Origin: Escherichia phage UFJF_EcSW4
Length of the DNA: 40,299 nucleotides
Sequence record: PP856269
Strand: one strand, 5' to 3'
Shown: piece by piece, positions 1 through 40,299 of the stretch
How the letters are laid out: each line of letters begins with the position of its first letter
Numbering within the stretch: the stretch's first letter is position 1
The notes under the pieces: model-generated
What the model was told of the DNA's origin: nothing
Databases searched by the model: none
Seen by the model: only the letters and a program-made list of their open reading frames with translations
Translations under genes and position numbers: made by a program

Positions 1-286
1 CAAGAACCTCAAGTCTCCCCATAGGCCCTCTTTCAGTCTCGACCAAAGGCCCTACCCCAGTATATCATAAGGTTGGACCGATGGTCAAGACTTCAGGTCA
101 ACGATAGGTGGTGACTATGGCTTCGGGAAGGACGATAGGTGGTGACTATAGGCCCTCTTTCAGTCTCGACCAAAGGCCCTACCCCAGTATATCATAAGGT
201 TGGACCGATGGTCAAGACTTCAGGTCAACGATAGGTGGTGACTATGGCTTCGGGAAGGACGATAGGTGGTGACTATTGGTCTGTCT
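1..286. repeat. Direct terminal repeat, left copy (286 bp, identical to 40014-40299)
   Basis: First 286 nt (caagaacctcaagtctcc...gactattggtctgtct) recur exactly at the window end; T7-like phages carry direct terminal repeats. The true DTR may extend beyond the window edge. Confidence 0.9.
21..276. repeat. Two tandem 128-bp units (21-148, 149-276) inside the terminal repeat, each holding two copies of an 18-bp motif ACGATAGGTGGTGACTAT
   Basis: Read directly: ataggccctctttcagtctcgaccaaaggccctacccc...ggtggtgacta repeats head to tail with period 128; the 18-mer sits at 101-118, 132-149, 229-246 and 260-277. Confidence 0.9.
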
Positions 287-317
287 TTTGAGTCTCTATC
301 TGTATCAGACCTTGAGT

Positions 318-392
318 CACTACCTACAGTCTAACTACCTACAGTCTAACTACCTACAGTCATCGACCATCGGTAATGCAGCTACCTACAGT
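318..392. repeat. Short tandem repeats CTAACTACCTACAGT (two full copies, one partial, plus a fourth TACCTACAGT at 383-392) just inside the left DTR
   Basis: Read directly at 319-360 and 381-392; a related CCTAC(A/G)GT array lies just inside the right DTR. Confidence 0.85.
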
Positions 393-518
393 CAGAGACA
401 TACAGTTAATAGACACAAAGGCTATAGACTTAAGGTCTAAGACATGTTAGTCAAAGACTATATCCTCTTACACCATGGGGCCGACGATGGCTTAATCAAT
501 ATTATTTCAAATTACATA

Positions 519-548
519 TTGACTACAGGTCCAGACTATGGCTTAATA
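519..548 (+). promoter_or_regulatory. Candidate host sigma70-type early promoter (TTGACT, 18 nt, TTAATA)
   Basis: -35-like TTGACT at 519-524 and a weak -10-like hexamer at 543-548; position matches the T7 early promoter cluster. Weak -10. Confidence 0.3.
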
Positions 549-829
549 GCTTCCGTCAACACGACACGGCAACAACCGGATAGTGAAGACGCCGGTGTCA
601 TCCCGGTTAAGTAGACAGCCTGATAAGTCATAAGAACAACAGGCAGATGACAATAAGGTAGTAAGGTCGCTGAGGGCTTCCACTTCAGCAGGTCGGAAAG
701 GTCCTAAAACCTAACGAGAGTCTGACCAGCTCGCCAAGTCTGCCACTGAGGTGGATAACCAGAGGAGGCAACGTGTCGCCCACTGAGGGGCTACAGCTCA
801 CAGTTTAGGTTAACAGGCTAAACAAATGC

Positions 830-859
830 TTGACAAGATGTAACGATAAGATGTAATAT
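830..859 (+). promoter_or_regulatory. Candidate host sigma70-type early promoter (TTGACA, 17-18 nt, TAATAT)
   Basis: Consensus -35 TTGACA at 830-835 and TGTAATAT at 852-859; resembles the T7 A2/A3 pattern (TTGACA...GTAAGAT) and sits about 180 bp upstream of the first early ORF. Confidence 0.5.
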
Positions 860-1037
860 TTACCACATCGAAACAACGGTGATGACCAACACTGAAATGG
901 TCTACCTGAAGTCCTCTGACTGAAGGGAATGCTCTTTAACAATCTGGATAAACTCTTAATGTGCGCCGATAGCGACTAACTACAGGGCCTTTGAGTCTAC
1001 ATCTGAAGGCCCTGACTGATAGCCACTAACTTAAAGG

Positions 1038-1292
1038 ATGGACACTATGAAACACTTAAGCACAATCACTAATCGCAATGAAGTATTCGTGAACACTAAA
1101 GGTTATGCGTGGATTCAGCTTAAAGAGATGAGAGGAGCGCGTCACCGTGTGGTAGTGCGCAAGGTATCAAGCAAGCAGTTCAGCAACTACAGAGTCGATA
1201 CTATGCGTATAGACAACGAGACTTACCTGATAGACTCGCAGATAACCGTGCGTCCTACAGCGGGCATCTCAGCTCCTTATTTCGCTAACTGA
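1038..1292 (+). CDS. Hypothetical early protein, 84 aa (alternative start at the ATG at 1047)
   Basis: First ORF after the early promoter region, preceded by aaagga; no recognisable similarity. Confidence 0.5.
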   Translation: MDTMKHLSTITNRNEVFVNTKGYAWIQLKEMRGARHRVVVRKVSSKQFSNYRVDTMRIDNETYLIDSQITVRPTAGISAPYFAN

Positions 1293-1375
1293 GAGTGATT
1301 AACTACAGGTCGTTAGACTGATAGCGGCCTGACTGATAGTCACTAACACATAATTAACTTTGAGAGGATATAACT

Positions 1376-1879
1376 ATGGAACGTAATGCTAACGCATACT
1401 ATGAGCTGCTGGCTGCAACCGTTGAGGCATTTATCGAGCGTATTCAGTACGACCACCTGACTCAAGATGATGACTACAGCGATGCGCTGCATGAGGTAGT
1501 AGACGGTCAGGTTCCACACTATTACCACGAGATTTTTACGGTGATGGCTGCTGATGGTATAGACCACGAGTTCGAAGACTCTGGGCTGATGCCTGAAACC
1601 AAGGACGTAACGCGTATACTACAAGCTCGCATCTATGAGGCGCTTTATAACGATGTGTCTAATAGCTTGGATGTAGTCTGGTTTGAGGATGAAGAGGCAG
1701 ACGAAGAGGATGAATATTGGGTAGTTGACGCTAAAACAGGCGCAATAATTGTGCAAGCTGTAGCTCTTGAGGTCGCTACTGCATGTGCCAAGGTCAACTA
1801 TGCAATAGGTCGCCACCTGAAGGTGGAAGACATCAATGATAACGTAGTGTTCGACCCTGCGGCTGAGGACTGCGAGTGA
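1376..1879 (+). CDS. 0.3: Ocr-like DNA-mimic anti-restriction protein (gp0.3 homolog) with a roughly 50-aa C-terminal extension
   Basis: 167-aa acidic protein; the segment [42 protein letters not shown] matches the T7 Ocr core ([42 protein letters not shown], from memory). T7 Ocr is 117 aa. Confidence 0.85.
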
Positions 1880-2028
1880 TGGTAACTTATGGTCTCTGCC
1901 AGCACCACGTCGCCAACGCCCGGCTTATGGTCAAGACCGGGCGGTTAACCCATGATGATACTATGCGTCTCCTGAAGGTGGTCTACAAGCGCCGCAAGCG
2001 CATACACGACAGTTTGCACGCTGAGTGA
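1879..2028 (+). CDS. Possible small basic protein, 49 aa, coupled to the Ocr stop (TGATG overlap)
   Basis: ATG at 1879 overlaps the Ocr TGA; [49 protein letters not shown]; below the ORF-track size cutoff. Confidence 0.3.
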   Translation: MVTYGLCQHHVANARLMVKTGRLTHDDTMRLLKVVYKRRKRIHDSLHAE

Positions 2029-2095
2029 TAAACGAGAGGTCATCGACTGATAGGTGGCCTCAAAGATTACCACTTACATTGATAGGAGAATTACT

Positions 2096-2263
2096 ATGAA
2101 ATTTACAATCATCGCACTTTACGTAACCATTATTCTATCTTGGCTTACTGCGGTGCTCACTGATGGTAACGCATTACGACTGGGCTGGCTGGCAGTGGAC
2201 ATTATATTCTCTCCGGTAGGTGTCGTGCGCGGTATCTTGATATGGATTGGACTGGCAGGATAA
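2096..2263 (+). CDS. Small hydrophobic (membrane) protein, about 55 aa; track ORF extends to a GTG at 2054
   Basis: ATG at 2096 is preceded by aggag at spacing 8; MKFTIIALYVTIILSWLTAVL... is predominantly hydrophobic, consistent with a membrane helix. Confidence 0.5.
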   Translation: MKFTIIALYVTIILSWLTAVLTDGNALRLGWLAVDIIFSPVGVVRGILIWIGLAG

Positions 2264-2266
2264 ACT

Positions 2267-2464
2267 ATGAGTCTTGCACTATTGATAGCAATAGGCTATG
2301 GACTTATCGCCTACGTGCTGGTGAGATACATCAACAAAGCGCGTAAAGTCTACAAATTCAACTATGTACGTCTGGGCCGCTGGACTGTACGTCAACCTAA
2401 CGGACGATTCATGCGCAACTTAGCGAACGTCTGGGATATAGCAACTATTGGGAGCAAACTGTAA
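2267..2464 (+). CDS. Hypothetical small protein, 65 aa, hydrophobic N-terminus
   Basis: ORF packed tightly after the previous gene; N-terminal LALLIAIGYGLIAYVLV stretch. Confidence 0.5.
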   Translation: MSLALLIAIGYGLIAYVLVRYINKARKVYKFNYVRLGRWTVRQPNGRFMRNLANVWDIATIGSKL

Positions 2465-2724
2465 TGAAAACCGTATACATTAACAAACCATCTAGCCATA
2501 GCCGTGTAGAGCAAATAGAGCGTGACATGCTCTTACATCGCCGCATGAGGGCTGAGGGCCATAAGTACGAACTGATGAGTCTGGCGTTTGGTGGACGACC
2601 GATCACTGACGATGGTAAACTTTTAGTCTCAGGCTGGAAGGCGATAGACCAACGGTCAACCATCAAGCACACGACTCACGGTGACTTCAGCCATCTCCAC
2701 GCTAACCCACTGATATGCAAGTGA
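2464..2724 (+). CDS. Hypothetical early protein, 86 aa
   Basis: Start overlaps the upstream stop (TAATG); occupies the position where T7 has genes 0.6/0.7 but is far too short to be the gp0.7 kinase. Confidence 0.5.
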   Translation: MKTVYINKPSSHSRVEQIERDMLLHRRMRAEGHKYELMSLAFGGRPITDDGKLLVSGWKAIDQRSTIKHTTHGDFSHLHANPLICK

Positions 2725-2729
2725 TTATG

Positions 2730-2752
2730 ACTTAACTATCACTATAGGACTC
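2730..2752 (+). promoter_or_regulatory. Phage RNAP promoter (CTTAACTATCACTATAGGAC), immediately upstream of the RNAP gene
   Basis: Matches the 11-copy consensus (T/A)AACTATCACTATAGG; predicted +1 G at 2747. Confidence 0.7.
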
Positions 2753-2821
2753 AAGGTCTAAGACTCCAAGTGAAAGACCAAAGAGACTTTAAGTGAAAGA
2801 CTAATAACAAGGACTTTAAGT

Positions 2822-5503
2822 ATGAGCGTCATCTCTATTGATAAACACGACTTCTCTGATGTGTCTAACGCCATTGAGCCGTTTAACCTGCTGGCTGACC
2901 ACTACGGGCAAGACCTTGCAGTCAAACAGCTTCAGCTTGAGCATGAGGCATACACTGAAGGCGAGCGACGTTTCATCAAAAACCTTGAGCGACAGACTGA
3001 GCGCGGGGAACTGGCAGACAATCAGGTCGCCAAGCCTTTGATGCAGACTCTGGTTCCTAAGATTGCGCAAGCCGTCAAGGAGTGGCACGAAGGTCCAGAC
3101 GGGAAGCTGTCAACCTCACGTCCGAGCGTAGCGTTCACCATGTTAAGCACTGAAGAGAAGGCCGTTAAAGACCGCTCTCTACGCATCTCCTGTGAGTCTG
3201 CTGCGGTCATCATACTGAAGGTCATACTCTCCAAGCTGGTCAAGCCTGAAGGTATACCGATTACACCGATGGCCTCCGCGATAGGTCGCACACTTGAGGA
3301 TGAAATCCGATTCGGTCGCATTCGTGACAAGGAGAAGGAGCACTTCAAGAAGGCGATAGCTGAGAACTTGAACAAGCGAGCTGGGGCATCCTACAAGAAA
3401 GCCTACATGCAAGCGGTCGAGGCATCCATGCTGGAGCAAGGCCAACTGGAAGATGCGTGGGGGAATTGGAGTCCTACAGAGGCTGTCCACGTTGGCATCA
3501 AGATGCTTGAGATTATCATCCAGTCGACGCAACTGGTCGAGCTTAAGCGCTACGGTGCTGGCAATGCAGCGGCTGACGTTGAGATGGTCCACCTGTCAGA
3601 CTTCTGGGTCAAGAAGATGGCACAACGCGGCTTTAGCCTTGCGGGTATCGCCCCAGTCTACCAACCTTGCGTCGTTCCACCTAAGCCGTGGACTGGTGTC
3701 GTAGGCGGTGGGTACTGGGCCAAAGGTCGCAGACCTCTACCACTGATTCGCTTAGGGTCTAAGTCTGCGGTAGCACGTTACGAAGATGTGTATATGCCTG
3801 AAGTATATGACGCTGTTAACATCATCCAGAATACACCTTGGAAAGTAAACAAGAAGGTTCTGGACGTGGTGAACATGGTCGAGAAGTTGAACAACACGCC
3901 TATTGATGATATCCCTCAGATGGAGCCACTGAAGCCTGAAGACTATGCAGGTGAGACTGAAGAGGAACTCAAGGCATGGAAGAAGGCTGCTGCTGGTATC
4001 TACCGCCGAGAGAAGGCCCGGCAGTCACGTAGATTGTCACTGAGCTTTATCGTTAACCAAGCGAACAAGTTCTCTCAGTTCAAGGCCATCTGGTTCCCGT
4101 ACAACATGGACTGGCGCGGTCGCGTCTACGCTGTGCCGATGTTCAACCCTCAGGGTAACGACATGCAAAAGGGTCTCCTGACTCTGGCAGTCGGTAAGCC
4201 TATTGGTGCTGATGGTTTCAAATGGCTGAAGGTCCACGGTGCAAACTGTGCGGGTGTCGATAAAGTCACCTTCGAGGAGCGCATCAAGTGGGTGGAAGAC
4301 AACCACGACAACATCATGGCTGCTGCTAAGGCACCGATGGATAGCATTGAGTGGTGGGGCAAGTTAGACTCTCCTTTCTGCTTCCTTGCGTTCTGCTTCG
4401 AGTATGCTGGCGTGATGCACCACGGATTGTCTTACTCCTGCTCGCTGCCGATAGCATTCGATGGGTCCTGCTCTGGGATTCAGCACTTTAGCGCGATGCT
4501 TCGTGATCACATCGGTGGACATGCAGTAAACCTGACGCCTTCCGGTAAGGTCCAAGACATCTACCGCATCGTGTCTAACCGCATTGAGGAAGAGCTTAAA
4601 GTCCTGCTGGTTAACGGCACGGACAACGAGATGGTAACTCACGAGGACAAGAAAACTGGTGAGATTACCGAGCGTCTCAAGCTGGGGACACGAGAGCTGG
4701 CCCGTCAGTGGCTGACCTACGGTATGTCACGAAAGGTCACTAAGCGTTCGGTCATGACTCTGGCCTACGGGTCGAAAGAGTACGGCTTCGCAGACCAAGT
4801 TTACGAGGACATCGTGATGCCAGCGATTGACTCAGGGTCTGGCGCTATGTTCACTGAACCAAGCCAAGCATCTCGCTTCATGGCTAAGATGATTTGGGAA
4901 GCTGTGAGTGTGACCGTAGTTGCTGCGGTTGACGCGATGAAATGGCTTCAGGGTGCTGCCAAGCTGCTGGCGGCTGAAGTGAAGGACAAGAAGACGGGTG
5001 AAATCCTGAAGCCTTGCCTTCCGGTACATTGGGTCACACCTGATGGGTTCCCGGTCTGGCAGGAATACCGCAAGAAGGATACCACTCGTCTGAACCTGAT
5101 GTTCTTAGGGTCCTTCAACCTTCAACCTACCGTCAACAAAGGTACTAAGAAAGAGCTGGACAAGCACAAGCAGGAGTCAGGCATTAGCCCGAACTTCGTC
5201 CACTCACAAGATGGTAGCCACCTCCGCAAGACTGTAGTCCATACTCACCGCAAGTATGGCGTGATGTCGTTCGCAGTGATTCACGATAGCTTCGGGACCA
5301 TCCCGGCTGACGCTGAGTATCTGTTCCGTGGGGTCCGTGAGACTATGGTCGAGACATACCGCGACAACGATGTGCTGCTTGACTTCTACGAGCAGTTTGA
5401 ATACCAGCTTCACGAGAGCCAGCGCGATAAGTTGCCAGAGCTTCCGAAGAAAGGTAAACTGAATATCGAAGACATCTTGTCTTCAGACTTTGCATTCGCT
5501 TAA
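2822..5503 (+). CDS. 1: Single-subunit DNA-directed RNA polymerase (T7 RNAP family)
   Basis: 893 aa; blocks such as PFCFLAFCFEYAGV, SCSGIQHFSAMLRD, RSVMTLAYGSKE..., HDSFGTIPADA and the C-terminal FAFA match T7/T3 RNAP recalled from memory. Confidence 0.97.
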   Translation: MSVISIDKHDFSDVSNAIEPFNLLADHYGQDLAVKQLQLEHEAYTEGERRFIKNLERQTERGELADNQVAKPLMQTLVPKIAQAVKEWHEGPDGKLSTSRPSVAFTMLSTEEKAVKDRSLRISCESAAVIILKVILSKLVKPEGIPITPMASAIGRTLEDEIRFGRIRDKEKEHFKKAIAENLNKRAGASYKKAYMQAVEASMLEQGQLEDAWGNWSPTEAVHVGIKMLEIIIQSTQLVELKRYGAGNAAADVEMVHLSDFWVKKMAQRGFSLAGIAPVYQPCVVPPKPWTGVVGGGYWAKGRRPLPLIRLGSKSAVARYEDVYMPEVYDAVNIIQNTPWKVNKKVLDVVNMVEKLNNTPIDDIPQMEPLKPEDYAGETEEELKAWKKAAAGIYRREKARQSRRLSLSFIVNQANKFSQFKAIWFPYNMDWRGRVYAVPMFNPQGNDMQKGLLTLAVGKPIGADGFKWLKVHGANCAGVDKVTFEERIKWVEDNHDNIMAAAKAPMDSIEWWGKLDSPFCFLAFCFEYAGVMHHGLSYSCSLPIAFDGSCSGIQHFSAMLRDHIGGHAVNLTPSGKVQDIYRIVSNRIEEELKVLLVNGTDNEMVTHEDKKTGEITERLKLGTRELARQWLTYGMSRKVTKRSVMTLAYGSKEYGFADQVYEDIVMPAIDSGSGAMFTEPSQASRFMAKMIWEAVSVTVVAAVDAMKWLQGAAKLLAAEVKDKKTGEILKPCLPVHWVTPDGFPVWQEYRKKDTTRLNLMFLGSFNLQPTVNKGTKKELDKHKQESGISPNFVHSQDGSHLRKTVVHTHRKYGVMSFAVIHDSFGTIPADAEYLFRGVRETMVETYRDNDVLLDFYEQFEYQLHESQRDKLPELPKKGKLNIEDILSSDFAFA

Positions 5504-5517
5504 CAGGAGAGAGAGCT

Positions 5518-5733
5518 ATGAAATTTGCACACAAGCATACTGGCGTTAATGGTGGGACTCAAATCGTGACCGTAACAGAACACAACGGCAAGGGTCTTGT
5601 GAAGACCACGGTCATCCCTACCGAGATGTCCAAGCAGCTTAACATCCCGTTCAAGACTCTTGTAGATCTGGTCGAGTCCAGCCACGAGAAGTACCTGAAG
5701 GACGCAGTGTCCAAGCTGGAGCAGGCCAAATGA
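5518..5733 (+). CDS. Hypothetical protein, 71 aa, directly downstream of the RNAP gene
   Basis: Strong SD (caggagagagagct ATG); no T7 counterpart recognised at this position. Confidence 0.5.
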   Translation: MKFAHKHTGVNGGTQIVTVTEHNGKGLVKTTVIPTEMSKQLNIPFKTLVDLVESSHEKYLKDAVSKLEQAK

Positions 5734-5807
5734 CAGACCTACAGTTACTGGCCTTGTGGCTAGGAGCACTCGCAGTATTCACTTTAATCCAACGCAGAAG
5801 AGGTTAA

Positions 5808-5830
5808 CCTAAACTATCACTATAGGATTA
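5808..5830 (+). promoter_or_regulatory. Phage RNAP promoter (phi1.1-position)
   Basis: CCTAAACTATCACTATAGGATTA; +1 at 5825. Confidence 0.75.
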
Positions 5831-5870
5831 GACTCAAGGTCATGACTCAACGTCGTGGCCTTCATGATTA
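5828..5870 (+). promoter_or_regulatory. Conserved RNA element, candidate RNase III processing site (R1.1-position)
   Basis: TTAGACTCAAGGTCAT-N-TGGCCTTCATGATTA; AAGGUCA (5836-5842) can pair with UGGCCUU (5856-5862) including one G-U; two further copies at 13355 and 37006. Confidence 0.4.
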
Positions 5871-5900
5871 ACCCTAATAAACTACTGGAGATTTAACCAT

Positions 5901-6080
5901 ATGTATCAGAACACTATCAACTTCGAGCGAATCCGTGAACGTCAGCAGACTGAAGGTTACATTCCGAAGGGCCGCAAGCTGAACAAGACCAAGCGCGGCG
6001 GTGGTGTCAAGGGTGCTTTCCGTAACGCTGAAGGCAAAGACTCTCTGGTCAACCAAGAGAAATACTTCGTAGGAGCATAA
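5901..6080 (+). CDS. 1.1: gp1.1-like small basic protein, 59 aa
   Basis: MYQNTINFERIRERQQTEGYIPKGRKLNKTKRGGG...; the GRKLNKTKR motif matches T7 gp1.1 from memory; below the ORF-track cutoff. The minus-strand track ORF 5874-6083 is its shadow. Confidence 0.6.
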   Translation: MYQNTINFERIRERQQTEGYIPKGRKLNKTKRGGGVKGAFRNAEGKDSLVNQEKYFVGA

Positions 6081-6084
6081 CACT

Positions 6085-6348
6085 ATGGGCCGACTTTATA
6101 GTGGCAACCTCAACGCTTTCAGAGCAGCGTGTAACAGGCTTTATCAGTTAGACTTCGCTGTCATATCTCAGGAGTTTCAAGACTATACGTCACGCCAAGA
6201 GTGTATGAAACTCAGGGTCGAGGACCTAGCTGGTAACATCTTCGCGCTTGAGACCTTCGCACATTACGATGAAGACGTGCTGTATAACACTGCAACAGAC
6301 TACATCAACGGTCTCGCTGACCAACTCGACACATGGAGCAAAGCATAA
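6085..6348 (+). CDS. 1.2: gp1.2-like host dGTPase inhibitor
   Basis: MGRLYSGNLNAFRAACNRLYQLDFAV... matches T7 gp1.2 (MGRLYSGNLAAFKAATNKLFQLDLAV...). Confidence 0.8.
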   Translation: MGRLYSGNLNAFRAACNRLYQLDFAVISQEFQDYTSRQECMKLRVEDLAGNIFALETFAHYDEDVLYNTATDYINGLADQLDTWSKA

Positions 6349-7454
6349 TGACTACGACTATCAAAACCAACCCGCACCGCGCTGTAGATTACTCTGAGTC
6401 TGGCGTTAAGAAAGCACTGGAGGCCGCTGGGTCTCTCGAAGCTGAAGTGAAGTACGATGGCGTCCGGTTGAATCTTCCGGTCTTCCCTACTGGTGAGACT
6501 CAATGGTTGAGCCGTGAGTCTAAACCTCTCCCAGCCCTTAGCTGGTTGAACACTTCCGGTCAGGACATAGGAGCTACCAAAGCGAGCGACTGGCGGTGGT
6601 TCCTGAAGCAAGCTGGCTATGAAGGGACTGGCCTGATGATTGATGGCGAGGTCATGGTGAAAGGGGTTGACTTCAGCACGTCTTCGGGCCTCATTCGCAC
6701 GAAGTATGTCAAGTCTAGAAACTACGACTTCCACGATGGCGATTGGGACCTCAAGTCCAAGACTACTCAGTTCCGGCTGGACCGAGACCATATCAAGGTG
6801 GTCGTCTATGGTATCATAGACCTTAACGTCATCCTTGACCAGAAAGCCGAAGGTCCTATCCATAGCGTCACCCGACTGAAGGCCGAAGCTATCGTCCCTC
6901 TCCTCCAGAAATACCTCCCTGAAATCGACTGGGTTCTGTCTGAGTCACACACGGTCTATGACCTTGAGTCGCTCAACTCCCTGTACGAAGAGAAGCGTCT
7001 GGAAGGACACGAGGGTCTGGTAGTCAAGGACCCGCTGGGTAAATACAAGCGTGGCAAGAAGTCAGGTATGTGGAAAATGAAGCCTGCAGATACCATTGAT
7101 GGTATTGTGGTCGGACTGAATTGGGGGACTGAAGGTCTCGCCAACGAAGGTAAGGTGATTGGGTTCGACGTACTGCTTGAGAACGGTATGGTAGTTGCTG
7201 CTAACAATATCTCTCAGGCTCTGATGGACGAGTTCACCGAAGCGGTTGAAGTTGAACGTGCCTATATTTGGAATGACTGCATGACCGATATTGAGCGGGA
7301 AGAATGTGGTGAGGAATGTCTTGAGGACGTGAACCCATACAAAGGGCATCAATGCGAAGTCTCCTACATGGAGATGACACCAGATGGTTCCTTACGGCAC
7401 CCTAGCTTCAAGTGCTGGCGTGGGACGGAAGATAACCCGACCATTAAGAGCTAA
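6348..7454 (+). CDS. 1.3: ATP-dependent DNA ligase
   Basis: Adenylation motif EVKYDGVR (active-site Lys), MIDGEVMVKGVDF, EGHEGLVVKDP, PDGSLRHPSF match T7 ligase; start taken at the ATG overlapping the gp1.2 stop (TAATG). The track ORF begins 15 nt upstream at 6333. Confidence 0.9.
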   Translation: MTTTIKTNPHRAVDYSESGVKKALEAAGSLEAEVKYDGVRLNLPVFPTGETQWLSRESKPLPALSWLNTSGQDIGATKASDWRWFLKQAGYEGTGLMIDGEVMVKGVDFSTSSGLIRTKYVKSRNYDFHDGDWDLKSKTTQFRLDRDHIKVVVYGIIDLNVILDQKAEGPIHSVTRLKAEAIVPLLQKYLPEIDWVLSESHTVYDLESLNSLYEEKRLEGHEGLVVKDPLGKYKRGKKSGMWKMKPADTIDGIVVGLNWGTEGLANEGKVIGFDVLLENGMVVAANNISQALMDEFTEAVEVERAYIWNDCMTDIEREECGEECLEDVNPYKGHQCEVSYMEMTPDGSLRHPSFKCWRGTEDNPTIKS

Positions 7455-7463
7455 CTAAACGTC

Positions 7464-7500
7464 AACCCAGTGGTCTTAGGACTGCTGGGTTTCTTTGCTT
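7464..7500 (+). terminator. Intrinsic terminator after the ligase gene (TE-position)
   Basis: AACCCAGTGGTC ttag GACTGCTGGGTT: 12-bp stem with two G-U pairs and a tetraloop, followed by TTCTTTGCTT. Confidence 0.55.
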
Positions 7501-7536
7501 GTGCTAGCAAGCTATCGTTTGGGCCACCAGCTAGAC

Positions 7537-7559
7537 CCTAAGCTATCACTATAGGACAA
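7537..7559 (+). promoter_or_regulatory. Phage RNAP promoter
   Basis: CCTAAGCTATCACTATAGGACAA; +1 at 7554; one mismatch to the consensus. Confidence 0.65.
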
Positions 7560-7585
7560 CCCTAACCGACCAAAGGAGAAACCTT

Positions 7586-7840
7586 ATGTCTAAAAACTTA
7601 ATGTTCAACCGATTTACTAGAAGCTTCCACCTGTCGCATAGCCCATTCAGCTTCCATAAAGCTAATCAACCATTACCCCGCTTTGGTAAGACAGTGGCTC
7701 TGTCTCCTACAGTTCATGCGCTAGTCACCCGCAAGTCTATGCTGAATGCTATGGATAAAGAACAAATTGATGTACCTGTGGTCGTTACAAAATGGCCTCG
7801 CATTAAGCTGGCACTTCTGGTAATTAAGGAGGCGCTCTGA
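7586..7840 (+). CDS. Hypothetical protein, 84 aa (gene 1.4-1.6 region)
   Basis: Good SD (aaaggag); no confident similarity. Confidence 0.5.
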   Translation: MSKNLMFNRFTRSFHLSHSPFSFHKANQPLPRFGKTVALSPTVHALVTRKSMLNAMDKEQIDVPVVVTKWPRIKLALLVIKEAL

Positions 7841-8175
7841 TGACATACTGTGATAGCACCACATACTGTGAAGCATGTAATGGTGACGACCGCTTCCCTC
7901 ACGTTGGTAAACTTGTAGGTAACAAACTACAAGAAATTGATGGCGTCCGCAAGCCGTCCTACTATAAGGTCTTTGATGGTGTGGAATCCATTGAGATTAT
8001 CGCACGGTCAATGACTGTGAGTGAGTTCCGTGGGTTCTGCATGGGTAACGTCCTGAAGTATCGACTCCGAGCTGGTAAGAAGTCCGAGCTGGCTACTATG
8101 GAGAAGGACCTGAACAAAGCAGCCTTCTATCAGGAGCTGTTCGACCTGCATAAAGGTAAGTGCTATGACGCGTGA
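7840..8175 (+). CDS. DUF3310-family protein (gp1.7 C-terminal-like)
   Basis: 111 aa; the FRGFCMGNVLKYRLRAGKK...DLNKAAFY pattern resembles the DUF3310 signature recalled for the gp1.7 family; shorter than T7 gp1.7 (196 aa). Confidence 0.5.
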   Translation: MTYCDSTTYCEACNGDDRFPHVGKLVGNKLQEIDGVRKPSYYKVFDGVESIEIIARSMTVSEFRGFCMGNVLKYRLRAGKKSELATMEKDLNKAAFYQELFDLHKGKCYDA

Positions 8176-8392
8176 AGAACTTAAAGCTGTAGGGGTGAAG
8201 CGTAGAGCGCTCAGTTTTTACCGAGCATACAAGGCGCTACGTAAGGGTATGTTAGCGTTCTCATTAGGACACAGTGAGTATTGTGACTATGACCTCCTAC
8301 CGTTTGCTTATATGAAGACTCCTAGTATGATTATTAGGGTAGAGGAGTATGACCATTCTGACGACTGTGTAATGGTGAACCGATATGCTTAA
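8165..8392 (+). CDS. Hypothetical protein, 75 aa
   Basis: ORF overlapping the previous stop; no similarity recognised. Confidence 0.45.
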   Translation: MTREELKAVGVKRRALSFYRAYKALRKGMLAFSLGHSEYCDYDLLPFAYMKTPSMIIRVEEYDHSDDCVMVNRYA

Positions 8393-8479
8393 ACCAAGTG
8401 AGTGGTGCCGGGAGATGTACGAGAAGACTCTCAACACAGACTACATTACGTTATACAACCAATGGAAGGAGCGTGGTCT

Positions 8480-8650
8480 ATGACTGACGTAGAAAAGAAG
8501 TACATCGTGGAGCTTGAGGGACGCGTTCAGTCCTTCGAGGTTCCGTTGTACGCAAAGTCTCTTGAAGAGGCTACCCTGAAGTCCCAAGAGTATGAGGACG
8601 CTGGTTTTGTGGTCGGACGGATTCGTCCTGAGACTAAACTATCACTGTAG
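8480..8650 (+). CDS. 2: gp2-like inhibitor of host RNA polymerase
   Basis: 56 aa from the internal ATG with SD ggaagga; [14 protein letters not shown]...[10 protein letters not shown] matches T7 gp2 (SFEVPIYAETLDEA...AGFEVTRVRP). The track ORF starts at 8402. Confidence 0.8.
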
Positions 8651-8656
8651 GACAGA
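8634..8656 (+). promoter_or_regulatory. Phage RNAP promoter variant (CACTGTAGG; phi2.5-position)
   Basis: CTAAACTATCACTGTAGGACAG with one A-to-G change in the conserved core; overlaps the last codons and TAG stop of gp2. Confidence 0.55.
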
Positions 8657-8695
8657 CGTCAAGTTCGTAACTTTTAAATTAGGAGATTTACACCA

Positions 8696-9391
8696 ATGGC
8701 TAAAGAGCAACTGAAGACTTTCACCACTCCGGTAGCTGGTATCGTTGAGCCTTACGCATGGCTGAACAAAGCAGACACCAAGTTTAACGAGCGTGGTGAG
8801 CATAAGGTTAACCTGACATTCGACCTGAGCAACCCGAAGGTCCGTAAGATGATTGATGTCTTACAGAAGATTCACGACGATGCGTATGCGAAAGCACTCG
8901 CAGACCACGAGAAGAACCCACCTCAGGTTCAGCGTGGCAAGAAGCCTATTGAACCACGAGAAGGCGACATGCCGTGGATTGAGAATGGTGACGGTACTGT
9001 TACCATGAAGTTTAAATGCTTCGCGTCTTACCTGAAGGATGGTAAGTCTGAGCCTATCATATTACGGTTCTACGACACCGATGCTAAGTTAATCCGTGAC
9101 GTCCCGAATATTGGCGCTGGCTCAAAGCTGAAGGTCAAGTTTAAAGTCCTGCCGTTTAAGTGGAACGCTGCGACTGGTGCAAGCGTTAAGCTCCAACTTG
9201 AGTCCTGCCTTCTGGTAGAACTGAAGGAGTGGAAAGGTGATGGTGCTGGTGGCGATGGTGGCTGGGGTGACGATGAAGACCTCGGTACTGGCTACAAAGC
9301 GTCAACCGATGGTGACTTCGGGTCTGATGACTTCGGTGACGATGGTTCCGAAGGTGGTGACGATGATTCCGAAGGCGATTACAACTTCTAA
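8696..9391 (+). CDS. 2.5: Single-stranded DNA-binding protein
   Basis: 231 aa; GDMPWIENGDGTVTMKFKC, GAGSKLKVKFKVLPFKWNAATGASVKLQLES and the acidic C-terminal tail ending in F match T7 gp2.5. Confidence 0.95.
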   Translation: MAKEQLKTFTTPVAGIVEPYAWLNKADTKFNERGEHKVNLTFDLSNPKVRKMIDVLQKIHDDAYAKALADHEKNPPQVQRGKKPIEPREGDMPWIENGDGTVTMKFKCFASYLKDGKSEPIILRFYDTDAKLIRDVPNIGAGSKLKVKFKVLPFKWNAATGASVKLQLESCLLVELKEWKGDGAGGDGGWGDDEDLGTGYKASTDGDFGSDDFGDDGSEGGDDDSEGDYNF

Positions 9392-9840
9392 TGGCTACAG
9401 TGAAAAGCCTTAAGCAGCGACTCATGGTTTCGGGTGACTGCTGGCTTTTTACAGGCTGCGTTAACAACAAGGGCTACGGTCAGATTAGGCATAATGGGAA
9501 AACCATGCTTGCACATCGCGTAGCCTACGAGCTGATTACAGGTGAGGAACCTAACGGTGTTCTACTACACACTTGTGACACTCCGCTATGTTGTAACCCT
9601 GAGCATATGACTGTAGGAACCCAACGGGACAACCTTCAGGACATGCGTAACAAGGGGCGCGGTGTAAACCCTCCTCATGTTCCGGGAGAGAAGTGTGGTA
9701 TGTCTAAACTTACCAACACTAAAGTCAAGGAAATTAGGTCTTCCAGCCTTACCCAGCGACAGCTCGCCACAATCTACGGAGTGTCTCAGCCGACAATAGG
9801 TAAGATACTAAGGAGAGAAACATGGCGACACGTAATATAA
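9391..9840 (+). CDS. HNH homing-endonuclease-like protein with C-terminal helix-turn-helix (gene 2.8 position)
   Basis: VNNKGYGQIRHNGKTMLAHRVAYE...HTCDTPLCCNPEHMTVGTQRDN is an HNH_3-type motif; C-terminal LTQRQLATIYGVSQPTIGKILRRETWRHV is HTH-like; start overlaps the gp2.5 stop (TAATG). Confidence 0.8.
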   Translation: MATVKSLKQRLMVSGDCWLFTGCVNNKGYGQIRHNGKTMLAHRVAYELITGEEPNGVLLHTCDTPLCCNPEHMTVGTQRDNLQDMRNKGRGVNPPHVPGEKCGMSKLTNTKVKEIRSSSLTQRQLATIYGVSQPTIGKILRRETWRHVI

Positions 9841-10277
9841 GCAGGGGTCACTCGATAGGAATATACCGTTCCGGCCTTGAGGCCAAGAACCAAGAGTGGC
9901 TAGAGAAGAACGGAGTTAAGGCTGAGTACGAAATGTATAACATTAAGTACACAATACCTGAGTCACTCCATAGTTATTGTCCAGACTTTGTTCTTCCAAA
10001 TGGAATCATCGTGGAGACCAAGGGAATCTTCGCAGTCGAAGACCGTAAGAAGCACCTTCTGGTACGAGAACAGCACCCAGAGTTAGACATCCGGTTCGTG
10101 TTCTCAAGTTCACGCTCCAAGTTATACAAAGGGTCTCCGACCACGTATGGCGCATGGTGCGAAAAGAACGGCTTTAAGTATGCCGATAAGTTCATCCCGG
10201 TTGAGTGGCTGCGAGAGGCGACTGTACGTCTGCCTTCAGGTATCCTCATCCCCAAGAAGAAAGGAGTTAAGTTATGA
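9822..10277 (+). CDS. 3: Endonuclease I (Holliday junction resolvase)
   Basis: YRSGLEAKN...PDFVLPNGIIVETKG...DRKKHLLVREQHPELDIRFVFSSSRSKLYKGSPTTYG matches T7 gp3. Confidence 0.95.
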   Translation: MATRNISRGHSIGIYRSGLEAKNQEWLEKNGVKAEYEMYNIKYTIPESLHSYCPDFVLPNGIIVETKGIFAVEDRKKHLLVREQHPELDIRFVFSSSRSKLYKGSPTTYGAWCEKNGFKYADKFIPVEWLREATVRLPSGILIPKKKGVKL

Positions 10278-10498
10278 CTCAAGAAGTTAAGGTCGTTCGT
10301 AAGCGTCTGACCATTGATAAAATCCCGGTAGGCTATGCGTTTATCGTACACGGTAAGCCGGGTGAAGTGTACGTGAAGATTAGTAACTCTCACGTCTTCA
10401 ACCATAAGTTGCTCCAGATGCACACCACGGATGCTAACCGCTTCCAACGTCATCTGAACCTCGTAGCTGTAGAGCTGGTGGTGTACGATGGTGAGTAA
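10274..10498 (+). CDS. Hypothetical protein, 74 aa, between endonuclease I and the amidase
   Basis: ATG overlaps the gp3 stop (ATGA) and has an SD (aaaggag); T7 has no gene here. Confidence 0.5.
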   Translation: MTQEVKVVRKRLTIDKIPVGYAFIVHGKPGEVYVKISNSHVFNHKLLQMHTTDANRFQRHLNLVAVELVVYDGE

Positions 10499-10946
10499 GG
10501 TTCAGTTCAACCCACGGTCCCGCACTGACGCTATCTTCGTTCACTGTTCGGCTACAAAGCCAGATATGGACATCGGGGTAGAGACCATCCGTATGTGGCA
10601 CAAGCAGCAAGGCTGGCTGGACGTAGGCTACCACTTTATAATCAAGCGCGATGGTACTGTGGAAGAGGGTCGCCAGGTCAATGTCGTAGGGTCCCACGTT
10701 AAGGACTGGAACTCACTGTCTGTAGGCGTCTGCCTTGTAGGTGGAGTTGACGCTAAGGGCAAGTTTGAAGCTAACTTCACTCCAGCCCAGATGAACTCCC
10801 TGCGCAACAAGCTGGCTGACCTGAAAGTCCTGTATCCTCAGGCAGAAATCAAAGCACACCATGACGTAGCACCTAAGGCGTGTCCAAGTTTTGACTTGCA
10901 ACGCTGGCTGTCTACCAACGAACTGGTCACTTCCGACCGTGGTTAA
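10488..10946 (+). CDS. 3.5: N-acetylmuramoyl-L-alanine amidase (T7 lysozyme family)
   Basis: TDAIFVHCSATKP, WLDVGYHFIIKRDGTVEEGR, HHDVAPKACPSFDL and the C-terminal NELVTSDRG match T7 gp3.5. Confidence 0.95.
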   Translation: MVSKVQFNPRSRTDAIFVHCSATKPDMDIGVETIRMWHKQQGWLDVGYHFIIKRDGTVEEGRQVNVVGSHVKDWNSLSVGVCLVGGVDAKGKFEANFTPAQMNSLRNKLADLKVLYPQAEIKAHHDVAPKACPSFDLQRWLSTNELVTSDRG

Positions 10947-10970
10947 TAAACTCTAAGGGAGAATAGCTCA

Positions 10971-11186
10971 ATGATTAAACTTATCGAATTTCTTGGTCGT
11001 CTGGTGGTGCGTGGCTATCGTCGTGCTGCGGTTCTGGAACGAAAGGTAGAAAAGAAGACTGCTGACGGTGCGGCTGATGCTGCTGCTCTGGCTGACAAGC
11101 TGACCATCGCGTCACTGGAAGCTGGCATGAAGGCACGTCAGGCTGACACCAAGGCTGACCAGTTGTCTCAGTTCTTCAAAGACTAA
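10971..11186 (+). CDS. Hypothetical protein, 71 aa
   Basis: ORF with SD (aagggagaatagctca ATG); its stop TAA lies inside the following promoter. Confidence 0.5.
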   Translation: MIKLIEFLGRLVVRGYRRAAVLERKVEKKTADGAADAAALADKLTIASLEAGMKARQADTKADQLSQFFKD

Positions 11187-11204
11187 ACTATCACCTTAGG
11201 GATG
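11182..11204 (+). promoter_or_regulatory. Phage RNAP promoter variant (CACCTTAGG; gene 4 promoter position)
   Basis: ACTAAACTATCACCTTAGGGATG; two mismatches in the -4/-3 region, so probably weaker. Confidence 0.45.
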
Positions 11205-11254
11205 GGACCATGAGTCCTGTCCCTTTGTTCGCATTTGTGACTAAGGAGTGACCG

Positions 11255-11434
11255 ATGGTTACAGTTATTCTAGTTCTAACGCTTATCAGTGGTAGTGGGC
11301 AAACTATCAGCCAAGTACCTATAACAGCACCAACATTACAGGACGCATTCACAATATGTGACCAGTCCGGCTCAAAGTGGGCCGACAAGTTTGGCGATGT
11401 CTCAAACGTTGCAGCAGGGTATGAGTGTATTTAA
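11255..11434 (+). CDS. Possible small protein, 59 aa, hydrophobic N-terminus
   Basis: MVTVILVLTLISGSG...; preceded by TAAGGAGTGACCG ATG, almost the same 13-nt SD context that precedes the primase gene at 11445. Confidence 0.35.
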   Translation: MVTVILVLTLISGSGQTISQVPITAPTLQDAFTICDQSGSKWADKFGDVSNVAAGYECI

Positions 11435-11441
11435 GGAGTGA

Positions 11442-13145
<1,704 letters not shown>

Positions 13146-13187
13146 TCGGGACATAGCTGACTATAAGAATTTTACGGAGGACCGTTA

Positions 13188-13352
13188 GTGTTAAAGAAAC
13201 TTAAAGCTCGATACCACATGTTCATGTACAAATGGTGGAGCGATGAAGCAACCTGCCTGTCGAACATTCTGGGAGACCAGCGGTTCAACTCTGAGGCATG
13301 GAAGAAAGCTAACCGGAAGTTCATGTATCACTTCTTGCGTACAGACTTCTAG
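13188..13352 (+). CDS. Possible small protein, 54 aa (gene 4.3/4.5 position), GTG start
   Basis: GGAGGA followed at 6 nt by GTG; VLKKLKARYHMFMYKWWSDEATCLSN...; below the track cutoff; start uncertain. Confidence 0.3.
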   Translation: MLKKLKARYHMFMYKWWSDEATCLSNILGDQRFNSEAWKKANRKFMYHFLRTDF

Positions 13353-13354
13353 GT

Positions 13355-13395
13355 CTAGACTCAAGGTCATTCACAGCGAGTGGCCTTTATGATTA
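13355..13395 (+). promoter_or_regulatory. Conserved RNA element, candidate RNase III processing site (R4.7-position)
   Basis: CTAGACTCAAGGTCATTCACAGCGAGTGGCCTTTATGATTA; second copy of the element seen at 5828 and 37006. Confidence 0.4.
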
Positions 13396-13420
13396 GACTT
13401 ATAACTAAAGGAGAAGCAAT

Positions 13421-13852
13421 ATGAGGACTTGTAGTAGATGTGGCTATACAAAGGAGTCCACTGAGTTCAGGAAGACAAATGGGTGGTGCATATCCTGTGT
13501 TCGTGAGGATAATAGGTCGCGATATCATCGAAACAAAGGTACAGAGGCCGGTGAGGCACATCGCCTATCTGCCCGTAAGTCTTGGCTTAAGAAAGCCTAT
13601 GGTCTCACACTTGAGGAATATGACACTATGTTCGATAGTCAAAAGGGCAGATGCGCTATATGCTCAGACATTATCTTCAAGCATGGGTCTATTGAGAGTA
13701 AGAATAATGTAGCCCACGTTGACCATTGCCATGACTCAGGTATTGTTAGGGGATTGCTATGTGGTACATGTAATAGCGCACTTGGTAAGTTCGGTGACAA
13801 GTTAGCCGTGCTTAGGGCTGCTATAGCGTACTTGGAGAAATATAATGTTTAA
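13421..13852 (+). CDS. Endonuclease VII-type (HNH superfamily) nuclease
   Basis: 143 aa with CxxC...HVDHCH...GLLCGTCNSALG, the zinc/His-Me signature of the T4 endonuclease VII family. Confidence 0.75.
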   Translation: MRTCSRCGYTKESTEFRKTNGWCISCVREDNRSRYHRNKGTEAGEAHRLSARKSWLKKAYGLTLEEYDTMFDSQKGRCAICSDIIFKHGSIESKNNVAHVDHCHDSGIVRGLLCGTCNSALGKFGDKLAVLRAAIAYLEKYNV

Positions 13853-16016
13853 TCTCAACTCAATCTATGGCACAGATATAGAGACTGACGGTCTACTAGA
13901 CACTGTGTCACAGTTCCATTGTGGTGTTATCATTAACGCTGGAACTCAGGCTACTGAGAAATATGGTGTTGCCCCTATGACTGGGCTGACAGGTGGATTC
14001 AAAGAGTACATAGACCGCATAGAATCTATTATGGCATCCACTGACGGTATGCTGGTTCTGCACAATGGTGTGAACTATGATATACCAGCCTTGAAAATAC
14101 TGAAGAAGAAATACTTTGGTAAGAACCTAAATGTGAATAAGGGTCGAATTATTGATACCTTGGTGCTGGGGCGCTTGATGTATCCAAACATTAAGTTCTC
14201 AGACATGGGCGCAGTGAAATCGGGTCGTCTGCCACCTAGTATGATGGGACGTCAGTCTCTTGAGGCTTGGGGCTATCGTCTTGGTGAGATGAAGGGTGAG
14301 TACAAACACGATTACGTTGCCAAGTGCAAGGCCGAAGGTATAGAATATAAGGCTGGGGACGAATGGTTGTTCCCGTCTCAGGAGATGCTGGACTATAACG
14401 TTCAAGACGTTGTGGTCACACTGGCGTTGTTCAAGAAGTTCCTGACTGACAAGTATTACTTCCAGTCTGAACAGTTCGCTTTCGACCAGATTTATGCGTT
14501 GCGTCTGGAACATGATGCTGCGTGGACCTGTGCGAAGATGGAACGTAACGGCTATCCGATGAACACCGAGATGGTCGAAGGTTTATATCGTGAACTCACC
14601 GTCAAACGTGCAGAGCTGCTGGACAAGCTGCGTTCGACTTTCGGCAGCTGGTACGCACCAAAGGGAGGCAAGGAGTTCTTCAAGCACCCACGGACAGGCA
14701 AGGACCTTCCGAAGTATCCGCGCGTCGTGTATCCTAAGGTCGGGTCAGTATTCAAGAAGCCGAAGAACAAAGCTCAACGCTTAGGTCTGGAGCCTTGCGA
14801 GTTCGACTCACGAGACACGATGGAGGGAGCGCCGTTCACACCTATCACTTACGTTGAGTTTAATCCGGGAAGCGGGGACCACTTAGCGAAAGTTCTGATG
14901 GAGCGTGGTTGGGAGCCTGTTGACTTCACTGACACTGGGAAACCTGTAGTCGATGACGAGACGTTAGAACACGTTAAGTTACCAGACGCAGAGGCTCAGG
15001 CTTGCGTAGAGCTGGTCCGTGAGTATCTGGTAGTCCAGAAGCGCATCGGTCAGGCGGCTGAAGGTAAGAACGCATGGTTGAAACTTGTAGGTCCAGACGG
15101 ACGTATGCACGGTTCAATCAACCCTTGTGGAGCAGTAACCGGACGTGCGACCCATAGTTCACCAAACATGGCTCAGGTCCCGGCTAACGGTGCTCCATAT
15201 GGTGAGACTTGCCGTGGTGCTTTCGGTGCAGCGTGGAACAAGAAGGACGGTAAGCCAGACCCTTGGATTCAAGTGGGAGTGGATGCTTCAGGTCTTGAGC
15301 TTCGTTGTCTGGGGAACCGAGCGGCTCCGTTTGATGGTGGCGCCTATGCGAAGACTGTGGTCGAAGGTGACATCCACTGGGCCAACGCAGTCAACGCTGG
15401 GTTAGCACCTAACGTCCCACGCGATAAGTCCAGCCACGACCATGATGCTTTCCGTAACAACGCTAAGACGTTCATCTATGCGTTCCTGTATGGTGCAGGG
15501 GCCGCTAAGATTGGACTGATAGTCGGCGGTGGTAAGAAGGAAGGTTCAGCTCTCATGAAGAAATTCATTGAGGGTACACCAGCCATAAAAGACCTCAGGG
15601 AAGCTGTGAGTAAGACGTTAATCTCTGAGTCCAAATGGGTAGACGGTGAGAATATCGTGAAGTGGAAACGCCGCTGGCTTAAAGGCTTGGATGGTCGACG
15701 CATCCACATCCGGTCTCCACACTCAGCACTTAACGCCTTACTTCAGGGTGACGGTGCGGTAGTCTGTAAGCACTGGATGGTACTGACTGAGAAGAAACTT
15801 GAAGAGGCTGGTTACGGTAACGGATGGGACGGCGACTTTGCGCTAATGGCTTGGATTCACGATGAATTGCAGATAGCGTGCCGTACTCAGGAGATAGCAG
15901 AAGATGTCGTCCGTATCGCTCAAGAGGCGATGCGCGAGGTCGGACGCTTCTATAACTTCAAGTGTGACCTTGATACGGAGGGTAAGATTGGACCAACGTG
16001 GAAAGAGTGTCATTGA
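13845..16016 (+). CDS. 5: DNA polymerase (family A, with 3'-5' exonuclease domain)
   Basis: 723 aa; FHCGVI, LEAWGYRLGEMKGEYK, DYNVQDVVVT, GAVTGRATHSSPNMAQVP, DASGLELRCLG, NAKTFIYAFLYGAG, HDELQ match T7 gp5; the frame is contiguous with no intein or intron. Confidence 0.97.
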   Translation: MFNLNSIYGTDIETDGLLDTVSQFHCGVIINAGTQATEKYGVAPMTGLTGGFKEYIDRIESIMASTDGMLVLHNGVNYDIPALKILKKKYFGKNLNVNKGRIIDTLVLGRLMYPNIKFSDMGAVKSGRLPPSMMGRQSLEAWGYRLGEMKGEYKHDYVAKCKAEGIEYKAGDEWLFPSQEMLDYNVQDVVVTLALFKKFLTDKYYFQSEQFAFDQIYALRLEHDAAWTCAKMERNGYPMNTEMVEGLYRELTVKRAELLDKLRSTFGSWYAPKGGKEFFKHPRTGKDLPKYPRVVYPKVGSVFKKPKNKAQRLGLEPCEFDSRDTMEGAPFTPITYVEFNPGSGDHLAKVLMERGWEPVDFTDTGKPVVDDETLEHVKLPDAEAQACVELVREYLVVQKRIGQAAEGKNAWLKLVGPDGRMHGSINPCGAVTGRATHSSPNMAQVPANGAPYGETCRGAFGAAWNKKDGKPDPWIQVGVDASGLELRCLGNRAAPFDGGAYAKTVVEGDIHWANAVNAGLAPNVPRDKSSHDHDAFRNNAKTFIYAFLYGAGAAKIGLIVGGGKKEGSALMKKFIEGTPAIKDLREAVSKTLISESKWVDGENIVKWKRRWLKGLDGRRIHIRSPHSALNALLQGDGAVVCKHWMVLTEKKLEEAGYGNGWDGDFALMAWIHDELQIACRTQEIAEDVVRIAQEAMREVGRFYNFKCDLDTEGKIGPTWKECH

Positions 16017-16047
16017 CCCTCGAACCCAGACCCTACGCTTCCACACC

Positions 16048-16329
16048 ATGCCTACCGGATGTATCGTCTGCGTGTCCCACAAGAGGAACCAAGATGGGTA
16101 CTTCCGGTACTCCATGGGAAGTTACAGGAAGGGCAACAAGTTCGCCTTCATGTTCCACCGATGGGTGTGGGAGCAGAAGCGCGGACCTATACCAAATGGC
16201 TACGAAATAGACCATTTGTGCTTGAACCGTGGGTGCTGCAACATAGAGCATCTACAGTGTATTCCAAAACGCGAACACGTCATTAAGACGAACCGTGAGC
16301 GCAAACTTGTTAAGAAGGAGTGTCACTAA
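16048..16329 (+). CDS. HNH homing-endonuclease-like protein (gene 5.3 position)
   Basis: From the first ATG after the polymerase stop: GCIVCVSHKRNQDGYFRY...HRWVWEQKRGPIPNGYEIDHLCLNRGCCNIEHLQCIPKREHV. The open frame continues upstream to 15904, overlapping the polymerase 3' end. Confidence 0.7.
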   Translation: MPTGCIVCVSHKRNQDGYFRYSMGSYRKGNKFAFMFHRWVWEQKRGPIPNGYEIDHLCLNRGCCNIEHLQCIPKREHVIKTNRERKLVKKECH

Positions 16330-16487
16330 TGGAGACTTACACCGAACAGGAGGTCAAAGACCTGATGCGGTCAGCTTGGTGGTGTGGACACGAGGAGTCT
16401 CGCTATAGTCCAAACCTCAGCGGACAGTGCAGTCGAGACATTCGTGAAATTCTTAAAGAACATAACGAAGAAGAAGGAGAAGGCTAA
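16329..16487 (+). CDS. Possible small protein, 52 aa
   Basis: ATG overlaps the upstream TAA and its own stop overlaps the next ATG (TAATG at both ends); METYTEQEVKDLMRSAWWCGHEE... Confidence 0.35.
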   Translation: METYTEQEVKDLMRSAWWCGHEESRYSPNLSGQCSRDIREILKEHNEEEGEG

Positions 16488-16771
16488 TGGCTATTACTAA
16501 ACGTATTCGTGTGAGTTTTGATCTGAAGATGGTTGTTAACTCAAAGGAAGAAGAGACCATGTGTCGCCAACTGGCTGAGATGACTAAAGCCTACGCTGAG
16601 GGTGAGAAGCTGGATGGTCTTCAGATGGCTCTGGTCAAAACCGCAATCGAGTCAGGCCCTGAGTCTGCCCTTGAAATTGCCCTCAAGAAGACCATCAAGG
16701 AGGAGCTGGTAGACGCCTTTGGTGATGACCAGTTCGGAGTATCTAACCTGCGATTCGAGGTCAAGCAATGA
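16487..16771 (+). CDS. 5.5: gp5.5-like protein (H-NS-binding family)
   Basis: MAITKRIRVSFDLKM... versus T7 gp5.5 MAMTKRFKVSFDVTA...; similar length. Confidence 0.75.
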   Translation: MAITKRIRVSFDLKMVVNSKEEETMCRQLAEMTKAYAEGEKLDGLQMALVKTAIESGPESALEIALKKTIKEELVDAFGDDQFGVSNLRFEVKQ

Positions 16772-16977
16772 GTGAATACTTACGGGTCCTAGCGGCCCTT
16801 AAGTCCTGCCCGAAGACCTTCCAGTCCAACTATGTGCGCAACAACGCTGCACTGGTGGCTGAGGCTGCGAGTCGTGGACATCTAAGCTGCCTGTCTATGG
16901 ATGGGCGTAACAACGGTGCGTGGGAGATTACCGCTGCTGGCACCAAGTTCCTGAACCAACACGGAGGCTGCCTGTGA
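16768..16977 (+). CDS. 5.7: gp5.7-like protein
   Basis: LKSCPKTFQSNYVRNNAALVAEAASRGHLSC...GAWEITAAGTKFL is near-identical in pattern to T7 gp5.7. Confidence 0.85.
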   Translation: MSEYLRVLAALKSCPKTFQSNYVRNNAALVAEAASRGHLSCLSMDGRNNGAWEITAAGTKFLNQHGGCL

Positions 16978-17429
16978 AGATACCTGAAAGTCTGAAAGAG
17001 CTGGTCCTTGACATAGGTGAGTGTGAGTGCGAGAAGGAGCACCGCAAGTACGCTGAGTTCTACGCATCTTGGTCATACACCTTGACAGAGAAGGACGTTG
17101 AGTCCTACACCGAGTCTCCTTCTGAGGCTTATGAGTGGAGTCCGTTCATCGGACTGACCATCGTAGCCAGTGGTATGTGGAATGACAGCTACGGTTCAGA
17201 GGTAAATGACTGGGGAGTATATCGCCAGGTTGAGAAGGAGACTGAGATGTCTTCAAACTTCTGGAACCTGATGTCCCACCTCAACTCAGAGGACAACGAC
17301 ATGGCACATGAGTTCGCCAACAAATGGCTGAAGCCTGAGGTGACTCTGGAACGTATTGAGGAGCCTAAAGTTCCCTTGATGCCATATGCAGTCGCTATGG
17401 CTACAGGAGGTCTGGACGATGGGTGCTGA
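16974..17429 (+). CDS. Acidic hypothetical protein, about 152 aa (gene 5.9 position); start uncertain (GTG at 16974 or 16920)
   Basis: GTG at 16974 overlaps the gp5.7 stop with GGAGG 6 nt upstream; product is rich in Glu/Asp; no sequence similarity to T7 gp5.9 recognised. Confidence 0.5.
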   Translation: MKIPESLKELVLDIGECECEKEHRKYAEFYASWSYTLTEKDVESYTESPSEAYEWSPFIGLTIVASGMWNDSYGSEVNDWGVYRQVEKETEMSSNFWNLMSHLNSEDNDMAHEFANKWLKPEVTLERIEEPKVPLMPYAVAMATGGLDDGC

Positions 17430-18288
17430 GAAGAATATAGCTCTTGTTCTTGATGGCGATTACCTAGTATTCTCTTCTATGGCTGCTGCCGAGGAAGAGA
17501 CAGACTGGGGTGATGACATCTGGACCCTTATCTGCGACCACGAGAAGGCTCGCCGTATCCTTGAGAACACCATCGCTGAAATCGTTAAGAAGCGCAAGGC
17601 GTGGAAAGACGCTAAGATTGTGATGTGCTTTACTGATGATAACAACTGGCGTAAGGACGTTTTGCCTACCTATAAGGCTAACCGTAAGGGTTCTCGCAAG
17701 CCTGTAGGTTACAAGAAGTTCGTAGCCGAAGTGATGGCTGACCCACGGTTCAACAGCTTCCTGCGTCCAACGCTTGAGGGTGATGATTGTATGGGTATCA
17801 TCGGGACCAGACCTCAGATTGTCGGATGCGACCATGCGGTGCTGGTGTCCTGCGATAAGGACTTCAAGACCATCCCGAACTGTGAGTTCTTCTGGCTAAC
17901 CACTGGTGAAATCCTGAGTCATACGACTTCCGAGGCAGACTACTGGCACATGGAGCAGACCATCAAGGGTGACACTACAGATGGCTACGGCGGTATTCCT
18001 GGGATGGGTGAGGACATCACTCGTGCATTCCTTGACGAACCGTATTACTTCGTGCAGGAGAGCCGCGAGCTTAAGACTGGCAAGAACAAAGGCCAGATTA
18101 AGACTGAGTGGAAGAAGTATCCGAAGCGTGAAGACATGACGCTGTGGGACTGCATGGTTACACTGGCTGCTAAGGCTGGCATGACCGAGGAGGAACTTCT
18201 GGTCCAAGCTCAGGTTGCTCGTATTTGTCGAGCCTCTGACTATGACCCTAAGTCCAAGGAGGTCATCCTATGGACACCATCCATGTAA
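17419..18288 (+). CDS. 6: 5'-3' exonuclease
   Basis: LVLDGDYLVF, KIVMCFTDDNNWRK, YKANRK, KPVGY, SCDKDFKTIPNCEFFW, TIKGDTTDGY, WDCMVTLAAKAGMTEEEL match T7 gp6; start at the ATG with AGGAGG 9 nt upstream (track ORF begins at 17386). Confidence 0.93.
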   Translation: MGAEKNIALVLDGDYLVFSSMAAAEEETDWGDDIWTLICDHEKARRILENTIAEIVKKRKAWKDAKIVMCFTDDNNWRKDVLPTYKANRKGSRKPVGYKKFVAEVMADPRFNSFLRPTLEGDDCMGIIGTRPQIVGCDHAVLVSCDKDFKTIPNCEFFWLTTGEILSHTTSEADYWHMEQTIKGDTTDGYGGIPGMGEDITRAFLDEPYYFVQESRELKTGKNKGQIKTEWKKYPKREDMTLWDCMVTLAAKAGMTEEELLVQAQVARICRASDYDPKSKEVILWTPSM

Positions 18289-18414
18289 TTTACTGGGCCG
18301 GACTTCTGGCCCTTTACTGCATGTACAAGTGGTTCGGGTCGAACAACCGCCCTAAACACTGAGTCTAACCGATAGTCATATCCTATCAATCCAACAGTCA
18401 TCCATAGGTGAAAC

Positions 18415-18437
18415 ACTAAACTATCACTATAGGGACT
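18415..18437 (+). promoter_or_regulatory. Phage RNAP promoter (phi6.5-position)
   Basis: CACTAAACTATCACTATAGGGACTT; +1 at 18432. Confidence 0.75.
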
Positions 18438-18498
18438 TTAGGACCTAAGATATGACTATAAGATAGACTTTAGTCTTAACTTAAAGAGGAGATTCAAG

Positions 18499-18771
18499 AT
18501 GGCTATTAATGCTATTGAAAACGTTGTTAAGCAGTTACAGGAAGAAAGACTTGATGTCCCGAACATCTCACAGTCTGCTATCCAGTTCCTGCACGTATTG
18601 TTCAACGCAAGCTACGCTGAGAAGATGGGAGTTATCAGTCTCCTCAAGCAGCAAGGCTACAGCGATGCGTTCATTGCCGGGTTCATCAAGGGTCTCCAGT
18701 ATTGTTCTGACACTCTCGACTCTGCGATTGCTATGCGTCGTGAGCTGAAAGATACCGTTCAGTTTGATTAA
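18499..18771 (+). CDS. Hypothetical protein, 90 aa (gene 6.5 position)
   Basis: Strong SD (aaagaggag); assigned by position only. Confidence 0.55.
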   Translation: MAINAIENVVKQLQEERLDVPNISQSAIQFLHVLFNASYAEKMGVISLLKQQGYSDAFIAGFIKGLQYCSDTLDSAIAMRRELKDTVQFD

Positions 18772-18785
18772 CTGTAGGAGGGACT

Positions 18786-19010
18786 ATGTGTTTCAGTCCA
18801 AAGATTAGCACTCCGAAGCCTTCGGTCCAAGCACCTGAACCAGCACCTCTGAGTGAGGAAGTTGCGTCAGTTGACATCGGGGCTGAATCGGATGTTGACA
18901 CCAACGAGACCAAAGGTATCAAAGACCTTAAGGTCAAGAAGGAGTCTGCACCTAAAGATAAATCGTCAGTGAGCCGCGCTATGCGAGCCTCTGGCGTCAA
19001 CATGGGGTAA
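18786..19010 (+). CDS. 6.7: gp6.7-like virion protein
   Basis: The N-terminus MCFSPKISTPKP matches T7 gp6.7 (MCFSPKIKTPK) as recalled; no similarity seen beyond it. Confidence 0.7.
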   Translation: MCFSPKISTPKPSVQAPEPAPLSEEVASVDIGAESDVDTNETKGIKDLKVKKESAPKDKSSVSRAMRASGVNMG

Positions 19011-19014
19011 GACA

Positions 19015-19419
19015 ATGCTACCATATCTCAACTCACGCGAAGGTCGCCACATGTGCGCTTGTCGCCTCTGGGAAGACGGGCAGTCTAACTTCAAGTCATT
19101 TGAGGACTTCAAGGCTCATACTTACCGTATGGCTGACGAGTTCGACGGTGAAGAATACACAATCTACGATGTCTCAGGTCAACCAGTAGCGTATCTCTAC
19201 ATGCTGGCTACCGCATCTTGGCACAGACCGACTCCCGGTCTTGACCTTTCAATCGTCGCTATTCGTCGTGACTCGCAGTCCTCCCGCAAGGTTCTTGAGA
19301 CTGTCAGACACATCATAGACGAAGAGTGCAAGCGTTGGGGTCTTGGCTGGTATTCTCGTGTCAAGCATGTTTCCGGGTCGGTAGACATCGTAACAACTAA
19401 GGAGATTAATCGTGGGTAA
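19015..19419 (+). CDS. Hypothetical protein, 134 aa (gene 7 position)
   Basis: Positional only. Confidence 0.55.
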   Translation: MLPYLNSREGRHMCACRLWEDGQSNFKSFEDFKAHTYRMADEFDGEEYTIYDVSGQPVAYLYMLATASWHRPTPGLDLSIVAIRRDSQSSRKVLETVRHIIDEECKRWGLGWYSRVKHVSGSVDIVTTKEINRG

Positions 19420-19660
19420 ATCAATCAGTAAGGCATTCAAGAAAGTGGTGAAAAGTACGCTAGGGACCGTTGGTCTTGGCTCTGATGACGCACCTAAGGT
19501 TGTTGAGGCTCAGACCCCAGCAGCACCAGTGGAAGTACCGAACGACAAAGTGGAGGATGTGGATACTGAAACAACCGCATCTGACGAGAAGAAAGTGAAG
19601 CGTTCCGGTAAGCGTAGCCTTCAGGTCTCTCGTACCTCTGGTGGCGGTATTTCTATTTAA
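19412..19660 (+). CDS. 7.3: gp7.3-like tail/host-range protein
   Basis: GTG start after AAGGAG; the Lys-rich N-terminus and C-terminal KRSGKRSLQVSRTSGGGISI match T7 gp7.3 (...KKSLSVARSSGGGINI). Confidence 0.8.
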   Translation: MGKSISKAFKKVVKSTLGTVGLGSDDAPKVVEAQTPAAPVEVPNDKVEDVDTETTASDEKKVKRSGKRSLQVSRTSGGGISI

Positions 19661-19671
19661 GGAGGTGACGA

Positions 19672-21240
19672 ATGGCTGAACGTGAAGGGTTCGCTGCTGA
19701 AGGAGCCAAAGCGGTCTATGACCGACTGAAGAACGGTAGACAGCCATATGAGACACGCGCTCAGAACTGTGCTGCTGTCACTATCCCATCACTATTTCCT
19801 AAGGAGTCCGACAACTCGTCTACTGAGTACACCACTCCGTGGCAAGCTGTGGGTGCTCGCTGCTTGAACAACTTGGCTGCAAAGCTGATGTTGGCATTAT
19901 TCCCTCAGTCACCGTGGATGCGACTGACAGTCTCCGAATATGAGGCAAAGACCTTGAGTCAGGACTCAGAGGCGGCTGCTCGTGTTGATGAAGGGCTGGC
20001 TATGGTCGAGCGTGTGTTGATGGCTTACATGGAGACTAACAGTTTCCGTGTCCCATTATTCGAGGCGCTGAAGCAGCTTATAGTCTCCGGTAACTGTCTG
20101 CTCTACATTCCAGAGCCTGAACAGGGAACCTACAGTCCCATGCGAATGTACCGCTTAGTGTCTTACGTTGTTCAACGTGATGCGTTCGGTAATATCTTGC
20201 AGATTGTGACTCTCGACAAGGTAGCGTTTAGTGCTCTACCGGAAGACGTGAAGTCTCAACTCAACGCAGACGACTATGAGCCTGACACCGAGCTTGAAGT
20301 GTATACGCACATCTACCGTCAGGACGACGAGTATCTGCGCTACGAGGAGGTGGAAGGCATTGAGGTGACAGGGACCGATGGTTCCTACCCGCTGACTGCA
20401 TGTCCATACATCCCGGTACGAATGGTTCGACTGGATGGTGAAGACTACGGTCGTTCTTACTGCGAGGAGTATCTGGGAGACCTGAACTCGCTGGAGACGA
20501 TTACAGAAGCTATCACTAAAATGGCTAAGGTAGCCTCCAAGGTGATTGGCCTCGTTAACCCGAACGGTATCACGCAACCTCGACGTCTGAACAAGGCGGC
20601 TACAGGTGAGTTCGTGGCTGGTCGCGTTGAGGACATCAACTTCCTGCAACTGACGAAAGGTCAGGACTTTACGATTGCTAAGTCGGTGGCTGACGCTATC
20701 GAGCAACGTTTAGGCTGGGCCTTCCTTCTTAATAGTGCTGTTCAGCGTAATGCCGAGCGAGTCACTGCCGAAGAGATTCGTTATGTTGCTGGCGAACTGG
20801 AGGCGACCTTAGGTGGCGTGTACTCAGTACAGTCACAAGAGCTTCAGTTACCTATCGTCCGTGTACTGATGAACCAACTTCAGTCTGCTGGCATGATTCC
20901 TGACCTTCCGAAAGAAGCGGTAGAGCCTACGGTCTCCACTGGTCTGGAAGCTCTGGGCCGTGGTCAGGACTTGGAGAAGCTGACTCAGGCGGTTAACATG
21001 ATGACAGGTCTTCAGCCGCTATCTCAGGACCCGGACATCAACTTGCCGACCCTTAAGCTGCGACTCCTGAACGCTCTGGGCATCGACACCGCTGGCCTAC
21101 TCCTGACGCAAGACGAGAAGATTCAGCGCATGGCTGAGCAGTCGTCTCAACAGGCAGTTGTCCAAGGTGCTAGTGCTGCTGGTGCTAACATGGGGGCTGC
21201 TGTAGGTCAAGGAGCTGGTGAGGACATGGCTCAAGCCTAA
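19672..21240 (+). CDS. 8: Portal (head-to-tail connector) protein
   Basis: YETRAQNCA, TPWQAVGAR, YRLVSYVVQRDAFGN, CPYIPVRMVRLDGEDYGRSY, GLVNPNGITQPRRL, RVTAEEIRYVAGELE match T7 gp8. Confidence 0.97.
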   Translation: MAEREGFAAEGAKAVYDRLKNGRQPYETRAQNCAAVTIPSLFPKESDNSSTEYTTPWQAVGARCLNNLAAKLMLALFPQSPWMRLTVSEYEAKTLSQDSEAAARVDEGLAMVERVLMAYMETNSFRVPLFEALKQLIVSGNCLLYIPEPEQGTYSPMRMYRLVSYVVQRDAFGNILQIVTLDKVAFSALPEDVKSQLNADDYEPDTELEVYTHIYRQDDEYLRYEEVEGIEVTGTDGSYPLTACPYIPVRMVRLDGEDYGRSYCEEYLGDLNSLETITEAITKMAKVASKVIGLVNPNGITQPRRLNKAATGEFVAGRVEDINFLQLTKGQDFTIAKSVADAIEQRLGWAFLLNSAVQRNAERVTAEEIRYVAGELEATLGGVYSVQSQELQLPIVRVLMNQLQSAGMIPDLPKEAVEPTVSTGLEALGRGQDLEKLTQAVNMMTGLQPLSQDPDINLPTLKLRLLNALGIDTAGLLLTQDEKIQRMAEQSSQQAVVQGASAAGANMGAAVGQGAGEDMAQA

Positions 21241-21258
21241 ACTATCACTATAGGAACA
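21236..21258 (+). promoter_or_regulatory. Phage RNAP promoter (phi9-position)
   Basis: CCTAAACTATCACTATAGGAACA; the portal stop TAA is the TAA of the promoter. Confidence 0.75.
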
Positions 21259-21348
21259 GCACAACTTGAGTGAGTGAACGCATAGCCAGCCGTAACGGGA
21301 GGGCAGGTTGTTGTGTTTCCTATTAACGACTTAAAGGAGAATGACTTA

Positions 21349-22230
21349 ATGTCTCAATCAGTTTATGCCGAGTTCGGCGTTAGCTCTAATGCAATCACTG
21401 GTTCCGTTGAGGACCTGAACGAACACCAGAAGTCTATGCTTGAACAGGACGTAGCTGTTCGTGATGGCGATGACGCTATTACCTTCAAGCAACTGGAAGC
21501 CGAAAACGAAGAGGCGACCGAAGAAGACGAGAACGTCGAAGAGGCTGAAGGTGAAGACAACGAGTCCGATGACGAAGAGTCTGAGACCGATGGTGAGCAG
21601 CCTGAGTTCATCGAACTGGGTGATGCACCGAAAGAGCTGACCGAAAGTGTCACCGCTCTGGATGAAAACGAAGCTGCATTTGACGACATGGTGTCTTCTG
21701 CTGTAGAAGCTGGCAAGGTCACTGCTGATGAAATTACCGCTATCAAGGCTGAATACGCCAAGGACGGTAAGCTGTCTGACGCATCCTACGCTAAGTTGCA
21801 GGAAGCAGGTTACACAAAGCGTTTCGTAGATTCGTTTGTCCGGGGTCAGGAAGCTCTTGCTGAACAGTATGCTGCTGGTGTGGTTCGCTACGCTGGTGGT
21901 GCTGAACAGTTTAATCGCATCCTGTCACACCTTGAGTCCAACGACCCGTCAACTCGTGAAGCACTTGAAGCTGCTATCGTTCGTAAGGACATTGCTACTA
22001 CCAAAGCTCTGCTGAATCTGGCTGGCAAGACTCTGGGTAAAGCTGTGGGTGTTAAACCTCAGCGTACCATCACCACTCAGGCTAAACCTGTGGTCGCACC
22101 TAAGGCTCCTCAGACCGAAGCATTCAGCTCCAAGGCTGACATGATTAAGGCTATGAGTGACCCGCGATACCTGCGTGACGCTAAATACACGATGGAAGTT
22201 CGCGCTAAGGTAGCTGCCTCAAGCCTGTAG
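21349..22230 (+). CDS. 9: Capsid assembly (scaffolding) protein
   Basis: Acidic protein; VYAEFGV..., SYAKLQEAGYTKRFVDSFVRGQEALAEQY and C-terminal KAMSDPRYLRDAKY match T7 gp9; ATG at 21349 has AAGGAG upstream (track ORF starts at a GTG at 21313). Confidence 0.9.
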   Translation: MSQSVYAEFGVSSNAITGSVEDLNEHQKSMLEQDVAVRDGDDAITFKQLEAENEEATEEDENVEEAEGEDNESDDEESETDGEQPEFIELGDAPKELTESVTALDENEAAFDDMVSSAVEAGKVTADEITAIKAEYAKDGKLSDASYAKLQEAGYTKRFVDSFVRGQEALAEQYAAGVVRYAGGAEQFNRILSHLESNDPSTREALEAAIVRKDIATTKALLNLAGKTLGKAVGVKPQRTITTQAKPVVAPKAPQTEAFSSKADMIKAMSDPRYLRDAKYTMEVRAKVAASSL

Positions 22231-22231
22231 G

Positions 22232-22254
22232 ACTAAACTATCACTATAGGGAGA
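22232..22254 (+). promoter_or_regulatory. Phage RNAP promoter (phi10-position; full TATAGGGAGA initiation region)
   Basis: ACTAAACTATCACTATAGGGAGACC; +1 at 22249; the closest match to a strong class III promoter. Confidence 0.85.
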
Positions 22255-22356
22255 CCAAGAGAAAGACTCAAGGTTTCCCTATTACTTCAGTCCATACGGA
22301 TTGGGCGTACAGTAAGTAATAAACTTTATCTTTCAATTGAATAGGAGAATTATCAT

Positions 22357-23406
22357 ATGGCAAACGTTCCGGGTCAGAAAGTTGGTACAGACCAAGGTAA
22401 AGGCAAATCTGGTTCCGACGCTCTGGCGTTGTTCCTGAAGGTCTTTGCTGGCGAAGTCCTGACCGCATTCACTCGCCGCTCTGTAACTGCTGACAAGCAT
22501 ATTGTCCGCACCATTCAGAACGGTAAGTCTGCTCAGTTCCCGGTCATGGGTCGCACCTCTGGTGTGTATCTGGCTCCTGGTGAGCGACTGTCCGATAAGC
22601 GTAAAGGTATCAAACATACCGAGAAAGTGATTACCATTGACGGTCTGCTGACTGCCGATGTGATGATTTTCGACATTGAAGACGCGATGAACCACTATGA
22701 CGTGGCTGGCGAGTACTCCAACCAGTTGGGCGAAGCTCTGGCTATCGCTGCCGATGGTGCGGTACTGGCTGAGATGGCCATTCTGTGTAACCTACCGGCT
22801 GCATCTGATGAAAACATCGCTGGTCTTGGCAAAGCGTCTGTGCTGGAAGTTGGTACTAAAGCCAACCTGAACACTCCGGCTAAGCTGGGTGAAGCAATCA
22901 TCGGTCAACTAACCATTGCTCGTGCGAAGCTGACATCCAACTACGTTCCTGCTGGCGACCGTTACTTCTACACCACGCCGGACAACTACTCTGCAATCCT
23001 CGCGGCTCTAATGCCGAACGCTGCTAACTATGCTGCGCTGATTGACCCAGAGACTGGTAACATCCGTAACGTAATGGGCTTCGTTGTGGTTGAAGTTCCT
23101 CACCTTACTCAGGGCGGCGCTGGTGAGACTCGTGGTGACGATGGTATCTCCATTGCTTCTGGTCAGAAACACGCATTCCCAGCGACTTCTAGCGCTACCG
23201 TTAAGGTTGCTCTGGACAACGTTGTGGGCCTGTTCTCTCACCGTTCTGCTGTAGGTACTGTTAAGCTGCGTGACTTGGCGCTGGAACGTGACCGTGACGT
23301 AGATGCTCAGGGCGACCTGATTGTTGGTAAGTACGCTATGGGTCACGGCGGTCTGCGTCCAGAAGCGGCAGGAGCACTGGTTTTCACAGCGGCGCCAGCG
23401 GTTTAA
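22357..23406 (+). CDS. 10: Major capsid protein (10A form)
   Basis: LALFLKVF.GEVLTAF, SAQFPV.GRT, KHTEKVITIDGLLTADV, EDAMNHYDV, AALMPNAANYAALIDPE, NVMGF.VVEVPHLT, AVGTVKLRDLALER, KYAMGHGGLRPEAAGA match T7 gp10A. Confidence 0.97.
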   Translation: MANVPGQKVGTDQGKGKSGSDALALFLKVFAGEVLTAFTRRSVTADKHIVRTIQNGKSAQFPVMGRTSGVYLAPGERLSDKRKGIKHTEKVITIDGLLTADVMIFDIEDAMNHYDVAGEYSNQLGEALAIAADGAVLAEMAILCNLPAASDENIAGLGKASVLEVGTKANLNTPAKLGEAIIGQLTIARAKLTSNYVPAGDRYFYTTPDNYSAILAALMPNAANYAALIDPETGNIRNVMGFVVVEVPHLTQGGAGETRGDDGISIASGQKHAFPATSSATVKVALDNVVGLFSHRSAVGTVKLRDLALERDRDVDAQGDLIVGKYAMGHGGLRPEAAGALVFTAAPAV

Positions 23407-23669
23407 CGACCTTTAAGGCCCTCTCTACAGAGGGTCCTACCTTAGAGACGTACAGTTCTACGGTGGGGACCAGCCTGAAGGTTGACTTCCCTGAGCTTTC
23501 AGATGTGACCGACTGGTCGCTGCTTGATGTTACTACGCCTGATGGTGTTAGTTACTCCCGTAGAACCAACAGTCTCTACTTCAAGGCCACCTCTGGCGTG
23601 GAAGGTCTAGTGATTGTTGAGTATGACGGTTCGCCTGTGCGTTCCTTCAACGTATCTTTCACAAACTAA
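22357..23669 (+). CDS. 10: Predicted minor capsid protein (10B-type), made by a -1 ribosomal frameshift near 23379-23385 (GGTTTTC)
   Basis: The -1 frame is open from 23331 to 23669, overlapping the last 25 codons of 10A; GGTTTTC lies 8 codons before the 10A stop, and the T7 10A C-terminus has the same ...VVF motif; gives a roughly 95-aa extension. Not computed beyond reading the frames. Confidence 0.45.
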
Positions 23670-23673
23670 TTGA

Positions 23674-23713
23674 AACCCCTTGGGTGCCTTCGGGTGCTTG
23701 AGGGGTTTTTTTG
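23674..23713 (+). terminator. Tphi-like transcription terminator
   Basis: AACCCCT tgggtgccttcgggtgcttg AGGGGTT then TTTTTTG; same architecture and location (after the capsid gene) as T7 Tphi. Confidence 0.8.
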
Positions 23714-23727
23714 CTTAAGGAGGGACT

Positions 23728-23817
23728 ATGGTCCTTATTTACACAGGGTTAGCACTATTCGTCTTATTCTGGGCGTACCTTCTGTCCAGCTCACCGTCTA
23801 GTGCCTATGACCGTTAA
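23728..23817 (+). CDS. Possible 29-aa hydrophobic peptide between Tphi and gene 11
   Basis: AAGGAGGG then ATG at spacing 5; MVLIYTGLALFVLFWAYLLSSSPSSAYDR; very short, may be spurious. Confidence 0.2.
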   Translation: MVLIYTGLALFVLFWAYLLSSSPSSAYDR

Positions 23818-23829
23818 GGAGTAAAACCT

Positions 23830-24396
23830 ATGGCTCAATACATTCCACTGAATGCTAACGATGACTTAGATGCCATCAACGATATGTTAGCAGCTATCGG
23901 TGAACCAGCAGTCCTACAGCTTGATGAAGGCAATGCTGACGTCTCGAATGCTCAACGCATCCTGCATCGTGTCAATCGTCAGGTCCAAGCTAAGGGATGG
24001 AACTTTAACATTAATGAAGCTGCTGTCCTGACACCTGATGTCCAAGACAACAGGATTCGATTCCTGCCGTCATACCTTCGTGTAATGACTGCCGGGGCCA
24101 CCAGCTACTACAGCAACATGGGTGGATACCTGTACGACCTGTCCACTCAGTCAACCACTTTCACCGACCCTATAACGGTAGAGCTTGTTGAGATGAAACC
24201 GTTCTCTGAGATGCCTGTGGTATTCAGGGATTACATCGTTACCAAGGCCAGCCGTGAGTTCAACGCTAAGTTCTTCGGTAGCCCAGAGTCTGAACTGTAC
24301 CTTCGTGAGCAGGAAGCAGAACTCTATCAGCAGGTCATGGAATACGAGATGGACACTGGTCGCTACAACATGATGTCCGACATCGGGAGGGACTAA
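23830..24396 (+). CDS. 11: Tail tubular protein A
   Basis: INDMLAAIGEP, NAQRILHRVNRQVQAKGWNFNI, GGYLYDLSTQS, FRDYIVTKASREFNAKFFG, MEYEMD match T7 gp11. Confidence 0.95.
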   Translation: MAQYIPLNANDDLDAINDMLAAIGEPAVLQLDEGNADVSNAQRILHRVNRQVQAKGWNFNINEAAVLTPDVQDNRIRFLPSYLRVMTAGATSYYSNMGGYLYDLSTQSTTFTDPITVELVEMKPFSEMPVVFRDYIVTKASREFNAKFFGSPESELYLREQEAELYQQVMEYEMDTGRYNMMSDIGRD

Positions 24397-24623
24397 TGGC
24401 TAGTCACAACCTGAAGATTCACCGCCAACACTTTGGTCCGGTACAACTAGGTCTAAAGACAGCAGAGCTGAGACTTAACGACCGTGACTTTAAGGTTGGC
24501 GACTGGCTTATCCTGAATGAGTGGGACAACGGGTATACTGGACAACAGGTAGCACGTAAGGTTGTCCACATTGATGACGTTGGTGACATCGCTGAGGGAT
24601 ACGTCCTAATGAGTATGATTTAA
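24396..24623 (+). CDS. DUF3850/ASCH-like small protein inserted between tail tubular genes
   Basis: 75 aa; H.LKIHRQHF.....GLKTAELRLNDRDFKVGDWLILNEW...YTG...GYVLMS fits the DUF3850 (ASCH/PUA-like) pattern as I recall it; ATG overlaps the gp11 stop (TAATG) with GGGAGGG upstream. Confidence 0.6.
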   Translation: MASHNLKIHRQHFGPVQLGLKTAELRLNDRDFKVGDWLILNEWDNGYTGQQVARKVVHIDDVGDIAEGYVLMSMI

Positions 24624-24632
24624 GGAGGGCCT

Positions 24633-26990
24633 ATGCCACTAATTACTCAATCAATCAAGAACCTTAAAGGCGGTATTAGCCAGCAGCCAGACATACTGAG
24701 GTTCTCAGACCAAGGCGAGGAGCAAGTTAACTGCTGGTCATCCGAAAGTGATGGACTCCAGAAGCGTCCACCTACAGTCTTCAAGCGACGTCTTGACATC
24801 GACGTTGGGAGCAACCCTAAGTTCCACCTGATTAACCGTGATGAGCAGGAGCAGTATTACATCGTGTTCAACGGGTCCAACATTCAGGTAGTCGACTTGA
24901 GCGGTAATCAATACTCAGTTTCAGGTGCGGTAGACTACGTTAAGTCGTCCAACCCGCGAGATGACATCCGTGTCGTTACAGTTGCAGACTATACGTTCAT
25001 CGTGAACCGTAAGGTTGTCGTTAACGGTGGAAGCGAGAAGTCACACTCTGGTTATAATCGTAAAGCTCGTGCTTTAATTAACCTGCGTGGTGGACAGTAT
25101 GGTCGCACCCTTAAGGTAGGAATCAACGGAGGCGTTAAGGTTTCGCATAAGCTGCCAGCAGGTAATGATGCCGAGAATGACCCACCTAAGGTGGATGCTC
25201 AGGCCATCGGTGCAGCTCTGAGAGACCTTCTTGTTGCTGCTTACCCTACCTTCACGTTCGACCTTGGGTCTGGCTTCCTGTTAATCACTGCCCCTTCAGG
25301 GACTGACATTAACTCAGTGGAGACGGAGGATGGCTACGCTAACCAGCTAATCAGCCCAGTCCTAGACACGGTGCAAACAATCTCTAAGTTGCCTCTTGCG
25401 GCTCCAAATGGGTACATCATTAAGATTCAAGGTGAGACCAACAGTAGCGCCGATGAATATTACGTGATGTATGACTCCAACACTAAGACGTGGAAGGAGA
25501 CAGTAGAGCCGGGAGTTGTCACTGGGTTCGATGTAACCACAATGCCACATGCTCTGGTCAGAAAGTCTGATGGCTCCTTTGAGTTCAAGACTCTGGACTG
25601 GTCTAAGCGCGGTGCGGGTAATGATGCCACAAACCCTATGCCCAGCTTCGTGGATGCTACGATTAACGATGTGTTCTTCTACAGGAACAGGCTGGGGTTC
25701 TTGTCGGGCGAGAACGTAATTATGAGCCGTTCAGCCAGCTACTTTGCGTTCTTCCCTAAGAGTGTGGCGACATTGAGTGATGATGACCCTATTGACGTAG
25801 CTGTAAGTCACCCTAGAATCTCAATACTTAAGTATGCCGTTCCGTTTAGCGAGCAGCTACTACTTTGGTCAGATGAGGTGCAGTTCGTGATGACAAGCTC
25901 AGGGGTCCTTACCTCGAAGTCTATCCAGCTTGATGTGGGCTCAGAGTTTGCCTTAGGTGATAACGCCAGACCGTTCGCTGTAGGACGCTCAGTCTTCTTC
26001 TCAGCACCTCGTGGGTCATTCACCAGCATTAAGCGATACTTCGCTGTAGCAGATGTGTCTGACGTGAAGGATGCCGATGATACCACTGGTCACGTACTGT
26101 CCTATATCCCTAACGGGGTGTTTGACATTCAGGGAACAGGAACTGAGAACTACATCTGCGTCAACTCTACAGGTGCATACAACCGAATCTACATCTACAA
26201 GTTCCTGTTTAAGGACGGCGTACAGCTTCAAGCCTCTTGGTCGCACTGGGAGTTCCCTAAAGCTGATAAGATTCTGGCGTCTGCGTCGATTGGCTCTACC
26301 ATGTTCATTGTTCGTCAGCACCAAGGGGGTGTGGACATTGAGCACCTTAAGTTCATCAAGGAGGCGACTGACTTTCCATTAGAGCCGTATAGACTCCACG
26401 TTGACTCCAAGGTGTCTATGGTAATCCCAATTGGCTCATATAACGCTGACACCTATGAGACTACGGTCGACATTGGTTCTGCTTATGGTGGAAACGCTCC
26501 GTCTCCAGGTCGGTACTATCTGATTGACAGTCAGGGTGCCTATGTGGACCTTGGTGAACTGACCGACATCTCAACTGTGGCTATACTCAATGGCGATTGG
26601 TCGGGACGTACAGTGTTCATCGGACGGTCTTATCTGATGTCCTACAAGTTCTCACGGTTCCTGATTAAGATTGAAGATGAGAGTGGCACTCAGTCTGAAG
26701 ACACTGGACGTCTACAACTTCGCAGGGCTTGGGTCAACTACAAGGACACTGGCGCTCTTAGACTCATTGTCAGAAACGGTGAGCGGGAGTTCGTGAACAC
26801 CTTTAATGGGTACACCCTTGGTCAGCAAACCATCGGGACTACCAACATTGGGGATGGACAGTATCGCTTCGCTATGAATGGTAACGCATTAACCACGAGC
26901 CTAACCTTAGAGTCAGACTATCCTACCCCAGTGTCCATCGTTGGGTGTGGCTGGGAGGCGTCATACGCTAAGAAAGCTCGTTCCGTCTAA
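24633..26990 (+). CDS. 12: Tail tubular protein B
   Basis: 785 aa; SQSIKNLKGGISQQPDILR, GLQKRPP, HLINRDE.EQYY, VTVADYTFIVNR, INDVFFYRNRLGFLSGENV, DDDPIDVAVS, ILKYAVPFSE, LQLRRAWVNY, GCGWE match T7 gp12. Confidence 0.97.
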   Translation: MPLITQSIKNLKGGISQQPDILRFSDQGEEQVNCWSSESDGLQKRPPTVFKRRLDIDVGSNPKFHLINRDEQEQYYIVFNGSNIQVVDLSGNQYSVSGAVDYVKSSNPRDDIRVVTVADYTFIVNRKVVVNGGSEKSHSGYNRKARALINLRGGQYGRTLKVGINGGVKVSHKLPAGNDAENDPPKVDAQAIGAALRDLLVAAYPTFTFDLGSGFLLITAPSGTDINSVETEDGYANQLISPVLDTVQTISKLPLAAPNGYIIKIQGETNSSADEYYVMYDSNTKTWKETVEPGVVTGFDVTTMPHALVRKSDGSFEFKTLDWSKRGAGNDATNPMPSFVDATINDVFFYRNRLGFLSGENVIMSRSASYFAFFPKSVATLSDDDPIDVAVSHPRISILKYAVPFSEQLLLWSDEVQFVMTSSGVLTSKSIQLDVGSEFALGDNARPFAVGRSVFFSAPRGSFTSIKRYFAVADVSDVKDADDTTGHVLSYIPNGVFDIQGTGTENYICVNSTGAYNRIYIYKFLFKDGVQLQASWSHWEFPKADKILASASIGSTMFIVRQHQGGVDIEHLKFIKEATDFPLEPYRLHVDSKVSMVIPIGSYNADTYETTVDIGSAYGGNAPSPGRYYLIDSQGAYVDLGELTDISTVAILNGDWSGRTVFIGRSYLMSYKFSRFLIKIEDESGTQSEDTGRLQLRRAWVNYKDTGALRLIVRNGEREFVNTFNGYTLGQQTIGTTNIGDGQYRFAMNGNALTTSLTLESDYPTPVSIVGCGWEASYAKKARSV

Positions 26991-27014
26991 CTTATTGAAT
27001 GGCCTATAGATTTA

Positions 27015-27037
27015 CCTTAACTATCACTATAGGGACT
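27015..27037 (+). promoter_or_regulatory. Phage RNAP promoter (phi13-position)
   Basis: CCTTAACTATCACTATAGGGACT; +1 at 27032. Confidence 0.75.
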
Positions 27038-27066
27038 ATAGGCCCTTAAGGTTATAAGGAGACTTT

Positions 27067-27537
27067 ATGTATATTCGCAAGGCTACGGAACCAGATGTCC
27101 ACTACTTTCTGTGGCATCTTTCAGCAGATGATGTTAATGAGTGCAAAGCAAACTATGGGTCAACCGTTGGTCTCTCTGAAAGACTGCTTAAGCATCTATC
27201 TCCGTCATCTGTGGTTTTAACGAACGGTGTAGGCGAAGTGTTTGCCTATGGTGGAAACCAAGGGGATAACGTATGGTTCTTGACTTCCGGTCTTGTCCAT
27301 AAGCTGAGACCTAAAGAGAAGCTGGAGTTCATAAAGCGTATCTCTGAGTACAGGGACTTAATGTTAGACCAATACGGGACCATCTGGAACTACGTGTGGT
27401 CAGGCACTAAGTCTCACATTAAATTCTTGAAGTTGCTTGGGGCTAAATTCCATGATGATTGGACTGTAAGCCCAGTAACTGGTGAGCGTTTTCAACTATT
27501 CACTATCTCTAAGGAGGACGTATGTGCGAGCCAGTAA
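27067..27537 (+). CDS. Internal virion protein (gene 13 position)
   Basis: 156-aa ORF with SD (taaggagac) between gp12 and gp14; assignment positional. Confidence 0.65.
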   Translation: MYIRKATEPDVHYFLWHLSADDVNECKANYGSTVGLSERLLKHLSPSSVVLTNGVGEVFAYGGNQGDNVWFLTSGLVHKLRPKEKLEFIKRISEYRDLMLDQYGTIWNYVWSGTKSHIKFLKLLGAKFHDDWTVSPVTGERFQLFTISKEDVCASQ

Positions 27538-28109
27538 GTATCGGCATGGGTATTATGGCTGTAGCTGGTGCCACTATGTCCGCATCCCAACAGGCCAAGG
27601 CTGAAGGAGCAGCAATTGACGCTCAGAACCGACAGGCTCAGGAAATGGTTAAGCAGATGAACTACTCTGACGCAAACCTGAAGATGCAGGAGCGAGACCT
27701 GAAGGAGCAGCAGATGGCTGAACTGACAGAGACCACGCTCAACGGTATCCGCAATCAGGGTATGGTCCGAGCTGCGGTGGCTGAGTCCGGTCTGGAAGGT
27801 AACTCTATGGACAGGATTGAACGTCAGGTCGCAGGAGATACAGTCAAGGAGCGAGCAGGGATTACCGAAAGTTACAACCGCGACTATGCGGCTATCTTCG
27901 GGAACCGTATCGCCAACATTGAGAACACCAAGTCTGCTATCCGTGGTCAGGGTAAAATCATCAAGACCAGCCCACTGGCTCATGCACTTAATGTTGCTAC
28001 CGCAGGGATGCAAGGTTACGCCGCTGGTAAGTCAATCTCTGGAGCGTCAAGCTCTGGTGATGCTGCACCAATTAGTGCTGCTAAAGGCACACCTACAGGT
28101 CATAGCTAA
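27522..28109 (+). CDS. 14: Internal virion (core) protein gp14
   Basis: Starts MC..., with LEGNSMDRIERQVAG, ESYNRDYAAIFG and C-terminal APISAAKGTPTG matching T7 gp14. Confidence 0.9.
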   Translation: MCEPVSIGMGIMAVAGATMSASQQAKAEGAAIDAQNRQAQEMVKQMNYSDANLKMQERDLKEQQMAELTETTLNGIRNQGMVRAAVAESGLEGNSMDRIERQVAGDTVKERAGITESYNRDYAAIFGNRIANIENTKSAIRGQGKIIKTSPLAHALNVATAGMQGYAAGKSISGASSSGDAAPISAAKGTPTGHS

Positions 28110-28120
28110 GAGGAGGACTA

Positions 28121-30403
28121 ATGGCTAGTAATATTGAATCAGCTCTGGCTAATCGGACTATGGGTCGCGGCAGAGCGCCGGGTAAAACTATCGCCGTCAA
28201 CTATCAAGCAGCCAACGTTCAGGCTCCGACTGGGGACTCCGGTCTGGCTCGTGCGTTAACCAACTTCGTTGAGTCTGGAACTGGATTGTACAAGCAGTTC
28301 AAAGATGATGAGAAGACACGGGCTGACGAGCGGTCTAACGAGATTATCCGTAAGCTGACTCCTCAGCAGAGACGAGAGGCTATCCAGAACGGGACACTGC
28401 TGTATCAGGACGACCCGTATGCTATGGAAGCACTGCGAGTCAAGACTGGTCGTAATGCTGCCTTTGCTGTAGACGACGAGATTAACGTTAAGATTCAGAA
28501 CGGTGAGTTCCGTACACGTCAGGACATGGAAGAGTATCGCCACCAGCGACTTCAGGACGCCGCTAAGTCCTATGCTGAAGAGGCGGGTATTAACCCTACA
28601 GACGAGTTCTTCCAGCGTGGGTTCAACGATAACATCACAGACCGCAACATCGCTATCTATGGGTCTTTCAATAAGTATTTCAGTAAGCAGTCTGAAGAGA
28701 CAGCAATGTTGAATACTCGTATTGAGATGAACTCATTCCTGAACGATGGCGACCTGATGCGTTCACCTGAGTCTGGCAAGACCTTCATGGCCTACCTTCG
28801 TGATGGACTAACTACTGCTGCCATCCCTTCGGACCAGCGAGCACGGGAGGTAATTACCCAGACGGTCCGTGACGCAATCCAGAAGTCAGGCGGCTCCAAC
28901 TTCCTACAGCAAGTACGAGGCGAGCGAATCACCCTTAACGGCGTGGATGCTACAGTCGAAGAGATTGTAGGACCTGATGTCTTCAACGCTGCTATTGTTG
29001 AGGCGCAAGGAACTGAGTACAAGCTGGTGGCTAAGTATCAGGAGGACTTAGCGTTAGGCGTTCAGTCTGCGATTCTTCAGGACGACCCAACCATCGGTCT
29101 GGACCAGATTCAGAAACTCAAGGAGCAGAACAACCTGCTTCAACCGGGTGAAGAACTCACGCCTCAGCGTCAGATGCTTATTAATGCCGAAGCCAGCTTG
29201 CTTGAAGCGGTAAAGCGTAAGTCTGCTGAACAGGCGAAGGAGAACACTAAGTTAATCCAGACTCAGAACAAGCAACTGGTCATTGACCAAGTGTATCAGC
29301 GACGTCTGGCTGGAGACAACGTGTCCACCAACTATGAGGACCTTCCGGTCTCTGAAGCCACAGGAGAGTTCAAGCGTTCAGACATGAACAACTATGCGTC
29401 TTCTAAGCTACAGCAGATTGACCAGATGGACATCCCTGAGGCTGCTAAGGACGCACAGAAGGTTGCATTATTAAGAGCTGACACTAACAACGGTCCGTTC
29501 CGTAATGCCTTCCAAACGCTTACTCAGGACGCTGCTGGTGAGTGGCAAGCTGCGGTCATCCGTGGGCAGTACGACCCAGACAAGATGCAACGCTTCGAAT
29601 CTCTTCGTCGTGCCTACACTCAGGACCCTTCAAGTTTCGCTGCTCTGTATCCTGACCAAGCTCAGTTGTTCTCTACGTTCGACCAGATGGACAAGATGGG
29701 TCTGGACCCTCAGACGATGATTGAAGCTGATAAGCAAGCTGCAAGTCAAAGCCGTGAGATGCGCATGGAGTCAGACAAGGCGTGGCAGGAGTTGAAGAAC
29801 GACTCTCGGAATAAGGACCTTTCGCGTCTTCCTACGTCTCTAGACTCAAGTGCTCGTAAGGTCTGGGACTCATGGTACTATCGTACAGGTAACGCTGACG
29901 CTGCAACGCAGCAGACTCAACGCTGGCTGAACGAGAACACCGTAACGTTCCAGTCTGAAGGTTCTGACGGTAAGTCCATCGGCATGGTGTCAAAGCACCA
30001 GCTTATGGTCGGGGATAACCCAGAGTCGTGGCAGGTGGGTCGAGACATTATCGACACCGCTCGTAAGCAGCTCATTAAGGCTAACCCTTGGGTAGTTAAC
30101 TCTCAGTTGTCCGTTGTTGAACAGAACGGCTCTATCTTCCTCCAAGACGCTACAGGGACTATTCGTATTCGCTACGATAAAGAACTTGTAGGTAAACTCT
30201 ACCGCGAACAACAGCAGAAGGCACAAGATGCCGCATACGCTCAGGCAGAACGTGACGCTAACAAGCGAGCGCGTATCGTCGGGACTAAAGCTGCTGGTGA
30301 CAAACGTCGAGCTGACCGAGAGGCCAACATCGAGAAGCGCGGTGGGATGTATAATGACGTCTCACTGGAGGGTATCGCAAACGTACTAATTGGTAAGGAG
30401 TAA
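28121..30403 (+). CDS. 15: Internal virion (core) protein gp15
   Basis: ADERSNEIIRKLTPQQRREAIQNGTLLYQDDPYAMEALRVKTGRNAAF is near-identical to T7 gp15; similar length (760 aa). Confidence 0.93.
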   Translation: MASNIESALANRTMGRGRAPGKTIAVNYQAANVQAPTGDSGLARALTNFVESGTGLYKQFKDDEKTRADERSNEIIRKLTPQQRREAIQNGTLLYQDDPYAMEALRVKTGRNAAFAVDDEINVKIQNGEFRTRQDMEEYRHQRLQDAAKSYAEEAGINPTDEFFQRGFNDNITDRNIAIYGSFNKYFSKQSEETAMLNTRIEMNSFLNDGDLMRSPESGKTFMAYLRDGLTTAAIPSDQRAREVITQTVRDAIQKSGGSNFLQQVRGERITLNGVDATVEEIVGPDVFNAAIVEAQGTEYKLVAKYQEDLALGVQSAILQDDPTIGLDQIQKLKEQNNLLQPGEELTPQRQMLINAEASLLEAVKRKSAEQAKENTKLIQTQNKQLVIDQVYQRRLAGDNVSTNYEDLPVSEATGEFKRSDMNNYASSKLQQIDQMDIPEAAKDAQKVALLRADTNNGPFRNAFQTLTQDAAGEWQAAVIRGQYDPDKMQRFESLRRAYTQDPSSFAALYPDQAQLFSTFDQMDKMGLDPQTMIEADKQAASQSREMRMESDKAWQELKNDSRNKDLSRLPTSLDSSARKVWDSWYYRTGNADAATQQTQRWLNENTVTFQSEGSDGKSIGMVSKHQLMVGDNPESWQVGRDIIDTARKQLIKANPWVVNSQLSVVEQNGSIFLQDATGTIRIRYDKELVGKLYREQQQKAQDAAYAQAERDANKRARIVGTKAAGDKRRADREANIEKRGGMYNDVSLEGIANVLIGKE

Positions 30404-30407
30404 CATA

Positions 30408-33400
30408 ATGGCGACTCGTGGTATTCGCAATAACAATCCGGGTAACATCCGGGTAAGTAAGGACCAATGGGAAGGAATGACTGGAGATGATGGCGCATTT
30501 GTCACCTTCGATAGTCCAGAGTCTGGCGTCCGAGCTTTAGGTAAAAACCTGCTGTCCTACGGTCGCCAAGGTTATGACTCCATCGAGAAGATTATCAATC
30601 GATGGGCACCTCCTAACGAGAACGACACTAAGGCTTATATTGACTCAGTGGTGGCTGCAACTGGTATTCCAGCTACCCAGAGTCTCGACCTATCGGACAC
30701 TGACACCCTGTCTTCTCTGGCTCAAGCTATCAGCTTCCATGAGACAGGATCCCGGTACGACCCAGAAGTCTATCAGAAGGGAGTCGCAAGAGCACTCAAT
30801 GGCATTAGCCCAAAGACTCCACCAGTAAGCGCTAACGTATTTGACGCACTCACGGAAGGACTCAAGGCTAAACCTAAAGTAGCTCTGGGTGAGAACCTTC
30901 CGACCGCTGCTGGTATGAACATTGAGGGTCAAGCACCTGAAGCTCCCAACGAATCTTTCGGTGAGATGTTCTATAAGGCTACTGGCGAGACCATGCAGGA
31001 ACGAGAGGGCCGCTCTACGTGGTTCGGTTTCGGTGCGGCTACAGAAGCTGAAGTGAAGAACTCTATGGTCGGCGTGGCTATCAGAGCTGGTCAGACTGAG
31101 GACTCACTGGATGTCATTGGCGATGTGTTCAACCCAACCCGATGGAATAACCATAAGTGGTCTCGTGAGGAGCTGGACCAGATTCGTAACGCTGGGGTTC
31201 TGCCTCAGTATTACGGGGTCATTACTGGTGGCTCCCCTCAGAACCTGACCGAGCTTATTAACTTGGCGCTTGAGAACCAGAAGTTGGACCAAGAGAAGGC
31301 CAAGGCCGGGACTGGTGCTCAACTGGCGGCTGGTGTGATTGGTGCTGGCGTGGACCCTCTGACCTACGTTCCTATTGCTGGGCAGGTAGGTAAAGGTGGG
31401 AAGCTAGTCAACAAGATGTTCACTGTGGCTGCTCAGTCTGGTGCTCTGGCGGGGGCATCCGAGATTGCTCGAACCTCAGTTGCTGGTGGGGACGCTCATG
31501 TGGCTGAGGCAATTATGGGCGGTGCTCTCTTCGGTGGGGGAATGACAGCTATCGGGGACGCTATCGGCAAGGCCTTAGGCAAGACAACCAACGAGTTCGC
31601 CGGGCCAGCCACACGTCTGGAAGCCCGTGAGACTGCACGTAATGTTGATGGTCAGGACCTGTCGCGTATGCCAATCCGTGAAGGTGAGCAGACATTTAGT
31701 CACCAAGGCGTTAAGTTCGCTGACGTGCCGAATGAGCCGGGTAGTGTACGACTGGAAGATGGTTCAATCCTGATTGGTGAGAACCCTCTGAACCCTAAGA
31801 CACGTCAAGTCTTTGACGAAGTGATTGAGCCTGAACGGGCCGCTGCTGGTGTGAACCTTGGTGGACTTACCGAGATTGGCCTGAAGCTGCTTCGGTCTGA
31901 GAACCCTGAGATTCGTGGAGTAGCTGCTGACTTAGTGCGTTCACCGACTGGTATGCAGTCTGGGGCCTCAGGTAAAATCGGGACCACTGCGTCAGACGTA
32001 TTCGAGAGACTTCGTGCTGTGGACCATCGGTTCTACAACGACATCGACGATGCGGTTACTGAGGCACTAAAGGACCCGTACTTCCAGACAGCATTCTGGC
32101 GAGACTCTGGAGCATTCCGTCAGGACATCTACCAGCGCGTGTCTATGGCTATCGAAGATGGTAGCGGAAATCTGAAGGCTGAACTGACTCCTGGAGAACT
32201 GAAAGTCTATGACCTACTGAAGAACCAGTTTGACGCCAAGCGTGAGATGATGGAGAACCCGGCGATGTTTGGTCGTCAAGACGCTCAGTCTATCTTTCCG
32301 GGCAGCCGCTTCAAGGGAACATACGTCCCGCATGTGTATAGCAACCAGATGAAGGAGCTGTACATCAAGGAGCTTGGGAGTCCAGAGGCATTACAGGAGG
32401 CCATCAAGAAGTCATGGTTGACCAGCTATGCGTCTCGACCTGAGGTCAAGAAACGTGTGGACGAGGCACTCTTAGAGGCTGACCCTACGTTGACTCCAGA
32501 AGGACTTGCGGCTGCGGTCGATAAGTACGCCAACGATAAGGCTTATGGTATCTCTCACACCGAGCAGTTCGAGCGTTCATCCGTAATGGAAGAGAACATC
32601 AATGGTCTGGTGGGTCTGGAGAACAACAGCTTCCTTGAGGCTCGTAACCTGTTCGATAGCGATATGTCAATCGTCCTACCTAACGGTCAGACCTTCAGTG
32701 TCAACAACCTGCGTGAGTGGGACATGGACAAGATTGTCCCGGCCTACAACCGTCGAGTTAATGGCGATATTGCTATCATGGCTGGTACAGGCAAGACCAC
32801 GAAGGACATGAAGGACTTGGTTGAGACCATGATGAACAAGGCTGGGGATGACGGTAAGTTGAAAGGTGAAGTATCTACCTTACGTGACACCTTGAAGATT
32901 CTAACTGGTCGTGCTCGACGTGATGGTGCTGATGATGCAGCCTTCGCTACCGTGATGCGCACAATGACAGACCTATCGTTCTTCGCCAAGAATGCCTACA
33001 TGGGTGTTCAGAACTTAACGGAGATTGGTGGTATGCTGGCTCGTGGCAACGTTCGTGCACTGCTTCATGGAGTCCCTATTTTCCGTGACCTAGCCTTCCG
33101 TAACAAGAAGGTTGGGGCCTCGGAGATTAAGGACCTGCATAATGTGATCTTCGGTAAGGAACTGGACGACTCAATCCGTCCGTCTAAACAGGATGTCATT
33201 GACCGTCTGCGGTCTTACAGTGACCTCGGTCGTGGTACAGCTACAGCTCTGGGGACTGCCAAGTATTACACTGGCGAACTTGCAGTACGCTCTCCGTTCA
33301 CTAAAGTCCTCAACGGTACGACCAACTACCTGTTAGATGCTGGACGTCAAGGCTTCCTGTCTGACATCGTGGAGCATAGCCTTACTGGTAGTAAGCGTAA

Positions 33401-34295
33401 GTTCGATGACCGCTGGCTTAAGACCGCTGGTATCTCTGACGAGCAGTGGAAGGGAATTAAGTCCCTCATCCGTGAGTCAGTGACGCGTGGTCCAGACGGG
33501 AAGTATACCATCAAGGATAAGAAGGCGTTCAGTCAGGACCCAAGGGCTATGGACCTGTGGCGTATTGGTGATACCATCGCTGACGAAACGTTACTCCGGC
33601 CCCACAAGCTGTCCAACATGGACGCCAAGGCTTATGGTCCTCTCGCTAAGACTGTCCTTCAGTTTAAGAACTTCGTTATCAAGTCTATCAACGGTCGAAC
33701 CATGCGTACCTTCTACAACGCCACCAAGAACAACCGAGCTATGGATGCTGCACTGTCCACGGTTATGTCTATGGGTCTGGCTGGGATGTACTACATGGCT
33801 CAGGCGCACATCAAGGCTTACGCTATGCAGGACGGTCGTGACCGTGAGTACCTGAAGCAAGCCCTGAACCCGACGATGATTGGCTATGCGGCCCTGTCCC
33901 GTAGTTCACATCTAGGTGGACCACTTGGGGTCGCTAACATTCTTGGTGGTATCGCTGGGTATGAGGACACTAAGATGCTCCGTTCGTCTATCCTCCCGCG
34001 TTCACCTACAGAGAAGCCCGAACGTGCCATCTCATATGGTGCGGCTACAAGTGACCCTGTGATGAATGTCGTTGGTAACTTCTTGGAGCAGGTCCCGGCT
34101 TTCGGCTATGCTGCTAACGTTGGCGCTTCGGCATACAACTTGGCTGGCTACCTCAAGGCTGATACCCGTGTCAACGAGCGAGACTACATGACCGGGATGT
34201 ATAACACGTTCCGTGAACTTGTACCGAATGACCCGATTACCCAGAAGTTGCTGCTTGGGACGTTTGAGGAGCAAGGCATCCACATCAAGGACTAA
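30408..34295 (+). CDS. 16: Internal virion (core) protein gp16 with a divergent, non-SLT N-terminal module
   Basis: From about residue 200 onward matches T7 gp16 (TRWN.H.W..EELD.IR, VITGGSPQNL, GVDPLTYVPIAG, RLEARETARN, VRSPTGMQSGASGK, GTYVPHVY, LRPHK...); the first ~180 aa (MATRGIRNNNPGNIR...) lack the T7 lytic-transglycosylase motifs. Start at the ATG with AAGGAG at spacing 8; the track ORF starts at a TTG at 30390. Confidence 0.93.
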   Translation: MATRGIRNNNPGNIRVSKDQWEGMTGDDGAFVTFDSPESGVRALGKNLLSYGRQGYDSIEKIINRWAPPNENDTKAYIDSVVAATGIPATQSLDLSDTDTLSSLAQAISFHETGSRYDPEVYQKGVARALNGISPKTPPVSANVFDALTEGLKAKPKVALGENLPTAAGMNIEGQAPEAPNESFGEMFYKATGETMQEREGRSTWFGFGAATEAEVKNSMVGVAIRAGQTEDSLDVIGDVFNPTRWNNHKWSREELDQIRNAGVLPQYYGVITGGSPQNLTELINLALENQKLDQEKAKAGTGAQLAAGVIGAGVDPLTYVPIAGQVGKGGKLVNKMFTVAAQSGALAGASEIARTSVAGGDAHVAEAIMGGALFGGGMTAIGDAIGKALGKTTNEFAGPATRLEARETARNVDGQDLSRMPIREGEQTFSHQGVKFADVPNEPGSVRLEDGSILIGENPLNPKTRQVFDEVIEPERAAAGVNLGGLTEIGLKLLRSENPEIRGVAADLVRSPTGMQSGASGKIGTTASDVFERLRAVDHRFYNDIDDAVTEALKDPYFQTAFWRDSGAFRQDIYQRVSMAIEDGSGNLKAELTPGELKVYDLLKNQFDAKREMMENPAMFGRQDAQSIFPGSRFKGTYVPHVYSNQMKELYIKELGSPEALQEAIKKSWLTSYASRPEVKKRVDEALLEADPTLTPEGLAAAVDKYANDKAYGISHTEQFERSSVMEENINGLVGLENNSFLEARNLFDSDMSIVLPNGQTFSVNNLREWDMDKIVPAYNRRVNGDIAIMAGTGKTTKDMKDLVETMMNKAGDDGKLKGEVSTLRDTLKILTGRARRDGADDAAFATVMRTMTDLSFFAKNAYMGVQNLTEIGGMLARGNVRALLHGVPIFRDLAFRNKKVGASEIKDLHNVIFGKELDDSIRPSKQDVIDRLRSYSDLGRGTATALGTAKYYTGELAVRSPFTKVLNGTTNYLLDAGRQGFLSDIVEHSLTGSKRKFDDRWLKTAGISDEQWKGIKSLIRESVTRGPDGKYTIKDKKAFSQDPRAMDLWRIGDTIADETLLRPHKLSNMDAKAYGPLAKTVLQFKNFVIKSINGRTMRTFYNATKNNRAMDAALSTVMSMGLAGMYYMAQAHIKAYAMQDGRDREYLKQALNPTMIGYAALSRSSHLGGPLGVANILGGIAGYEDTKMLRSSILPRSPTEKPERAISYGAATSDPVMNVVGNFLEQVPAFGYAANVGASAYNLAGYLKADTRVNERDYMTGMYNTFRELVPNDPITQKLLLGTFEEQGIHIKD

Positions 34296-34313
34296 ACTAT
34301 CACTATAGGAAAC
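34291..34313 (+). promoter_or_regulatory. Phage RNAP promoter (phi17-position)
   Basis: ACTAAACTATCACTATAGGAAAC; the gp16 stop TAA is inside it. Confidence 0.75.
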
Positions 34314-34360
34314 GGGAGGCGCTACCATAGGTCTCCCTTTAATTCATAACAGGAGGCATA

Positions 34361-36391
34361 ATGTCCACGATTACACAATTCCCTTCAGGAAGCACTCAGT
34401 ACAGGATTGAGTTCGACTACCTAGCCAGAACGTTTGTTGTTGTTACGCTGGTGAATAGCTCTAACCCTACCCTGAACCGTGTACTGGAAGTTGGTCGAGA
34501 TTACCGATTCCTTAATCCAACGATGATTGAGATGTTGGTTGACCAATCAGGTTTCGACATCGTTCGCATTCACCGTCAGACTGGAACTGACTTAGTGGTA
34601 GACTTCAGGAATGGCTCAGTGTTGACAGCTAGTGACCTGACAAATTCAGAGCTTCAGGCTATCCATATTGCAGAAGAAGGTAGAGACCAAACGGTTGACT
34701 TAGCGAAGGAATATGCCGATGCTGCTGGTAGCTCTGCTGGCAACGCTAAGGATAGCGAGGACGAAGCACGACGAATCGCTGAGAGTATCAGGGAGGCTGG
34801 TCTAATTGGTTATATTACCCGTCGCTCCTTCGAGAAAGGCTACAACGTTACAACATGGAGCGAGGTCCTGCTATGGGAAGAGGATGGTGATTATTACCGC
34901 TGGGATGGTACGCTTCCAAAGAACGTTCCTGCTGGTTCAACTCCTGAAACTTCCGGTGGGATTGGATTAGGTGCGTGGGTTAGTGTTGGTGATGCTGCTT
35001 TAAGAAGTCAGATTTCAAACCCGGAAGGGGCAATACTCTACCCAGAATTACAGATGGCACGCTGGCGAGATGAGGGCGATGTTCGCGGATGGGGTGCTAA
35101 AGGTGATGGTTCTGCGGATGATACAGAGGCTTTCAAGGCAGCACTGGCAACAGGAAAGAATCTATATATCCCCGTTGGTATATACATCATTAAAGAGACT
35201 TTGTACTTTAAGAACCAAGTTATTAAAGGTGGGGGAATATCTCCATCACCAAGTCTTGGTACAATCCTAGCAATCTCTCACAATGAAGCAGCTTTTAAGT
35301 ATGACGTTAACTCTGGATACTCCATGGGTGGCTACTTAGGCGGTTTCTTCATTGATTATGGTGAGAACAAGCCAGACAACTATGGTGGTCGCAAAGGTAT
35401 TGATATTGGTGATGCATCGCAGACAGTATGGCCTTCACAATTTATCATTGAGAACATCATAGTACGTGGTGCGTACTTTGGTATTCATGACGTGACAGGG
35501 GCTTTTCAGTATACCATGCGTAACGTATTGGCGATTAATTGCTGGGAAGGTTTCCGTAAGCATATTGGTACTACAGTCCTAATGGATACATGCTACGCAC
35601 TTAATTGTTATCAGGCGTTCAATTTTGCAAACGTGTACAACATGACTATGAACAATTGTGCAATGGACGGCTGTAATGATATACAAGGTCTACAGGCTTT
35701 TGATATTAACAACTGTAAAGGTATGGTAATAAATGGCATGTACAGCGAGAACTGTGAGATTCATCATAATGGACATGCCTCTATATATATTCATGGGGAC
35801 TCAACAGTAACACTTAACGGATATGCACTACATTCCCACAAAGTTCTGGCTAGTTCTGGGGAGGCTTACTTCTTACGAGCACATGAAAGTTCTCGCGTTA
35901 CTGTTGATGGTATCTTCTTCGGGGAAGACCTGACGTCTACTGCTGTATTCATGTACCCAGTCCTGTCTTCTGGGGATGCTAGAGTTCAGCTTGGAACTAC
36001 TAGATTGAAGTTGTGGACTGGTGCTACGGGTGGCGCGTCACTGGCTGCACTAGGTAACAGTTTGATTGAGTATGACAACACAGTCTTTGTTCCAACAGTC
36101 ACGGTCGGATGGTGTAGCAACAACGGAGTTGTAGCCAAAGGTACTCTTGCAGTTAACACTACGCTTGAACCAGGTGCTGACCTGAATGCTGGTAATATCA
36201 CCCTCACTGGTGACTACAAGCCAACTAAGGGGGATGTGCTTGTGTATGGTGCTACCTTTGATGTTAAGTCATGTTCAATTATTCTCAAGCCAATAGGGGA
36301 GAATTTATGTAATGTGTACATTAAGAACTTAAGTGCAGGTGGTAGTGCTACTCTTCTTGGTGACTTGATGGTACAGGCCATCCGACGCTAG
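34361..36391 (+). CDS. 17: Tailspike/tail fiber: T7 gp17-like N-terminal adaptor plus pectate-lyase-type beta-helix (putative polysaccharide depolymerase) domain
   Basis: N-terminus (YRIEFDYLARTFVVVTL...DYRFLN...LVVDFRNGSVLTASDL...AIHIAEEGRD) matches the T7 gp17 N-terminal domain; from about residue 240 GWGAKGDGSADDTEAFKAAL...LYIPVGIY is the classic start of a right-handed beta-helix glycanase. Confidence 0.9.
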   Translation: MSTITQFPSGSTQYRIEFDYLARTFVVVTLVNSSNPTLNRVLEVGRDYRFLNPTMIEMLVDQSGFDIVRIHRQTGTDLVVDFRNGSVLTASDLTNSELQAIHIAEEGRDQTVDLAKEYADAAGSSAGNAKDSEDEARRIAESIREAGLIGYITRRSFEKGYNVTTWSEVLLWEEDGDYYRWDGTLPKNVPAGSTPETSGGIGLGAWVSVGDAALRSQISNPEGAILYPELQMARWRDEGDVRGWGAKGDGSADDTEAFKAALATGKNLYIPVGIYIIKETLYFKNQVIKGGGISPSPSLGTILAISHNEAAFKYDVNSGYSMGGYLGGFFIDYGENKPDNYGGRKGIDIGDASQTVWPSQFIIENIIVRGAYFGIHDVTGAFQYTMRNVLAINCWEGFRKHIGTTVLMDTCYALNCYQAFNFANVYNMTMNNCAMDGCNDIQGLQAFDINNCKGMVINGMYSENCEIHHNGHASIYIHGDSTVTLNGYALHSHKVLASSGEAYFLRAHESSRVTVDGIFFGEDLTSTAVFMYPVLSSGDARVQLGTTRLKLWTGATGGASLAALGNSLIEYDNTVFVPTVTVGWCSNNGVVAKGTLAVNTTLEPGADLNAGNITLTGDYKPTKGDVLVYGATFDVKSCSIILKPIGENLCNVYIKNLSAGGSATLLGDLMVQAIRR

Positions 36392-36549
36392 AAATGTACG
36401 CATGGATTCGCTGAGGTGGTTATCCATGAAGAGGGTGAGGAGTGGGGTGTAGATGTTAGAAGGTTGTGGAGGTAGAGGCTAACTACACGCTAACCAACGT
36501 ATGGTAACAACTTTGGGTCACGGACGACCCGCTTTAAACTGGAGGTTTT

Positions 36550-36744
36550 ATGATTGAGTTAGACTTCAAGAATGAGGTCCTTAAAGCCTCTCCTATAGTC
36601 GGGACCGCTGCGGCTGATGGTGCCAGTCGGTTCTTCTTCGGACTTACACTGAACGAATGGTTCTACGTTGCAGCTATCGCGTACACCGTTGTCCAGATTG
36701 GTGTGCTAGTCTACAAAACGATTAAAGGAGGTGGTAAAACATGA
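36550..36744 (+). CDS. 17.5: Holin (class II)
   Basis: ASPIVGTAAADGASRFFFGLTLNEWFYVAAIAYTVVQIG matches T7 gp17.5 (AAPIVGTGVADVSARLFFGLSLNEWFYVAAIAYTVVQIG). Confidence 0.88.
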   Translation: MIELDFKNEVLKASPIVGTAAADGASRFFFGLTLNEWFYVAAIAYTVVQIGVLVYKTIKGGGKT

Positions 36745-37004
36745 CGCAGATGGACTTAGAGAAGTTCCTATTGATGCTTGATACTGAGCGTGCTCGACTT
36801 ATGCTGCAAGACTTGCGGGATGACACTAAGCGTTCACCTCAACTCTACAACGCCATTGAGAAGCTACTGGCTCGTCACAACTTTGTGTTAAGCAAGGTGT
36901 CTGTTGACGAGAAGACGCTCGCTGATATGGAGGCCCTGAACGCAGAGTACGATAAGGTGCTCTCCGCTACGGAAGATAATGACACCGGGTATGGTGTTCA
37001 GTAA
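36741..37004 (+). CDS. 18: Terminase small subunit (DNA maturation protein A)
   Basis: FLLMLDTERARLMLQDL...RSPQLYNAIEKLLARHNF matches T7 gp18. Confidence 0.88.
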   Translation: MTQMDLEKFLLMLDTERARLMLQDLRDDTKRSPQLYNAIEKLLARHNFVLSKVSVDEKTLADMEALNAEYDKVLSATEDNDTGYGVQ

Positions 37005-37005
37005 G

Positions 37006-37050
37006 TGTTAGACTCAAGGTCATTACTATATGTAGTGGCCTTTATGGTTA
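37006..37050 (+). promoter_or_regulatory. Conserved RNA element, candidate RNase III processing site (R18.5-position)
   Basis: TTAGACTCAAGGTCATTACTATATGTAGTGGCCTTTATGGTTAA; third copy of the element at 5828 and 13355. Confidence 0.4.
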
Positions 37051-37105
37051 ACACTAACTAGTGGAGGAGACTCTACGTGAAATCTGATAAACCGGGAGGG
37101 CAACT

Positions 37106-37555
37106 ATGCTCGAATTTTTAAAGAGATCGGCTCCGTGGTTACTTGCAGCAGTGATGTTTGCTGGTGGATACCACACCGCTAACAATAAGTGGGAGGCTAA
37201 GGTCAATGAAGAATACACCTCGAATCTTAAGGCATCGGAAGATACAAGGCTTGCTGTCCAAGCTGAAGTCAACAAAGTGTCCAAACGGTTTCAGGACGAA
37301 ATGTCCTCGCTGGAAGGCAGCACTGATAGGATTATTGCTGACCTTCAGTCTGACAATAAGCGGCTGCGCATCCGAGTCAAACCAACGAGTGGAACCACGC
37401 AAAGTGACGGTCGATGCGTCATTGATGGTTACGCCGAACTTGATGAACGAGATGCTAAACGTCTTATCGCCATCGGAGTGAAAGGAGACAAGTGGATTAA
37501 GGCCCTTCAGGACACTGTGAGAGCCTTGCAGCAAGATAAGGAGGTGACGCATTGA
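37106..37555 (+). CDS. 18.5: i-spanin (Rz-like inner-membrane lysis protein)
   Basis: [21 protein letters not shown]... and [34 protein letters not shown] match T7 gp18.5. Confidence 0.85.
37206..37481 (+). CDS. 18.7: o-spanin (Rz1-like outer-membrane lipoprotein), embedded in the +1 frame of the i-spanin gene
   Basis: [25 protein letters not shown] (lipobox ISGC) and C-terminal [17 protein letters not shown] match T7 gp18.7; start taken at the ATG with an upstream SD; the track ORF begins at a TTG at 37158. Confidence 0.75.
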   Translation: MKNTPRILRHRKIQGLLSKLKSTKCPNGFRTKCPRWKAALIGLLLTFSLTISGCASESNQRVEPRKVTVDASLMVTPNLMNEMLNVLSPSE

Positions 37556-39315
37556 GTAAAGATTTAGTGGCGCGTCAGGCGCTAATGACTGCCCGTATGA
37601 AGGCAGACTTCGTGTTCTTCCTGTTCGTCCTGTGGAAAGCTCTGTCACTACCAGTCCCGACTCGCTGTCAGATTGACATGGCGAAGAAACTATCGGCTGG
37701 GGACAACAGGCGTTTCATCCTACAGGCGTTCCGTGGTATCGGGAAGTCATTCATTACGTGCGCATTCGTGGTATGGAAACTGTGGAACAACCCAGACTTG
37801 AAGTTCATGATTGTGTCGGCCTCAAAGGAACGAGCCGATGCAAACTCCATCTTCATCAAGCGAATCATCGACCTCATGCCTCAGCTTCGGGAACTCAAAC
37901 CTAAGCAGGGGCAGCGAGATGCGGTTATCAGCTTCGACGTTGGACCAGCCAAGCCAGACCACTCACCTTCGGTTAAGTCCGTTGGTATCACTGGTCAGTT
38001 GACTGGTAGTCGTGCTGACATCCTGATTGCCGATGACGTGGAGGTTCCGAACAACTCAGCGACTCAGGCTGCCAGAGACCGTCTGTCAGAGCTTGTGAAA
38101 GAGTTCGACGCTATCCTGAAGCCGGGAGGTACAATCATCTATCTGGGTACTCCTCAGAACGAGATGACCTTGTATCGTGAGCTGGAAGGCCGTGGGTACA
38201 CCACTACTATCTGGCCTGCTCGTTATCCACGCGACAGGAAGGACTGGCAGTCTTACGGCGACCGTCTGGCTCCAATGCTTCAGGCAGAGCTTGAAGAGGA
38301 CCCTGAGTCATTCTACTGGCGTCCGACTGATGAAGTACGCTTCGATGATACGGACCTTAAGGAACGTGAGCTGTCATATGGTAAGGCTGGCTTCGCTCTA
38401 CAGTTCATGCTTAACCCGAACCTGAGTGATGCCGAGAAGTACCCACTGAAGCTCCGTGACCTTATCGTAGCGGACTTGGACCCAGCGTCCAGCCCAATGG
38501 TCTACCAATGGTTACCGAACCCTCAGAACAAGCGTGAGGACGTTCCTAACGTTGGACTCATGGGTGACTCGTACCACACGTATCAGACTGTAGGTTCTGC
38601 CTTCAGCTCATACACCCAGAAGATTCTGGTCATTGATCCTAGTGGCCGTGGTAAGGATGAAACTGGCTATGCGGTACTGTACCAGCTTAATGGCTACATC
38701 TTCGCTATGGAAGTTGGTGGTATGCGTGGTGGTTATGAAGACTCTACGCTTGAAGCACTGGCTAAGATTGGTCGTAAGTGGAAGGTCAACGAATACGTCA
38801 TTGAGGGTAACTTCGGTGATGGTATGTACCTTGAGCTATTCAAGCCTGTAGCGGCCCGTATCCATCCTGCTGCTGTAACTGAAGTGAAGAGTAAGGGTCA
38901 GAAAGAACTCCGCATCTGTGACGTTCTGGAGCCTATCATGGGGTCTCACCGACTTATCGTTAACGCTGCTGCTATCGTTCAAGACTACCAGTCAGCCTCT
39001 GATAAGGATGGTGTTCGTAACCCTATCTACTCTCTCTTCTACCAGATGACACGTATATCTCGTGAACGTGGAGCCTTGGCACACGATGACCGACTTGATG
39101 CGCTGGCTATCGGTGTACAGTTCTTCGTTGAGTCTATGGCGAAGGATGCCAACAAAGGCGAACGTGAAGTCACTGAGGAGTGGTTGGAAGAACAGACGGA
39201 GAACCCACGTAAAGGCTTCGAGTCAATCCACACGGAGTTCTGGGACAATGGGGTCCGGGTAACTCACGATACGGACGACGAGCTGGGACTAGGGTCCTAC
39301 GTTACGTTCCACTAG
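37552..39315 (+). CDS. 19: Terminase large subunit (DNA maturation protein B)
   Basis: [123 protein letters not shown] match T7 gp19. Likely TTG start overlapping the spanin stop with TAAGGAGG at spacing 7; first in-frame ATG is at 37585. Confidence 0.95.
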
Positions 39316-39409
39316 CTGAATGAATAACTATAGGCGAAAACTGAATTAATAAGCAGTTAGTAACCTATAGTTACTACCAGTCTAACCTACTGTTTTACAA
39401 TGAGTTTGG

Positions 39410-39432
39410 ACTTAACTATCACTATAGGGAAG
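39410..39432 (+). promoter_or_regulatory. Phage RNAP promoter (phiOR-position, right end)
   Basis: ACTTAACTATCACTATAGGGAAGACC; +1 at 39427. Confidence 0.75.
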
Positions 39433-39606
39433 ACCCCCGGTTACTTATAGTATTACTGTAGTGAATATACATATGCAGACTTTATGCAAGACCTTAGGAG
39501 GCAGACTCCTAGTTCTTACCTAAGGCTTGCACCGATGGAAGGAGGGTGATATTAATCATCACACCCTCATAACTTAAGTAGACCCAAGAGACAGGAGGTA
39601 TGTAGC

Positions 39607-39765
39607 ATGGGTAAGACCAAGGCTGTTCTTAAAGCTCTGGCGACCAATAGAGCTACTTACAGGTTTCTTGCTGCTGTTCTACTTGCTGCTGGCGTTACTG
39701 CTGGAAGTCAGTGGGTCTGGTGGGTCGAGACTCTCGTATGTACTCTGGTGTCTGAGTGTCATTAA
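39607..39765 (+). CDS. Possible small membrane protein, 52 aa (gene 19.5 position)
   Basis: AGGAGG then ATG at spacing 8; MGKTKAVLKALATNRATYRFLAAVLLAAGVTAG...; below the track cutoff. Confidence 0.4.
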   Translation: MGKTKAVLKALATNRATYRFLAAVLLAAGVTAGSQWVWWVETLVCTLVSECH

Positions 39766-39789
39766 CGCCATCATGGTAACAATCAACGA

Positions 39790-39830
39790 AAGCAAGACCT
39801 AAGGTCAGTTCATAGCTGACGCTACTCTAC
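39790..39830 (+). other. Perfect 11-bp stem, 19-nt loop hairpin after the last ORF
   Basis: CTAAGGTCAGT ... ACTGACCTTAG read directly; no U-run follows, so function (pause, terminator or packaging) is unknown. Confidence 0.35.
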
Positions 39831-39921
39831 TGACCTTAGCTACTGTAGTCAAGGACTTTAGGTAACACCTTAAGAGAAGCTCACTTAGGGTCATCCTACT
39901 TATTGGTCTATCCTAGTGTCG

Positions 39922-39966
39922 CCTGACCTACGGTCCTTGACCTACAGTTGCTGTGGCCTACAGTAG
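39922..39966. repeat. Three imperfect TG(A/G)CCTAC(A/G)GT repeats just inside the right terminal repeat
   Basis: tgacctacggtcc / tgacctacagttg / tggcctacagtag; the CCTACAGT core is also in the array at 318-392 next to the left DTR. Confidence 0.7.
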
Positions 39967-40013
39967 TGACGATGAGTTTTGGACCAAAAGTTTGAGACCA
40001 CATCTCACAGTTC

Positions 40014-40299
40014 CAAGAACCTCAAGTCTCCCCATAGGCCCTCTTTCAGTCTCGACCAAAGGCCCTACCCCAGTATATCATAAGGTTGGACCGATGGTCA
40101 AGACTTCAGGTCAACGATAGGTGGTGACTATGGCTTCGGGAAGGACGATAGGTGGTGACTATAGGCCCTCTTTCAGTCTCGACCAAAGGCCCTACCCCAG
40201 TATATCATAAGGTTGGACCGATGGTCAAGACTTCAGGTCAACGATAGGTGGTGACTATGGCTTCGGGAAGGACGATAGGTGGTGACTATTGGTCTGTCT
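40014..40299. repeat. Direct terminal repeat, right copy (identical to 1-286)
   Basis: Exact identity with the window start, including the internal 128-bp tandem duplication. Confidence 0.9.

Follow-up and report, generated by a model that had tools for sequence, protein, structure and literature searches.

A 127-bp tandem duplication in the direct terminal repeat of the Escherichia phage UFJF_EcSW4 record: probable origin as an untrimmed assembler overlap

The sequence record of Escherichia phage UFJF_EcSW4 (PP856269) has at both of its ends a direct repeat within which a 127-bp unit stands twice in perfect tandem. The second unit is very probably an overlap of k = 127 that an assembler left untrimmed and that became fixed into both copies of the terminal repeat (TR), and the underlying object is most likely an ordinary K1F-type direct terminal repeat of about 181 bp. 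The window, meaning the whole stretch of 40,299 nt that was analyzed, is the genome of a K1F-like podovirus of the genus Kayfunavirus (T7 group, Studiervirinae), and its best relatives in INPHARED are about 95% identical to it genome-wide. We infer this origin of the second unit from the sequence itself.

Extent and ends of the terminal repeat

Comparison of the two ends of the window showed that its first 286 nt recur exactly, in direct orientation, as its last 286 nt. Two short stretches that belong to the repeat by homology lie outside this overlap:

1-286, + strand: left copy of the terminal overlap as assembled, exactly identical to 40014-40299 and aligned with the TRs of K1F, Vec13 and Peacock
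40014-40299, + strand: right copy of the terminal overlap, the same as 1-286 by exact identity
40003-40013, + strand: TCTCACAGTTC, by homology the first 11 nt of the true TR (T7/K1F-type left end)
287-297, + strand: TTTGAGTCTCT, the final 11 nt of the true TR as judged from homology to K1F position 179

Window positions 1-286 correspond to positions 11-157 of the K1F TR followed by positions 31-169, and the 127-bp unit is thus present twice. The motif TCTCACAGTTC is found only before the right overlap copy and is missing at the left end of the window, and TTTGAGTCTCT is found only after the left overlap copy and is missing at the right end. In the alignment, the K1F-type TR end, GAGTCTCT|ATCTGTAT, falls at window position 297, directly after the left copy. 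Judged by homology, either end of the window would be exactly 11 nt short of the true repeat. When the ends are placed in this way, the TR is 181 nt long with one unit and 308 nt long with two. The preliminary description had taken the 286-bp overlap to be the direct terminal repeat (DTR); the ends are indeed identical, but the full TR is not covered, and the end motifs lie 11 nt outside the overlap.

The left-end motif TCTCACAGT and the right boundary both form part of the homology with end-sequenced TRs in the genus. The likeness to K1F-type TRs is seen in the left end TCTCACAGTT, in the order of the conserved blocks, in the boundary just described and in the CCTACAG-type arrays. There are two differences: the window repeats TR positions 31-157, whereas the TRs of relatives measure 179-191 bp, and the window record begins and ends 11 nt inside the homologous ends. 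With 286 bp as given and 308 bp as completed, the TR of the window falls outside the length range of the genus, and it comes to 181 bp only once one 127-bp unit is removed.

Comparison of 20 TRs revealed conservation at the boundaries: one zone begins about 30 nt outside the repeat on its left and reaches about position 70, and a second extends from about position 150 to 10 nt past the right end; the center of the TR, including the first of two 18-mer modules, is variable in the same set. The T7-type terminase cuts at conserved TR boundaries, and the conservation found here would fit recognition and cutting at these places under the standard T7 scheme. In that scheme, each concatemer junction contains one TR, and the second copy is synthesized during packaging (PMC10438801). 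The suggestion that the region is used in concatemer processing is supported by its homology to the T7/K1F-type direct terminal repeat.

Two single-base differences from relatives lie inside the true TR. Position 40013, after TCTCACAGTT, reads CC as against C in all five aligned relatives, and positions 287-289, before GAGTCTCT, read TTTT as against TTT in relatives (TCT in K1F). Both of these homopolymer differences may be real, or they may be sequencing or polishing errors.

The 127-bp tandem duplication

In the TRF output the stretch 21-276, like its counterpart at 40034-40289, is a perfect tandem array: the period is 127, the copy number 2.0, the match rate 100% and the indel count 0. An exact offset scan gave 129 consecutive identities at an offset of 127, compared with at most 6 at offsets of 126, 128 and 129. 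Both methods therefore bear out the tandem duplication at 21-276 that the preliminary description had noted, but with a period of 127 and not of 128. Identity of this extent is far beyond chance. The array consists of the following parts:

21-147, + strand: 127-bp unit, copy 1, corresponding to K1F TR positions 31-157 and the sole copy in all relatives
148-274, + strand: 127-bp unit, copy 2, 100% identical to copy 1 and facing a clean 127-column gap in five aligned relatives
275-276, + strand: AT, over which the period-127 identity runs on for 2 nt (the end of the 129-identity run)
40034-40289, + strand: the two-copy array in the right terminal copy (TRF)

Positions 148-274 are given here as the putative untrimmed k = 127 overlap, the naming of either copy as the extra one being arbitrary. 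Because of the 2-nt AT overrun, the phase of the duplication is ambiguous, and the unit may equally start at 21, 22 or 23. The overrun itself fits a chance match or a match between imperfect repeats.

The junction between unit end and unit start reads GGTGGKGACTAT|AGGCCCTCTTT, and it can also be written GGTGACTAT|AGGCCCTC. Two imperfect direct repeats of about 20 nt, one at the beginning of the unit and the other just after its end, lie 127-128 nt apart (ATAGGCCCTCTTTCAGTCTC versus ATTGGTCTGTCTTTTGAGTCTC). Identity at the junction is limited to 2 nt (AT), the very start of these imperfect 20-mers, and the longer identical blocks within them are unused. The strongest direct repeat inside the TR is the 18-mer pair (18/18 identical, 31 nt apart), which the duplication leaves untouched. 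In a single-copy TR of 181 nt, the first base of the unit (window position 21) lies exactly 150 nt from the right end, a distance that hangs on the placement of the physical ends from K1F homology; the alternative phases of the unit start give 149 and 148 nt to the same inferred end.

Terminal repeats of related phages

A TR of 179 bp is annotated in K1F, Vec13, Peacock (PhageTerm) and EPr2, and exact end overlaps of 184, 189, 190 and 191 bp were found in other relatives. Run-off sequencing of virion DNA gave TRs of 183 bp in SH3 and of 190 bp in SH4 and SH5, near the 179 bp of K1F (PMC4925675). The 127-bp unit is 92-96% identical to its counterparts in K1F, Vec13 and LNA3, and the alignment contains a single copy in five of five relatives, the extra copy of the window appearing as a clean gap of 127 columns. 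A search with the unit matched 139 INPHARED records, only two of which (EPr2 and 216Ecol046PP) carry it in more than two places. About 30 IMG/VR stretches with a TR hold at most one unit each, and Logan contigs (k = 31) from relatives with 98% identity to the window across the right-end 1.2 kb have just one copy.

Searches for the duplication junction gave no exact match in IMG/VR (two patterns, with a degenerate position allowed), in the JGI metagenomes or in the GTDB genomes. When an 80-nt query centered on the junction was run against INPHARED, no record spanned the junction; only single-copy TRs were recovered, each matching in two pieces in reversed order. No independent assembly of the window's phage was found in the collections searched: its RNA polymerase, its terminase and an 84-aa ORF had no exact match, and the exact matches to ocr and to a 52-aa ORF come from relatives only. 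A genuine duplication might be expected to recur in a second isolate or to have diverged copies, and this one is unique to the window, with copies that are identical.

An assembly origin for the second unit

The length of the unit equals the maximum k of SPAdes, 127, and "127 bp artificial overlaps" have been documented (Philipson et al., PMC5923482). In addition, Elek et al. (2023) described repeats of about 79 bp near or within the DTRs of 7 of 10 SPAdes-assembled T7-like phages (PMC10438801). Those repeats did not match the read depth and were confirmed as artifacts by Sanger sequencing, the true DTRs being 180-183 bp (PMC10438801). The duplication in the window resembles the SPAdes overlap in its length of 127, its 100% identity, its two copies and the lack of support from related genomes, and it resembles the Sanger-refuted repeats of other T7-like phages in its location in the DTR region. 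It differs in that SPAdes overlaps classically stand at the two ends of a contig, whereas in the window they are joined in tandem and then copied to both ends.

A history of the following kind may be proposed. In a short-read de Bruijn assembly of a T7-like phage, both TRs would collapse and the genome would become a cycle, as is documented behavior for such assemblies. SPAdes would write the cycle as a contig with the same first and last k bases, where k is at most 127 (also documented). The cycle of the window's phage could have been opened at the 127-mer of window positions 21-147, as a toy simulation and the records of relatives suggest. With its first base 150 nt away from the inferred right end, this 127-mer would be the outermost one obtained from 150-nt reads anchored on the physical right end; coverage would jump at this k-mer, and errors at the 3' ends of reads would create the strongest spurious branch there. 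If the contig was then taken as circular with its overlap untrimmed, a perfect 127-bp tandem duplication would have arisen within the collapsed repeat. Calling of the termini may then have missed the true ends by 11 nt on the inner side, as could happen with reads clipped by 11 nt at their 5' ends, the clipping being an ad hoc assumption. The stretch between the called termini would have been written at both ends of the record, giving 147 + 139 = 286 bp; in the coordinates of a 181-nt TR this stretch would run from 12 to 158 and then from 32 to 170. Such a history would cover the period, the perfect identity, the 286-bp overlap and the symmetric loss of 11 nt.

The toy simulation was a k = 127 graph of a single-copy linear genome, with 150-nt reads, extra end-anchored reads and errors rising toward the 3' ends of the reads. 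Among the spurious branch vertices that this graph has within the TR, the strongest begins at window position 22, a start that matches one of the unit's three equivalent phases, and coverage rises about 60-fold there. Being a toy graph and not SPAdes, it would indicate only that a special k-mer exists at this location, which makes the location a plausible one for the opening of the cycle.

In sum, the length of the repeat is the k of an assembler (127), its two copies are without differences, its junction is missing from independent sequences of the same lineage, and assembly mechanics can account for where it lies (at 150 nt from the inferred end, compared with 151 nt in the SEA1f record described below, and a branch vertex at 22). 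The preliminary description had suggested that repetition in this region could make TR length variable between isolates. Modest variation does exist (179, 184, 189, 190 and 191 bp, along with the Pipis and GA2A records considered below), but the 127-bp duplication is unsupported as an instance of it. The view that the duplication is a heritable polymorphism is not supported, in that no other genome or contig searched has it, that its length is the SPAdes maximum k, and that its boundary lies exactly 150 nt (one read length) from the inferred genome end.

Alternative explanations

The duplication might instead be genuine and recent, the product of illegitimate exchange (with 2 nt of microhomology) or unequal exchange between TR positions 31 and 158 that generated a 308-bp TR. 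T7-type duplication of the TR during packaging would copy it to both ends, and it does stand at both ends of the given sequence; the copies would be identical because the event was recent, and out-of-register annealing of tandem units in concatemers would make the copy number unstable. The old imperfect direct repeats of about 20 nt, 127-128 nt apart, give the 127-nt period some structural rationale. As drivers of a real unequal crossover, however, these 20-mers are weakened by a junction that uses only their first 2 nt. The junction also passes over longer blocks and over the stronger 18-mer repeat, and slippage would be expected at the 18-mer pair, as in GA2A. TR length varies within the genus and the GA2A record differs in module copy number, yet no other isolate or metagenome contig has the 127-bp duplication, and T7 recombination should quickly remove a perfect direct repeat of 127 bp. 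Nor does a genuine exchange predict a period equal to the SPAdes maximum k or a boundary 150 nt from the inferred end. Two points count on its side. The symmetric 11-nt erosion of the ends would also be compatible with long reads of linear virion DNA as the source of the assembly, and on that reading the duplication would be real. The T7 group, moreover, has TRs of no fixed length, and one of 308 bp is conceivable. On balance, a genuine duplication is unlikely.

It is very improbable that the duplication reflects a heterogeneous stock, in which TR variants with one, two or more units coexisted, or in which a minority of genomes were duplicated, and from which the assembler reported two units. 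By reasoning alone, tandem units of length k would form a small loop in a k = 127 graph, the assembler having to guess how many times to traverse it, and the two ends of the GA2A record do have different module counts. This explanation also requires a real junction, yet the junction is without outside evidence, and both the equality of period and k and the 150-nt boundary are left unexplained.

Consequences for the record

If the second unit is an untrimmed overlap, as preferred here, the genome is overstated by 127 bp per end, both termini are misplaced by 11 nt, and analyses of DTR length, packaging signals and repeat evolution in T7-like phages would be misled. The practical value of the finding is that of a curation flag. 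A perfect two-copy repeat, with a period equal to an assembler k and a boundary one read length from an end, can serve as a diagnostic for other phage records. Should the duplication be real, a 308-bp TR with two perfect 127-bp units would be the only case among about 170 relatives, a modest curiosity as a copy-number polymorphism within a T7-type terminal repeat. It would then be a natural substrate for asking how the T7-type terminase and TR duplication handle a doubled core, and it could show how fast out-of-register annealing of concatemers alters copy number.

Breaks and probable artifacts at the ends of related records

The record of SEA1f (OR287805.1) is circularly permuted, its opening lying at TCTCCCC|CCATAGGCCC. 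This TR position is that of the window, and it is exactly 151 nt from the right boundary of the SEA1f TR; the ends of the record show a 2-nt CC redundancy. That of CLB_P1 (KC109329.1), likewise circularly permuted, was opened at a distance of 12 nt from the right end of the TR. Both are presented as "complete genomes", and both were opened inside the TR and contain no second TR copy. In metagenome 3300045988, two of nine contigs end in or beside the TR. A model of uniformly distributed breakpoints, under which an artifact would fall in the TR with a probability of about 0.13%, was rejected because published SPAdes assemblies also break at the TR; such breaks cluster there in relatives and in uncurated contigs.

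Two relatives' records, those with the unit in more than two places, show other terminal-region artifacts. EPr2 (OM256482.1, a Providencia phage) was considered as an independent duplication and rejected, its TR copies being exactly 500 bp apart: four 179-bp features annotated "DTR (short)" lie within 1-679 and 40583-41261, in pairs spaced by 500 bp at both ends. The round spacing suggests a padding artifact of a pipeline and not biology. The Escherichia phage 216Ecol046PP (PP328844.1) was likewise rejected as an independent case, for it has a chimeric block of about 490 bp and a perfect 141-bp duplication. Within its positions 1-1042, the 179-bp TR occurs twice (1-179 and 491-669), the filler between the two consists of sequence from the early-promoter region joined to the right-end flank, and a perfect 141-bp tandem duplication (759-1042) begins right after the 15-bp array. 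The default largest k of MEGAHIT is 141. Hand arithmetic on the coordinates gave no read-length relation for this 141-bp duplication. The whole of 1-1042 looks like an assembly artifact of the terminal region.

Small-scale length variation in relatives

The Pipis record (PV714130.1) has at about 40380-40405 an insertion of about 25 nt, GTTACTGCTCCTTGCAGTCACAGCC, in the TR unit relative to all other relatives; this is genuine small-scale variation in TR length. In GA2A (KT990215 / IMGVR_UViG_2757321099_000001), a 32-nt module, ACGATAGGTTGGGACTATTGGTGGTGGTGGAG, occurs three times in the right TR copy and twice in the left, and the right copy ends abruptly. Either the copy number of the 18-mer module really varies here, or the difference is one more problem of assembly. 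GA2A resembles the window in having the ACGATAGGT...ACTAT module, the one to which the preliminary description drew attention, head to tail within the TR. It differs in that its period is 32 nt and the module's own homology is used, whereas the duplication in the window has a period of 127 nt and 2 nt of junction identity; unlike the right copy of GA2A, moreover, the window keeps the normal two modules per unit.

The last 150 nt of the Kayfunavirus-like contig IMGVR_UViG_3300045988_000088 have TR positions 1-68 in common with K1F and an unrelated TR center, and that center has a perfect 31-nt direct repeat of its own (GACCGATAGGGCCTATATCTTGTGGTTGG, two copies). The center of the TR is replaceable while the two-module layout is kept.

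Modules, short arrays and promoters around the repeat

The 18-mer ACGATAGGTGGTGACTAT is found at 101, 132, 228, 259, 40114, 40145, 40241 and 40272, on the + strand only. The earlier observation that each unit holds two copies of this 18-mer is correct, and the two are 31 nt apart. The modules and the short arrays that flank the TR are:

101-118, + strand: 18-mer module 1 in unit copy 1 (again at 228-245), variable in relatives, for example ACGATAGGTCTAGGCTAT in K1F
132-149, + strand: 18-mer module 2 in unit copy 1 (again at 259-276), conserved among relatives
319-361, + strand: tandem array of a 15-bp sequence, ACTACCTACAGTCTA, 2.9 copies, just right of the TR
39925-39964, + strand: three short repeats of the CCTAC(A/G)G type, just left of the right TR copy and conserved in relatives

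The last 2-3 nt of module 2 (132-149) make up the duplication junction. The 18-mer pair is common to the relatives, with module 1 degenerate in most of them and perfect in the window and in Vec13, and it is a real, conserved feature. It bears no resemblance to the phage promoter consensus AAACTATCACTATAGGGA.

The 15-bp array is present in 2.9 copies in the window and Vec13 and in 3.9 copies in 216Ecol046PP and MirsaeidiM_Esher2. The T7 repeat is bordered by arrays of the CCTAAAG type. The array at 319-361 is like these short-repeat arrays bordering the T7 TR, and the CCTACAG-type arrays on both sides of the window's repeat likewise correspond to the CCTAAAG-type arrays of T7.

Sites resembling promoters of the phage RNA polymerase (AAACTATCACTATAGGGA, at most 3 mismatches) number 11 between 2733 and 39430, all on the + strand, as against 0.04 expected by chance. 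No site of this type, at the same threshold, lies in the TR, and between the TR and gene 1 there is none except that at 2733-2750. The possibility that the junction, GACTATAGG, had created a phage promoter was rejected: 0 of the 11 consensus sites are in the TR, and Vec13 has GACTATAGG naturally. The last promoter-like site (39413-39430) precedes the right TR by about 570 nt and is placed like phiOR in T7.

Each unit also has one sigma-70-like match, TTGACC-18 nt-TATACT with a TG extension, at 59-88 and 186-215 on the minus strand, directed to the left genome end; the site is a match to the consensus and no more. On the + strand, 830-859 contains a stronger early-promoter-like site, TTGACA-18-TAATAT.

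Follow-up and report, generated by a model that had tools for sequence, protein, structure and literature searches.

In bacteriophage T7, the terminal repeat (TR) is flanked by arrays of short repeats, which were reportedly described by Dunn and Studier in 1983 and named SRL (left) and SRR (right). To our knowledge, these TR-flanking repeats have lacked an assigned function ever since the genome sequence was obtained, and no account or test of them was found in the open full-text literature. In P1, lambda, and SPP1, the pac hexamers on both sides of the cut, the R sites of cosB, and the boxes of pacL and pacR, respectively, are oriented repeats bound by the small terminase.

At the concatemer junction of T7, gp18 is stated to recognise PacB, and gp19 to cut at PacC (PMC9860248). 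The gp18 proteins of T7 and T3 are 93% identical and interchangeable, and T3/T7 packaging specificity has been attributed to gp19 and other sequences (PMC3276506). A single element has been characterised that makes the phage RNA polymerase pause at this junction, the strictly sequence-specific class II heptamer ATCTGTT (bioRxiv 10.1101/2021.01.11.426313; 10.64898/2026.02.12.705533; PMC3276506), and the T7 polymerase-lysozyme complex is reported to pause there and to interact with gp18 and gp19 so that maturation starts (PMC3276506).

The window analysed here is the whole record PP856269 of Escherichia phage UFJF_EcSW4 (40,299 nt), which, as judged by its sequence, is a full K1F-like genome (Autographiviridae, Studiervirinae, Kayfunavirus). 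In megablast searches with both ends, ~250 GenBank phage records matched the end regions, nearly all of them enterobacterial T7-group podoviruses, and the closest records were Escherichia phage Vec13 (96%), other Kayfunavirus isolates, and K1F (91%). The junctions were compared among 15 Kayfunavirus genomes, from phages that infect E. coli, Salmonella, Cronobacter, and Enterobacter, and T7, T3, and one Yersinia phage were included as well; ~10 further Kayfunavirus contigs were added later, giving ~25 relatives in all. The GenBank phage collection was far richer in relatives than IMG/VR, where a scan with the CTCTATCTGTATCAGACC anchor returned 4 contigs only. Scans of IMG/VR and GTDB genomes for three closely spaced copies of CCTACAGT, the core of the repeats described below, returned mostly unrelated tandem repeats from many organisms, indicating that this triple pattern is not specific to Kayfunavirus phages, and only the ~40-kb IMG/VR contigs were usable as extra relatives.

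The T7-group end architecture is present in this genome, with TCTCAYAGT at the left end, ATCTGT after the TR, and a gp18/gp19 terminase. The small terminase, a gp18 homologue of 87 aa (36741-37004, + strand), matched PF11123 (E = 3e-12) and shares 52% identity with T7 gp18, and the large terminase, a gp19 homologue of 587 aa (37552-39315, + strand), matched PF22530, the T7 terminase RNaseH-like domain (E = 7e-38). Downstream of them, a phage RNA polymerase promoter core, TCACTATAGGGA (39419-39430, + strand), occupies the position of phiOR in the T7 annotation, followed by a gene 19.5-like ORF of 52 aa (39607-39765). Transcripts from this phiOR-like promoter would cross the right array and the TR to reach ATCTGTA. 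At the other end, the early region contains a sigma-70-like promoter at 830-859, its first gene-sized ORF begins at 1038, and no phiOL-like phage promoter was found beside the left array at ≤2 mismatches to the core.

In the record itself, positions 1-286 are identical to positions 40014-40299. The conserved left-end sequence TCTCACAGTTC at 40003-40013 precedes the right copy of this repeat, and the right end of the record is without the last 11 nt of the homologous TR (287-297). The records of K1F, Vec13, and T7 start with TCTCACAGT, and the same sequence at 40003-40011 (+ strand) is the homologue of the physical left end, on the basis of homology with T7, K1F, Vec13, and Peacock. Each relative contains exactly one TCTCAYAGT and one TATCTGT 178-230 bp downstream of it, which here lie at 40003 and 297, respectively. 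By homology, the TR would thus consist of 40003-40013 plus a body at 1-297 (+ strand), suggesting that the actual TR is most likely ~308 bp long and offset by 11 bp from the record ends; the ends of PP856269 are therefore best treated as shifted by 11 bp. Directly after the TR lies ATCTGTA (298-304, + strand), the counterpart of the T7 class II pause/termination heptamer ATCTGTT, which separates the TR from the left array and is invariant in Kayfunavirus. The seventh base of this junction heptamer is A here and in the Yersinia phage, and T in T3. It was also observed that TCTCACAGT at 40003-40011 and CCTACAGT have C..ACAGT in common (6/8 positions), which may be due to chance.

The TR of ~308 bp compares with 178-193 bp in all 15 aligned relatives. 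The Peacock repeat was called by PhageTerm as 179 bp, the Vec13 repeat is annotated at 1-179, and the repeats of related Citrobacter phages, established by run-off sequencing, are 183-190 bp long (PMC4925675). The TR of the present phage contains a perfect 127-bp tandem duplication (21-147 and 148-274; also 40034-40287), which is shared by no relative and accounts for 127 of the 129 bp in excess of the usual 179 bp. This duplication could be either a recent real event or an assembly effect, the two copies in the record being identical by construction. Each 127-bp copy carries one leftward sigma-70-like promoter match on the minus strand (59-88 and 186-215; TTGACC, 18 nt, TATACT, with TG), and these matches are reminiscent of A0, a T7 promoter that also points leftward and is annotated at 224. 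Another anomaly was seen in PP328844 (phage 216Ecol046PP), whose ends are rearranged: a fragment of the early region adjoins an additional copy of the TR and is followed by a second junction with a right array, TR, and left array, and a 141-bp tandem duplication takes in two units. The arrangement in PP328844 is either a genuine rearrangement or an assembly chimera.

The left array (322-406, + strand) is composed of four exact A-CCTACAGT-C units and one decayed unit. Direct reading and a pattern search placed the exact CCTACAGT copies at 323-330, 338-345, 353-360, and 385-392, in the layout ACTACCTACAGT, two copies of CTAACTACCTACAGT, and then, 21 nt further, CTACCTACAGT. The first three units sit in the 15-bp tandem CTAACTACCTACAGT, and Tandem Repeats Finder reported a repeat, ACTACCTACAGTCTA, at 319-361 with a period of 15, 2.9 copies, and 100% match. 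The fifth unit is decayed to CATACAGT (399-406) in this phage and is an intact CCTACAGT in Vec13 and K1F. The right array (39926-39964, + strand) lies before the right TR copy and consists of ACCTACGGT (39926-39934), ACCTACAGT (39940-39948), and GCCTACAGT (39956-39964), which, read with their flanks, are TGACCTACGGT (39924-39934), TGACCTACAGT (39938-39948), and TGGCCTACAGT (39954-39964). All units of both arrays are on the + strand. The left array begins 26 nt past the TATCTGT that overlaps the TR end (T297), and the right array stops 38 nt short of TCTCACAGT; this layout is identical in the 15 relatives, T7, and T3.

The original prediction had placed short repeats near 318-392 on the left and three units at 39922-39966 on the right, and had proposed that the arrays bracket the TR in a concatemer. 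The left repeats were recovered by direct reading, the pattern search, and Tandem Repeats Finder, and the three right-hand units were read as CCTAC(A/G)GT at 39927-39964. The proposed bracketing also holds, in that both arrays lie outside the TR even after correction of the ends. These positions indicate that, with the arrays adjoining the TR on both flanks, a single TR is bracketed at each junction in the replicative concatemer.

In the whole genome, 14 copies of CCTACAGT were observed, compared to 1.75 expected from dinucleotide shuffles. The internal copies amount to eight, four per strand, for which maximal-order Markov models predict 3.2 and 2.5, respectively. The internal count therefore matches the background, and only the end clusters are special; a role of the internal copies as dispersed functional sites was rejected, as both strands carry them, and just as often as the heptamer composition predicts. 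Relative to the internal + strand rate, the Poisson probabilities were 1e-10 for the left cluster and 5e-8 for the right cluster. In 100 simulated genomes, no 8-mer reached four copies in 75 bp (maximum, 2-3), and the left array is the densest 8-mer cluster of the entire genome. The sole other region with three copies of an 8-mer (of the GGTGACGATG type) within 100 bp is 9266-9375, which includes a 21-bp tandem repeat (9335-9375) and is presumably a coding repeat.

Conservation at the ends of relatives, which had been named as the test of the original prediction, was found throughout, with no Kayfunavirus in the comparison departing in the motif, its strand, or its two locations. Both the core A-CCTACAGT-(C) and the direction in which it points are preserved in the ~25 relatives, among which the spacer sequence, the spacer length (13-16 bp), and the left copy number (2-7 exact units) vary freely. 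In a logo of the 82 exact units from the 15 junctions, all of which are on the + strand (82/82), the 8-mer is invariant, an A precedes it (-1) in 90% of the units, a C follows it (+1) in 63%, and the other flank positions carry <0.8 bit each. The amplified period differs among the phages: CTAACTA plus the core is found in this phage, Vec13, Esher2, and an SH3-like contig, and other phages have amplified CTAACCAA, CCTACAA, CTCACTAA, or CAACA with the core, giving periods of 13-16 bp overall. In addition, a second left unit type, CCATAAGT, is present in K1F, LNA3, BDX03P1, CHX131, and Salmonella phages. In this comparison of sequences, the motif, and not the repeat period, was shown to be under selection, because the core is conserved across independently amplified periods.

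Column-by-column conservation resolved four invariant non-coding blocks, at 39828-39866, 39923-39952, 39969-40022, and 297-306, of which the second holds right units 1 and 2 and the third runs through the left end. Right units 1 and 2 are invariant, and the right-flank sequence GACCTACGGTccttGACCTACAGT is identical in 15/15 junctions. They are as fixed as the cut site, even in the Salmonella and Cronobacter phages, where the adjacent upstream sequence has diverged. Right unit 3 is variable across the relatives, appearing as CCTACAGT, tCTACAGT, CCTAAGG, CCTACGGT, or CCTTAAG. The invariant block from the right array to the left-end cut site (39965-40002, + strand) is a candidate pac-type recognition core, and positions 39973-39992 within it are 100% invariant in the 15 relatives. 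A candidate site for dimer binding within the pac-type region is the perfect palindrome TTTTGGACCAAAA (39977-39989), which lies in this block 14 nt before the left-end site.

Upstream of the right array, two inverted units are found at 39842-39863 on the minus strand (reverse complement ACCTAAAGTCCTTGA-CTACAGT), which form an inverted repeat with 39926-39948. One of them is an exact T7-type ACCTAAAGT, inverted and conserved at 39855-39863, and minus-strand matches to the unit occur at -161 and -148 in nearly all relatives. The arms of the inverted repeat, each comprising two units and their spacer, are 22-23 nt long and 62 nt apart; both arms are invariant, and the intervening 62-nt spacer has diverged in the Salmonella and Cronobacter phages. 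Pairing of the inverted and direct arms dominated the predicted single-strand DNA fold of 39785-40012 (z = -3.5). Further upstream, just after the gene 19.5 homologue, lies a hairpin (39799-39839, + strand) in which the 11-bp arms, CTAAGGTCAGT and ACTGACCTTAG, pair perfectly around a loop of 19 nt. Its arms are conserved in all relatives with two unrelated versions of the loop, and no T-run follows it, indicating that it does not resemble an intrinsic terminator.

On the basis of these comparisons, we tentatively propose, with somewhat less than an even chance of being correct, that a DNA-binding component of the packaging machinery, encoded by the phage, may recognise the units as oriented sites that mark the concatemer junction. 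The most likely candidate for such a component would be the small terminase gp18, which, alone or together with gp19, would bind ACCTACAGTC in a sequence-specific manner, and several copies bound on either side of the TR would mark and organise the junction. A fixed pac-type recognition region could comprise the right array, where two of the units are invariant, together with the inverted units that precede it and the invariant block extending to the left-end cut. Phage RNA polymerase starting from the phiOR-like promoter may then stall at ATCTGTA after the TR and help to recruit terminase, as reported for T7, and the left array would provide a redundant, copy-number-tolerant set of the same sites beyond the TR.

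Recognition of the units by terminase is plausible from the sequence comparison. The unit changes with lineage, being CCTAAAG in T7 and T3, CCTACAGT or CCATAAGT in Kayfunavirus, and CCTTATG in the Yersinia phage, which fits a co-evolving phage protein. The unit is shared where gp18 is 93% identical (T7/T3; PMC3276506) and changed where the identity is 52% (this phage), but all other proteins co-diverge, so gp18 cannot be picked out by this co-variation. That the units point the same way on either flank would suggest a process that reads across the junction, rather than protection of opposite DNA ends. A role in end protection or a Chi-like role was likewise rejected, as the units have the same orientation at both genome ends and are not mirrored. 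Against the proposed recognition, the spacings of 13-16 bp are out of helical phase, so that simple cooperative binding to one face of the helix is not indicated, and the range of 2-7 exact left units implies that no particular left copy is needed. As the unit is common to T3 and T7, it cannot be what determines T3/T7 packaging specificity.

Several other explanations were weighed against recognition by a packaging component. The rapid shifts in left copy number and period between close relatives, together with the fresh duplications nearby (127 bp in the TR here and 141 bp in phage 216Ecol046PP), would be expected if the arrays were functionless, microsatellite-like debris of slippage or unequal recombination at hot spots near the ends. 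Slippage, however, keeps the whole period, whereas only the 9-10-bp core is conserved between phages with differing spacers. Right units 1 and 2 are, moreover, invariant and non-tandem, in a block as conserved as the cut site, the orientation of the units is uniform, and arrays of related motifs occupy the same two places in three other lineages, so that a neutral origin appears quite unlikely. The inverted repeat raises a different idea, in which the right direct units would pair with the inverted units 62 nt upstream to form a hairpin or cruciform that primes or guides TR duplication, the repeats (39842-39863 with 39926-39948) mattering as pairing partners and not as protein sites. A hairpin model has been put forward for T7 concatemer processing (Chung, Nardone and Hinkle 1990, as cited in PMC4925675). 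The inverted repeat is real, its pairing prevails in the predicted fold, and the spacer between its invariant arms has diverged in two groups of phages. On the other hand, the arms never vary and hence offer no compensatory change that would prove pairing, the left array has neither an inverted partner nor exact minus-strand units nearby, and no comparable inverted unit was seen in the T7 right flank when inspected by eye only. Taken together, a role of the repeats as DNA structure is considered unlikely.

The position of the left array, in the leading few hundred bp and upstream of the early promoters, would also suit binding sites for another protein that acts at genome entry or replication, for example a nucleoid protein of the host, or an early or internal-core protein of the phage that handles the DNA arriving first in the cell. 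T7 DNA enters the cell left end first. The motif nevertheless differs between T7 and K1F, both phages of E. coli, which argues against a host protein, and this reading as a whole is quite improbable. The original prediction had named pause signals, next to terminase recognition, as a role to be expected from the arrangement of the arrays. A polymerase from the phiOR-like promoter does cross the right array, and a pause at the junction has been documented for T7 (PMC3276506), but the documented signal is ATCTGTT, the counterpart of which occupies the separate invariant site 298-304, CCTACAGT bears no resemblance to it, and the left array lies downstream of the ATCTGTA pause site. The pause role was therefore probably misassigned, and it is very unlikely that the units halt either the phage RNA polymerase or a translocating terminase motor. 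The left array falls within a mechanical ORF (276-440; 54 aa, start codon TTG), and homologous CDSs are annotated as hypothetical proteins in MZ234022 and MZ234011. The length across the left array from anchor to anchor, however, ranges over 127-204 nt in the relatives and includes every mod-3 class, each of the three frames is interrupted by stop codons in most relatives, and K1F, Vec13, and T7 annotate nothing there; the stop codons indicate that the left array is non-coding despite the ORF, and a protein-coding repeat is extremely unlikely. T7-type primase requires 5'-GTC in the template, and the units of this phage end in AGTC, but the bases ahead of GTC differ from the pentamers that T7 primase prefers, and among the T7 units the last three bases can be GTC, GCC, or GAC; the idea of primase sites was accordingly dropped.

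Recognition of the units and pairing of the inverted repeat could also be combined. In such a joint reading, the flanking units would form a lineage-specific 'junction barcode', and the inverted/direct pair of the right flank would extrude as a hairpin that primes TR duplication. The oriented units to the left and right of the TR would be where a ring of the small terminase loads, and the switch of the core among CCTAAAG, CCTACAGT, CCATAAGT, and CCTTATG would set which co-infecting T7-like phage's concatemers a terminase processes. If this were true, one repeat family would serve both recognition and TR duplication, although the combination as a whole is quite doubtful.

In the K1F group, these comparisons place the 9-10-bp core under strong selection and leave the spacing and the left copy number free. 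The comparison narrows experiments on the units to a few defined substitutions and supplies a natural series of cores for specificity swaps. Packaging plasmids, transducing particles, and rebooted genomes derived from K1F-type therapeutic phages should include both arrays, the region 39799-40011, and ATCTGTA, and not the TR alone.

The arrays very probably correspond, in Kayfunavirus, to the short repeats found on either side of the T7 TR, and the analogy with T7 drawn in the original prediction is thereby upheld both in position and in sequence. In T7, CCTAAAG occurs after the TR in eight exact copies and several variants, and before the left end in two exact copies and two CCTAAGG variants; the T3 arrays likewise consist of CCTAAAG, and those of the Yersinia phage of CCTTATG. 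The cores of T7/T3 and of this phage are one base apart (ACCTAAAGT vs ACCTACAGT). The T7 arrays occupy the same two positions, one directly past the TR and ahead of the early promoters, the other in the interval from gene 19.5 to the left-end site, and the arrays of T7 and Kayfunavirus are alike in being non-coding, with a 7-8-bp core in a single orientation at 13-16-bp periods. Conversely, the T7 TR contains three units, whereas the Kayfunavirus TRs contain none within one mismatch, some Kayfunavirus left arrays, unlike those of T7, mix in CCATAAGT, and the conserved pair of inverted units upstream of the Kayfunavirus right array has no equivalent that could be seen by eye in the T7 right flank. 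The T7 sequence straight after ATCTGT is TACAGTC, which matches the Kayfunavirus unit, possibly by chance. In two mutant T7 clones, MZ375266 and MZ375248, which, at positions 60-170, have 11-bp and 18-bp deletions inside the TR, the junction heptamer TATCTGTT is changed to TCTCTGTT or TACCTGTA and all CCTAAAG units of the left array are unchanged, but the 2-3 substitutions in the region are too small a number to reveal constraint.

The pause heptamer is a single site after the TR in T7 (ATCTGTT), as it is here (ATCTGTA), with T as the seventh base in T7 and A in this phage. The T7 heptamer has been described as tolerating no change for T7 polymerase (bioRxiv 10.1101/2021.01.11.426313). The cognate polymerase here is a different enzyme. 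The sites of P1, lambda, and SPP1 likewise consist of several short oriented repeats flanking the region of terminase cleavage, but their sequences and proteins are unrelated, and theirs are the systems in which binding has been demonstrated. This kind of feature has been known in T7 for four decades, and the comparative data would not surprise a T7 specialist; what is added is a Kayfunavirus example with comparative data. Overall, the order phage promoter, gene 19.5, right array, TCTCAYAGT, TR, ATCTGT, left array, and early promoters is common to T7, T3, and this phage, and, where PacB and PacC provide the concatemer-junction signal in T7 and T3, the right array together with 39965-40011 occupies the place expected for such a signal.

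Follow-up and report, generated by a model that had tools for sequence, protein, structure and literature searches.

Positions 1038 to 2724 of the genome of Escherichia phage UFJF_EcSW4 (PP856269) probably make up a Kayfunavirus early operon (class I), one that has no gp0.7 kinase and that carries, among small host-takeover products, a diverged FtsZ-inhibiting Gp0.4. Judged by profile comparison and a structure model, this product of gene 0.35 belongs, though diverged, with T7 Gp0.4 in one family. New here is the link from gp0.35 to the host filamentation seen with phage K1F, of which it is the likely cause; as a diverged Gp0.4 it provides a single 49-aa candidate for the FtsZ inhibitor of that phage. 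Below, the window means the whole 40,299-nt stretch that was analysed, and the region studied within it is 1038–2724.

Sequence comparison identifies the window as the complete genome of a Kayfunavirus (K1F-like, T7 family). The region is 92.7% identical in DNA to K1F across its full length, and the K1F genes annotated beneath it match 0.2, 0.3 (ocr), 0.35, 0.36, 0.37, and 0.38. Gene order and gene lengths are identical in the early region of K1F (AM084414, DQ111067; Kayfunavirus), whose early proteins are 82–97% identical to those of the window, with only allelic differences, and in which likewise no 0.7 gene is annotated. Among database records PhiNW-B1 and LNA3 come nearest to the window, with 99% identity. 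On these comparisons the layout is not peculiar to the window; it is the already annotated K1F layout, ordinary in itself.

A first-pass annotation had described an early region with a string of small open reading frames (ORFs). Five lie on the plus strand, at 1038–1292 (84 aa), 1879–2028 (49 aa), 2096–2263 (55 aa), 2267–2464 (65 aa), and 2464–2724 (86 aa). They are where it placed them, and the reading as an early block, one transcribed by the host, holds. The features of the region and its surroundings are as follows.

830–859, plus strand: putative early promoter of the host sigma-70 type (TTGACA and TAATAT with a spacer of 18 nt), 10 of 12 consensus matches.
966–1034, plus strand: predicted RNase III-type hairpin 5' of gene 0.2; −20.5 kcal/mol, z = −3.9.
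1047–1292, plus strand: gene 0.2, basic soluble protein of 81 aa (frame open from 1038), phrog_10124; called from PHROG, Shine-Dalgarno sequence, and dN/dS 0.55.
1293–1352, plus strand: predicted RNase III-type hairpin 5' of ocr, equivalent to T7 R0.3; −23.3 kcal/mol, z = −5.2.
1376–1879, plus strand: gene 0.3, Ocr DNA mimic of 167 aa; PF08684 (Pfam ocr) at 4e-30 over residues 8–94.
1879–2028, plus strand: gene 0.35, diverged T7 Gp0.4 family member of 49 aa and predicted FtsZ inhibitor; called from PF26807, hhalign, PHROG, and AlphaFold2.
2026–2080, plus strand: predicted RNase III-type hairpin 5' of 0.36, in the position of T7 R0.5; −15.1 kcal/mol, z = −2.75.
2096–2263, plus strand: gene 0.36, protein of 55 aa with two hydrophobic segments, phrog_7319; called from PHROG, hydrophobicity, and dN/dS 0.12.
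2267–2464, plus strand: gene 0.37, protein of 65 aa with a predicted N-terminal membrane anchor and a basic tail; homologue of T3 gp0.6 and phiYeO3-12 gp0.6A, phrog_2385.
2464–2724, plus strand: gene 0.38, basic soluble protein of 86 aa, phrog_7066; start overlapping the 0.37 stop (TAATG), dN/dS 0.28.
2730–2752, plus strand: phage RNA polymerase promoter, a consensus match (CTTAACTATCACTATAGGACT) between 0.38 and gene 1.
2822–5503, plus strand: gene 1, phage RNA polymerase of 893 aa, 63% identical to T7 gp1; right boundary of the region.

The Ocr of the window is 50% identical to T7 Ocr and has a C-terminal extension past the ocr domain. It would block both restriction and BREX.

T7 Gp0.4 was reportedly described as an FtsZ inhibitor by Kiro et al. 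in 2013. Precomputed annotation places PF26807 (Phage_T7_GP04) on 52 of 52 gp0.35 homologues and on 43 of 43 T7 Gp0.4 homologues. An almost identical contig (L027) carries a 49-aa gene, 98% identical to 0.35 of the window, that is labelled PF26807:Phage_T7_GP04. The PHROG matches of gp0.35 and T7 Gp0.4 are reciprocal. Profile alignment with hhalign joins the two in the same register at E values of 5e-5 and 2e-6, with a probability of 67–89% from shallow alignments, and pairwise identity is about 33%.

Structure and gene position can be compared as well. The AlphaFold2 model of gp0.35 (mean pLDDT 90.4) has helices at residues 8–20 and 25–47 that form a two-helix hairpin; T7 Gp0.4 consists of two antiparallel helices (PMC13423816). 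The fold is a common one, and in structure comparison the hairpin matches other T7-group proteins at marginal E values (0.01–0.1). Gene 0.35 begins with an ATG at 1879 that overlaps the stop codon TGA of ocr, an arrangement also seen in T7, where 0.4 overlaps 0.3 at 1278, and the 0.3–0.35 pair is bracketed by predicted RNase III-type hairpins. The two proteins thus have in common a length of about 50 aa, the hairpin, the Pfam family, and the slot right after the first anti-restriction gene. They differ by a one-residue loop insertion in the alignment and by the replacement of W28 with His.

In T7 Gp0.4, single substitution of V15, V22, W28, M32, L35, or Y39 abolishes FtsZ inhibition, and the essential residue W28 has been examined as W28L and W28A, both of which lose FtsZ binding (PMC13423816). 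At five of these six positions (V15, V22, M32, L35, and Y39), which hardly vary within either family, gp0.35 has the identical residue (hypergeometric P = 0.010). The W28 position is His in 21 of 21 K1F-type sequences. The non-FtsZ face of gp0.35 differs from that of Gp0.4 and is strongly conserved in the K1F type, with Q8, H10, and R15 invariant. The net charges are opposite (pI 10.3 for gp0.35 against 4.7 for T7 Gp0.4).

Infection by K1F causes mislocalisation of FtsZ and a filamentous host with multi-ring cells (PMC9372555, 2022). That 2022 study held that K1F 'lacks the 0.4 genes', that the inhibitor must be novel, and that the responsible gene was unknown (PMC9372555). The gp0.35 of K1F is 90% identical to that of the window, and all key residues are kept. 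From its sequence and model, gp0.35 is likely to be the cause of the K1F filamentation phenotype. We infer that it may bind FtsZ: a conserved hydrophobic face made up of V11, V18, M29, L32, and Y36 would attach to FtsZ at its synergy-loop surface and keep Z-rings from assembling, and the block would yield filamentous, multi-ring cells as in K1F infection.

Alternatively, gp0.35 could be a Gp0.4 relative that has been retargeted and has lost FtsZ inhibition, in which case the filamentation would come from another K1F gene, such as 0.36, 0.37, or 0.38. Such retargeting would agree with the uniform His at a position essential in T7 Gp0.4 and with the inverted charge. It would also agree with the different yet conserved non-FtsZ face, whose invariance at Q8, H10, and R15 in the K1F type suggests a constrained second interface. 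Loss of FtsZ inhibition is unlikely all the same, given that gp0.35 keeps five of the six contact residues on which FtsZ inhibition by T7 Gp0.4 depends (P = 0.01), that fold and placement are as in Gp0.4, and that the FtsZ phenotype does occur with K1F (PMC9372555). Moreover, no other gene of the region resembled a known division inhibitor in Pfam, PHROG, PADLOC, NCBIfam, or PDB sequence searches.

If gp0.35 is an FtsZ inhibitor, its two faces may have had different histories. The toxin-antitoxin sensor CapRel-Ebc recognises the T7 Gp0.4–FtsZ complex through the solvent-exposed face of Gp0.4, opposite the FtsZ face (PMC13423816). Five of the six T7 Gp0.4 residues needed for this sensing differ in gp0.35. 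Set against the 2026 mutational map of Gp0.4, gp0.35 is a natural experiment, with conservation on the FtsZ face and replacement on the face sensed in immunity, and the contrast bears on how phages escape defences that sense phage-host protein complexes. A tentative suggestion is that gp0.35 kept the FtsZ-binding face and swapped the one sensed by CapRel-Ebc, immune pressure on the trigger protein having driven divergence beyond the reach of BLAST. If this is true, K1F-like phages inhibit division unseen by sensors of the CapRel-Ebc class, and the new face with its invariant Q8, H10, and R15 might in addition bind a second partner.

A second relative of a known early protein is found in gene 0.37. 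In a blastp comparison gp0.37 is 40% identical to T3 gp0.6 over 63 of 65 aa, which is full length, and the two match phrog_2385 at 1.6e-29 and 9.1e-30, respectively; on these matches 0.37 is a full-length T3 gp0.6 homologue. T3 gp0.6 and phiYeO3-12 gp0.6A resemble gp0.37 in length (65–67 aa), in having an N-terminal hydrophobic helix, and in a basic tail with a TVR-x-(R/P)-NGRF motif. The pI values are 11.1 for gp0.37 and 10.5 for T3 gp0.6, and Kyte-Doolittle 19-residue windows score 2.32 (residues 1–19) and 1.95. The N-terminal helix would anchor gp0.37 in the inner membrane and leave the basic tail in the cytoplasm. Gene 0.37 occurs in 214 phage records. Its downstream neighbour is 0.38, whereas in T3 the genes after 0.6 are 0.65 and that of the kinase.

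T7 gp0.6, the MreB inhibitor (PF26851, phrog_8393), is a different protein, unrelated to T3 gp0.6. Against T7 gp0.6A/B, gp0.37 gave no blastp match, no PHROG in common, and an hhalign probability of 0.4%; its orthologue on L027 has no Pfam match. The '0.6' of K1F records, a label of Scholl and Merril for the 65-aa gene, by these comparisons denotes a T3-type protein and not the T7 MreB inhibitor.

The first-pass annotation saw no recognisable similarity in any of the small ORFs. This view gives way for 0.35, a T7 Gp0.4 family member, and for 0.37, a relative of T3 gp0.6; it stands for 0.2, 0.36, and 0.38, which have no assignable function. Homology to the T7 0.4–0.6 proteins, which the annotation had itself listed as evidence against its reading, is present in the case of 0.35. 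Its observation of two ORFs with hydrophobic segments was correct, 0.36 having two and 0.37 one (residues 1–19).

For gene 0.2, the 84-aa frame at 1038–1292 is open as described, but its start at 1038 is not retained. A start at 1047 (81 aa) is more probable because it has a well-spaced AAGGA and because K1F, the PHROG profile, and the L027 gene call all use it. The gene was found in 118 phage records and is present in three lineages, Przondovirus, Gamaleyavirus, and Phapecoctavirus; by its sequence relationships it is a horizontally shared accessory gene.

Gene 0.36 is an accessory gene as well, found in 50 phage records, and together with 0.2 it would have been gained and lost among relatives. 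The hydrophobic segments of its product lie at about residues 3–21 and 36–54 (GRAVY 1.47). Only its small size, its pair of hydrophobic segments, and its location after an R0.5-like hairpin recall T7 gp0.5; in profile comparison with T7 gp0.5 (phrog_16572) the hhalign probability is 0.2% and the PHROGs differ.

Gene 0.38 occurs in 223 phage records. An exhaustive search of 1.84 billion proteins with its profile returned 14 representatives, phage-like small proteins but for one; a repetitive match of 1594 aa was judged uninformative. As far as these searches indicate, the gene is restricted to K1F-like phages. No Pfam domain was found in 131 gp0.38 homologues, and a structure model from a 30-sequence alignment was unusable (mean pLDDT 46). 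Translation of gp0.38 may be coupled to that of gp0.37.

Neither 0.2, 0.36, nor 0.38 had a match below E = 0.1 in PADLOC, NCBIfam, or Pfam, and the same was true of 0.2 and 0.38 in a sequence search of the PDB. Probabilities from hhalign were at most 0.5% for gp0.38 against T3 0.65, the C-terminal domains of T7/T3 gp0.7, and T7 0.6A; for gp0.2 against phiYeO3-12 0.45, T7 0.6A, T3 0.65, and gp0.38; and for gp0.37 against T7 0.6A and the C-terminal domain of T7 gp0.7. The likeness of 0.36–0.38 to T7 gp0.5, gp0.6, and gp0.7 is one of position only, with no detectable similarity in sequence or profile.

The absence of a gp0.7 kinase, claimed earlier for the early region, extends across the whole window. 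The kinase and shut-off protein of T7, gp0.7, corresponds to PF27024 and phrog_15752/2828. A tblastn search of the whole window with this protein gave only noise (E ≥ 3.7), as did a hidden Markov model of five gp0.7 homologues searched against all 653 six-frame segments (best E 4.5). Comparison of 0.37 and 0.38 with the gp0.7 C-terminal domain by hhalign gave probabilities of at most 0.3%.

It had also been proposed that the small ORFs are encoded instead of the kinase, and this part is not borne out. Genes 0.35, 0.36, and 0.37 fill the slots of 0.4, 0.5, and 0.6 in T7 and T3, after equivalent RNase III-type hairpins, and the T7 0.7 position is occupied in the window by 0.38 only. In the related Shigella phage SFPH2, a gp0.7-type kinase is found together with 0.37 and 0.38, and in Przondovirus gene 0.2 is found together with the kinase. 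Genes 0.2, 0.37, and 0.38 are therefore not mutually exclusive with the kinase, the presence of which varies among phages that have 0.37 and 0.38 in common. A gp2 homologue is retained in the window, and shut-off of the host RNA polymerase could still depend on it without gp0.7.

Some related observations concern kinases in other phages. The anti-defence kinase JSS1_004 was considered as belonging to a K1F-like phage and was set aside: the GenBank record named 'Escherichia phage JSS1' belongs to a Kayfunavirus that lacks the kinase, and the published kinase of Salmonella phage JSS1 has both gp0.7-type domains in full (kinase and shut-off) with 54% similarity to gp0.7, so that the latter was taken as a different phage. 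A 174-aa protein that takes the place of ocr in some relatives was suspected from GxGxF and DxF-like motifs to be a mini-kinase; it matched neither the gp0.7 model, Pfam, nor any annotated PHROG. The Ser/Thr/Tyr content of the early proteins is 0.145 in the window against 0.126 in T7, a difference whose direction fits a kinase-less phage and which is too weak to use.

The small ORFs are more than chance open frames. All five are preceded by a Shine-Dalgarno sequence and have PHROG family matches in the range from 1e-23 to 1e-40. Calculated over orthologues, dN/dS in the annotated frame is 0.12–0.55 for the five genes.

That some or all of them are merely open by chance in a leader region is very improbable. 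Their short length (49–86 aa) would be compatible with chance, and the coding signal of gene 0.2 is ambiguous by dN/dS because one shifted frame gives 0.48 against its 0.55. For 0.35–0.38, however, dN/dS is 0.12–0.37 and both shifted frames are higher, at 0.7 or above; the ORFs are also tightly packed on one strand with Shine-Dalgarno sequences and overlapping stop/start pairs, they are kept in 50–223 phage genomes, and two have T7 or T3 homologues. Taking them as genes, one could still suppose that they substitute functionally for the kinase, at least one of 0.2, 0.36, and 0.38 being a dedicated anti-defence protein that makes up for the loss of gp0.7. Since the T7 kinase has broad anti-defence activity (PMC13645617), it is plausible that a lineage lacking it requires other means. 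Gene 0.2 is common to early/accessory regions of Autographiviridae, Schitoviridae, and Phapecoctavirus, a distribution typical of accessory genes; what lies between 0.35 and 0.37 is hypervariable; and 0.38 sits at the 0.7 position in 223 phage records. Nevertheless, PADLOC, NCBIfam, Pfam, and solved structures offered no match, and 0.37 and 0.38 in SFPH2, like 0.2 in Przondovirus, stand beside a kinase, which leaves the substitution doubtful.

Transcription of the operon may be pictured by analogy with T7. Host RNA polymerase would initiate at 830–859, the top plus-strand site within 1–3000 by consensus match only and one that lies upstream of the small-gene string; its position, compared with the T7 A promoters, suggests that it works as the early promoter. 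The transcript would probably be cut by RNase III at three related hairpins, giving mRNAs for 0.2, for 0.3–0.35, and for 0.36–0.37–0.38, the last two of which mirror the 0.3–0.4 and 0.5–0.6–0.7 mRNAs of T7. The hairpins at 966–1034 and 1293–1352 have conserved flanks in common (TAACTACAGG...CCTGACTGATAGCCACTAAC), and the hairpin at 2026–2080 is related to both. Hairpins and early promoter alike are calls from energy or pattern matches alone, and an Rfam search of 1–6500 gave no match.

The stretch open to transcription only by host RNA polymerase ends at the phage promoter at 2730–2752. The consensus of this promoter recurs at 5819, 7548, 18426, 21247, 22243, 27026, 34302, and 39421.

The 40,299-base window is the entire genome of a T7-family phage, with bases 1-286 found again at 40014-40299 as a terminal repeat. 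A DNA search with bases 900-2900 matches 228 phage records, mostly Kayfunavirus phages of Escherichia, Salmonella, Enterobacter, and Citrobacter. The nearest are Escherichia phages PhiNW-B1 and LNA3 (99%), and phage K1F matches over the full length at 92.7% identity. Both K1F GenBank records annotate precisely the ORFs listed by the first-pass annotation (0.2, 0.3 or ocr, 0.35, 0.36, 0.37, 0.38, and 1), and the Scholl and Merril record names the 65-aa gene (0.37 here) "0.6". The early-gene arrangement is the known K1F layout:

830-859, strong predicted host-type promoter
1047-1292, + strand, gene 0.2 (open from 1038)
1376-1879, + strand, gene 0.3 (ocr)
1879-2028, + strand, gene 0.35
2096-2263, + strand, gene 0.36
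2267-2464, + strand, gene 0.37
2464-2724, + strand, gene 0.38
2730-2752, consensus phage promoter between 0.38 and gene 1
2822-5503, + strand, gene 1

The coordinates claimed for the small ORFs are correct throughout. Every one is preceded by a Shine-Dalgarno sequence, and stop and start codons overlap in two pairs, ocr/0.35 (TGATG) and 0.37/0.38 (TAATG). For gene 0.2, 1047 is a likelier start than 1038. Using orthologues from 22 related loci, dN/dS was compared between annotated and shifted frames. In the annotated frame it is 0.37 for 0.35, 0.12 for 0.36, 0.32 for 0.37, and 0.28 for 0.38, while the shifted frames of these four give 0.7 or more; they are therefore real genes under purifying selection. 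For gene 0.2 the frame is ambiguous by this measure (0.55, against 0.48 in one shifted frame). The hydrophobic segments ascribed to two of the ORFs were also confirmed: two lie in 0.36, and a single N-terminal one in 0.37 precedes a basic tail.

The same ORFs had been described as lacking recognisable similarity. This does not hold for two of the five orphans, 0.35 and 0.37, which are homologues of T7 or T3 early proteins; the relative of 0.35 is T7 Gp0.4, from the 0.4-0.6 group. A relationship to that group was the condition that the first-pass annotation had set for rejecting its own interpretation, and it is fulfilled by 0.35.

Gene 0.35 is a diverged member of the Gp0.4 family. By blastp its protein shares 34% identity with T7 Gp0.4 over 41 residues. 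It matches phrog_5058 (1.6e-24), phrog_25044, and phrog_7202, and Gp0.4 matches the same three profiles in reverse order (4.6e-33, 9e-7, and 9e-5). In a collection of 5.8 billion proteins, the domain PF26807, named Phage_T7_GP04 in contig annotations, is precomputed on 52 of 52 homologues of gp0.35 and 43 of 43 of Gp0.4. Profile-profile comparison of independently built alignments of the two types gives E = 5e-5 and 2e-6 in a single register. Position agrees as well, since both genes lie directly 3' of the first anti-restriction gene with their ATG overlapping its stop. An AlphaFold2 model of gp0.35 from the merged alignment (pLDDT 90.4) has helices at 8-20 and 25-47. Among viral predicted structures, its best matches beyond its own family come from small proteins of other phages in the T7 group, at marginal significance (E 0.01-0.1). 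The two proteins differ in charge, with pI 10.3 for gp0.35 and 4.7 for Gp0.4.

A 2026 study (PMC13423816), which took in Gp0.4 homologues at 88% identity only, reports that Gp0.4 consists of two antiparallel helices and binds FtsZ on its synergy-loop face (Kd 382 nM). Toxicity was abolished by each of V15A, V22A, W28A/L, M32A, L35A/P, and Y39A. The changes A12K, T14S, L16A, S19A, R23A, and K36A instead lost activation of the defence protein CapRel-Ebc while leaving FtsZ inhibition intact (PMC13423816).

These positions were mapped onto 21 K1F-type and 17 T7-type sequences. V15, V22, M32, L35, and Y39 of Gp0.4 correspond to V11, V18, M29, L32, and Y36 of the K1F type, and all five are the same residue, nearly invariant, on both sides. 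Overall, 15 of 46 aligned positions are identical; against that background, identity at five or more of the six FtsZ residues has P = 0.010. At the sixth, W28, the K1F type invariably has His. Of the six CapRel-face positions, K36 alone is shared; the other five are Q, H, T/A, R, and K. Most of the FtsZ face is thus retained, and the outer face has been replaced. Three residues of the replaced face, Q8, H10, and R15, are invariant within the K1F-type family (alignment A1) and are therefore constrained rather than freely drifting, which hints at a putative second interaction.

Infection by K1F mislocalises FtsZ and produces multi-ring filaments (Dhanoa et al. 2022, PMC9372555). That study states that K1F "lacks the 0.4 genes", finds no BLAST similarity to kil or gp0.4, and reports the FtsZ inhibitor as unknown. 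K1F gp0.35 is 90% identical to the window's protein and retains all key residues. This makes gp0.35 the obvious candidate for the inhibitor at work in K1F. It probably accounts for the published phenotype, the main caveat being the change from W to H.

The second homologue, 0.37, is 40% identical to T3 gp0.6 over 63 of 65 residues and is similar to gp0.6A of phiYeO3-12. Both 0.37 and T3 gp0.6 match phrog_2385 at about 1e-29, and in each a hydrophobic N-terminal helix is followed by a basic tail. By the positive-inside rule, this suggests an N-out, C-in membrane anchor. There is no cross-match to T7 gp0.6, an MreB inhibitor (PF26851, phrog_8393) of a separate family. The annotations and literature searched gave no function for T3 gp0.6.

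The reported lack of a gp0.7 kinase is borne out, as the kinase is truly absent from the window. A tblastn search with T7 gp0.7 returned only noise, and an HMM of five homologues run against all 653 six-frame segments reached a best E of 4.5. Among phages with 0.37 and 0.38, however, kinase absence is not uniform. Shigella phage SFPH2 (locus L018, 1735-4261), which has no detectable 0.35, carries a SAM hydrolase and a 244-aa kinase directly upstream of 0.37-0.38. This kinase is a gp0.7 homologue with the kinase domain only, lacking the shut-off domain, and its place upstream of a gp0.6 homologue reverses the T3 order. Salmonella phage ST15 retains just the final 38 aa of such a kinase (H135), apparently the scar of a deletion. 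Between 0.35 and 0.37 lies a hypervariable slot, which in relatives holds 0.36, a 41-aa gene, a 115-aa HTH protein, or a 66-aa gene. The window keeps a gp2 homologue (8477-8629), so host RNA polymerase shut-off can occur without gp0.7.

The remaining three genes could be putative host-takeover or anti-defence factors. None matches PADLOC, NCBIfam, or Pfam, and sequence searches of solved structures with 0.2 and 0.38 found no relative. Gene 0.38 occurs in 223 phage records, close to the 228 with a DNA match to the region. Its 131 homologues are all at least 68% identical and carry no Pfam domain (0/131), and the family has 14 representatives among 1.84 billion proteins. The C-terminal half is nearly invariant. 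In many relatives the protein is 108-141 aa long, with the start coupled to the 0.37 stop in every case. Structure prediction gave no usable model, and profile-profile comparison with T7 and T3 proteins found nothing similar. N-terminal extensions of 22-55 aa occur in related loci L008, L010, L012, and others, one holding the conserved insert "FTDKNGVEWKYVG.DSRG.NYWEKTG". In another relative, an inserted gene for an HNH-type endonuclease (140 aa) separates 0.37 from 0.38 (L017:3510-3932).

Gene 0.36 is accessory, present in 7 of 23 K1F-like early regions (22 related loci plus the window) and found in 50 phage records; by profile-profile comparison it is unrelated to T7 gp0.5. Gene 0.2 (118 phage records) is also accessory and crosses phage lineages. 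It is the first early gene, alongside a kinase, in Przondovirus, lies in the left-end early region of Gamaleyavirus (N4-like), and occurs in the 150-kb Phapecoctavirus phiWec188.

Since the phage promoter at 2730-2752 lies past 0.38, genes 0.2-0.38 are transcribed by host RNA polymerase only. Directly upstream of the polymerase gene, it would let gene 1 amplify its own transcription; at this place the T7 and T3 records instead show a host promoter (C) and RNase III site R1. Hairpins stand upstream of 0.2, 0.3, and 0.36 (z -3.9, -5.2, and -2.75). The three are related and have conserved flanks, and their layout matches that of T7, where R0.3 and R0.5 bracket 0.3-0.4.

At 167 aa, the window's Ocr extends past the Pfam ocr domain, which spans only residues 8-94. 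Residues ~95-167 form an acidic run and a ~55-aa extension with a hydrophobic stretch at 122-140. Relatives have a long (167-176 aa) or short (110-114 aa) form. In several K1F-like phages (loci L007, L013, L014, L016, and L017) the ocr slot holds a 174-aa protein (L013:1138-1662; phrog_11084, function not annotated) whose stop overlaps the 0.35 start. Its GKGAF and VDCF motifs are reminiscent of kinases; neither the gp0.7 HMM nor Pfam matched it. In phage ZH4, a feature beneath the match to 0.35 carries the annotation "protein kinase".

K1F-like early genes (71-96% protein identity) also appear in records labelled Acinetobacter phage vB_Aba_01KA and Staphylococcus phage MBBL139, and a gp0.7-type kinase in Enterococcus phage EFA-2. 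These host labels (PV615262, OR786095, MT350293) look doubtful and may reflect contamination or mislabelling.

Within the terminal redundancy, 21-276 is an exact 127-bp tandem duplication (2.0 copies, 100% identity). The K1F repeat is reported as 179 bp, against 286 bases here; the duplication may be genuine, or it may have arisen in assembly of the repeat. A 15-bp unit, ACTACCTACAGTCTA, occurs in 2.9 copies at 319-361. Upstream of the main early promoter, 444-614 encodes a homologue of K1F gene 0.1 (phrog_30192), which may be truncated or unexpressed because it has 56 aa against 71 in K1F. Finally, a hydrophobic 25-aa ORF (MTDLQLLALWLGALAVFTLIQRRRG) begins at the gene 1.05 stop (5730-5807). 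It had no match in a PHROG search and is 80-100% conserved in almost every related locus; it may be a micro-protein that has escaped annotation.

Follow-up and report, generated by a model that had tools for sequence, protein, structure and literature searches.

Eleven K1F-like promoters and their probable cognate RNA polymerase in the genome of Escherichia phage UFJF_EcSW4

Promoter-polymerase systems of K1F and its relatives

The promoters of K1F-like phages and their reading by a cognate RNA polymerase (RNAP) are already known and are not new to this analysis, the K1F promoter-polymerase pair being a published synthetic-biology part. In one study, grafting of the K1F loop into T7 RNAP gave an enzyme active in vivo on a promoter with the K1F-subfamily consensus from -12 to -7, the graft being reported as orthogonal to the T7, T3 and N4 pairs (PMC3458549). 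A second study noted limited orthogonality of loop-graft pairs with sizeable non-cognate activity and described a residue-base specificity network that contains a K1F cluster (PMC11880802). A near-identical native enzyme has already been characterised in vitro, the RNAP of phage Ro45lw initiating at the G of ACTTAACTATCACTATAGGGA, its minimal promoter (PMC12272871), and the 18-bp consensus seen here has been described at the promoter sites of a different Kayfunavirus (PMC13298934). The eleven-promoter layout is likewise annotated in RefSeq, with EcoDS1 (NC_011042) carrying 11 'phi' promoters before genes 1, 1.1, 1.6, 2.5, 4, 6.5, 9, 10, 13 and 17 and at OR.

The window, by which we mean the whole 40,299-nt stretch of DNA that was analysed, is a complete Kayfunavirus genome (K1F-like, a relative of T7) with terminal repeats of 286 bp and 93-97% nucleotide identity to Kayfunavirus genomes. 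Its promoter-polymerase system is without any difference from that of K1F (Kayfunavirus K1F; NC_007456, AM084414), both genomes having promoters at the same 11 positions, of which three carry the same variants, and polymerases with identical specificity and N-terminal loops. The two genomes differ elsewhere, in that the window has a tailspike that is not an endosialidase, an uninterrupted DNA polymerase gene, a 59-aa ORF inserted before gene 4 and a 1-bp deletion as a result of which gene 2 ends within phi2.5. In EcoDS1 the promoters occupy the gene boundaries seen in the window and agree with it in sequence exactly or almost so, with slight differences at -17 or -18, and TE and a late terminator are annotated as in the window, while the terminal repeat is 178 bp. 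The Ro45lw RNAP is 94.4% identical to that of the window and shares its R/N/N/Q contact residues. The two enzymes differ at 50 amino acids, one of the changes being M750L (T7 numbering), which lies in the loop, and the Ro45lw genome contains a further promoter, its twelfth, located before gene 5 and missing from the window.

Eleven elements at gene boundaries

Eleven sites of 23 bp each were found in the window, all on the plus strand and every one at a gene boundary. Taking the first G of the GG as +1, each site runs from -17 to +6, with (A/C)CT(A/T)AACTATCACTATAGG as the common sequence. Searching the window for AACTATCACTATAGG with up to three mismatches returned 11 matches, 11 of 11 on the plus strand, against a shuffled-sequence expectation of 0.98 (maximum 4) and with 11 reached in 0 of 100 shuffles. 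This bears out the eleven promoter-like copies of the initial annotation, the start coordinates of which were exact for ten, the remaining copy beginning at 8633 rather than 8634. In the position weight matrix scan of the whole sequence that it had proposed, the 11 sites scored 34.6-42.4 bits with a matrix made from these same 11 sites, while the best non-site on either strand reached 12.7 bits and the rest no more than 1.2; with a runner-up at only 12.7 bits, a hidden twelfth strong copy is absent. The information over -17 to +4 is about 36 bits (per-position values summed by hand), and about 12.8 bits would suffice to single out 11 sites in this genome.

Within the sites C-11, T-10 and A-9 are kept in 11 of 11 copies, and -12 to -8 reads ACTAT in ten and GCTAT in one, in agreement with K1F, EcoDS1 and Ro45lw and with the K1F-class binding region, in which GCTAT is tolerated. 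From -12 to -7 the window has ACTATC, which we take to be the sequence used in PK1F, the synthetic-biology name of the K1F promoter. The -8 to +2 core, TCACTATAGG, is exact in eight of the 11 copies, the other three differing at one or two positions (-12, -3 or -4/-3); +3 is G or A and +4 mostly A. Three copies are variants, those at 7537 (G at -12), 8633 (CACTGTAGG) and 11182 (CACCTTAGG), the last two having been recognised as natural variants at the outset and the first overlooked. Among relatives the flanks vary while -16 to +6 is fixed, leaving a conservation footprint. Two copies share extended upstream similarity, suggesting past recombination.

The first site (2730..2752; ACTTAACTATCACTATAGGACTC; +1 at 2747) precedes gene 1, lying 75 nt from the ATG of the RNAP, and its syntenic counterpart in EcoDS1 carries the label 'promoter phi'. 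The phi1.1 equivalent follows gene 1 (5808..5830; CCTAAACTATCACTATAGGATTA; +1 at 5825) and is annotated in EcoDS1 and Ro45lw, with the sequence invariant from -16 onward and the upstream flank variable among relatives. The early terminator, equivalent to TE (7464..7491, plus strand; 12-bp stem), lies between the ligase gene and phi1.6 and is matched in EcoDS1 by a sequence annotated as TE. Just past it is phi1.6 (7537..7559; CCTAAGCTATCACTATAGGACAA; +1 at 7554), with the -12G variant also present in K1F, EcoDS1 and Ro45lw. The variant phi2.5 (8633..8655; +1 at 8650) overlaps the end of gene 2 (final codons and TAG stop), the promoter's G at -3 being kept in K1F, EcoDS1, Ro45lw and GW1, while the promoter before the primase/helicase gene 4 (11182..11204; +1 at 11199) has C at -4 and T at -3 and occurs in the same form in K1F and EcoDS1.

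Further downstream phi6.5 (18415..18437; +1 at 18432) has the consensus sequence and is labelled as such in EcoDS1 and Ro45lw, phi9 (21236..21258; +1 at 21253) overlaps the portal gene stop codon and phi10 (22232..22254; +1 at 22249), before the major capsid gene, is alone among the copies in starting with the complete T7-like GGGAGA, its leader having a 5' stem-loop fold (z = -3.2). The late terminator, equivalent to Tphi (23672..23709, plus strand; 17-bp stem and T run), is located 3' of the capsid gene and is syntenic with terminators annotated in T7, EcoDS1 and Ro45lw. It is followed by phi13 (27015..27037; +1 at 27032), by phi17 (34291..34313; +1 at 34308), which precedes the tailspike gene and overlaps the gene 16 stop codon, and near the right end by phiOR (39410..39432; +1 at 39427), inside which the Ro45lw minimal promoter, the 21-mer ACTTAACTATCACTATAGGGA, is found as an exact copy at 39410-39430.

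None of the 11 sites falls within a plus-strand ORF of at least 100 aa. Ten are followed, 32-108 nt past +1, by a start codon with an upstream Shine-Dalgarno-like purine-rich motif, the distance from +1 to the next start codon at phiOR being 180 nt, and co-orientation with the genes, gene-boundary placement and synteny with promoters annotated in the genus hold for all 11. Elements at module boundaries could also be a dispersed signal of another kind, for example targets for recombination or for a homing endonuclease, signals for replication or packaging, or sites at which RNA is processed, in keeping with the upstream similarity between two copies and with the fact that some T7 promoters also act as replication origins. 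Such a reading has next to no chance of being correct, however, with a core that is the T7 promoter core, start site included, with every copy pointing along the genes ahead of ribosome-binding sites, with positions matching the mapped T7 promoters gene for gene and with a 94%-identical RNAP initiating on this sequence in vitro (PMC12272871).

Recognition of the sites by the host sigma-70 polymerase is barely credible either. While TATAGG is loosely like a -10 hexamer and one minus-strand sigma-70-like match (22271-22243) overlaps phi10, a consensus scan placed a plus-strand -35/-10 pair at 0 of 11 sites, the conserved block of 19-21 bp has no spacer, unlike a sigma-70 promoter, and the phage encodes a host RNA polymerase inhibitor, gene 2 (8480..8650, plus strand; Pfam PF16857; aligned with K1F and T7 gp2). 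We are confident that the 11 sites are K1F-like (Kayfunavirus) promoters read by the phage's own RNAP, encoded at 2822-5503. What this analysis shows directly is the sites and where they lie, the polymerase with its loop, and how loop and promoter covary in related phages; the evidence that transcription starts at +1 and that specificity depends on the loop comes from the literature on near-identical enzymes.

The polymerase, its recognition loops and promoter specificity

The product of gene 1 (2822..5503, plus strand), identified by Pfam, structure match and alignment, is predicted to be 893 aa long and by its sequence is a member of the T7-like single-subunit RNAP family. It is 99.2% identical to K1F RNAP and 64% identical to T7 RNAP, contains RNA_pol (PF00940, E = 1.2e-106) and RPOL_N (PF14700), matches T7 RNAP structures including PDB 1cez over its full length (residues 1-893) and conserves the catalytic D537, D812, K631, Y639 and H784 (T7 numbering). 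The specificity loop TTRLNLMFLGSFNLQPTV (5081..5134, plus strand; residues 754-771, equivalent to T7 Q744-I761), the inspection of which had been suggested in the initial annotation, shows no difference from the K1F loop and carries Q744T, Q754S, R756N and I761V relative to T7 (T7 numbering). Its contact residues R756, N758, N766 and Q768 occupy T7 positions R746, N748, R756 and Q758, giving the K1F-type set R746/N748/N756/Q758 in T7 numbering. The N-terminal recognition loop WHEGPDGKLSTSRPSVAF (3083..3136, plus strand), equivalent to the AT-rich recognition loop of T7, differs from it in having a 2-residue insertion and no RGK(R/K)P motif.

T7 has the same 23-bp architecture, -8 to +2 core and start site as the window, the identity of the core having been correctly noted from the outset, and phi1.1, 1.6, 2.5, 3.8/4, 6.5, 9, 10, 13, 17 and OR match gene for gene, with TE and Tphi present. 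There are 17 promoters in T7 and 11 in the window, which lacks phiOL and has a promoter upstream of gene 1 where T7 has none. The contrast between CTA and the GAC of T7 at -11 to -9, on which the claim of a separate specificity was first based, is confirmed by comparison with T7, but the divergence is wider than was then appreciated, with A for C at -12 (ACTA against CGAC over -12 to -9), (A/C)CT against TAA at -17 to -15 and a remodelled N-terminal loop in addition to R756N in the specificity loop. The T7 consensus TAATACGACTCACTATAGG had no match in the window at up to three mismatches, and the window motif had no match in T7. Assignment to the T7 class (Teseptimavirus; CGACT, TAATA at -17 to -13, R756) was rejected on this absence of TAATACGACTCACTATAGG and on N at 756, and assignment to the T3 class (ACCCT at -12 to -8, D748) on ACTAT and N748. 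N748 is as in T7 yet -11/-10 is CT rather than GA, such that a one-residue, one-base rule is not a full explanation of specificity.

Comparison of contacts 746/748/756/758 with promoter positions -12 to -8 in 80 related IMG/VR loci and reference genomes revealed that loop type tracks the promoter sequence over the 80 loci, with R/N/N/Q accompanying ACTAT, R/N/R/Q CGACT, R/D/R/Q ACCCT, R/K/N/F GGTAG and R/K/N/K GGACA. The pairing of ACCCT with D748 is found in GW1 and T3-like loci. Cronobacter phage GW1 (Kayfunavirus GW1) belongs to the same genus and has an RNAP 89% identical to that of the window, with D748 and R756 in its loop, as in T3, and with AACCCT replacing AACTAT at 11 of 11 syntenic promoters, while the first transcribed bases are similar or identical to those of the window at most of them. 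Its N-terminal loop is of T7-like length and -16 is T where the window has C. The switch of loop and promoter together within one genus amounts to a natural experiment.

It could be argued that the promoters are real and the RNAP has no specificity of its own, T7-type and K1F-type promoters being read alike and -12 to -9 being in neutral drift. The shared -8 to +2 core, the retention of R746, N748 and Q758 out of the four T7 contact residues and the cross-reactivity reported for loop-graft enzymes and for T7 RNAP on other phage promoters are in keeping with this, but it is very improbable in light of the presence of C-11, T-10 and A-9 in all 11 sites and in those of K1F, EcoDS1 and Ro45lw, since 11 dispersed copies would not stay identical under drift. 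Likewise, loop and -12 to -8 covary over the 80 loci and switch jointly in GW1, and the K1F loop graft was reported as orthogonal to T7 (PMC3458549). An RNAP with a specificity of its own is supported instead by the enzyme encoded in the window, its loop changes, the reciprocal absence of motifs and the published experiments.

A proposed transcription programme by analogy with T7

The sequence of events proposed here rests on analogy with T7. Host RNA polymerase would initiate from sigma-70-type promoters near 519 and 830 and read the early genes, with early transcription, including that of gene 1, running to the terminator at 7464-7491. The newly made phage RNAP would then bind each 23-bp element, its beta-hairpin specificity loop reading the major groove over -12 to -7 and its N-terminal loop reading about -17 to -13, before melting TATA at -4 to -1 and starting at the G at +1. 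Asn for Arg at T7 position 756 would fit A and not C at -9, and together with the loop context would result in ACTAT rather than CGACT being read at -12 to -8.

The three variant copies are conserved across the genus and occupy its early and DNA-metabolism region, like the off-consensus class II promoters of T7, and it is plausible by this analogy that they are weaker than the consensus. The off-consensus phi1.6, phi2.5 and gene 4 promoter would serve the DNA-metabolism region with exact-consensus copies driving the structural genes, a layout that would match T7 class II and class III. We infer relative promoter strengths, timing and a feedback loop from the same analogy. In T7 the gene 3.5 protein has a second function, binding the phage RNAP and down-regulating it, and by comparison an RNAP-regulating role may be expected of gene 3.5 in the window, a predicted amidase/lysozyme (10488..10946, plus strand; Pfam Amidase_2; syntenic with K1F gene 3.5).

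Through the copy located 75 nt ahead of gene 1, the polymerase would be able to amplify its own gene. A phage promoter at 75-87 nt upstream, its sequence following the polymerase specificity, is present in 22 of 22 Kayfunavirus-like loci with a placeable gene 1 start and was found in 0 of 55 T7-, T3- and K11-like loci, which suggests a genus-specific self-amplifying loop. The broader proposal, that K1F-type RNAPs differ from T7 in a second module in which the N-terminal loop pairs with the invariant C-16/T-15 and not with an AT-rich -17 to -13, and that the pre-gene-1 promoter constitutes such a loop, is tentative and rather doubtful. A second recognition module and a pre-gene-1 promoter were not found stated in the literature searched, and the K1F genome papers may describe both.

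The practical value of the finding is limited to the annotation of this genome, namely its 11 promoters, two terminators and polymerase, with no new biology. It does show that the raw sequence suffices for a careful reader to recover a phage transcription programme and to infer a private polymerase specificity.

Promoter elements of UFJF_EcSW4 and their setting

Scanning the window for AACTATCACTATAGG with up to three mismatches gave 11 matches, all on the + strand, compared to a mean of 0.98 and a maximum of four in shuffled sequence, bearing out the eleven phage promoters proposed in the initial annotation. With +1 set at the first G of GG, following the T7 convention, the element extends from -17 to +6 and starts at 2730 (upstream of gene 1), 5808 (phi1.1), 7537 (phi1.6), 8633 (phi2.5), 11182 (gene 4 promoter), 18415 (phi6.5), 21236 (phi9), 22232 (phi10), 27015 (phi13), 34291 (phi17) and 39410 (phiOR), all on the + strand; ten of these positions are exactly those first listed, with phi2.5 corrected from 8634 to 8633. 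A weight matrix derived from the eleven sites and run over both strands of the whole sequence scored the sites themselves at 34.6-42.4 bits, the runner-up at 12.7 bits and all remaining sequence at no more than 1.2 bits. The information content was ~36 bits (per-position values added by hand) against the 12.8 bits needed for eleven sites.

The consensus is (A/C)CT(A/T)AACTATCACTATAGG(G/A)A, with C-16 and T-15 invariant across the eleven sites. No site in the window matched the T7 consensus, and none in T7 matched the window motif; in describing the differences from T7 the initial annotation had overlooked -12 and -17 to -15, where the promoters also depart from it. The two variant copies recognised initially are real, with G at -3 (8633) and with C at -4 and T at -3 (11182), to which a third with G at -12 (7537) has to be added. 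These off-consensus copies are located in the DNA-metabolism region, like the T7 class II promoters. That the variants are kept across species would argue for tuned rather than defective promoters. Among the early promoters of 19 loci encoding a K1F-type loop, -16 to +6 is invariant or nearly so amid variable flanks, the footprint of selection.

None of the eleven sites lies inside a + strand ORF of at least 100 aa; in four cases the overlap is confined to the last codons or stop of the preceding gene (gene 2, the small ORF before gene 4, gene 8 and gene 16). At ten sites a Shine-Dalgarno-like purine-rich motif and start codon follow 32-108 nt downstream of +1, the distance to the start codon being 180 nt at the right-end copy, phiOR. 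Gene for gene, ten sites equate to the mapped T7 promoters phi1.1, 1.6, 2.5, 3.8/4, 6.5, 9, 10, 13, 17 and OR, leaving the copy upstream of gene 1 as the one site with no such counterpart. At 8633-8650, gene 2 has lost its TAA stop to a 1-bp deletion compared to K1F; the host-polymerase inhibitor is extended by four residues (KLSL) and terminates at a TAG occupying -2 to +1 of phi2.5. The interval from the gene 4 promoter to gene 4 holds a ~190-bp insertion compared to K1F (11255-11434) carrying a 59-aa ORF with a hydrophobic N-terminus, for which Pfam gave no match, and with the ribosome-binding sequence TAAGGAGTGACC duplicated on either side.

Two further elements were considered and rejected. 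A degenerate promoter-like sequence, CCTAAGATATGACTATAAGATAG (18444-18466, +1 at ~18461), scores 12.7 bits, follows phi6.5 at a distance of 29 nt and is kept in K1F and EcoDS1; with G at -7 and A at +1, it was not counted as a promoter. The 33-nt stretches preceding the gene 1 promoter (2697-2729) and phiOR (39377-39409) match at 21 of 33 positions by hand count, with a computed similarity of 77% over 52 nt when the promoter is included. This similarity is common to K1F and EcoDS1 and missing in Ro45lw and GW1. It was rejected as a functional element and is probably left over from recombination between the promoters.

The polymerase and its recognition loops

The polymerase ORF (2822-5503, 893 aa; Pfam RNA_pol and RPOL_N) matches T7 RNAP structures over its full length, including the promoter complex 1cez, with conserved catalytic residues and 99.2% identity to K1F RNAP and 64% to T7 RNAP. 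Inspection of the specificity loop, TTRLNLMFLGSFNLQPTV (DNA 5081-5134), revealed it to be identical to that of K1F, differing from T7 by Q744T, Q754S, R756N and I761V with R746, N748 and Q758 retained. In the 1999 structure R756 pairs with the G opposite C-9, and Asn at 756 fits the A at -9 in the window promoters. Base-specific hydrogen bonds in the T7 promoter complex come from the side chains of R746, N748, R756 and Q758 (PMC11880802).

When promoter-like sites were compared across 80 IMG/VR loci around polymerase homologues, grouped by residues 746/748/756/758, the -12 to -8 sequence was ACTAT for R/N/N/Q (K1F type), CGACT for R/N/R/Q (T7 type), ACCCT for R/D/R/Q (T3 type), GGTAG for R/K/N/F and GGACA or GGGCA for R/K/N/K (K11 type). 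The specificity switches inside a single genus, in Cronobacter phage GW1 (loci L039/L085), which shares the genus of the window, and in locus L017. GW1 is the most telling case of covariation: its polymerase is 89% identical to that of the window, yet its loop has D748 and R756, its N-terminal loop is of T7 length and its 12 promoters, 11 of them syntenic with those of the window, read AACCCT in place of AACTAT, with T at -16. With loop and syntenic promoters both switched, the loop and all the promoters of a genome change together. The first transcribed bases of GW1 are similar or identical to those of the window at most promoters and its phi2.5 shares the G variant at -3.

The N-terminal loop, EGPDGKLSTSRPSV, likewise overlooked in the initial annotation, is the counterpart of the T7 AT-rich recognition loop; it carries an insertion of two residues and is devoid of the RGK(R/K)P motif present in all other groups. 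The groups that keep this motif have an AT-rich -17 to -13 (TAATA, AATTA or ATTAA) and the K1F-type groups have (A/C)CT(A/T)A. As the type of N-terminal loop tracks -17 to -13, promoter specificity probably rests on two modules and not one, judging from covariation alone. The K1F-type loop, the covariation between loop and promoter and the lack of any T7-consensus match support the original proposal of an RNAP with its own specificity.

The same arrangement is found in close relatives. K1F has an identical set of eleven sites with the same three variants, with no promoter features in its GenBank or RefSeq records. The RefSeq record of EcoDS1 marks eleven 'phi' promoters at matching gene boundaries, equal in sequence or differing only at -17/-18, together with host promoters, TE and the late terminator. 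Six of these promoters are annotated in the Ro45lw record. A twelfth promoter of the CACTGTAGG type precedes the DNA polymerase gene in Ro45lw (L087, 12445-12467) and GW1 (L085, 23823-23837) and is missing from the window, K1F and EcoDS1.

Published experiments bear on this promoter class. In the work of Temme et al. (PMC3458549), the K1F loop (T7 Q744-I761) was grafted into T7 RNAP and -12 to -7 of the T7 promoter was exchanged for the K1F-subfamily consensus, with 17-fold induction and orthogonality reported; the PK1F promoter of Segall-Shapiro et al. was derived from that work (PMC4299498). A residue-base specificity network contains a K1F cluster, earlier loop grafts having been only partly orthogonal (PMC11880802). 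The native Ro45lw polymerase has been purified, +1 mapped to G and a minimal promoter, ACTTAACTATCACTATAGGGA, defined (PMC12272871); this 21-mer occurs exactly at 39410-39430, and the Ro45lw enzyme (L011/L087) is 94.4% identical to that of the window with the same four contact residues. In another Kayfunavirus CTWAACTATCACTATAGG has been printed as a promoter repeat (PMC13298934).

Genome ends, terminators and leaders

The window comprises an entire linear phage genome, with direct terminal repeats of 286 bp (1-286 = 40014-40299) and the gene order of T7 and K1F. Its nucleotide sequence is 93-97% identical to genomes of Kayfunavirus, which groups the K1F-like phages within the T7 subfamily Studiervirinae; Escherichia phage Vec13 is the closest. 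The terminal repeat, compared to 178 bp in EcoDS1 and 190 bp in Ro45lw, contains a 127-bp unit duplicated exactly in tandem (two copies; 21-276 and 40034-40289), which may be either a genuine expansion or an artefact of assembly. Just inside the left repeat, 2.9 copies of the 15-bp tandem repeat ACTACCTACAGTCTA (319-361) are reminiscent of the terminal tandem repeats, likewise of 15 bp, described for phage Sparklingdew. The tailspike (34361-36391) joins a T7 tail N-terminal domain to a pectate-lyase-like beta-helix, in contrast to the endosialidase of K1F. Extra genes include ones for an endonuclease VII (13421-13852), an HNH endonuclease whose ORF (15904-16329) overlaps the 3'-terminal part of the DNA polymerase gene, and a DUF3850/ASCH protein (24396-24623).

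Two terminators are placed as in T7: a 12-bp-stem hairpin at the TE position (7464-7491) follows the ligase gene and a 17-bp-stem hairpin with a T run at the Tphi position (23672-23709) follows the capsid gene. The 5' end of the phi10 transcript forms a stem-loop, GGGAGACC...GGUUUCCC (22249-22279), similar to the hairpin that opens the T7 gene 10 leader; for the phi10 leader as a whole the folding z is -3.2. Two 50-nt segments, 84% identical (5828-5877 and 37008-37057), form strong hairpins (z = -2.7 and -4.75), lie at the positions of the T7 RNase III sites R1.1 and R18.5 and are probably processing sites. For the leaders of phi6.5, the gene 1 promoter and phiOR, folding was no stronger than in shuffled controls (z = 0.0, -0.5 and -1.4), and Rfam gave no matches across the window at gathering thresholds.

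Proposed transcription programme and the gene 1 promoter

On the T7 model, host polymerase would start at sigma-70-type promoters at ~519 and ~830 to transcribe the early genes including gene 1, after which transcription would pass to the phage polymerase at the eleven sites. In parallel, the host enzyme would be blocked by gp2 (8480-8650, Pfam RNA_pol_inhib), and the phage enzyme may be modulated by gp3.5 (10488-10946, Amidase_2). The eleven-site observation is confirmed and its interpretation as promoters served by a phage-encoded polymerase supported. This class of promoter and its polymerase are already known, as are the link from loop to promoter and the layout of eleven sites, which makes the finding an ordinary one. 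Two modest points, absent from the literature examined and perhaps described elsewhere, concern the N-terminal loop, remodelled and paired with C-16/T-15, and a promoter ahead of gene 1 throughout the genus.

The latter emerged from a survey of the window (site at 2730-2752) and loci L003-L022, L015, L017 and L039. In each of the 22 Kayfunavirus-like loci whose gene 1 start could be located, the polymerase gene is preceded at 75-87 nt by a promoter of phage type, and the -12 to -8 sequence of this promoter fits the specificity of the cognate polymerase, whether ACTAT, ACCCT or AGGTA. No phage-type promoter was found within 400 nt upstream of gene 1 in any of 55 T7-, T3- or K11-like loci. This distribution suggests genus-wide self-amplification of gene 1 transcription.

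Follow-up and report, generated by a model that had tools for sequence, protein, structure and literature searches.

A conserved phage promoter directly upstream of the RNA polymerase gene of the K1F-like coliphage UFJF_EcSW4 points to a probable self-transcribed polymerase gene

The RNA polymerase (RNAP) gene of Escherichia phage UFJF_EcSW4, gene 1, is directly preceded by a sequence that is likely to be a functional promoter for the phage's own single-subunit RNAP. The site belongs to the phage promoter set of the genome, is conserved in relatives from two genera, and varies together with the promoter specificity of the polymerase. Judged from the sequence, gene 1 is best read as a natural self-transcribed polymerase gene that would be bootstrapped by host promoters. 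The window, that is the whole stretch of 40,299 bp that was analysed, is a complete linear K1F-like coliphage genome (Kayfunavirus, Studiervirinae). Its region 2300-3300 has 97-98% identity to K1F and relatives, and the encoded RNAP is 97-99% identical to K1F-group RNAPs. The features discussed are collected in Table 1.

Table 1. Features of the UFJF_EcSW4 genome that bear on the gene 1 promoter and its leader.
Feature	Position	Strand	Basis or remark
Host (sigma-70) early promoter, A1 equivalent	519..555	+	TTGACTACAGGTCCAGACTATGGCTTAATAGCTTCCG matches EcoDS1 'host RNAP promoter' 469-505
Second host-type early promoter, TTGACA-18-TAATAT	830..859	+	Consensus scan, 10/12 matches
gp0.38-like ORF, 86 aa, hypothetical	2464..2724	+	phrog_7066
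Phage RNAP promoter, -17 to +6 (ACTTAACTATCACTATAGGACTC), +1 = G2747	2730..2752	+	17-mer search, weight matrix
75-nt 5' leader of the predicted phage-RNAP-made gene 1 transcript	2747..2821	+	A-rich, unstructured
Repeat unit copy 1 (GACTCAAGGTCTAAGACT)	2748..2765	+	First 10 nt = 5' arm of the genome's RNase III-type hairpins
Repeat unit copy 2 (GACTCCAAGTGAAAGACC)	2762..2779	+	
Repeat unit copy 3 (GACTTTAAGTGAAAGACT)	2785..2802	+	
Shine-Dalgarno AAGGA, 8 nt before ATG	2809..2813	+	Sequence inspection
Repeat unit copy 4, truncated (GACTTTAAGTATG)	2812..2824	+	Makes up the spacer before gene 1 and its ATG
Gene 1, single-subunit RNA polymerase, 893 aa	2822..5503	+	PF00940 1e-106, PF14700
Next phage promoter, φ1.1-like, +1 = 5825, then R1.1-type hairpin ~5836-5862	5808..5830	+	
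Terminator-like hairpin after ligase gene, at T7 TE position	7464..7491	+	
gp2-like inhibitor of host RNA polymerase	8402..8650	+	PF16857 6e-19
gp3.5-like amidase/lysozyme, candidate brake on phage RNAP	10488..10946	+	PF01510 2e-15; role from T7 biology

The promoter reads ACTTAACTATCACTATA followed by GGACTC, and its G(+1) at 2747 gives the gene 1 transcript a 75-nt leader before the RNAP ATG at 2822. A search of the genome with the 17-mer TAACTATCACTATAGGA (up to 3 mismatches) returned 10 matches, all ten of them on the + strand, where 0.05 would be expected by chance. The consensus of the ten copies is cTWAACTATCACTATAGGR. The 2747 site fits it perfectly, including the CACTATAG core and the G at +1, and scores 34.3 bits on a weight matrix derived from the nine remaining promoters; these score 27.5-37.8 bits when each is left out in turn. 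The best non-member site in a matrix scan of the genome reaches 26.1 bits (11199, a CACCTTAGGG variant) and the next one 16.4. With its GGA start, the 2747 site groups with the early and middle promoters at 5825, 7554 and 8650, while those at 18432, 22249, 27032 and 39427 start with GGG. It lies in the intergenic gap, on the same strand as gene 1 and 6 nt after the stop codon of the gp0.38-like ORF, for which a Pfam search returned no match. Neither an inverted repeat nor a terminator-like site was found between the promoter and gene 1. The promoter is also the leftmost phage promoter of the genome: to its left the matrix scan gave no site above 8 bits, and hence no φOL. The preliminary description had placed a consensus phage promoter with its +1 at 2747, 75 nt before the RNAP start codon, which the sequence, the ten copies and the matrix score confirm.

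Two other sites resemble parts of this promoter set. The 11199 site is an 11th, degenerate promoter-like sequence (ctaaactatcaccttaGGGATGGG at 11177-11206, +1 at about 11199), scoring 26 bits where the ten good sites score 34-43; a small ORF at 11255, which precedes the primase-helicase gene, follows about 50 nt downstream. At 422-445, TATAGACTTAAGGTCTAAGAC closely copies the opening ~20 nt of the gene 1 leader. Its location, immediately before the A1-like host promoter, is that of φOL in T7 and Yepe2. The sequence upstream of it does not resemble a promoter, and the near-copy may be a decayed φOL. φOL annotation is absent from the records of the relatives EcoDS1 and CR8.

For the first round of gene 1 transcription, the genome has two host-type promoters at its left end. 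From these promoters (519 and 830) to gene 1 no terminator-like site was found on the + strand, so that the first gene 1 mRNA can come from host RNA polymerase. In T7, gene 1 had been described as served by host promoters only. This is a simplification, since T7 has φOL (nt 405) upstream of its whole early region and in the same orientation; φOL-type promoters are also found in Yepe2 and K11-like phages, whereas UFJF_EcSW4 has none. T7 also has a minor E. coli promoter, C, at 3113 upstream of gene 1. Together with the R1 site, promoter C occupies the genomic position that the gene 1 promoter has in UFJF_EcSW4, and the stable hairpin that T7 has there is absent here. Another layout of the early region is seen in a T3-like locus (L038, 2370-3000), where gene 1 comes directly after φOL, three host promoters and an RNase III hairpin, with none of the early genes 0.3-0.7 in between.

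The gene 1 promoter is conserved well beyond the immediate relatives of UFJF_EcSW4. In a comparison set of 80 IMG/VR loci found with the RNAP as query, a phage promoter lies 74-102 nt upstream of gene 1 in every locus whose RNAP is 78-99% identical and whose upstream region is present. It is likewise present in six further GenBank Kayfunaviruses (from Salmonella, Klebsiella, Enterobacter and E. coli), and in all Kayfunavirus and Caroctavirus relatives examined. These loci amount to 24 distinct sequence variants, and 223 records of the phage collection cover at least 80% of 2690-3000; an IMG/VR search with gp0.38 did not increase the diversity. In contrast, 0 of the 58 T7-, T3- and K11-like loci have a phage promoter within 400 nt of gene 1, and these phages have an R1 RNase III hairpin before gene 1 in its place. 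Within the K1F type, where much of the conservation is shared ancestry at 95-99% identity, only 1 of 17 promoter positions and none of the 6 positions from +1 to +6 are variable, compared with 4 of 8 just upstream.

The strongest sequence-based argument that the promoter is used comes from its co-variation with RNAP specificity, which rests on three specificity classes. The specificity region of the promoters (-12 to -8) is of the CTATC, CCCTC or GGTAC type, and the type tracks the residues of the RNAP specificity loop at T7 positions 748 and 756: N/N in UFJF_EcSW4, D/R (the T3 pair) in phages of the CCCTC type, and, in CR8, K at 748. Phages of the CCCTC type (L018, L040, L102 and L104) have TTAAACCCTCACTATAGGA at all of their promoters, the gene 1 site included, and CR8, which is of the GGTAC type, has AAGGAAGGTACACTATAGG at all of its promoters, again including the gene 1 site. 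The gene 1 promoter has thus changed with the other promoters of the genome in three lineages, which argues for its use by the phage's own RNAP. One variant of another kind was observed in the SH4-type clade (L012-L014, L020, L021, L103, L105 and L106), whose promoter is 81 nt upstream of gene 1. There the gene 1 promoter alone reads CACTAAAGG, with an A at -2, and the other promoters detected read CACTATAGG or CACTGTAGG. The A at -2 could reflect tuning, giving a tuned-down self-promoter, or partial decay.

Taken together, membership in the promoter set, orientation, the lack of an intervening terminator, conservation and co-variation make self-transcription of gene 1 the natural reading. The suggestion in the preliminary description that the polymerase could transcribe its own gene is thereby upheld at the level of sequence, and the promoter is real, conserved and very probably functional. 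The parts needed for bootstrapping and braking, namely host promoters and homologues of gp2 and gp3.5, are all present in the genome. We infer initiation at 2747 in vivo, a feedback loop and a brake on it, in the following order. Host RNA polymerase would start at 519 and 830 and read through the early genes into gene 1, yielding the first polymerase molecules. These would initiate at G2747 and produce a gene 1 transcript with an A-rich, unstructured 75-nt leader and a good predicted ribosome-binding site (AAGGA, 8 nt, ATG), at which point polymerase synthesis would become self-amplifying. Once gp2 shuts off the host enzyme, RNAP synthesis would be independent of host RNA polymerase. In T7, the gp3.5 lysozyme restrains the phage polymerase, especially at class II promoters. 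By analogy, the feedback loop would presumably be limited by the gp3.5 lysozyme of UFJF_EcSW4, and the GGA start at 2747 resembles the weaker, lysozyme-sensitive class II promoters.

The arrangement is not new, as the promoter is annotated in two related phages. The Kayfunavirus EcoDS1 (EU734172) has a 'phi' promoter at 2244-2266 before gene 1 with the identical 23-mer, and shares with UFJF_EcSW4 the leader, the distance of 75 nt to gene 1 and gene 0.38 as the upstream neighbour; its annotation also includes three host promoters. The Caroctavirus CR8 (HG818824) has a 'predicted promoter' of its own type at 3356-3378 before gene 1, in the same arrangement. Neither phage differs substantively from UFJF_EcSW4 in this respect. 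Both records annotate the promoter only, and a discussion of self-transcription or of the leader was not found in them. For another Kayfunavirus, Sparklingdew, a CTWAACTATCACTATAGG repeat has been described; it lies at the 3' end of the gene whose number directly precedes that of the RNAP gene (2026; PMC13298934).

An experimentally supported analogue is known from LUZ100, in which a phage-specific promoter, φ1, lies directly upstream of the RNAP gene with a transcription start site supported by ONT-cappable-seq, and for which a positive-feedback loop on the RNAP gene was proposed (Putzeys et al. 2023; PMC10134795). Like UFJF_EcSW4, LUZ100 has a phage promoter right before its RNAP gene and, farther upstream, host promoters that allow bootstrapping. 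However, it is a distant T7-like Pseudomonas phage that shows temperate features, and a MarR-like repressor has been proposed as the gate on its loop, whereas UFJF_EcSW4 belongs to the strictly lytic Studiervirinae. The same feedback, with a polymerase gene under its own promoter, is a feature of the T7 'autogene' that Dubendorff and Studier reportedly engineered in 1991 by placing gene 1 under a T7 promoter. Derivative systems have been built on it (PMC6395690, PMC1500874). The autogene is artificial and serves expression, whereas the arrangement in UFJF_EcSW4 is natural and forms part of an infection programme that includes gp2 and gp3.5. The K1F RNAP and its cognate promoter act as a specific pair in vivo in engineered systems (PMC12218169).

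Given the annotations in EcoDS1 and CR8 and the experimentally supported analogue, the self-transcribed polymerase gene should come as at most a mild surprise to the specialist. It matters for the textbook circuit of T7, where the phage polymerase is first made through host RNA polymerase and subsequently takes over from it: a natural lineage whose polymerase also drives its own gene would show that this circuit is evolutionarily flexible. There is also a practical side, as the K1F RNAP is a tool for orthogonal expression and mutagenesis, and phages of the K1F type find use in therapy and are engineered for it. The residual interest lies in the leader, which is A-rich, built of repeats and homologous to a T7 leader associated with a replication origin.

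The leader is 43% A, and its peak 60-nt window, at 48% A, is the highest in the genome. Its AT content of 67% corresponds to the 98.7th percentile of 60-nt windows, other stretches of the genome reaching 73%. Interleaved direct repeats had been reported in it, and they are found exactly where they were described: AAGTGAAAGAC occurs at 2768 and 2791, and GACTTTAAG at 2785 and 2812. They are non-random, an exact repeat of at least 11 nt being present in only 0.36% of dinucleotide shuffles of the leader (P≈0.004), and GAC is also overrepresented, with 6 occurrences against about 2 expected (P=0.0005). The two repeats are parts of one degenerate unit, GACTYYAAGKNNAAGAC(Y), of which the leader contains four copies starting at 2748, 2762, 2785 and 2812. 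The best pair of repeats extends over 21 nt (2761-2781 and 2784-2804) with 86% identity. The copies do not form a strict tandem repeat; they are degenerate and spaced by 14, 23 and 27 nt, and Tandem Repeats Finder reports nothing. The different leader types, including that of CR8, have in common GGACTCAAGGTC, several AAGAC(T/C) and ACTTTAAG-like motifs, and AAGGACTTTAAGTATG, while the exact duplication of the 11-mer is lost in CCCTC-type and SH4-type leaders. Two GTG mini-frames were also noticed in the leader, at 2770-2796 (8 codons) and 2793-2803 (3 codons), the stop of the first overlapping the start of the second (GTGA). They do not have a convincing Shine-Dalgarno sequence and are probably coincidental.

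The repeats do not appear to build a structure. It had been proposed that they could form regulatory RNA structure, yet the leader folds no better than its shuffles (minimum free energy of -12 to -13.5 kcal/mol, z = -0.28 and +0.78, not significant), RNAalifold on 11 leader variants gives -5.6 kcal/mol with zero compensatory pairs, and a search of Rfam with the leader returned no match. An RNase III site equivalent to R1 was likewise rejected, because the hairpin in question is weak (-12 kcal/mol, z = -0.28, compared with -21.5 kcal/mol for the fold of T7 R1) and only the 5'-arm motif GACTCAAGGTC is present. This 5' arm is shared between the start of the leader and the RNase III-type hairpins of the genome at 13350 and 37003, which have z scores of -4.3 and -4.0. 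The epsilon enhancer of T7 gene 10 was also considered, and its 9-mer TTAACTTTA is absent from the leader. The leader does contain GACTTTAAG, which has ACTTTA in common with epsilon and of which the second copy lies between the Shine-Dalgarno sequence and the ATG. Most likely, the repeats would serve as an open, purine-rich region for ribosome loading and not as RNA structure, and they most likely reflect the ancestry of a promoter-leader-RBS cassette that is shared with the φ1.1B/gene 1.1 leader of T7.

This ancestry is indicated by an alignment in which the UFJF_EcSW4 leader (2747-2824) is collinear, end to end, with the leader that runs from φ1.1B to gene 1.1 in T7 (L085; T7 5923-6009). The local alignment score is 44, where 2000 shuffles gave 16.9±3.2 and at most 33, and the match is the best one in T7 1-7000. 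The gene 1 leader of UFJF_EcSW4 and the gene 1.1 leader of T7 each have two copies of ACTTTAAG and end in GGACTTTAAGTATG, and both begin with GGA and are without significant structure. In T7 the cassette is downstream of gene 1 and serves gene 1.1, whereas in UFJF_EcSW4 it is upstream of gene 1; the interval from gene 1 to gene 1.1 contains two promoters in T7 and one in UFJF_EcSW4. From the collinear leaders and the promoter counts, the cassette looks like a φ1.1B-type promoter-leader-RBS module that has been transposed across gene 1. The collinearity also suggests that one such cassette serves different genes in the two lineages. An earlier description of it was not found in the literature searched.

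The promoter could also serve mainly for replication priming or DNA entry, with transcription of gene 1 as a by-product. The φ1.1A/φ1.1B element is the primary replication origin of T7 (PMC8373140), which makes an origin role of the UFJF_EcSW4 cassette possible by analogy. The promoter and its A-rich leader would then be primarily a replication origin, the Kayfunavirus counterpart of φ1.1A/φ1.1B with its AT-rich region, moved upstream of gene 1, at which transcripts from 2747 prime DNA synthesis and gene 1 expression is secondary. The leader collinearity, the ACTTTAAG copies and GGACTTTAAGTATG ending of both leaders, the single promoter between genes 1 and 1.1 and the high AT content are all consistent with such a role, which could coexist with self-transcription of gene 1. 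However, homology of the leader sequence does not show origin activity, which is known for the T7 φ1.1 element only, and other stretches of the genome are more AT-rich. The bottom strand of the leader has a primase-type pentamer, TGGTC, which was dismissed as a chance occurrence (an estimated ~0.4 sites are expected per 150 nt). We consider a primary origin function unlikely. Somewhat less likely again is a dual element, in which the cassette would be the transposed Kayfunavirus/Caroctavirus homologue of φ1.1B together with its AT-rich origin element, and would both fire replication and close the feedback loop. If this were true, the GACTYYAAG iterations would be functional parts, such as sites at which RNA passes into DNA or at which ribosomes load.

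The repeats themselves invite a reading as operators, in which near-palindromes of the GACTTTAAGT type (ACTT-T-AAGT) would be protein sites that repress transcription or translation of gene 1 and so tame the feedback. Several observations would fit: the repeats are non-random, every leader type, that of CR8 included, retains copies of the motif although the sequences have turned over, and the leader is more constrained than the flank just upstream. In the LUZ100 study, sites for regulators were proposed around the corresponding promoter (PMC10134795). No candidate regulator was found next to gene 1, though: the PHROG matches of the neighbouring early ORFs are all of unknown function, a Pfam search detected no DNA- or RNA-binding domain in them, and no MarR-type gene was seen among the early ORFs scanned. 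The exact 11-mer repeat, moreover, is not kept in the CCCTC-type and SH4-type leaders, and the homologous T7 φ1.1B leader is not known to act as an operator. Repression at these sites seems improbable. It is very improbable that the promoter benefits the phage mainly through faster entry of the genome. T7 is known to couple DNA entry to transcription, and from the leftmost phage promoter of a genome that has no φOL, the RNAP would pull in DNA from 7% of the genome length and not from a promoter after gene 1. Yet gene 1 is already inside the cell once RNAP protein exists, which limits the gain to at most ~3 kb, and the conserved leader is left unexplained. That the 2747 site is a non-functional, vestigial copy left by recombination is hardly credible. 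The apparent transposition of the cassette relative to T7 and the decayed copy of the leader start at 422-445 speak for such a copy, whereas the match to the consensus is perfect, the site is present in all relatives examined from two genera, and it has been re-specified three times in step with the specificity of the RNAP.

A few features of the genome are noted in passing. The direct terminal repeat is 286 bp long (1-286 and 40014-40299), compared with only 178 bp in EcoDS1, and inside it 127 bp are tandemly duplicated (21-167 and 148-296) with 96% identity. Downstream of the terminal repeat, at 320-365, the triple tandem repeat ctacctacagtctaa resembles the (acctacagtcaac)3 repeat annotated in CR8. 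Between the genes for the single-stranded DNA-binding protein SSB (gp2.5) and endonuclease I (gp3), an ORF at 9391-9840 encodes an HNH endonuclease (PF13392, with a weak HTH_psq match) and is probably a homing endonuclease insertion.

Follow-up and report, generated by a model that had tools for sequence, protein, structure and literature searches.

What is the ~43-nt element that directly follows a phage promoter at positions 5,808 to 5,870 of Escherichia phage UFJF_EcSW4 (sequence record PP856269), and that returns twice further along the same DNA? The window analyzed here is the whole 40,299-base stretch, which is a complete-length T7-family phage genome of the K1F type (Kayfunavirus) with all of its large ORFs on the + strand and in T7 gene order. 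The 2-kb stretch around the first copy has matches in 299 phage records and shows 94-95% identity to Escherichia phages phiYIO1-1 and MirsaeidiM_Esher2. A preliminary description had proposed that the element occurs three times, at the positions of the T7 RNase III cleavage sites R1.1, R4.7, and R18.5. The repeat is genuine: the pattern CAAGGTCAT-N(8-20)-TGGCCTT is found exactly three times in the whole window (5835-5862, 13362-13387, and 37015-37042), always on the + strand, versus 0.00 matches expected by chance in 100 dinucleotide-preserving shuffles. The 16-mer TTAGACTCAAGGTCAT is present with 0 mismatches at 5828-5843 and 37008-37023, and with 1 mismatch (CTAGAC...) at 13355-13370. The starts first given for copies 1 and 2 (5828 and 13355) were therefore right, whereas copy 3 begins at 37008 and not at 37006. 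The variable stretch between the two conserved halves, originally put at 12-14 nt, is 12, 10, and 12 nt long in copies 1, 2, and 3, respectively, when counted from GGTCAT to TGGCCTT.

The assignment to the R1.1, R4.7, and R18.5 positions was borne out by a PHROG scan of the neighboring genes and by the annotation of phage T3, which places sites at the same junctions. The order around copy 1 is RNA polymerase gene, small ORF, phage promoter, copy 1, gene 1.1-like ORF (5901-6080), and the gene for gp1.2, the dGTPase inhibitor. Ahead of copy 2 are the primase/helicase gene and a small ORF; after it come an endonuclease VII-like ORF and then the DNA polymerase gene. Copy 3 has the small terminase gene (gp18) on its 5' side and the Rz-like spanin gene (gp18.5) on its 3' side. 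The endonuclease VII-like ORF (13421-13852), which encodes 143 amino acids, is absent from K1F, and divergence from K1F begins 1-2 nt past the 3' end of that hairpin; this ORF looks like a mobile endonuclease insertion. A sigma-70-like 9/12 match inside copy 2 (13370-13399) was discarded, as shuffled sequences give as much.

The promoter in front of copy 1, a match to TAAACTATCACTATAGGA, is one of 11 such matches on the + strand, with 0.02 expected. By analogy with T7 and T3 promoters, its +1 base would be G5825, and the base of the copy 1 hairpin would thus be where transcripts start. The arrangement is the same in T3, where the annotated promoter phi1.1 overlaps the start of R1.1. Another promoter match, TTAACTATCACTATAGGA with 1 mismatch, lies within 2732-2758, ~70 nt before the start of the phage RNA polymerase gene (2822-5503), and ACTCAAGGTC, which corresponds to the 5' half of the RNase III-site motif, comes directly after it. 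This stretch is near-identical in K1F and does not form a convincing hairpin (fold z -0.5). Unlike this genome, T7 and T3 have no annotated phage promoter before gene 1. The match could provide positive autoregulation of the polymerase, or it may be a decayed promoter-plus-site module. Three further landmarks expected of a T7-type genome are present: the ligase gene is followed by a TE-like intrinsic terminator (7464-7491), the phi10-position promoter by an immediately adjoining 5' leader hairpin (within 22243-22282), and the capsid gene by a Tphi-like terminator that has a U-run (scan window 23668-23737).

When folded with its flanks, each copy forms a single irregular hairpin composed of a lower stem, an asymmetric internal loop, an upper stem of 10-11 bp, and a 5-nt loop (Table 1). 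The internal loop is conserved among all copies, with ACUC on the 5' side and yAUGr on the 3' side, and the lower stem of copy 2 begins at the stop codon of the ORF at 13188-13352. Both the MFE and the centroid folds of the three copies match those of T7 R1.1, R4.7, and R18.5. RNA folding of each copy had been suggested as a check on the proposal; it revealed a conserved stem, with z scores from -4.4 to -5.0, and this stem is further supported by covariation (see below). The pairing of AAGGUCA with UGGCCUU, including one U.G, was correctly foreseen, yet it accounts for only the lower part of the upper stem. The variable stretch, previously regarded as the loop, is in fact mostly stem: three to four of its bases pair on each side, which leaves a loop of 5 nt, and these paired bases differ among the copies (GAC/GUC, UC/GA, and UAC/GUA). 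The full structure is larger than the ~43-nt element and has its lower stem outside those limits.

Table 1. Hairpins of RNase III-site type, candidate hairpins, and the promoter next to copy 1 in the window. Fold gives kcal/mol and z; CM gives the covariance model score and E value.
Feature	Coordinates	Strand	Description	Fold	CM
Copy 1, R1.1-position hairpin	5823-5876	+	11-bp upper stem, loop UCAAC, internal loop ACUC/CAUGA, lower stem	-19.7, z -4.4	61.1 bits, E 5e-13
Copy 2, R4.7-position hairpin	13350-13401	+	10-bp upper stem, loop ACAGC, internal loop ACUC/UAUGA	-21.1, z -4.95	68.1 bits
Copy 3, R18.5-position hairpin	37000-37059	+	11-bp upper stem, loop UAUAU, internal loop ACUC/UAUGG	-25.6, z -4.97	66.4 bits
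Phage RNA polymerase promoter, phi1.1 position	5810-5827	+	TAAACTATCACTATAGGA match		
R0.3-position hairpin, diverged	1290-1348 (CM match 1287-1351)	+	ACUACAGGUC...GGCCUGACUGAUAG	-23.8, z -4.45	32.6 bits, E 1.4e-5
R0.5-like-position hairpin, diverged	2022-2076 (CM match 2017-2087)	+	ACGAGAGGUCAUC...GGUGGCCUCAAAGAUU	-20.8, z -3.6	36.8 bits, E 1e-6
Weaker candidate hairpin	970-1028 (CM match 964-1034)	+	same architecture	z -3.1	17.7 bits, E 0.12
R3.8-like hairpin	11198-11235	+	11 bp; from the fold of 11180-11260 and alignment with the T3 R3.8 region and T7		

The T7 transcripts carry ten sites that are cut by host RNase III, although T7 grows without the enzyme (PMC6938266). R1.1 RNA, the standard E. 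coli RNase III substrate, undergoes a single phosphodiester cut (PMC4858673); where an internal loop is present, only one strand is cleaved, and the RNA is protected by the hairpin left at its 3' end (PMC1540722; PMC3867540). The reactivity epitopes of the E. coli enzyme, as defined by Pertzev and Nicholson in 2006, are a helix at least 11 bp long that separates the cut site from the loop, a proximal box of G-C/A-U/A-U with U.C at pb4 in R1.1, a middle box of U.G/C-G, and a distal box of U.G/U-A (PMC1540722). Distal-box substitutions weaken binding of a minimal substrate (PMC1540722). In copies 1, 2, and 3 of the window, the corresponding helix comprises 12, 11, and 12 positions including pb4. 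Copies 2 and 3 agree with the epitopes at every proximal, middle, and distal box position. Copy 1 agrees in the proximal and middle boxes and has G-C instead of U-A at one distal-box position; because substitutions in this box weaken binding, copy 1 may be cut less efficiently. The pb4 position is C.U or C.C in the window copies, as in T7 R1.1 and R4.7, and in none of them is it G-C.

Applied to T7, a rule that places the cut between ...AU and G gives positions 1468, 5887, and 36856. These values match the cleavage coordinates reported for T7 (Dunn and Studier 1983). By analogy, single cuts are predicted after U5865 (CAU/GAUU, the slash marking the cut), U13390, and U37045. The three copies are very probably T7-type RNase III processing signals on the + strand of a K1F-like phage, for which we infer cleavage itself, the exact cut position, and effects on mRNA stability and translation.

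In the mechanism that we propose, each copy would fold into its irregular hairpin within polycistronic phage transcripts, and host RNase III would bind the helix of about two turns by contacting the upper-stem base pairs of the proximal, middle, and distal boxes. The enzyme would then cleave one strand only, on the 3' side of the internal loop, presumably because this loop distorts the helix. The upstream mRNA would be left ending in a hairpin that shields it from 3' exonucleases, while the downstream mRNA would start with a 5'-monophosphate G and would carry genes 1.1/1.2 after copy 1, the endonuclease-like ORF and gene 5 after copy 2, and genes 18.5/19 after copy 3. A full-text literature search for work joining RNase III and Kayfunavirus found nothing. 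Among the early ORFs in positions 1-2822 of the window, we did not find a gp0.7-type protein kinase; none of these ORFs exceeds 167 amino acids, and their only matches are to an ocr-like family and to families without an assigned function. This phage would therefore lack the T7 route by which phosphorylation stimulates RNase III.

We built a covariance model from the three window copies and six T7 sites, with a consensus of 18 pairs, 9 of which show compensatory changes in this nine-site seed alignment. On T7, the model recovered the unseeded R6.5 and gave a weak match to R1. On T3, from which no site had been seeded, it recovered 8 of the 10 annotated stem-loops and gave no other match at E<1; the two that it missed, R3.8 and R13, are both structurally different. 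A motif scan of IMG/VR returned 80 loci; the sites upheld by the model, 78 in all, were confined to contigs of T7-like size. Exact-motif matches in large contigs unrelated to T7 were treated as chance, and the model did not confirm them.

In the alignment of the 78 sites, 94.5% of pair cells hold standard pairs, compared with 26-50% in slid controls, and changes on both sides were seen in 15 of the 18 pairs. The covariation score is 0.49, versus 0.12 or less in the slid controls, and this value was reached by none of 500 shuffles. Covariation is seen in the lower stem and in the uppermost pairs of the upper stem. In contrast, AAGG/CCUU is invariant in the 73 distinct sites, which had been retrieved by means of the motif, and the unpaired bases of the internal loop (ACUC and yAUGA) are near-invariant and form the best conserved part. 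Apparent sequence conservation is inflated, because the IMG/VR loci were fetched with the motif itself and the alignment was fitted to the model, so that the counts lean toward structure; the covariation of the lower stem, however, is not created by fetching with the motif. We also considered homogenization of the three copies within the genome, on account of the UUAGAC/GAUUAA top of the lower stem that they share. This explanation is not needed, because UUAGAC/GAUUAA is also the family-wide consensus, as judged from T3 R0.5 and R1.1 and from the column counts.

The initial count of three sites stood for the exact motif, but the window contains more sites of the same kind (Table 1). One diverged hairpin is directly upstream of the ocr-like gene 0.3 and was for this reason assigned to the R0.3 position; another lies between small early ORFs at an R0.5-like position. 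Both have counterparts in K1F. A weaker candidate, whose status as an RNase III-type hairpin is uncertain, is found upstream of the first early ORF and has a K1F counterpart scoring 21.4 bits. All three early hairpins share the architecture of the main copies with a diverged core, ACUACAGG..CC...GGCC.UGACUGAUAG and ACGAGAGGUC...GGCCUCAAAGAUU, and they resemble T7 R1 more than R1.1. They are probably the early-transcript RNase III sites of the genus.

Directly after a promoter-like site at 11184-11201 is an R3.8-like hairpin, followed by CCCUUUGUUCGCAUU. The sequence CCCTTTGTTCGCATT after this hairpin is common to the R3.8 site of T7 and, nearly, to that of T3. The covariance model did not detect it and likewise missed the R3.8 sites of T7 and T3; we consider it a likely R3.8 counterpart. 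Counterparts of R1, R1.3, and R6.5 were not convincing: the folds of 2720-2825, 6270-6345, and 18405-18505 have z scores of -0.5, +0.7, and 0.0, and the model gave no match in these regions. A 70-nt MFE scan of the whole + strand added no T7-type site, and it is unspecific in that many coding windows score equally. At 27001-27044, upstream of gene 13, a 9-bp stem of GGCCUAUAG and CUAUAGGCC encloses the promoter at 27017-27034, an arrangement like that of the T3 R13 stem-loop, which overlaps promoter phi13, although the two have no sequence similarity. The non-coding left end, upstream of the early genes, contains a very stable + strand hairpin at 263-326 (-29.5 kcal/mol; 12-bp lower stem, 3/3 internal loop, 6-bp upper stem), which the RNase III model did not detect.

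Other explanations of the repeat were weighed against processing by RNase III. The elements might mainly be DNA palindromes that form single-stranded DNA hairpins in replication or recombination, as signals or as module-exchange joints, perhaps sensed by host defenses. In V. cholerae, death that depends on Lamassu DdmABC is indeed triggered by a cloned T7 RNase III-site palindrome and by similar palindromes from a T7-like vibriophage, whichever way they are oriented, yet the same study states that no DNA role is known for RNase III-site structures (PMC11707656). Copy 1 folds nearly equally well on both strands (-18.0 kcal/mol on the - strand, -19.7 on the + strand), whereas copies 2 and 3 fold ~10 kcal/mol worse on the - strand (-10.0 and -15.7 kcal/mol). 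The conserved U.G pairs, found in 63 of 73 sequences at columns 24/69 and in 41 of 73 at columns 27/66, become C.A mismatches on the other strand. Moreover, conservation is highest in the unpaired, asymmetric internal loop, a feature for which a plain DNA hairpin would have no need, and all copies lie in the sense orientation in transcribed intergenic gaps. A role mainly as DNA is consequently very improbable, even though the homology of many related genomes stops at the 3' edge of the hairpin, some matches cover the hairpin only, and the endonuclease-like ORF that K1F lacks starts right after copy 2. With a copy 1 query (5805-5900), many related genomes match only query positions 1-73, i.e., up to the hairpin edge at 5877; with a copy 3 query (36990-37075), many Klebsiella phage records match the hairpin alone (query 13-65, corresponding to 37002-37054). 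Thus, because many relatives match only up to or within the hairpin, the conserved hairpins often sit at homology breakpoints. In addition to RNA processing, the hairpins might act as shared recombination joints for module swaps within the T7 family, and as a liability sensed by Lamassu/DdmABC. We regard this addition as unlikely, and the hints for a DNA-level role of the hairpins are weak.

A different possibility is that RNase III, or another double-strand RNA-binding protein, binds the elements without cutting them, in which case they would be regulatory operators or stabilizing hairpins. The departure of copy 1 from the canonical distal box would fit such a role, but its internal loop is that of T7 R4.7, a site described as strong for cleavage. 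Copies 2 and 3 have the exact boxes of the efficiently cleaved T7 R1.1, and their pb4 position is non-Watson-Crick rather than the G-C catalytic antideterminant; we therefore rate binding without cleavage as a slim prospect. Stable, G+C-containing hairpins in intergenic gaps are also what one would look for in transcription terminators or pause hairpins, for either the host or the phage RNA polymerase. However, no T-run follows any of the three copies, a terminator scan that picked up the TE-like hairpin at 7464-7491 made no call overlapping them, the Tphi-like terminator and its U-run lie elsewhere (within 23668-23737), and the conserved internal loop has no role in termination, which together leave termination with almost no probability. 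That the repeat is a chance match or a functionless recent duplication, for which only its being a repeat speaks, is just as remote. No matches are expected by chance, the same sites occupy the same junctions in K1F, T7, and T3, similar sequences occur in 222 GenBank phage records for the copy 1 region and in 693 for the copy 3 region, and the stems show compensatory covariation; conservation and covariation have already refuted this last explanation.

The three repeats, read as RNase III processing signals, are the textbook T7/T3 hairpin element in a K1F-like genome and are of an already known kind; the finding is therefore real but ordinary, and it implies no new biology. Its value lies mostly in annotation, as the element is widespread in hundreds of T7-family genomes and mostly unlabeled. 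In the sampled entries from the 222 and 693 GenBank matches to the copy 1 and copy 3 regions, none names an RNase III site. Rfam has no curated family covering T7-type RNase III sites: a search of the whole window at the gathering threshold returned nothing, and a search of the copy 1 region at E values up to 10 returned only a spurious 9-bit match to STnc150. A covariance model of the kind used here would let pipelines mark the sites automatically. Marked sites would help to predict where mRNAs start and end, and how stable they are, in K1F-like phages that are engineered or meant for therapy, and would also flag palindromes that hairpin-sensing defenses may recognize.

The closeness to T7 extends from sequence to genome position. 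In T7, AAGGTC...GGCCTT occurs at 1441, 5861, 6421, and 13867, with variants at the other sites. The reported coordinates of R0.3, R0.5, R1.1, R1.3, R4.7, and R18.5 (Dunn and Studier 1983) all fall at the same relative place in ACTCAAGG..C...GG..CTTyATG. The window copies have the core of the experimentally mapped T7 sites, ACUCAAGGUC ... GGCCUUyAUGr; more generally, ACUCAAGG(U/C)C...GG(C/U)CUUyAUGr is common to the window copies and the T7 sites, as are the hairpin architecture, the strand, and, for R1.1, R4.7, and R18.5, the gene junctions. In its upper stem and internal loop, T7 R1.1 is base-for-base identical to copy 2. The internal loop of T7 R4.7 equals that of copy 1, and the UAUGG variant of copy 3 is also that of R18.5 in both T7 and T3. 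The differences from T7 are modest in extent: the hairpin loops have 5 nt in the window and 4 in T7, the upper stems of copies 1 and 3 are longer by 1 bp, and the lower stems differ in sequence with pairing kept. Relative to T7 R1.1, copy 1 has G-C at one distal-box position. A single promoter precedes copy 1, whereas phi1.1A and phi1.1B flank T7 R1.1. Finally, the window has no R1.3 or R6.5 counterpart detectable with the covariance model, and it has no gp0.7 kinase.

Because the T7 records NC_001604 and V01146 carry no annotated RNase III features, we used the annotated T3 genome (GenBank AJ318471) as a reference; it lists ten stem-loops as "RNase III recognition site." T3 R1.1 (6003-6053) starts within the last part of promoter phi1.1 and comes before gene 1.1, R4.7 (12970-13018) is upstream of gene 5, and R18.5 (35038-35088) lies between genes 18 and 18.5, which are the junctions of copies 1, 2, and 3, respectively. 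In contrast to T3, an endonuclease VII-like ORF separates the R4.7-position site of the window from gene 5. Compared with the ten sites annotated in T3, the window has six that are detectable with the covariance model, plus the R3.8-like hairpin.

K1F, the type species of Kayfunavirus, carries no such annotation and has the same six matches to the model at the same junctions as the window. Its three main copies are near-identical to those described here, with one loop base differing in the R1.1 copy. Unlike in the window, gene 5 of K1F directly follows the R4.7-position hairpin.

The rRNA precursor stems of the cell and rncO are mostly long regular duplexes in which both strands are cut. These cellular and lambda substrates are cut by the same host enzyme and likewise require about two helical turns (PMC1540722; PMC3867540). 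The phage sites differ from them in carrying an internal loop that limits cleavage to one strand.

Follow-up and report, generated by a model that had tools for sequence, protein, structure and literature searches.

The window analysed comprises 40,299 nucleotides and represents the complete Kayfunavirus genome of Escherichia phage UFJF_EcSW4 (PP856269), a K1F-like member of the T7 family. Open reading frames were found at 9391–9840 (HEG1), 13421–13852 (HEG2) and 15904/16048–16329 (HEG3), and the three nuclease genes that they represent in the replication module are real and intact. All features described below lie on the + strand. An earlier note on this DNA had read the three as homing-endonuclease-type genes adjoining essential replication genes, a reading that is supported by their domains, residues, distribution, junctions, linked tracts and homology.

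HEG1 (9391–9840) was assigned to the T7 gp2.8/gp7.7 family on the basis of Pfam matches, homology and its slot. It follows a gp2.5-type SSB gene (8696–9391; Pfam SBB_T7, 243 bits), whose stop codon overlaps the HEG1 start codon as TAATG (9389–9393). Its 3' end contains both the SD and the ATG of the endonuclease I gene (gene 3, 9822–10277; Phage_endo_I, 247.6 bits, and junction alignment), with which it overlaps by 19 nt. The product matches HNH_3 (PF13392) with 35.9 bits, compared to a Pfam gathering score of 24.8, and keeps H60, N69, H72 and N81, which occupy HNH catalytic, structural and metal positions; as in HEG3, the Cys cluster is also kept. This agrees with the HNH part of its previous description as an HNH+HTH protein. 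The putative C-terminal HTH motif, which aligns to the gp2.8 tail, is weakly supported, because the scores for HTH_psq (20.0 bits, cut-off 20.4) and HTH_3 (19.0 bits, cut-off 23) both lie just under the Pfam cut-offs.

HEG1 shows 40.9% identity to T7 gp2.8 (E 2e-29) and 46.5% identity to T7 gp7.7. It shares with these proteins the core H-x-C-D-x-P-L-C-C-N-P-E-H and a helix-turn-helix-like tail (GVSQxTI), and with gp2.8 the equivalent gene 2.5/gene 3 slot and an equivalent overlap of ~20 nt with gene 3. However, it is only ~41–47% identical to the T7 proteins and is rare in Kayfunavirus (three phage records). To our knowledge, the target is known for no member of this family. Among 17 Kayfunavirus loci examined, the gene 2.5/3 slot is occupied by HEG1 in four cases, carries another insert in two and is empty in eleven. 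A mismatch profile revealed a HEG1-linked divergent tract in the 5' part of gene 3 (9841–10045), where nucleotide divergence from empty-site relatives is ~25–45%, after which it returns to 0–5%. At the amino-acid level, endonuclease I is 92–100% identical in HEG1-bearing genomes, as opposed to 85–86% in empty-site genomes. HEG1 would presumably cut within the 5' part of gene 3 or at its junction with gene 2.5.

HEG2 (13421–13852) lies between a conserved 47-nt intergenic element (13353–13399), which forms the left boundary of its cassette, and the T7-type DNA polymerase gene (gene 5, 13845–16016; Pfam DNA_pol_A). The latter is intronless, 2172 nt long and collinear with its relatives. The 47-nt element, delimited by record matches and the junction, matches 221 records, mostly with 98–100% identity, and only four of these carry HEG2. 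The gene has its own SD (AAAGGAGA), contains the polymerase SD and shares 8 nt with the beginning of the polymerase gene (13845); the overlaps noted before at the SSB/HEG1 and HEG2/polymerase borders are both correct. Its product matches Endonuclease_7 with 85.2 bits, above the Pfam cut-off (residues 55–140 of 143), confirming the designation as endonuclease VII-type, and conserves D101, H102, H104, R110 and N118 (DHHRN-type) as well as C78, C81, C114 and C117 relative to T4 Endo VII. In T7-like phages of Aeromonas and Klebsiella, homologues with 47–54% identity either directly precede the polymerase gene or overlap it.

The closest known system is F-CphI of cyanophage S-PM2, a characterised homing endonuclease, together with the "DHHRN" family of homing endonucleases with an Endo VII motif (PMC6083498). 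HEG2 residues 2–141 align to F-CphI residues 10–141 with 36% identity (E 6e-24); the alignment runs end to end and takes in CxxC...CxxC near the N-terminus as well as the D-H-H-R-N and four-cysteine catalytic motif near the C-terminus. In addition, HEG2 is free-standing beside a conserved gene in a phage that has a separate resolvase. It differs in that its neighbour is the DNA polymerase gene rather than psbA and in that it is associated with no intron; immunity would apparently be conferred by divergence in the 5' tract of the polymerase gene rather than by an intron. This HEG2-linked tract (13853–14150) is 97–100% identical only in the four HEG2-bearing records, with a next best match of 72%; all HEG2-less relatives show 57–72% identity across it and ~90–100% in the remaining gene, and the change near 14150 is sharp. 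The first ~300 nt of the polymerase gene are the candidate target of HEG2. That HEG2 is instead a T4 Endo VII-type Holliday-junction resolvase for replication or recombination is very improbable: apart from the Pfam match, there are matches to T4 Endo VII structures, but these are confined to residues 64–127, the motif is C-terminal in a protein that as a whole aligns with F-CphI and not with full-length Endo VII, endonuclease I is already encoded by the phage, the gene occurs in just four of the ~220 related records matching the upstream element, and proteins with an Endo VII motif from podoviruses that encode endonuclease I fall in an "endonuclease clade" (PMC6083498).

HEG3 belongs to the T3 gp5.3 family, as judged from homology and Pfam. 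A CDS of 113 aa (15988–16329) is proposed here in place of the minimal version of 93 aa (16048–16329) in the earlier annotation. Its product is 85.6% identical over 90 aa to T3 gp5.3 (NP_523323), which likewise lies directly 3' of gene 5, and 51% identical to the HNH ORF in the K1F polymerase intron (gp19B). T3 gp5.3 is reported to be the protein named F-TslI by Bonocora and Shub in 2009, and the HNH genes of group I introns in T7-like polymerase genes, such as K1F gp19B, are presumably of the I-TslI type. Bonocora and Shub are said to have reported that T3 gp5.3 cleaves at the intron insertion site; a review summarises their study (PMC3984707). The HNH_3 (PF13392) score of HEG3 is 68.9–69.6 bits (cut-off 24.8), and H76, N85, H88 and H97 (113-aa numbering) are kept. 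Loss of the catalytic HNH residues, which the earlier note had named as evidence against homing, was looked for and the residues were found in place. The first His is invariant in an alignment of eight proteins and aligned to T7 gp3.8 H34, which has been mutated as the active-site His (preprint 10.1101/2025.09.07.674715).

The 31-nt "spacer" in front of ATG 16048 shows the substitution pattern of coding sequence, so TTG 15988, inside the polymerase gene, is the most likely start of HEG3 and would result in an overlap of 29 nt. In the HEG frame, the 11 codons preceding ATG 16048 show 10 synonymous variants, CTA/TTG and CGC/AGG swaps among them, and three that alter the amino acid; the ratio is reversed in the other two frames (3 vs 13 and 1 vs 14). 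The proposed initiation region (15977–15990), identified by cassette-flank comparison, comprises GGAGGG (15977–15982), a 5-nt spacer and TTG (15988–15990). It is present as ACGGAGGG in 8/8 genomes with that cassette flank, while 17 genomes without the cassette carry ACCGAAGG in its place; GGAGGG, which falls in conserved T-E-G codons, occurs in cassette-bearing genomes only. The equivalent TTG is annotated as the start in the record of Morganella phage MopsHU1, and in HC13 a PD-(D/E)XK gene with the common left flank has no other usable start. GTG 15964 and TTG 15970 are further in-frame starts that have no SD and are also present in all HNH loci. T3-type genes differ from HEG3 in having their own SD and ATG (MGGVATLRFHK), whereas HEG3 lacks this ATG and probably uses the TTG inside the polymerase gene.

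Translation from ATG 16048, with a 93-aa product, no polymerase overlap and a non-coding upstream frame, is improbable. This ATG is a canonical start codon, is annotated as the start in the record of Providencia phage EPr2 and could conceivably be reached by re-initiation 32 nt past the polymerase stop. However, it has no SD in front of it and follows the synonymous-rich codons described above, and TLRFH is conserved between HEG3 and the ATG-initiated N-terminus of T3 gp5.3. If HEG3 starts at TTG 15988, the product would include DQRGKSVIDPRTQTLRFHT. It is scarcely credible that the full 141-codon ORF from ATG 15904 constitutes the third gene, with an overlap of 37 polymerase codons: the frame runs uninterrupted through the window sequence as well as in 6/10 relatives with HEG3, and GGAG lies 10 nt 5' of the ATG, but 4/11 HEG3 loci contain an in-frame stop, two of these four have AAG instead of the ATG, the frame closes at the polymerase stop in T3-type relatives, and chance alone would leave ~10% of 48-codon stretches open. 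These stops and the AAG contradict the long ORF, which is best regarded as a non-conserved accident. The third frame is indeed open from 15904 in the window, as previously observed, but neither the ATG nor the open frame is conserved; likewise, a physical overlap of nuclease and polymerase genes is likely, by 29 nt via TTG 15988 rather than by the non-conserved ~37 codons.

The 3' part of the polymerase gene is also linked to the cassette, with an identity profile that delimits a tract at 15770–16016. This tract spans the equivalent of the K1F group I intron insertion site (intron: Rfam Intron_gpI, 35.6 bits, E 2e-7), which an intron-site alignment placed at 15860|15861 (cac|gat) in motif C (HDE). 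Just 5' of this site, HEG-bearing genomes differ by having CTAATGGCTTGGATTCAC compared to TACATGGCNTGGGTNCAY. Rather than the overlapped polymerase tail, the target of HEG3 is more likely to be the motif C region at about 15860/15861, ~130 nt 5' of TTG 15988; it is here that relatives have a group I intron containing an HNH homologue.

The ends of the cassette carry two versions of the polymerase tail. At 16002–16016, comparison with non-cassette relatives identified a recoded duplicate (AAAGAGTGTCATTGA, KECH*), in place of which these relatives have AAGGAGTGTCAC and then a TAA or TAG stop, with the exception of L053 (TGCCAT and a TGA stop). A second sequence (AAGGAGTGTCACTAATGG, 16315–16332) exactly matches the end of the polymerase gene and the beginning of gene 5.5 in K1F and most other cassette-less genomes and represents a fossil of the ancestral tail with the downstream start. 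It encodes the last four codons of HEG3 (KECH*) and still supplies the SD and ATG of the next gene, a second kind of sequence sharing that had gone unnoticed in the earlier note. T3 gp5.3 ends in ...LVKK* and is devoid of this fossil, so that the C-terminus of HEG3 is longer by four residues (ECH plus the common K) from the old polymerase tail. A further difference is that the left flank of HEG3 is also found with an unrelated PD-(D/E)XK cassette. The cassette probably entered within the last codons of the polymerase gene, which would have gained a recoded KECH* tail also carrying GGAGGG and TTG, the likely HEG3 start, while HEG3 would read out via the old tail, leaving the next gene's SD and ATG in place. 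Between HEG3 and the gp5.5-like gene, comparison with relatives identified a small optional ORF of 52 aa (16329–16487), which lies directly 3' of the polymerase gene in four relatives, is absent from others and has no family match in Pfam.

The comparison across relatives proposed in the earlier note was carried out, and each gene proved to be present in some close relatives only. Among ~320 related records, HEG1 DNA was detected in three phage records, full-length HEG2 in four and HEG3 in 113, and no record contained all three. The post-polymerase slot of 27 Kayfunavirus loci holds an HNH gene in six, a PD-(D/E)XK gene in four, an intron with an HNH gene in two and only the small ORF in four, and is empty in eleven. 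Decayed HEG3 copies were found in three relatives, namely TH20 (64-nt deletion), SP7 (1-nt deletion) and KM02 (GGA to TGA). Junction alignments placed each HEG at a precise cassette boundary with exact junctions, and presence/absence polymorphism occurs at identical sites among close relatives. Given these data, together with the intact catalytic and zinc residues, the linked divergent tracts in neighbouring genes and the close similarity to homing endonucleases that are known or accepted in phages, the three genes are probably independent free-standing homing endonuclease genes, each residing in a known "optional gene" slot of the T7 family.

The linked tracts in gene 3 (~9841–10045) and at either end of the polymerase gene (13853–14150 and ~15770–16016) have sharp boundaries and follow the pattern of flanking-marker co-conversion, as a correlation and not an observed conversion event. 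In mixed infections, each nuclease would cut the neighbouring essential gene of a HEG-less relative, and repair of the break from the HEG-bearing genome would copy in the HEG with a flanking donor stretch, which would also render the carrier immune to its own nuclease. Cleavage by HEG1–HEG3 is inferred, the target positions are deduced from linkage and homology only, and the tracts could also result from ordinary mosaic recombination, with boundaries coinciding with the HEGs by chance. Intronless homing of free-standing phage HEGs of the T4 seg/mob type, which lie at boundaries of genetic exchange, is reported to combine optional genes between conserved genes with flanking-marker co-conversion and mosaic boundaries at nuclease genes (PMC2988022, PMC10055350), which resembles the situation in UFJF_EcSW4. 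In contrast to T4, the pattern is found here in a T7-like replication module, and one of the insertions falls within the final codons of the target gene itself.

It is unlikely that the nucleases are kept for a benefit to the phage rather than for homing, although the two are compatible. Such a benefit could consist in interference competition against co-infecting relatives or in the attenuation of host defence by DNA binding. T7 gp3.8, whose GPIPxGYxIDH core is common to HEG3, and another phage HNH homing endonuclease attenuate GAPS4 defence independently of catalysis, in a preprint that also cites work on interference competition via homing endonucleases (10.1101/2025.09.07.674715). However, the patchy distribution, the unrelated alternative slot occupants and the decayed copies are more readily reconciled with optional selfish elements than with a function that the phage needs. 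Read as free-standing homing endonuclease genes, HEG1, HEG2 and HEG3 are further members of families already known. Since all of them belong to known phage homing-endonuclease families, the set of three would be an ordinary feature with very clear insertion scars.

The replication module of the window, which was 92-95% identical to that of Kayfunavirus coliphages (K1F-like, T7 family) and matched ~320 phage records, follows the T7 gene order, with genes for SSB gp2.5 (8696-9391), endonuclease I gp3 (9822-10277), lysozyme (after gp3 in T7 order), primase/helicase gp4 (11445-13145) and DNA polymerase gp5 (13845-16016), and with a gp5.5-like gene and then exonuclease gp6 downstream of gp5. A perfect direct terminal repeat of 286 bp (1-286 and 40014-40299), with internal repeats of ~130-150 bp within, identifies the window as a complete T7-like genome. 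The three nuclease ORFs of the earlier note were confirmed at 9391-9840 (HEG1; Pfam HNH_3, 35.9 bits), 13421-13852 (HEG2; Pfam Endonuclease_7, 85.2 bits) and 16048-16329 (HEG3; Pfam HNH_3, 69.6 bits), and tblastn with HEG1-3 and related nucleases detected no further paralogues of these families elsewhere in the window. A small, optional ORF of 59 aa just 5' of the primase/helicase gene (11255-11434; 11258-11430 region) matched no Pfam family; it was missing in HC13, K1F and R1 and present in 16 other records (e.g. Vec13 and Pipis) at 96-100% identity. Variation was also seen in the gene that separates endonuclease I from lysozyme, which is a 74-aa ORF in the window (10274-10498), a 156-aa ORF in K1F and R1 (1909-2379 of the relatives' locus L002) and divergent in sequence in several relatives.

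Optional homing-endonuclease genes are a long-known feature of T7-family phages (T7 genes 2.8, 3.8 and 5.3; T3 gene 5.3), so that three in the window are expected biology; the phenomenon is well known in these phages, and the three HEGs are further members of known families. The main proposal of the earlier note, that homing-endonuclease-type genes sit beside essential replication genes, was borne out by homology, intact residues, distribution, junctions and linked tracts. On these sequence grounds, the genes are best explained as three free-standing endonucleases that would act by intronless homing in the manner described in PMC6083498 and PMC3984707. The nucleases may also benefit the phage itself, through interference competition or defence attenuation (10.1101/2025.09.07.674715), which is compatible with homing. 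Loss of catalytic residues, which the earlier note had named as the observation that would speak against homing, was checked on HEG1-3; the residues were kept, and the window's copies showed no decay.

The suggested presence/absence comparison across related phages was carried out and revealed sporadic presence for all three genes. By blastn, DNA matches were obtained in three phage records for HEG1, four for full-length HEG2 and 113 for HEG3, and no record matched all three. The slot between genes 2.5 and 3, inspected in 17 loci, carried HEG1 in four, a different HNH gene in one and another insert in one, and was empty in 11. Among 27 Kayfunavirus polymerase loci, the slot before the gene held HEG2 in three and a different HNH gene in two; the slot after it held an HNH gene in six, a PD-(D/E)XK gene in four and only a small ORF in four, and was empty in 11, with an intron and HNH gene located inside the polymerase gene in the other two. 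Distantly related HNH_3 genes occupied the slot before the polymerase in loci L050 and L065 (~1100-1500) and the gene 2.5/3 slot in L105 (871-1300), and yet another insert lay behind SSB in L109 (~1245-1300). Broken copies of HEG3 were found in three relatives, owing to a 64-nt deletion (TH20), a 1-nt deletion (SP7) or a change of GGA to TGA (KM02). This pattern of gain, swap and decay is as expected for homing endonuclease genes.

HEG1 is joined to the SSB gene by TAATG, in line with the coupling noted earlier, and overlaps the start of gene 3 by 19 nt. It was 41% identical to T7 gp2.8 (E 2e-29) and 46.5% identical to T7 gp7.7; it lies in the slot of T7 gene 2.8, which overlaps gene 3 in the same manner. 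The catalytic-type residues H60, N69, H72 and N81 were kept, and Pfam scores for a C-terminal HTH were slightly below the curated cut-offs. Sequence searches of the PDB with HEG1 and HEG3 returned chance-level matches only. The insertion point is exactly the TAATGG at which, in phages with an empty site, gene 2.5 is joined to gene 3, and gene 3 of the window has a new SD and ATG, both within the 3' end of HEG1. Genomes with HEG1 had in common a divergent stretch over the first ~200 nt of gene 3, whose 5' end would be the target of this enzyme.

HEG2 is located between a conserved 47-nt intergenic element and the polymerase ATG and replaces the polymerase SD, with the overlap at the polymerase start, reported previously, amounting to 8 nt. 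Alignment to T4 Endo VII structures placed D101, H102, H104, R110 and N118 opposite D40, H41, H43, R54 and N62, and all four zinc cysteines (C78, C81, C114 and C117) were kept; the equivalent catalytic and zinc positions are essential in F-CphI (PMC6083498). HEG2 aligned end to end with F-CphI, the product of an S-PM2 gene adjoining the intron-containing psbA (36% identity, E 6e-24), including the N-terminal CxxC...CxxC region. In T7-like Aeromonas and Klebsiella phages, homologues with 47-54% identity either overlapped the polymerase gene or lay immediately 5' of it. A role as a resolvase, which the Endo VII motif might suggest, is unlikely, as the window already encodes endonuclease I and Endo VII-motif proteins of podoviruses with this enzyme fall into the endonuclease rather than the resolvase clade (PMC6083498). 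T7 gp4.7, which occupies the same slot in T7, was rejected as a relative since it is not homologous. Over polymerase nucleotides 1-300 (13845 to ~14150), HEG2-less genomes were 57-72% identical to the window, rising to ~90-100% beyond, and genomes carrying HEG2 were 98-100% identical over these first 300 nt. In the whole phage collection, this 5' tract was found only in the four HEG2-containing records, and a search for its donor gave nothing above 72% outside these phages. The polymerase 5' end would thus be the candidate target. The Endo VII-type gene in the polymerase intron of Yersinia phage Berlin shows homology to HEG2 (46% across the catalytic half); its intron was rejected as a marker of this target because it lies ~1.6 kb into the gene.

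HEG3 was 85.6% identical to T3 gp5.3 and 51% identical to the HNH ORF within the K1F polymerase intron. Reportedly, Bonocora and Shub found in 2009 that F-TslI (T3 gp5.3) cleaves at the intron insertion site. T7 gp5.3 was rejected as a relative, as it is PD-(D/E)XK-like, like HC13_0026, and not homologous. HEG3 keeps H76, N85, H88 and H97 (113-aa numbering), the first catalytic His being invariant in an alignment of eight HNH proteins and aligned with H34 of T7 gp3.8, the residue changed in an active-site mutant (10.1101/2025.09.07.674715). The K1F intron scored 35.6 bits against Rfam Intron_gpI (E 2e-7, full model); it was missed at the gathering score and detected at the E-value threshold only. 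No RNA family was detected by Rfam at E <= 0.1 in window 8500-17500, and the window polymerase therefore lacks an intron. The K1F insertion point aligned between positions 15860 and 15861 (cac/gat), in HDE motif C, where the window carries the variant CTAATGGCTTGGATTCAC followed by GAT. Just 5' of this site, CTAATGGCTTGGATTCAC was present in seven of the eight genomes with the flank of the HNH or PD-(D/E)XK cassette (not HC13), and TACATGGCNTGGGTNCAY in genomes without a cassette. The last ~250 nt of the polymerase gene (~15770-16016), which span this site, were 86-97% identical to the window in six of the seven other genomes with the HNH or PD-(D/E)XK cassette flank, HC13 being the exception (68-75%). 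Genomes without a cassette or with the intron mostly showed 72-80% (outlier L036, 83-94%), and T3-type HNH genomes 61-71%. Two of the latter, the Kayfunavirus loci L040 and L047, had a third 3' haplotype, with AIMAFVHDEVQVAA at motif C and only ~64-66% identity to the window and likewise to T3; T3 was rejected as the source of the tract in T3-type HNH relatives (64% identity). The motif C region would be the target of HEG3, which fits the picture of "collaborative homing" (Bonocora and Shub 2009) as far as it is summarised in a review (PMC3984707). The HEG-linked tracts, although only correlations, are what homing co-conversion would leave, and they would also confer self-immunity.

The earlier note had described the frame of HEG3 as open from 15904. 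In the window it is indeed open back to an ATG at this position, but neither the ATG nor the open frame is conserved: four of 11 loci have an in-frame stop within it and two have AAG in place of the ATG, making a 141-aa product unlikely. The ATG at 16048 has no SD, and the 11 codons 5' of it varied by 10 synonymous codon variants (including CTA/TTG and CGC/AGG swaps) versus three amino-acid variants in the HEG frame, compared with 3 versus 13 and 1 versus 14 in the other two frames, which indicates that the spacer is translated. Going 5' in this frame, the first canonical start is TTG 15988, 5 nt after GGAGGG (15977-15982); ACGGAGGG was found in all eight genomes with this flank and ACCGAAGG in those without the cassette, and for the PD-(D/E)XK gene of HC13, which has the same flank, this TTG is the sole available start. 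Among GenBank relatives (L097-L103 and L003), the homologue was annotated with at least four different starts or not at all (R1, KM02); MopsHU1 uses the equivalent of the TTG inside the polymerase gene, EPr2 that of ATG 16048, and Pipis, SD6 and SP7 downstream internal ATGs. The coding signature, the conservation of GGAGGG and TTG, HC13 and the MopsHU1 annotation together favour 15988-16329 as the probable coding sequence (113 aa, 29-nt overlap with the polymerase gene), whose predicted product would include the stretch DQRGKSVIDPRTQTLRFHT. A polymerase-HEG3 frameshift fusion was dropped, since a +1 shift would be required and neither a slippery site nor other support was found.

In empty-site genomes, the polymerase gene ends with tggAAGGAGTGTCACTAATGG, in which AAGGAG serves the next gene as SD and ATG as start codon; in the window it ends with tggAAAGAGTGTCATTGA, and HEG3 ends with gttaagAAGGAGTGTCACTAATGG. 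The reading frame of HEG3 therefore runs out over the ancestral tail of the polymerase, in the frame of the polymerase itself, and finishes with KECH and a stop codon, and the window polymerase carries a synonymous, recoded duplicate of this tail. T3 gp5.3 differs in having its own end, LVKK and a stop codon, followed by AGGAG. Recombination at the AAGGAG microhomology would be the simplest account of the insertion. The slot after the polymerase contained a PD-(D/E)XK gene (PDDEXK_5, T7 gp5.3-like) in HC13 (L001, 7360-7776) and in loci L035, L041 and L042, with the left flank of the HNH cassette (GGAGGG-TTG within the polymerase gene) and, in some genomes, also its right flank, which suggests that nuclease bodies were exchanged between fixed flanks. 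Between HEG3 and the gp5.5-like gene lies an optional ORF of 52 aa (16329-16487; METYTEQEVKDLMR...), which had no family match; it was directly 3' of the polymerase gene in four relatives and missing in others.

The present analysis adds a corrected HEG3 gene model, a fossil and a duplicate polymerase tail and, in gene 3 and the polymerase gene, sharply delimited mosaic tracts linked to the HEGs. With about even chances, the post-polymerase slot of Kayfunavirus is a portable "landing pad", in which a recoded polymerase tail with an embedded SD (GGAGGG) and TTG provides the start for any nuclease body behind it, HNH or unrelated PD-(D/E)XK, swapped between the same flanks. If so, HEG start signals would be concealed within an essential gene, and the end of the HNH version would be a fossil of the original polymerase tail, the scar of an insertion for which AAGGAG, the SD, provided the microhomology for recombination. 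The locus offers a clean natural example for the study of intronless homing, with empty-site relatives, alternative slot occupants and a sharply bounded tract for each HEG, as well as decayed copies of HEG3 in relatives, and it yields target predictions that can be tested, namely the 5' end of gene 3, the first 300 nt of the polymerase gene and motif C of the polymerase. The revised gene model concerns an HNH gene often mis-annotated in GenBank relatives. The mosaic boundaries within the essential polymerase gene coincide with the nuclease genes, which is relevant to polymerase-based phage taxonomy and to the engineering of K1F-like therapeutic phages.

Follow-up and report, generated by a model that had tools for sequence, protein, structure and literature searches.

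The window, that is the whole 40,299-nucleotide stretch of DNA analysed here (Escherichia phage UFJF_EcSW4, record PP856269), comes from a T7-like, K1F-like phage of the genus Kayfunavirus. Its region 9822–10946 shares 97.5% identity with Escherichia phage HC13, and 92–94% with many Kayfunavirus phages of E. coli, Salmonella Typhi and Citrobacter. In this region a small open reading frame (ORF), gene 3.2, lies between gene 3, encoding endonuclease I, and gene 3.5, encoding an amidase (Table 1). The product of gene 3.2 is a basic protein of 74 residues, with a mass of ~8.5 kDa and a pI of 9.45. Its ATG (10274–10276) sits within the tetranucleotide ATGA, the remainder of which forms the TGA stop codon of gene 3 (10275–10277). 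At the other end, the TAA stop codon (10496–10498) lies beyond the ATG of gene 3.5 at 10488, so that the two genes share 11 nucleotides. The original prediction, made from the sequence before any search, had described a 74-residue ORF with a Shine–Dalgarno sequence, an ATGA at its start and an 11-nucleotide overlap at its end, and these coordinates were confirmed exactly. Its further statement that T7 has no gene in this position was borne out: in T7, genes 3 (10257–10706) and 3.5 (10706–11161) abut at position 10706, in contrast to the window. The arrangement of start and stop codons suggests that translation of gene 3.2 could be coupled both to that of gene 3 upstream and to that of gene 3.5 downstream.

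Table 1. Features of the gene 3.2 locus, and phage promoters in the window
Feature	Position	Strand	Basis or remark
Gene 3, endonuclease I, upstream neighbour	9822–10277	+	Pfam Phage_endo_I, E 4.2e-74
Shine–Dalgarno sequence AAGGAG of gene 3.2	10261–10266	+	7 nt 5' of the ATG, within the 3' end of gene 3
Gene 3.2, core-only short form	10274–10498	+	ORF; phrog_15211; dN/dS; AF2
ATGA start/stop overlap of gene 3.2 with gene 3	10274–10277	+	Sequence
Most conserved stretch, residues 33–57, YVKISNSHVFNHKLLQMHTTDANRF	10370–10444	+	Invariant alignment columns
Overlap (11 nt) of gene 3.2 end and gene 3.5 start	10488–10498	+	Gene 3.5 in the +1 frame relative to gene 3.2
Gene 3.5, N-acetylmuramoyl-L-alanine amidase, downstream neighbour	10488–10946	+	Pfam Amidase_2, E 2.4e-15
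HNH_3 homing endonuclease ORF, 149 aa, HTH tail	9391–9840	+	HNH_3, E 5.6e-9
Phage RNA polymerase promoter, phi2.5-like	8633–8652	+	1 mismatch to consensus from annotated EcoDS1 promoters
Next phage promoter downstream	11182–11201	+	Consensus match
Promoter consensus matches	2730, 5808, 7537, 8633, 11182, 18415, 21236, 22232, 27015, 34291, 39410	+	

The consensus of Kayfunavirus phage RNA polymerase promoters, CCTAAACTATCACYKTAGGR, is matched 11 times in the window, always on the plus strand and where no match would be expected by chance, and these matches together provide a promoter map of the genome. Two of them bracket the locus, and between 8653 and 11181 there is no match to a promoter or terminator. 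Gene 3.2 can therefore be assigned to the middle (class II, DNA-metabolism) unit of the genome, and to judge from the sequence the phi2.5-like promoter probably drives a transcription unit comprising 2.5–HNH–3–3.2–3.5–3.7. The last of these, likewise small and uncharacterised, is represented by a 71-residue gene 3.7 homologue 3' of the amidase (10971–11186, plus strand), whose match to DUF5471 is weak, at an E value of 5e-4 that falls short of the gathering score. The suggestion that the gene 3.2 interval is instead an RNA element, an internal promoter or a terminator was rejected, as it yielded no Rfam match at E values up to 1 and no phage-promoter match.

An 'extra' gene at this point in a T7-like genome is usually a freestanding HNH homing endonuclease. 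Gene 3.2 is not of this kind, since its product has no HNH match in Pfam whilst the nearby HNH gene is readily detected. That gene lies between genes 2.5 and 3, in the same slot as T7 gene 2.8; its start overlaps the stop codon of gene 2.5 in an ATGA and its last 19 nucleotides overlap gene 3. Most close relatives align with the 9822–10946 query only from position 35–43 onwards, so they probably lack this HNH gene and have a different 5' end to gene 3. In Salmonella phage PRF-SP4 (L032), a 149-residue HNH endonuclease (1103–1552) is inserted exactly at the 3.2/3.5 junction, where it re-uses the 11-nucleotide overlap and begins MVSE, compared with MVSK for the amidase. The region from gene 2.5 to gene 3.5 seems to be a hot spot for the insertion of homing endonucleases.

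Gene 3.2 is a genuine protein-coding gene

The length of an ORF of this size proves nothing, because dozens of similar-sized chance ORFs exist in the window. Comparison with relatives is more telling. Of the possible frames, that of gene 3.2 is the only one which is always open (33 of 33 related loci). A 159-residue antisense ORF covering the end of gene 3 and most of gene 3.2 (9974–10453, minus strand) is open in only 12 of the 33 and can be dismissed as a chance ORF. The median dN/dS of gene 3.2 is 0.12 over 310 pairs, as calculated by the pairwise Nei–Gojobori method on 66 codons with the gene 3.5 overlap left out. Within the short-form clade, to which it belongs, the window differs from loci L009 and L010 by 2 nonsynonymous and 19–21 synonymous changes. 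This short form falls into two subclades, with 81% protein identity, a dS of ~0.9 and omega values of 0.09–0.16. ORF 10274–10498 is thus shown to be a genuine gene, the Kayfunavirus accessory gene 3.2, as had been proposed at the outset from its overlaps and Shine–Dalgarno sequence.

The setting of the gene is conserved along with its product. Of the 28 loci examined, 27 have the context AGAAAGGAG(T/C)TAAG ahead of the start codon; only a Providencia locus (L004) does not. The 4-nucleotide ATGA overlap with gene 3 is kept in every member examined, including K1F, EcoDS1, Providencia phage PSTRCR_120 and loci L028, L029 and L030. The 11-nucleotide overlap at the end recurs wherever the next gene directly follows (K1F, EcoDS1, L028, L029), with the inserted HNH gene taking part in PRF-SP4; it is absent in PSTRCR_120, where another gene separates 3.2 from 3.5. 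Even in the most divergent members (L028, L029, L030 and PSTRCR_120), in which the core of the protein is only ~35–65% identical to that of the window, gene 3.2 is found between genes matching Phage_endo_I and Amidase_2, and its position between endonuclease I and amidase is the same in every locus examined.

Searches with tblastn recovered the protein from 220 phage records, whilst a genus-level RNA polymerase gene marker gave 219 matches (at least 80% coverage), so that gene 3.2 is essentially universal in Kayfunavirus. The distribution among relatives, which the original prediction had left to be checked, is thus that of a conserved gene occupying a fixed place in ~220 phage genomes. Beyond these, only 14 clusters matched gp3.2 when 1.84 billion cluster representatives were searched exhaustively with HMMER, and a word-seeded profile search of 5.8 billion proteins gave 292 matches; among the named matches listed, the best 120 of the 292, none had a cellular source. 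In IMG/VR the family was present on 23 contigs, and the same 23 were returned when the search was seeded with the divergent Providencia-type members. From the narrowness of these results it can be concluded that the family does not extend beyond Kayfunavirus and a few of its neighbours in the Studiervirinae. Two of the matching public records, 'Acinetobacter phage vB_Aba_01KA' and 'Enterococcus phage EFA-1', are Kayfunavirus-like genomes whose host labels are implausible.

It follows that no similarity is recognised, as originally reported, only when the sequence is read without search tools: the ORF is the annotated gp3.2 of K1F, EcoDS1 and Dev2. The 74-residue form corresponds to phrog_15211 (E 1.5e-51, residues 1–74 of 74) and is shared with Cronobacter phage Dev2 and Citrobacter phage SH4. 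The 157-residue form corresponds to phrog_16385 (matched by the window protein with E 7e-34, at profile positions 88–157), to which gp3.2 of K1F (157 residues) and EcoDS1 (163 residues) belong; these homologues are annotated at the same position and have the same ATGA and 11-nucleotide overlaps and the same invariant motif. The window protein is 77–100% identical to annotated gp3.2 proteins over the 70-residue core and fully identical in Escherichia phages vB_EcoP_FFK3, HC13 and MirsaeidiM_Esher2. All records label gp3.2 hypothetical, and full-text literature searches found no functional study; a paper on Citrobacter SH phages lists the 74-residue form as matching 'gp3.2 [Cronobacter phage Dev2]' (PMC4925675). 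The gene is therefore already known, as an uncharacterised genus-specific ORF annotated since the K1F genome.

Three annotations which seemed to indicate otherwise proved misleading. The label 'RNA polymerase inhibitor' beneath the match in phage YZ1 belongs to the amidase gene, YZ1 leaving the ORF itself unannotated. An apparent second site for the core beside the primase (SHAK7854) and a 'nonfunctional' note in ESh23 each stem from misplaced annotation in an UNVERIFIED record, the gene being in its normal place in both.

A constrained core and variable N-terminal modules

The C-terminal ~70 residues of gp3.2 are conserved across the family, and everything N-terminal to this core is variable. 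The invariant residues are G20, F23, Y33, S37, N38, S39, H40, F42, N43, Q48, M49, H50, T52, R56 and F57, which are kept down to 35–42% overall identity (alignments A2, A3 and A5). The window protein has all the invariant columns of the core motif, namely G..F, Y, SNSH.FN, QMHTT and RF. Residues 33–57 are the most conserved stretch and a candidate binding surface; all of these invariant residues except G20 and F23 fall within it, where they make up a patch of largely polar character (SNSH-x-FN, QMHTT, RF).

An AF2 model based on 88 aligned sequences, including the divergent branch, has six beta-strands, with a pLDDT of 77 and a pTM of 0.61. An alignment of this depth was needed, as 8 sequences gave a pLDDT of 38. 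Residues 11–60 score 84–92, with blocks over residues 31–50 reaching 91–92, whilst the C-terminal strand and the N-terminus are of low confidence (51–58). The core is tentatively predicted to be a six-stranded SH3-like beta-barrel. The modelled topology, with five to six short strands in a barrel, may be that of the SH3-like small beta-barrels, and ~50–60 residues can be superposed at 2.2–3 Å on FeoA, the C-terminal domain of DtxR/IdeR, domain I of EF-P/eIF5A, ribosomal protein L2 and Tudor domains. Profile searches did not add to this. The 74-residue protein had no Pfam match at E values up to 10, SH3-like families (FeoA, SH3b-type, KOW, Tudor) included, and the long forms of gp3.2 gave only sub-threshold noise; there was no match in NCBIfam, none at E values up to 10 in PADLOC-DB, which covers known anti-phage defence proteins, and no relative in the PDB, where the best match had an E value of 1.2. 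The profile and structure searches recommended with the original prediction thus succeeded as far as PHROG, and returned no relatives from Pfam, NCBIfam, PADLOC or the PDB.

Members of the family range from 74 to 227 residues. The short form, of 74–76 residues with nothing N-terminal to the core, accounts by census for roughly 100–110 of the 220 records; in an evenly sampled tblastn list, a similar share of the alignments is full-length and begins at residue 1. The remaining proteins carry N-terminal modules, which are of the K1F type (56 phage records), the 'VGxxY' type (27 records), the PRF-SP4 type (21), the CR8 type (4) or the P0010 type (2); several singletons and Providencia types also occur. 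Two metagenomic proteins, P0013 and P0122 (226 and 227 residues), have two modules in tandem, the K1F type being followed by a 'VGEEYRIHPD' type, a linker and the core. At least 8 module types have no detectable relationship to each other or to the core, the best hhalign comparison reaching 28% probability over 15 columns. The same result lends no support to the idea that the long forms contain an internal repeat, in which N-terminal modules such as 'VGTRYRF..EDHSVIV' would be diverged copies of 'VGYAFIV..SNSHVFN' of the core. Each of the module types searched (K1F, VGxxY, PRF-SP4, CR8 and P0010) was found only at the gene 3.2 locus.

Modules and core differ in character. In the long forms a Pro-rich linker, KPQVLPASSVPPV, joins the two; the modules are acidic (pI 4.2–5.5) compared with the basic core (pI ~9.5, or 7.4 in the Providencia type). 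Across six genomes the K1F-type module exceeds the core 8-fold in dN, with omega values of 0.16–0.5 (0.84 for one near-identical pair) against 0.02–0.12 for the core. The DNA of the variable cassette is flanked on one side by the conserved end of gene 3 and ATGAC, and on the other by the core. Where modules are partially deleted (proteins of 87, 103 and 107 residues), the core is always kept in frame. In one unusual protein, P0008 (157 residues, from a 39.7-kb Logan contig), back-translation by hand shows the N-terminal ~60 residues to be a K1F-type module shifted into the +1 frame (IYLRLVATGGLKVLSLRNVRKTL...); the normal frame resumes at GAWVLKENLEEIVED, and the core that follows is intact. 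A pair of compensating indels could account for this, as could errors of assembly.

In many relatives gp3.2 reaches 134–227 residues, whereas the 74-residue protein of the window consists of the core alone. Its ORF begins 4 residues before the core, and, as a member of the short subtype, it has neither the extra ~75-residue N-terminal module nor the Pro-rich linker of K1F and EcoDS1. Gene fission was considered as an explanation, with the missing module encoded elsewhere in the window, but tblastn with 16 N-terminal modules found nothing there below an E value of 0.04.

Possible roles of gp3.2

In about half of the genus the core is stably maintained on its own, and the basic activity of the protein is therefore presumably located there. 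It is inferred that gp3.2 is a middle-expressed accessory protein, the core of which binds a conserved host or phage partner. In the mechanism envisaged, the core would serve for binding, its invariant patch docking onto this partner, most likely a host protein or nucleoprotein complex to be neutralised or redirected during the DNA-metabolism phase, whilst the variable modules would supply or adjust a second interaction specific to the host. A host target appears the most likely, with a probability of about 0.4, by analogy with T7. The small T7 class II proteins gp2, gp5.5, gp5.7 and gp5.9 act on host targets; like these and gp4.5, gp3.2 is small, non-structural, lineage-restricted and encoded in the middle region, the likeness being one of functional analogy, and like the genes for T7 class II host-interference proteins its gene is tightly packed or coupled with those of DNA metabolism. 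Gene 3.2 is probably dispensable on laboratory hosts.

Other binding partners have to be weighed against a host target. The barrel may bind DNA or RNA, making gp3.2 an accessory protein in recombination, replication or transcript handling. KOW, Tudor-like, L2 and EF-P/eIF5A barrels all bind DNA or RNA, a basic SH3-like barrel would suit such a role as well as it suits a host target, and the gene lies in a DNA-metabolism neighbourhood; even so, this seems on the whole unlikely. A phage partner is somewhat less likely again. Produced in a fixed ratio with gp3 and gp3.5, gp3.2 might bind either of these or the phage RNA polymerase, for example by restraining endonuclease I or by modulating the interaction of the lysozyme with the polymerase, gp3.5 being a regulator of phage RNA polymerase. 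The strict synteny, with the gene 3 start overlap present even in the most divergent members and the 11-nucleotide overlap wherever gene 3.5 directly follows, would fit such a role, as would the direct abutment of genes 3 and 3.5 in T7 itself and the strength of core conservation, which equals that expected of a protein facing a conserved phage partner. However, T7, T3 and most Studiervirinae use the same gp3 and gp3.5 without gp3.2. Rigid synteny is in any case general in T7-like genomes and is no proof of interaction, genes 3.2 and 3.5 are separated by another gene in PRF-SP4 and in PSTRCR_120, and the variability of the N-terminal modules suggests a variable partner, which is to say the host.

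Two further explanations are much harder to sustain. The predicted SH3-like module adjoins an amidase, and endolysins carry SH3b wall-binding domains; by analogy, gp3.2 might serve as a cell-wall-binding or endolysin-helper domain in trans, possibly fused to the amidase by frameshifting within the 11-nucleotide overlap. This is improbable, as gp3.2 has neither an SH3b signature nor a signal sequence, and a fusion is itself unlikely because the overlap contains no shifty sequence. At least as improbable is that the ORF of the window is a decaying remnant, left after an N-terminal deletion and kept only for the ribosome-binding site and start region of gene 3.5. Longer forms of the protein do exist, partial deletions of the N-terminal module (87–107 residues) are seen, and the start of gene 3.5 lies in the 3' end of the ORF. 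Against this, the short form occurs in roughly 100 or more of the 220 genomes and keeps its own Shine–Dalgarno sequence and ATG, the purifying selection described above holds both between its subclades and among close pairs, and it is the protein that is constrained, over the whole of the 66 codons tested, from which the gene 3.5 overlap was excluded. A decaying remnant is thus largely refuted.

It is attractive, though distinctly speculative, to regard gp3.2 as a two-part intracellular effector of host takeover or counter-defence, with the invariant SH3-like core as an 'anchor' and the acidic N-terminal modules as swappable 'warheads'. The anchor would dock on a conserved host or phage complex, and unrelated, fast-evolving warheads, of which a protein may have none, one or two, would be swapped by recombination between the conserved flanks. 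Module swapping is known in the tail fibres of T7-like phages; gp3.2, were it such an effector, would be an intracellular counterpart, and the form found in the window its minimal active version.

Since annotation of the ORF in this genus goes back to the K1F genome, nothing is gained from the gene call itself; the gain lies in seeing that the window encodes a modular protein in its minimal form, reduced to the core. This short form offers a minimal 8.5-kDa construct with which to find the partner. The anatomy may prove useful: gp3.2 is an orphan protein found throughout the genus, with strong constraint on a 70-residue core that bears an invariant polar patch, and with an N-terminal cassette that is hypervariable and exchangeable. 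Proteins of lytic phages which are built in this way are promising candidates for factors of host-specific interference or counter-defence, and Kayfunaviruses are in wide use as candidate therapeutics against E. coli K1, Salmonella Typhi and Enterobacter.
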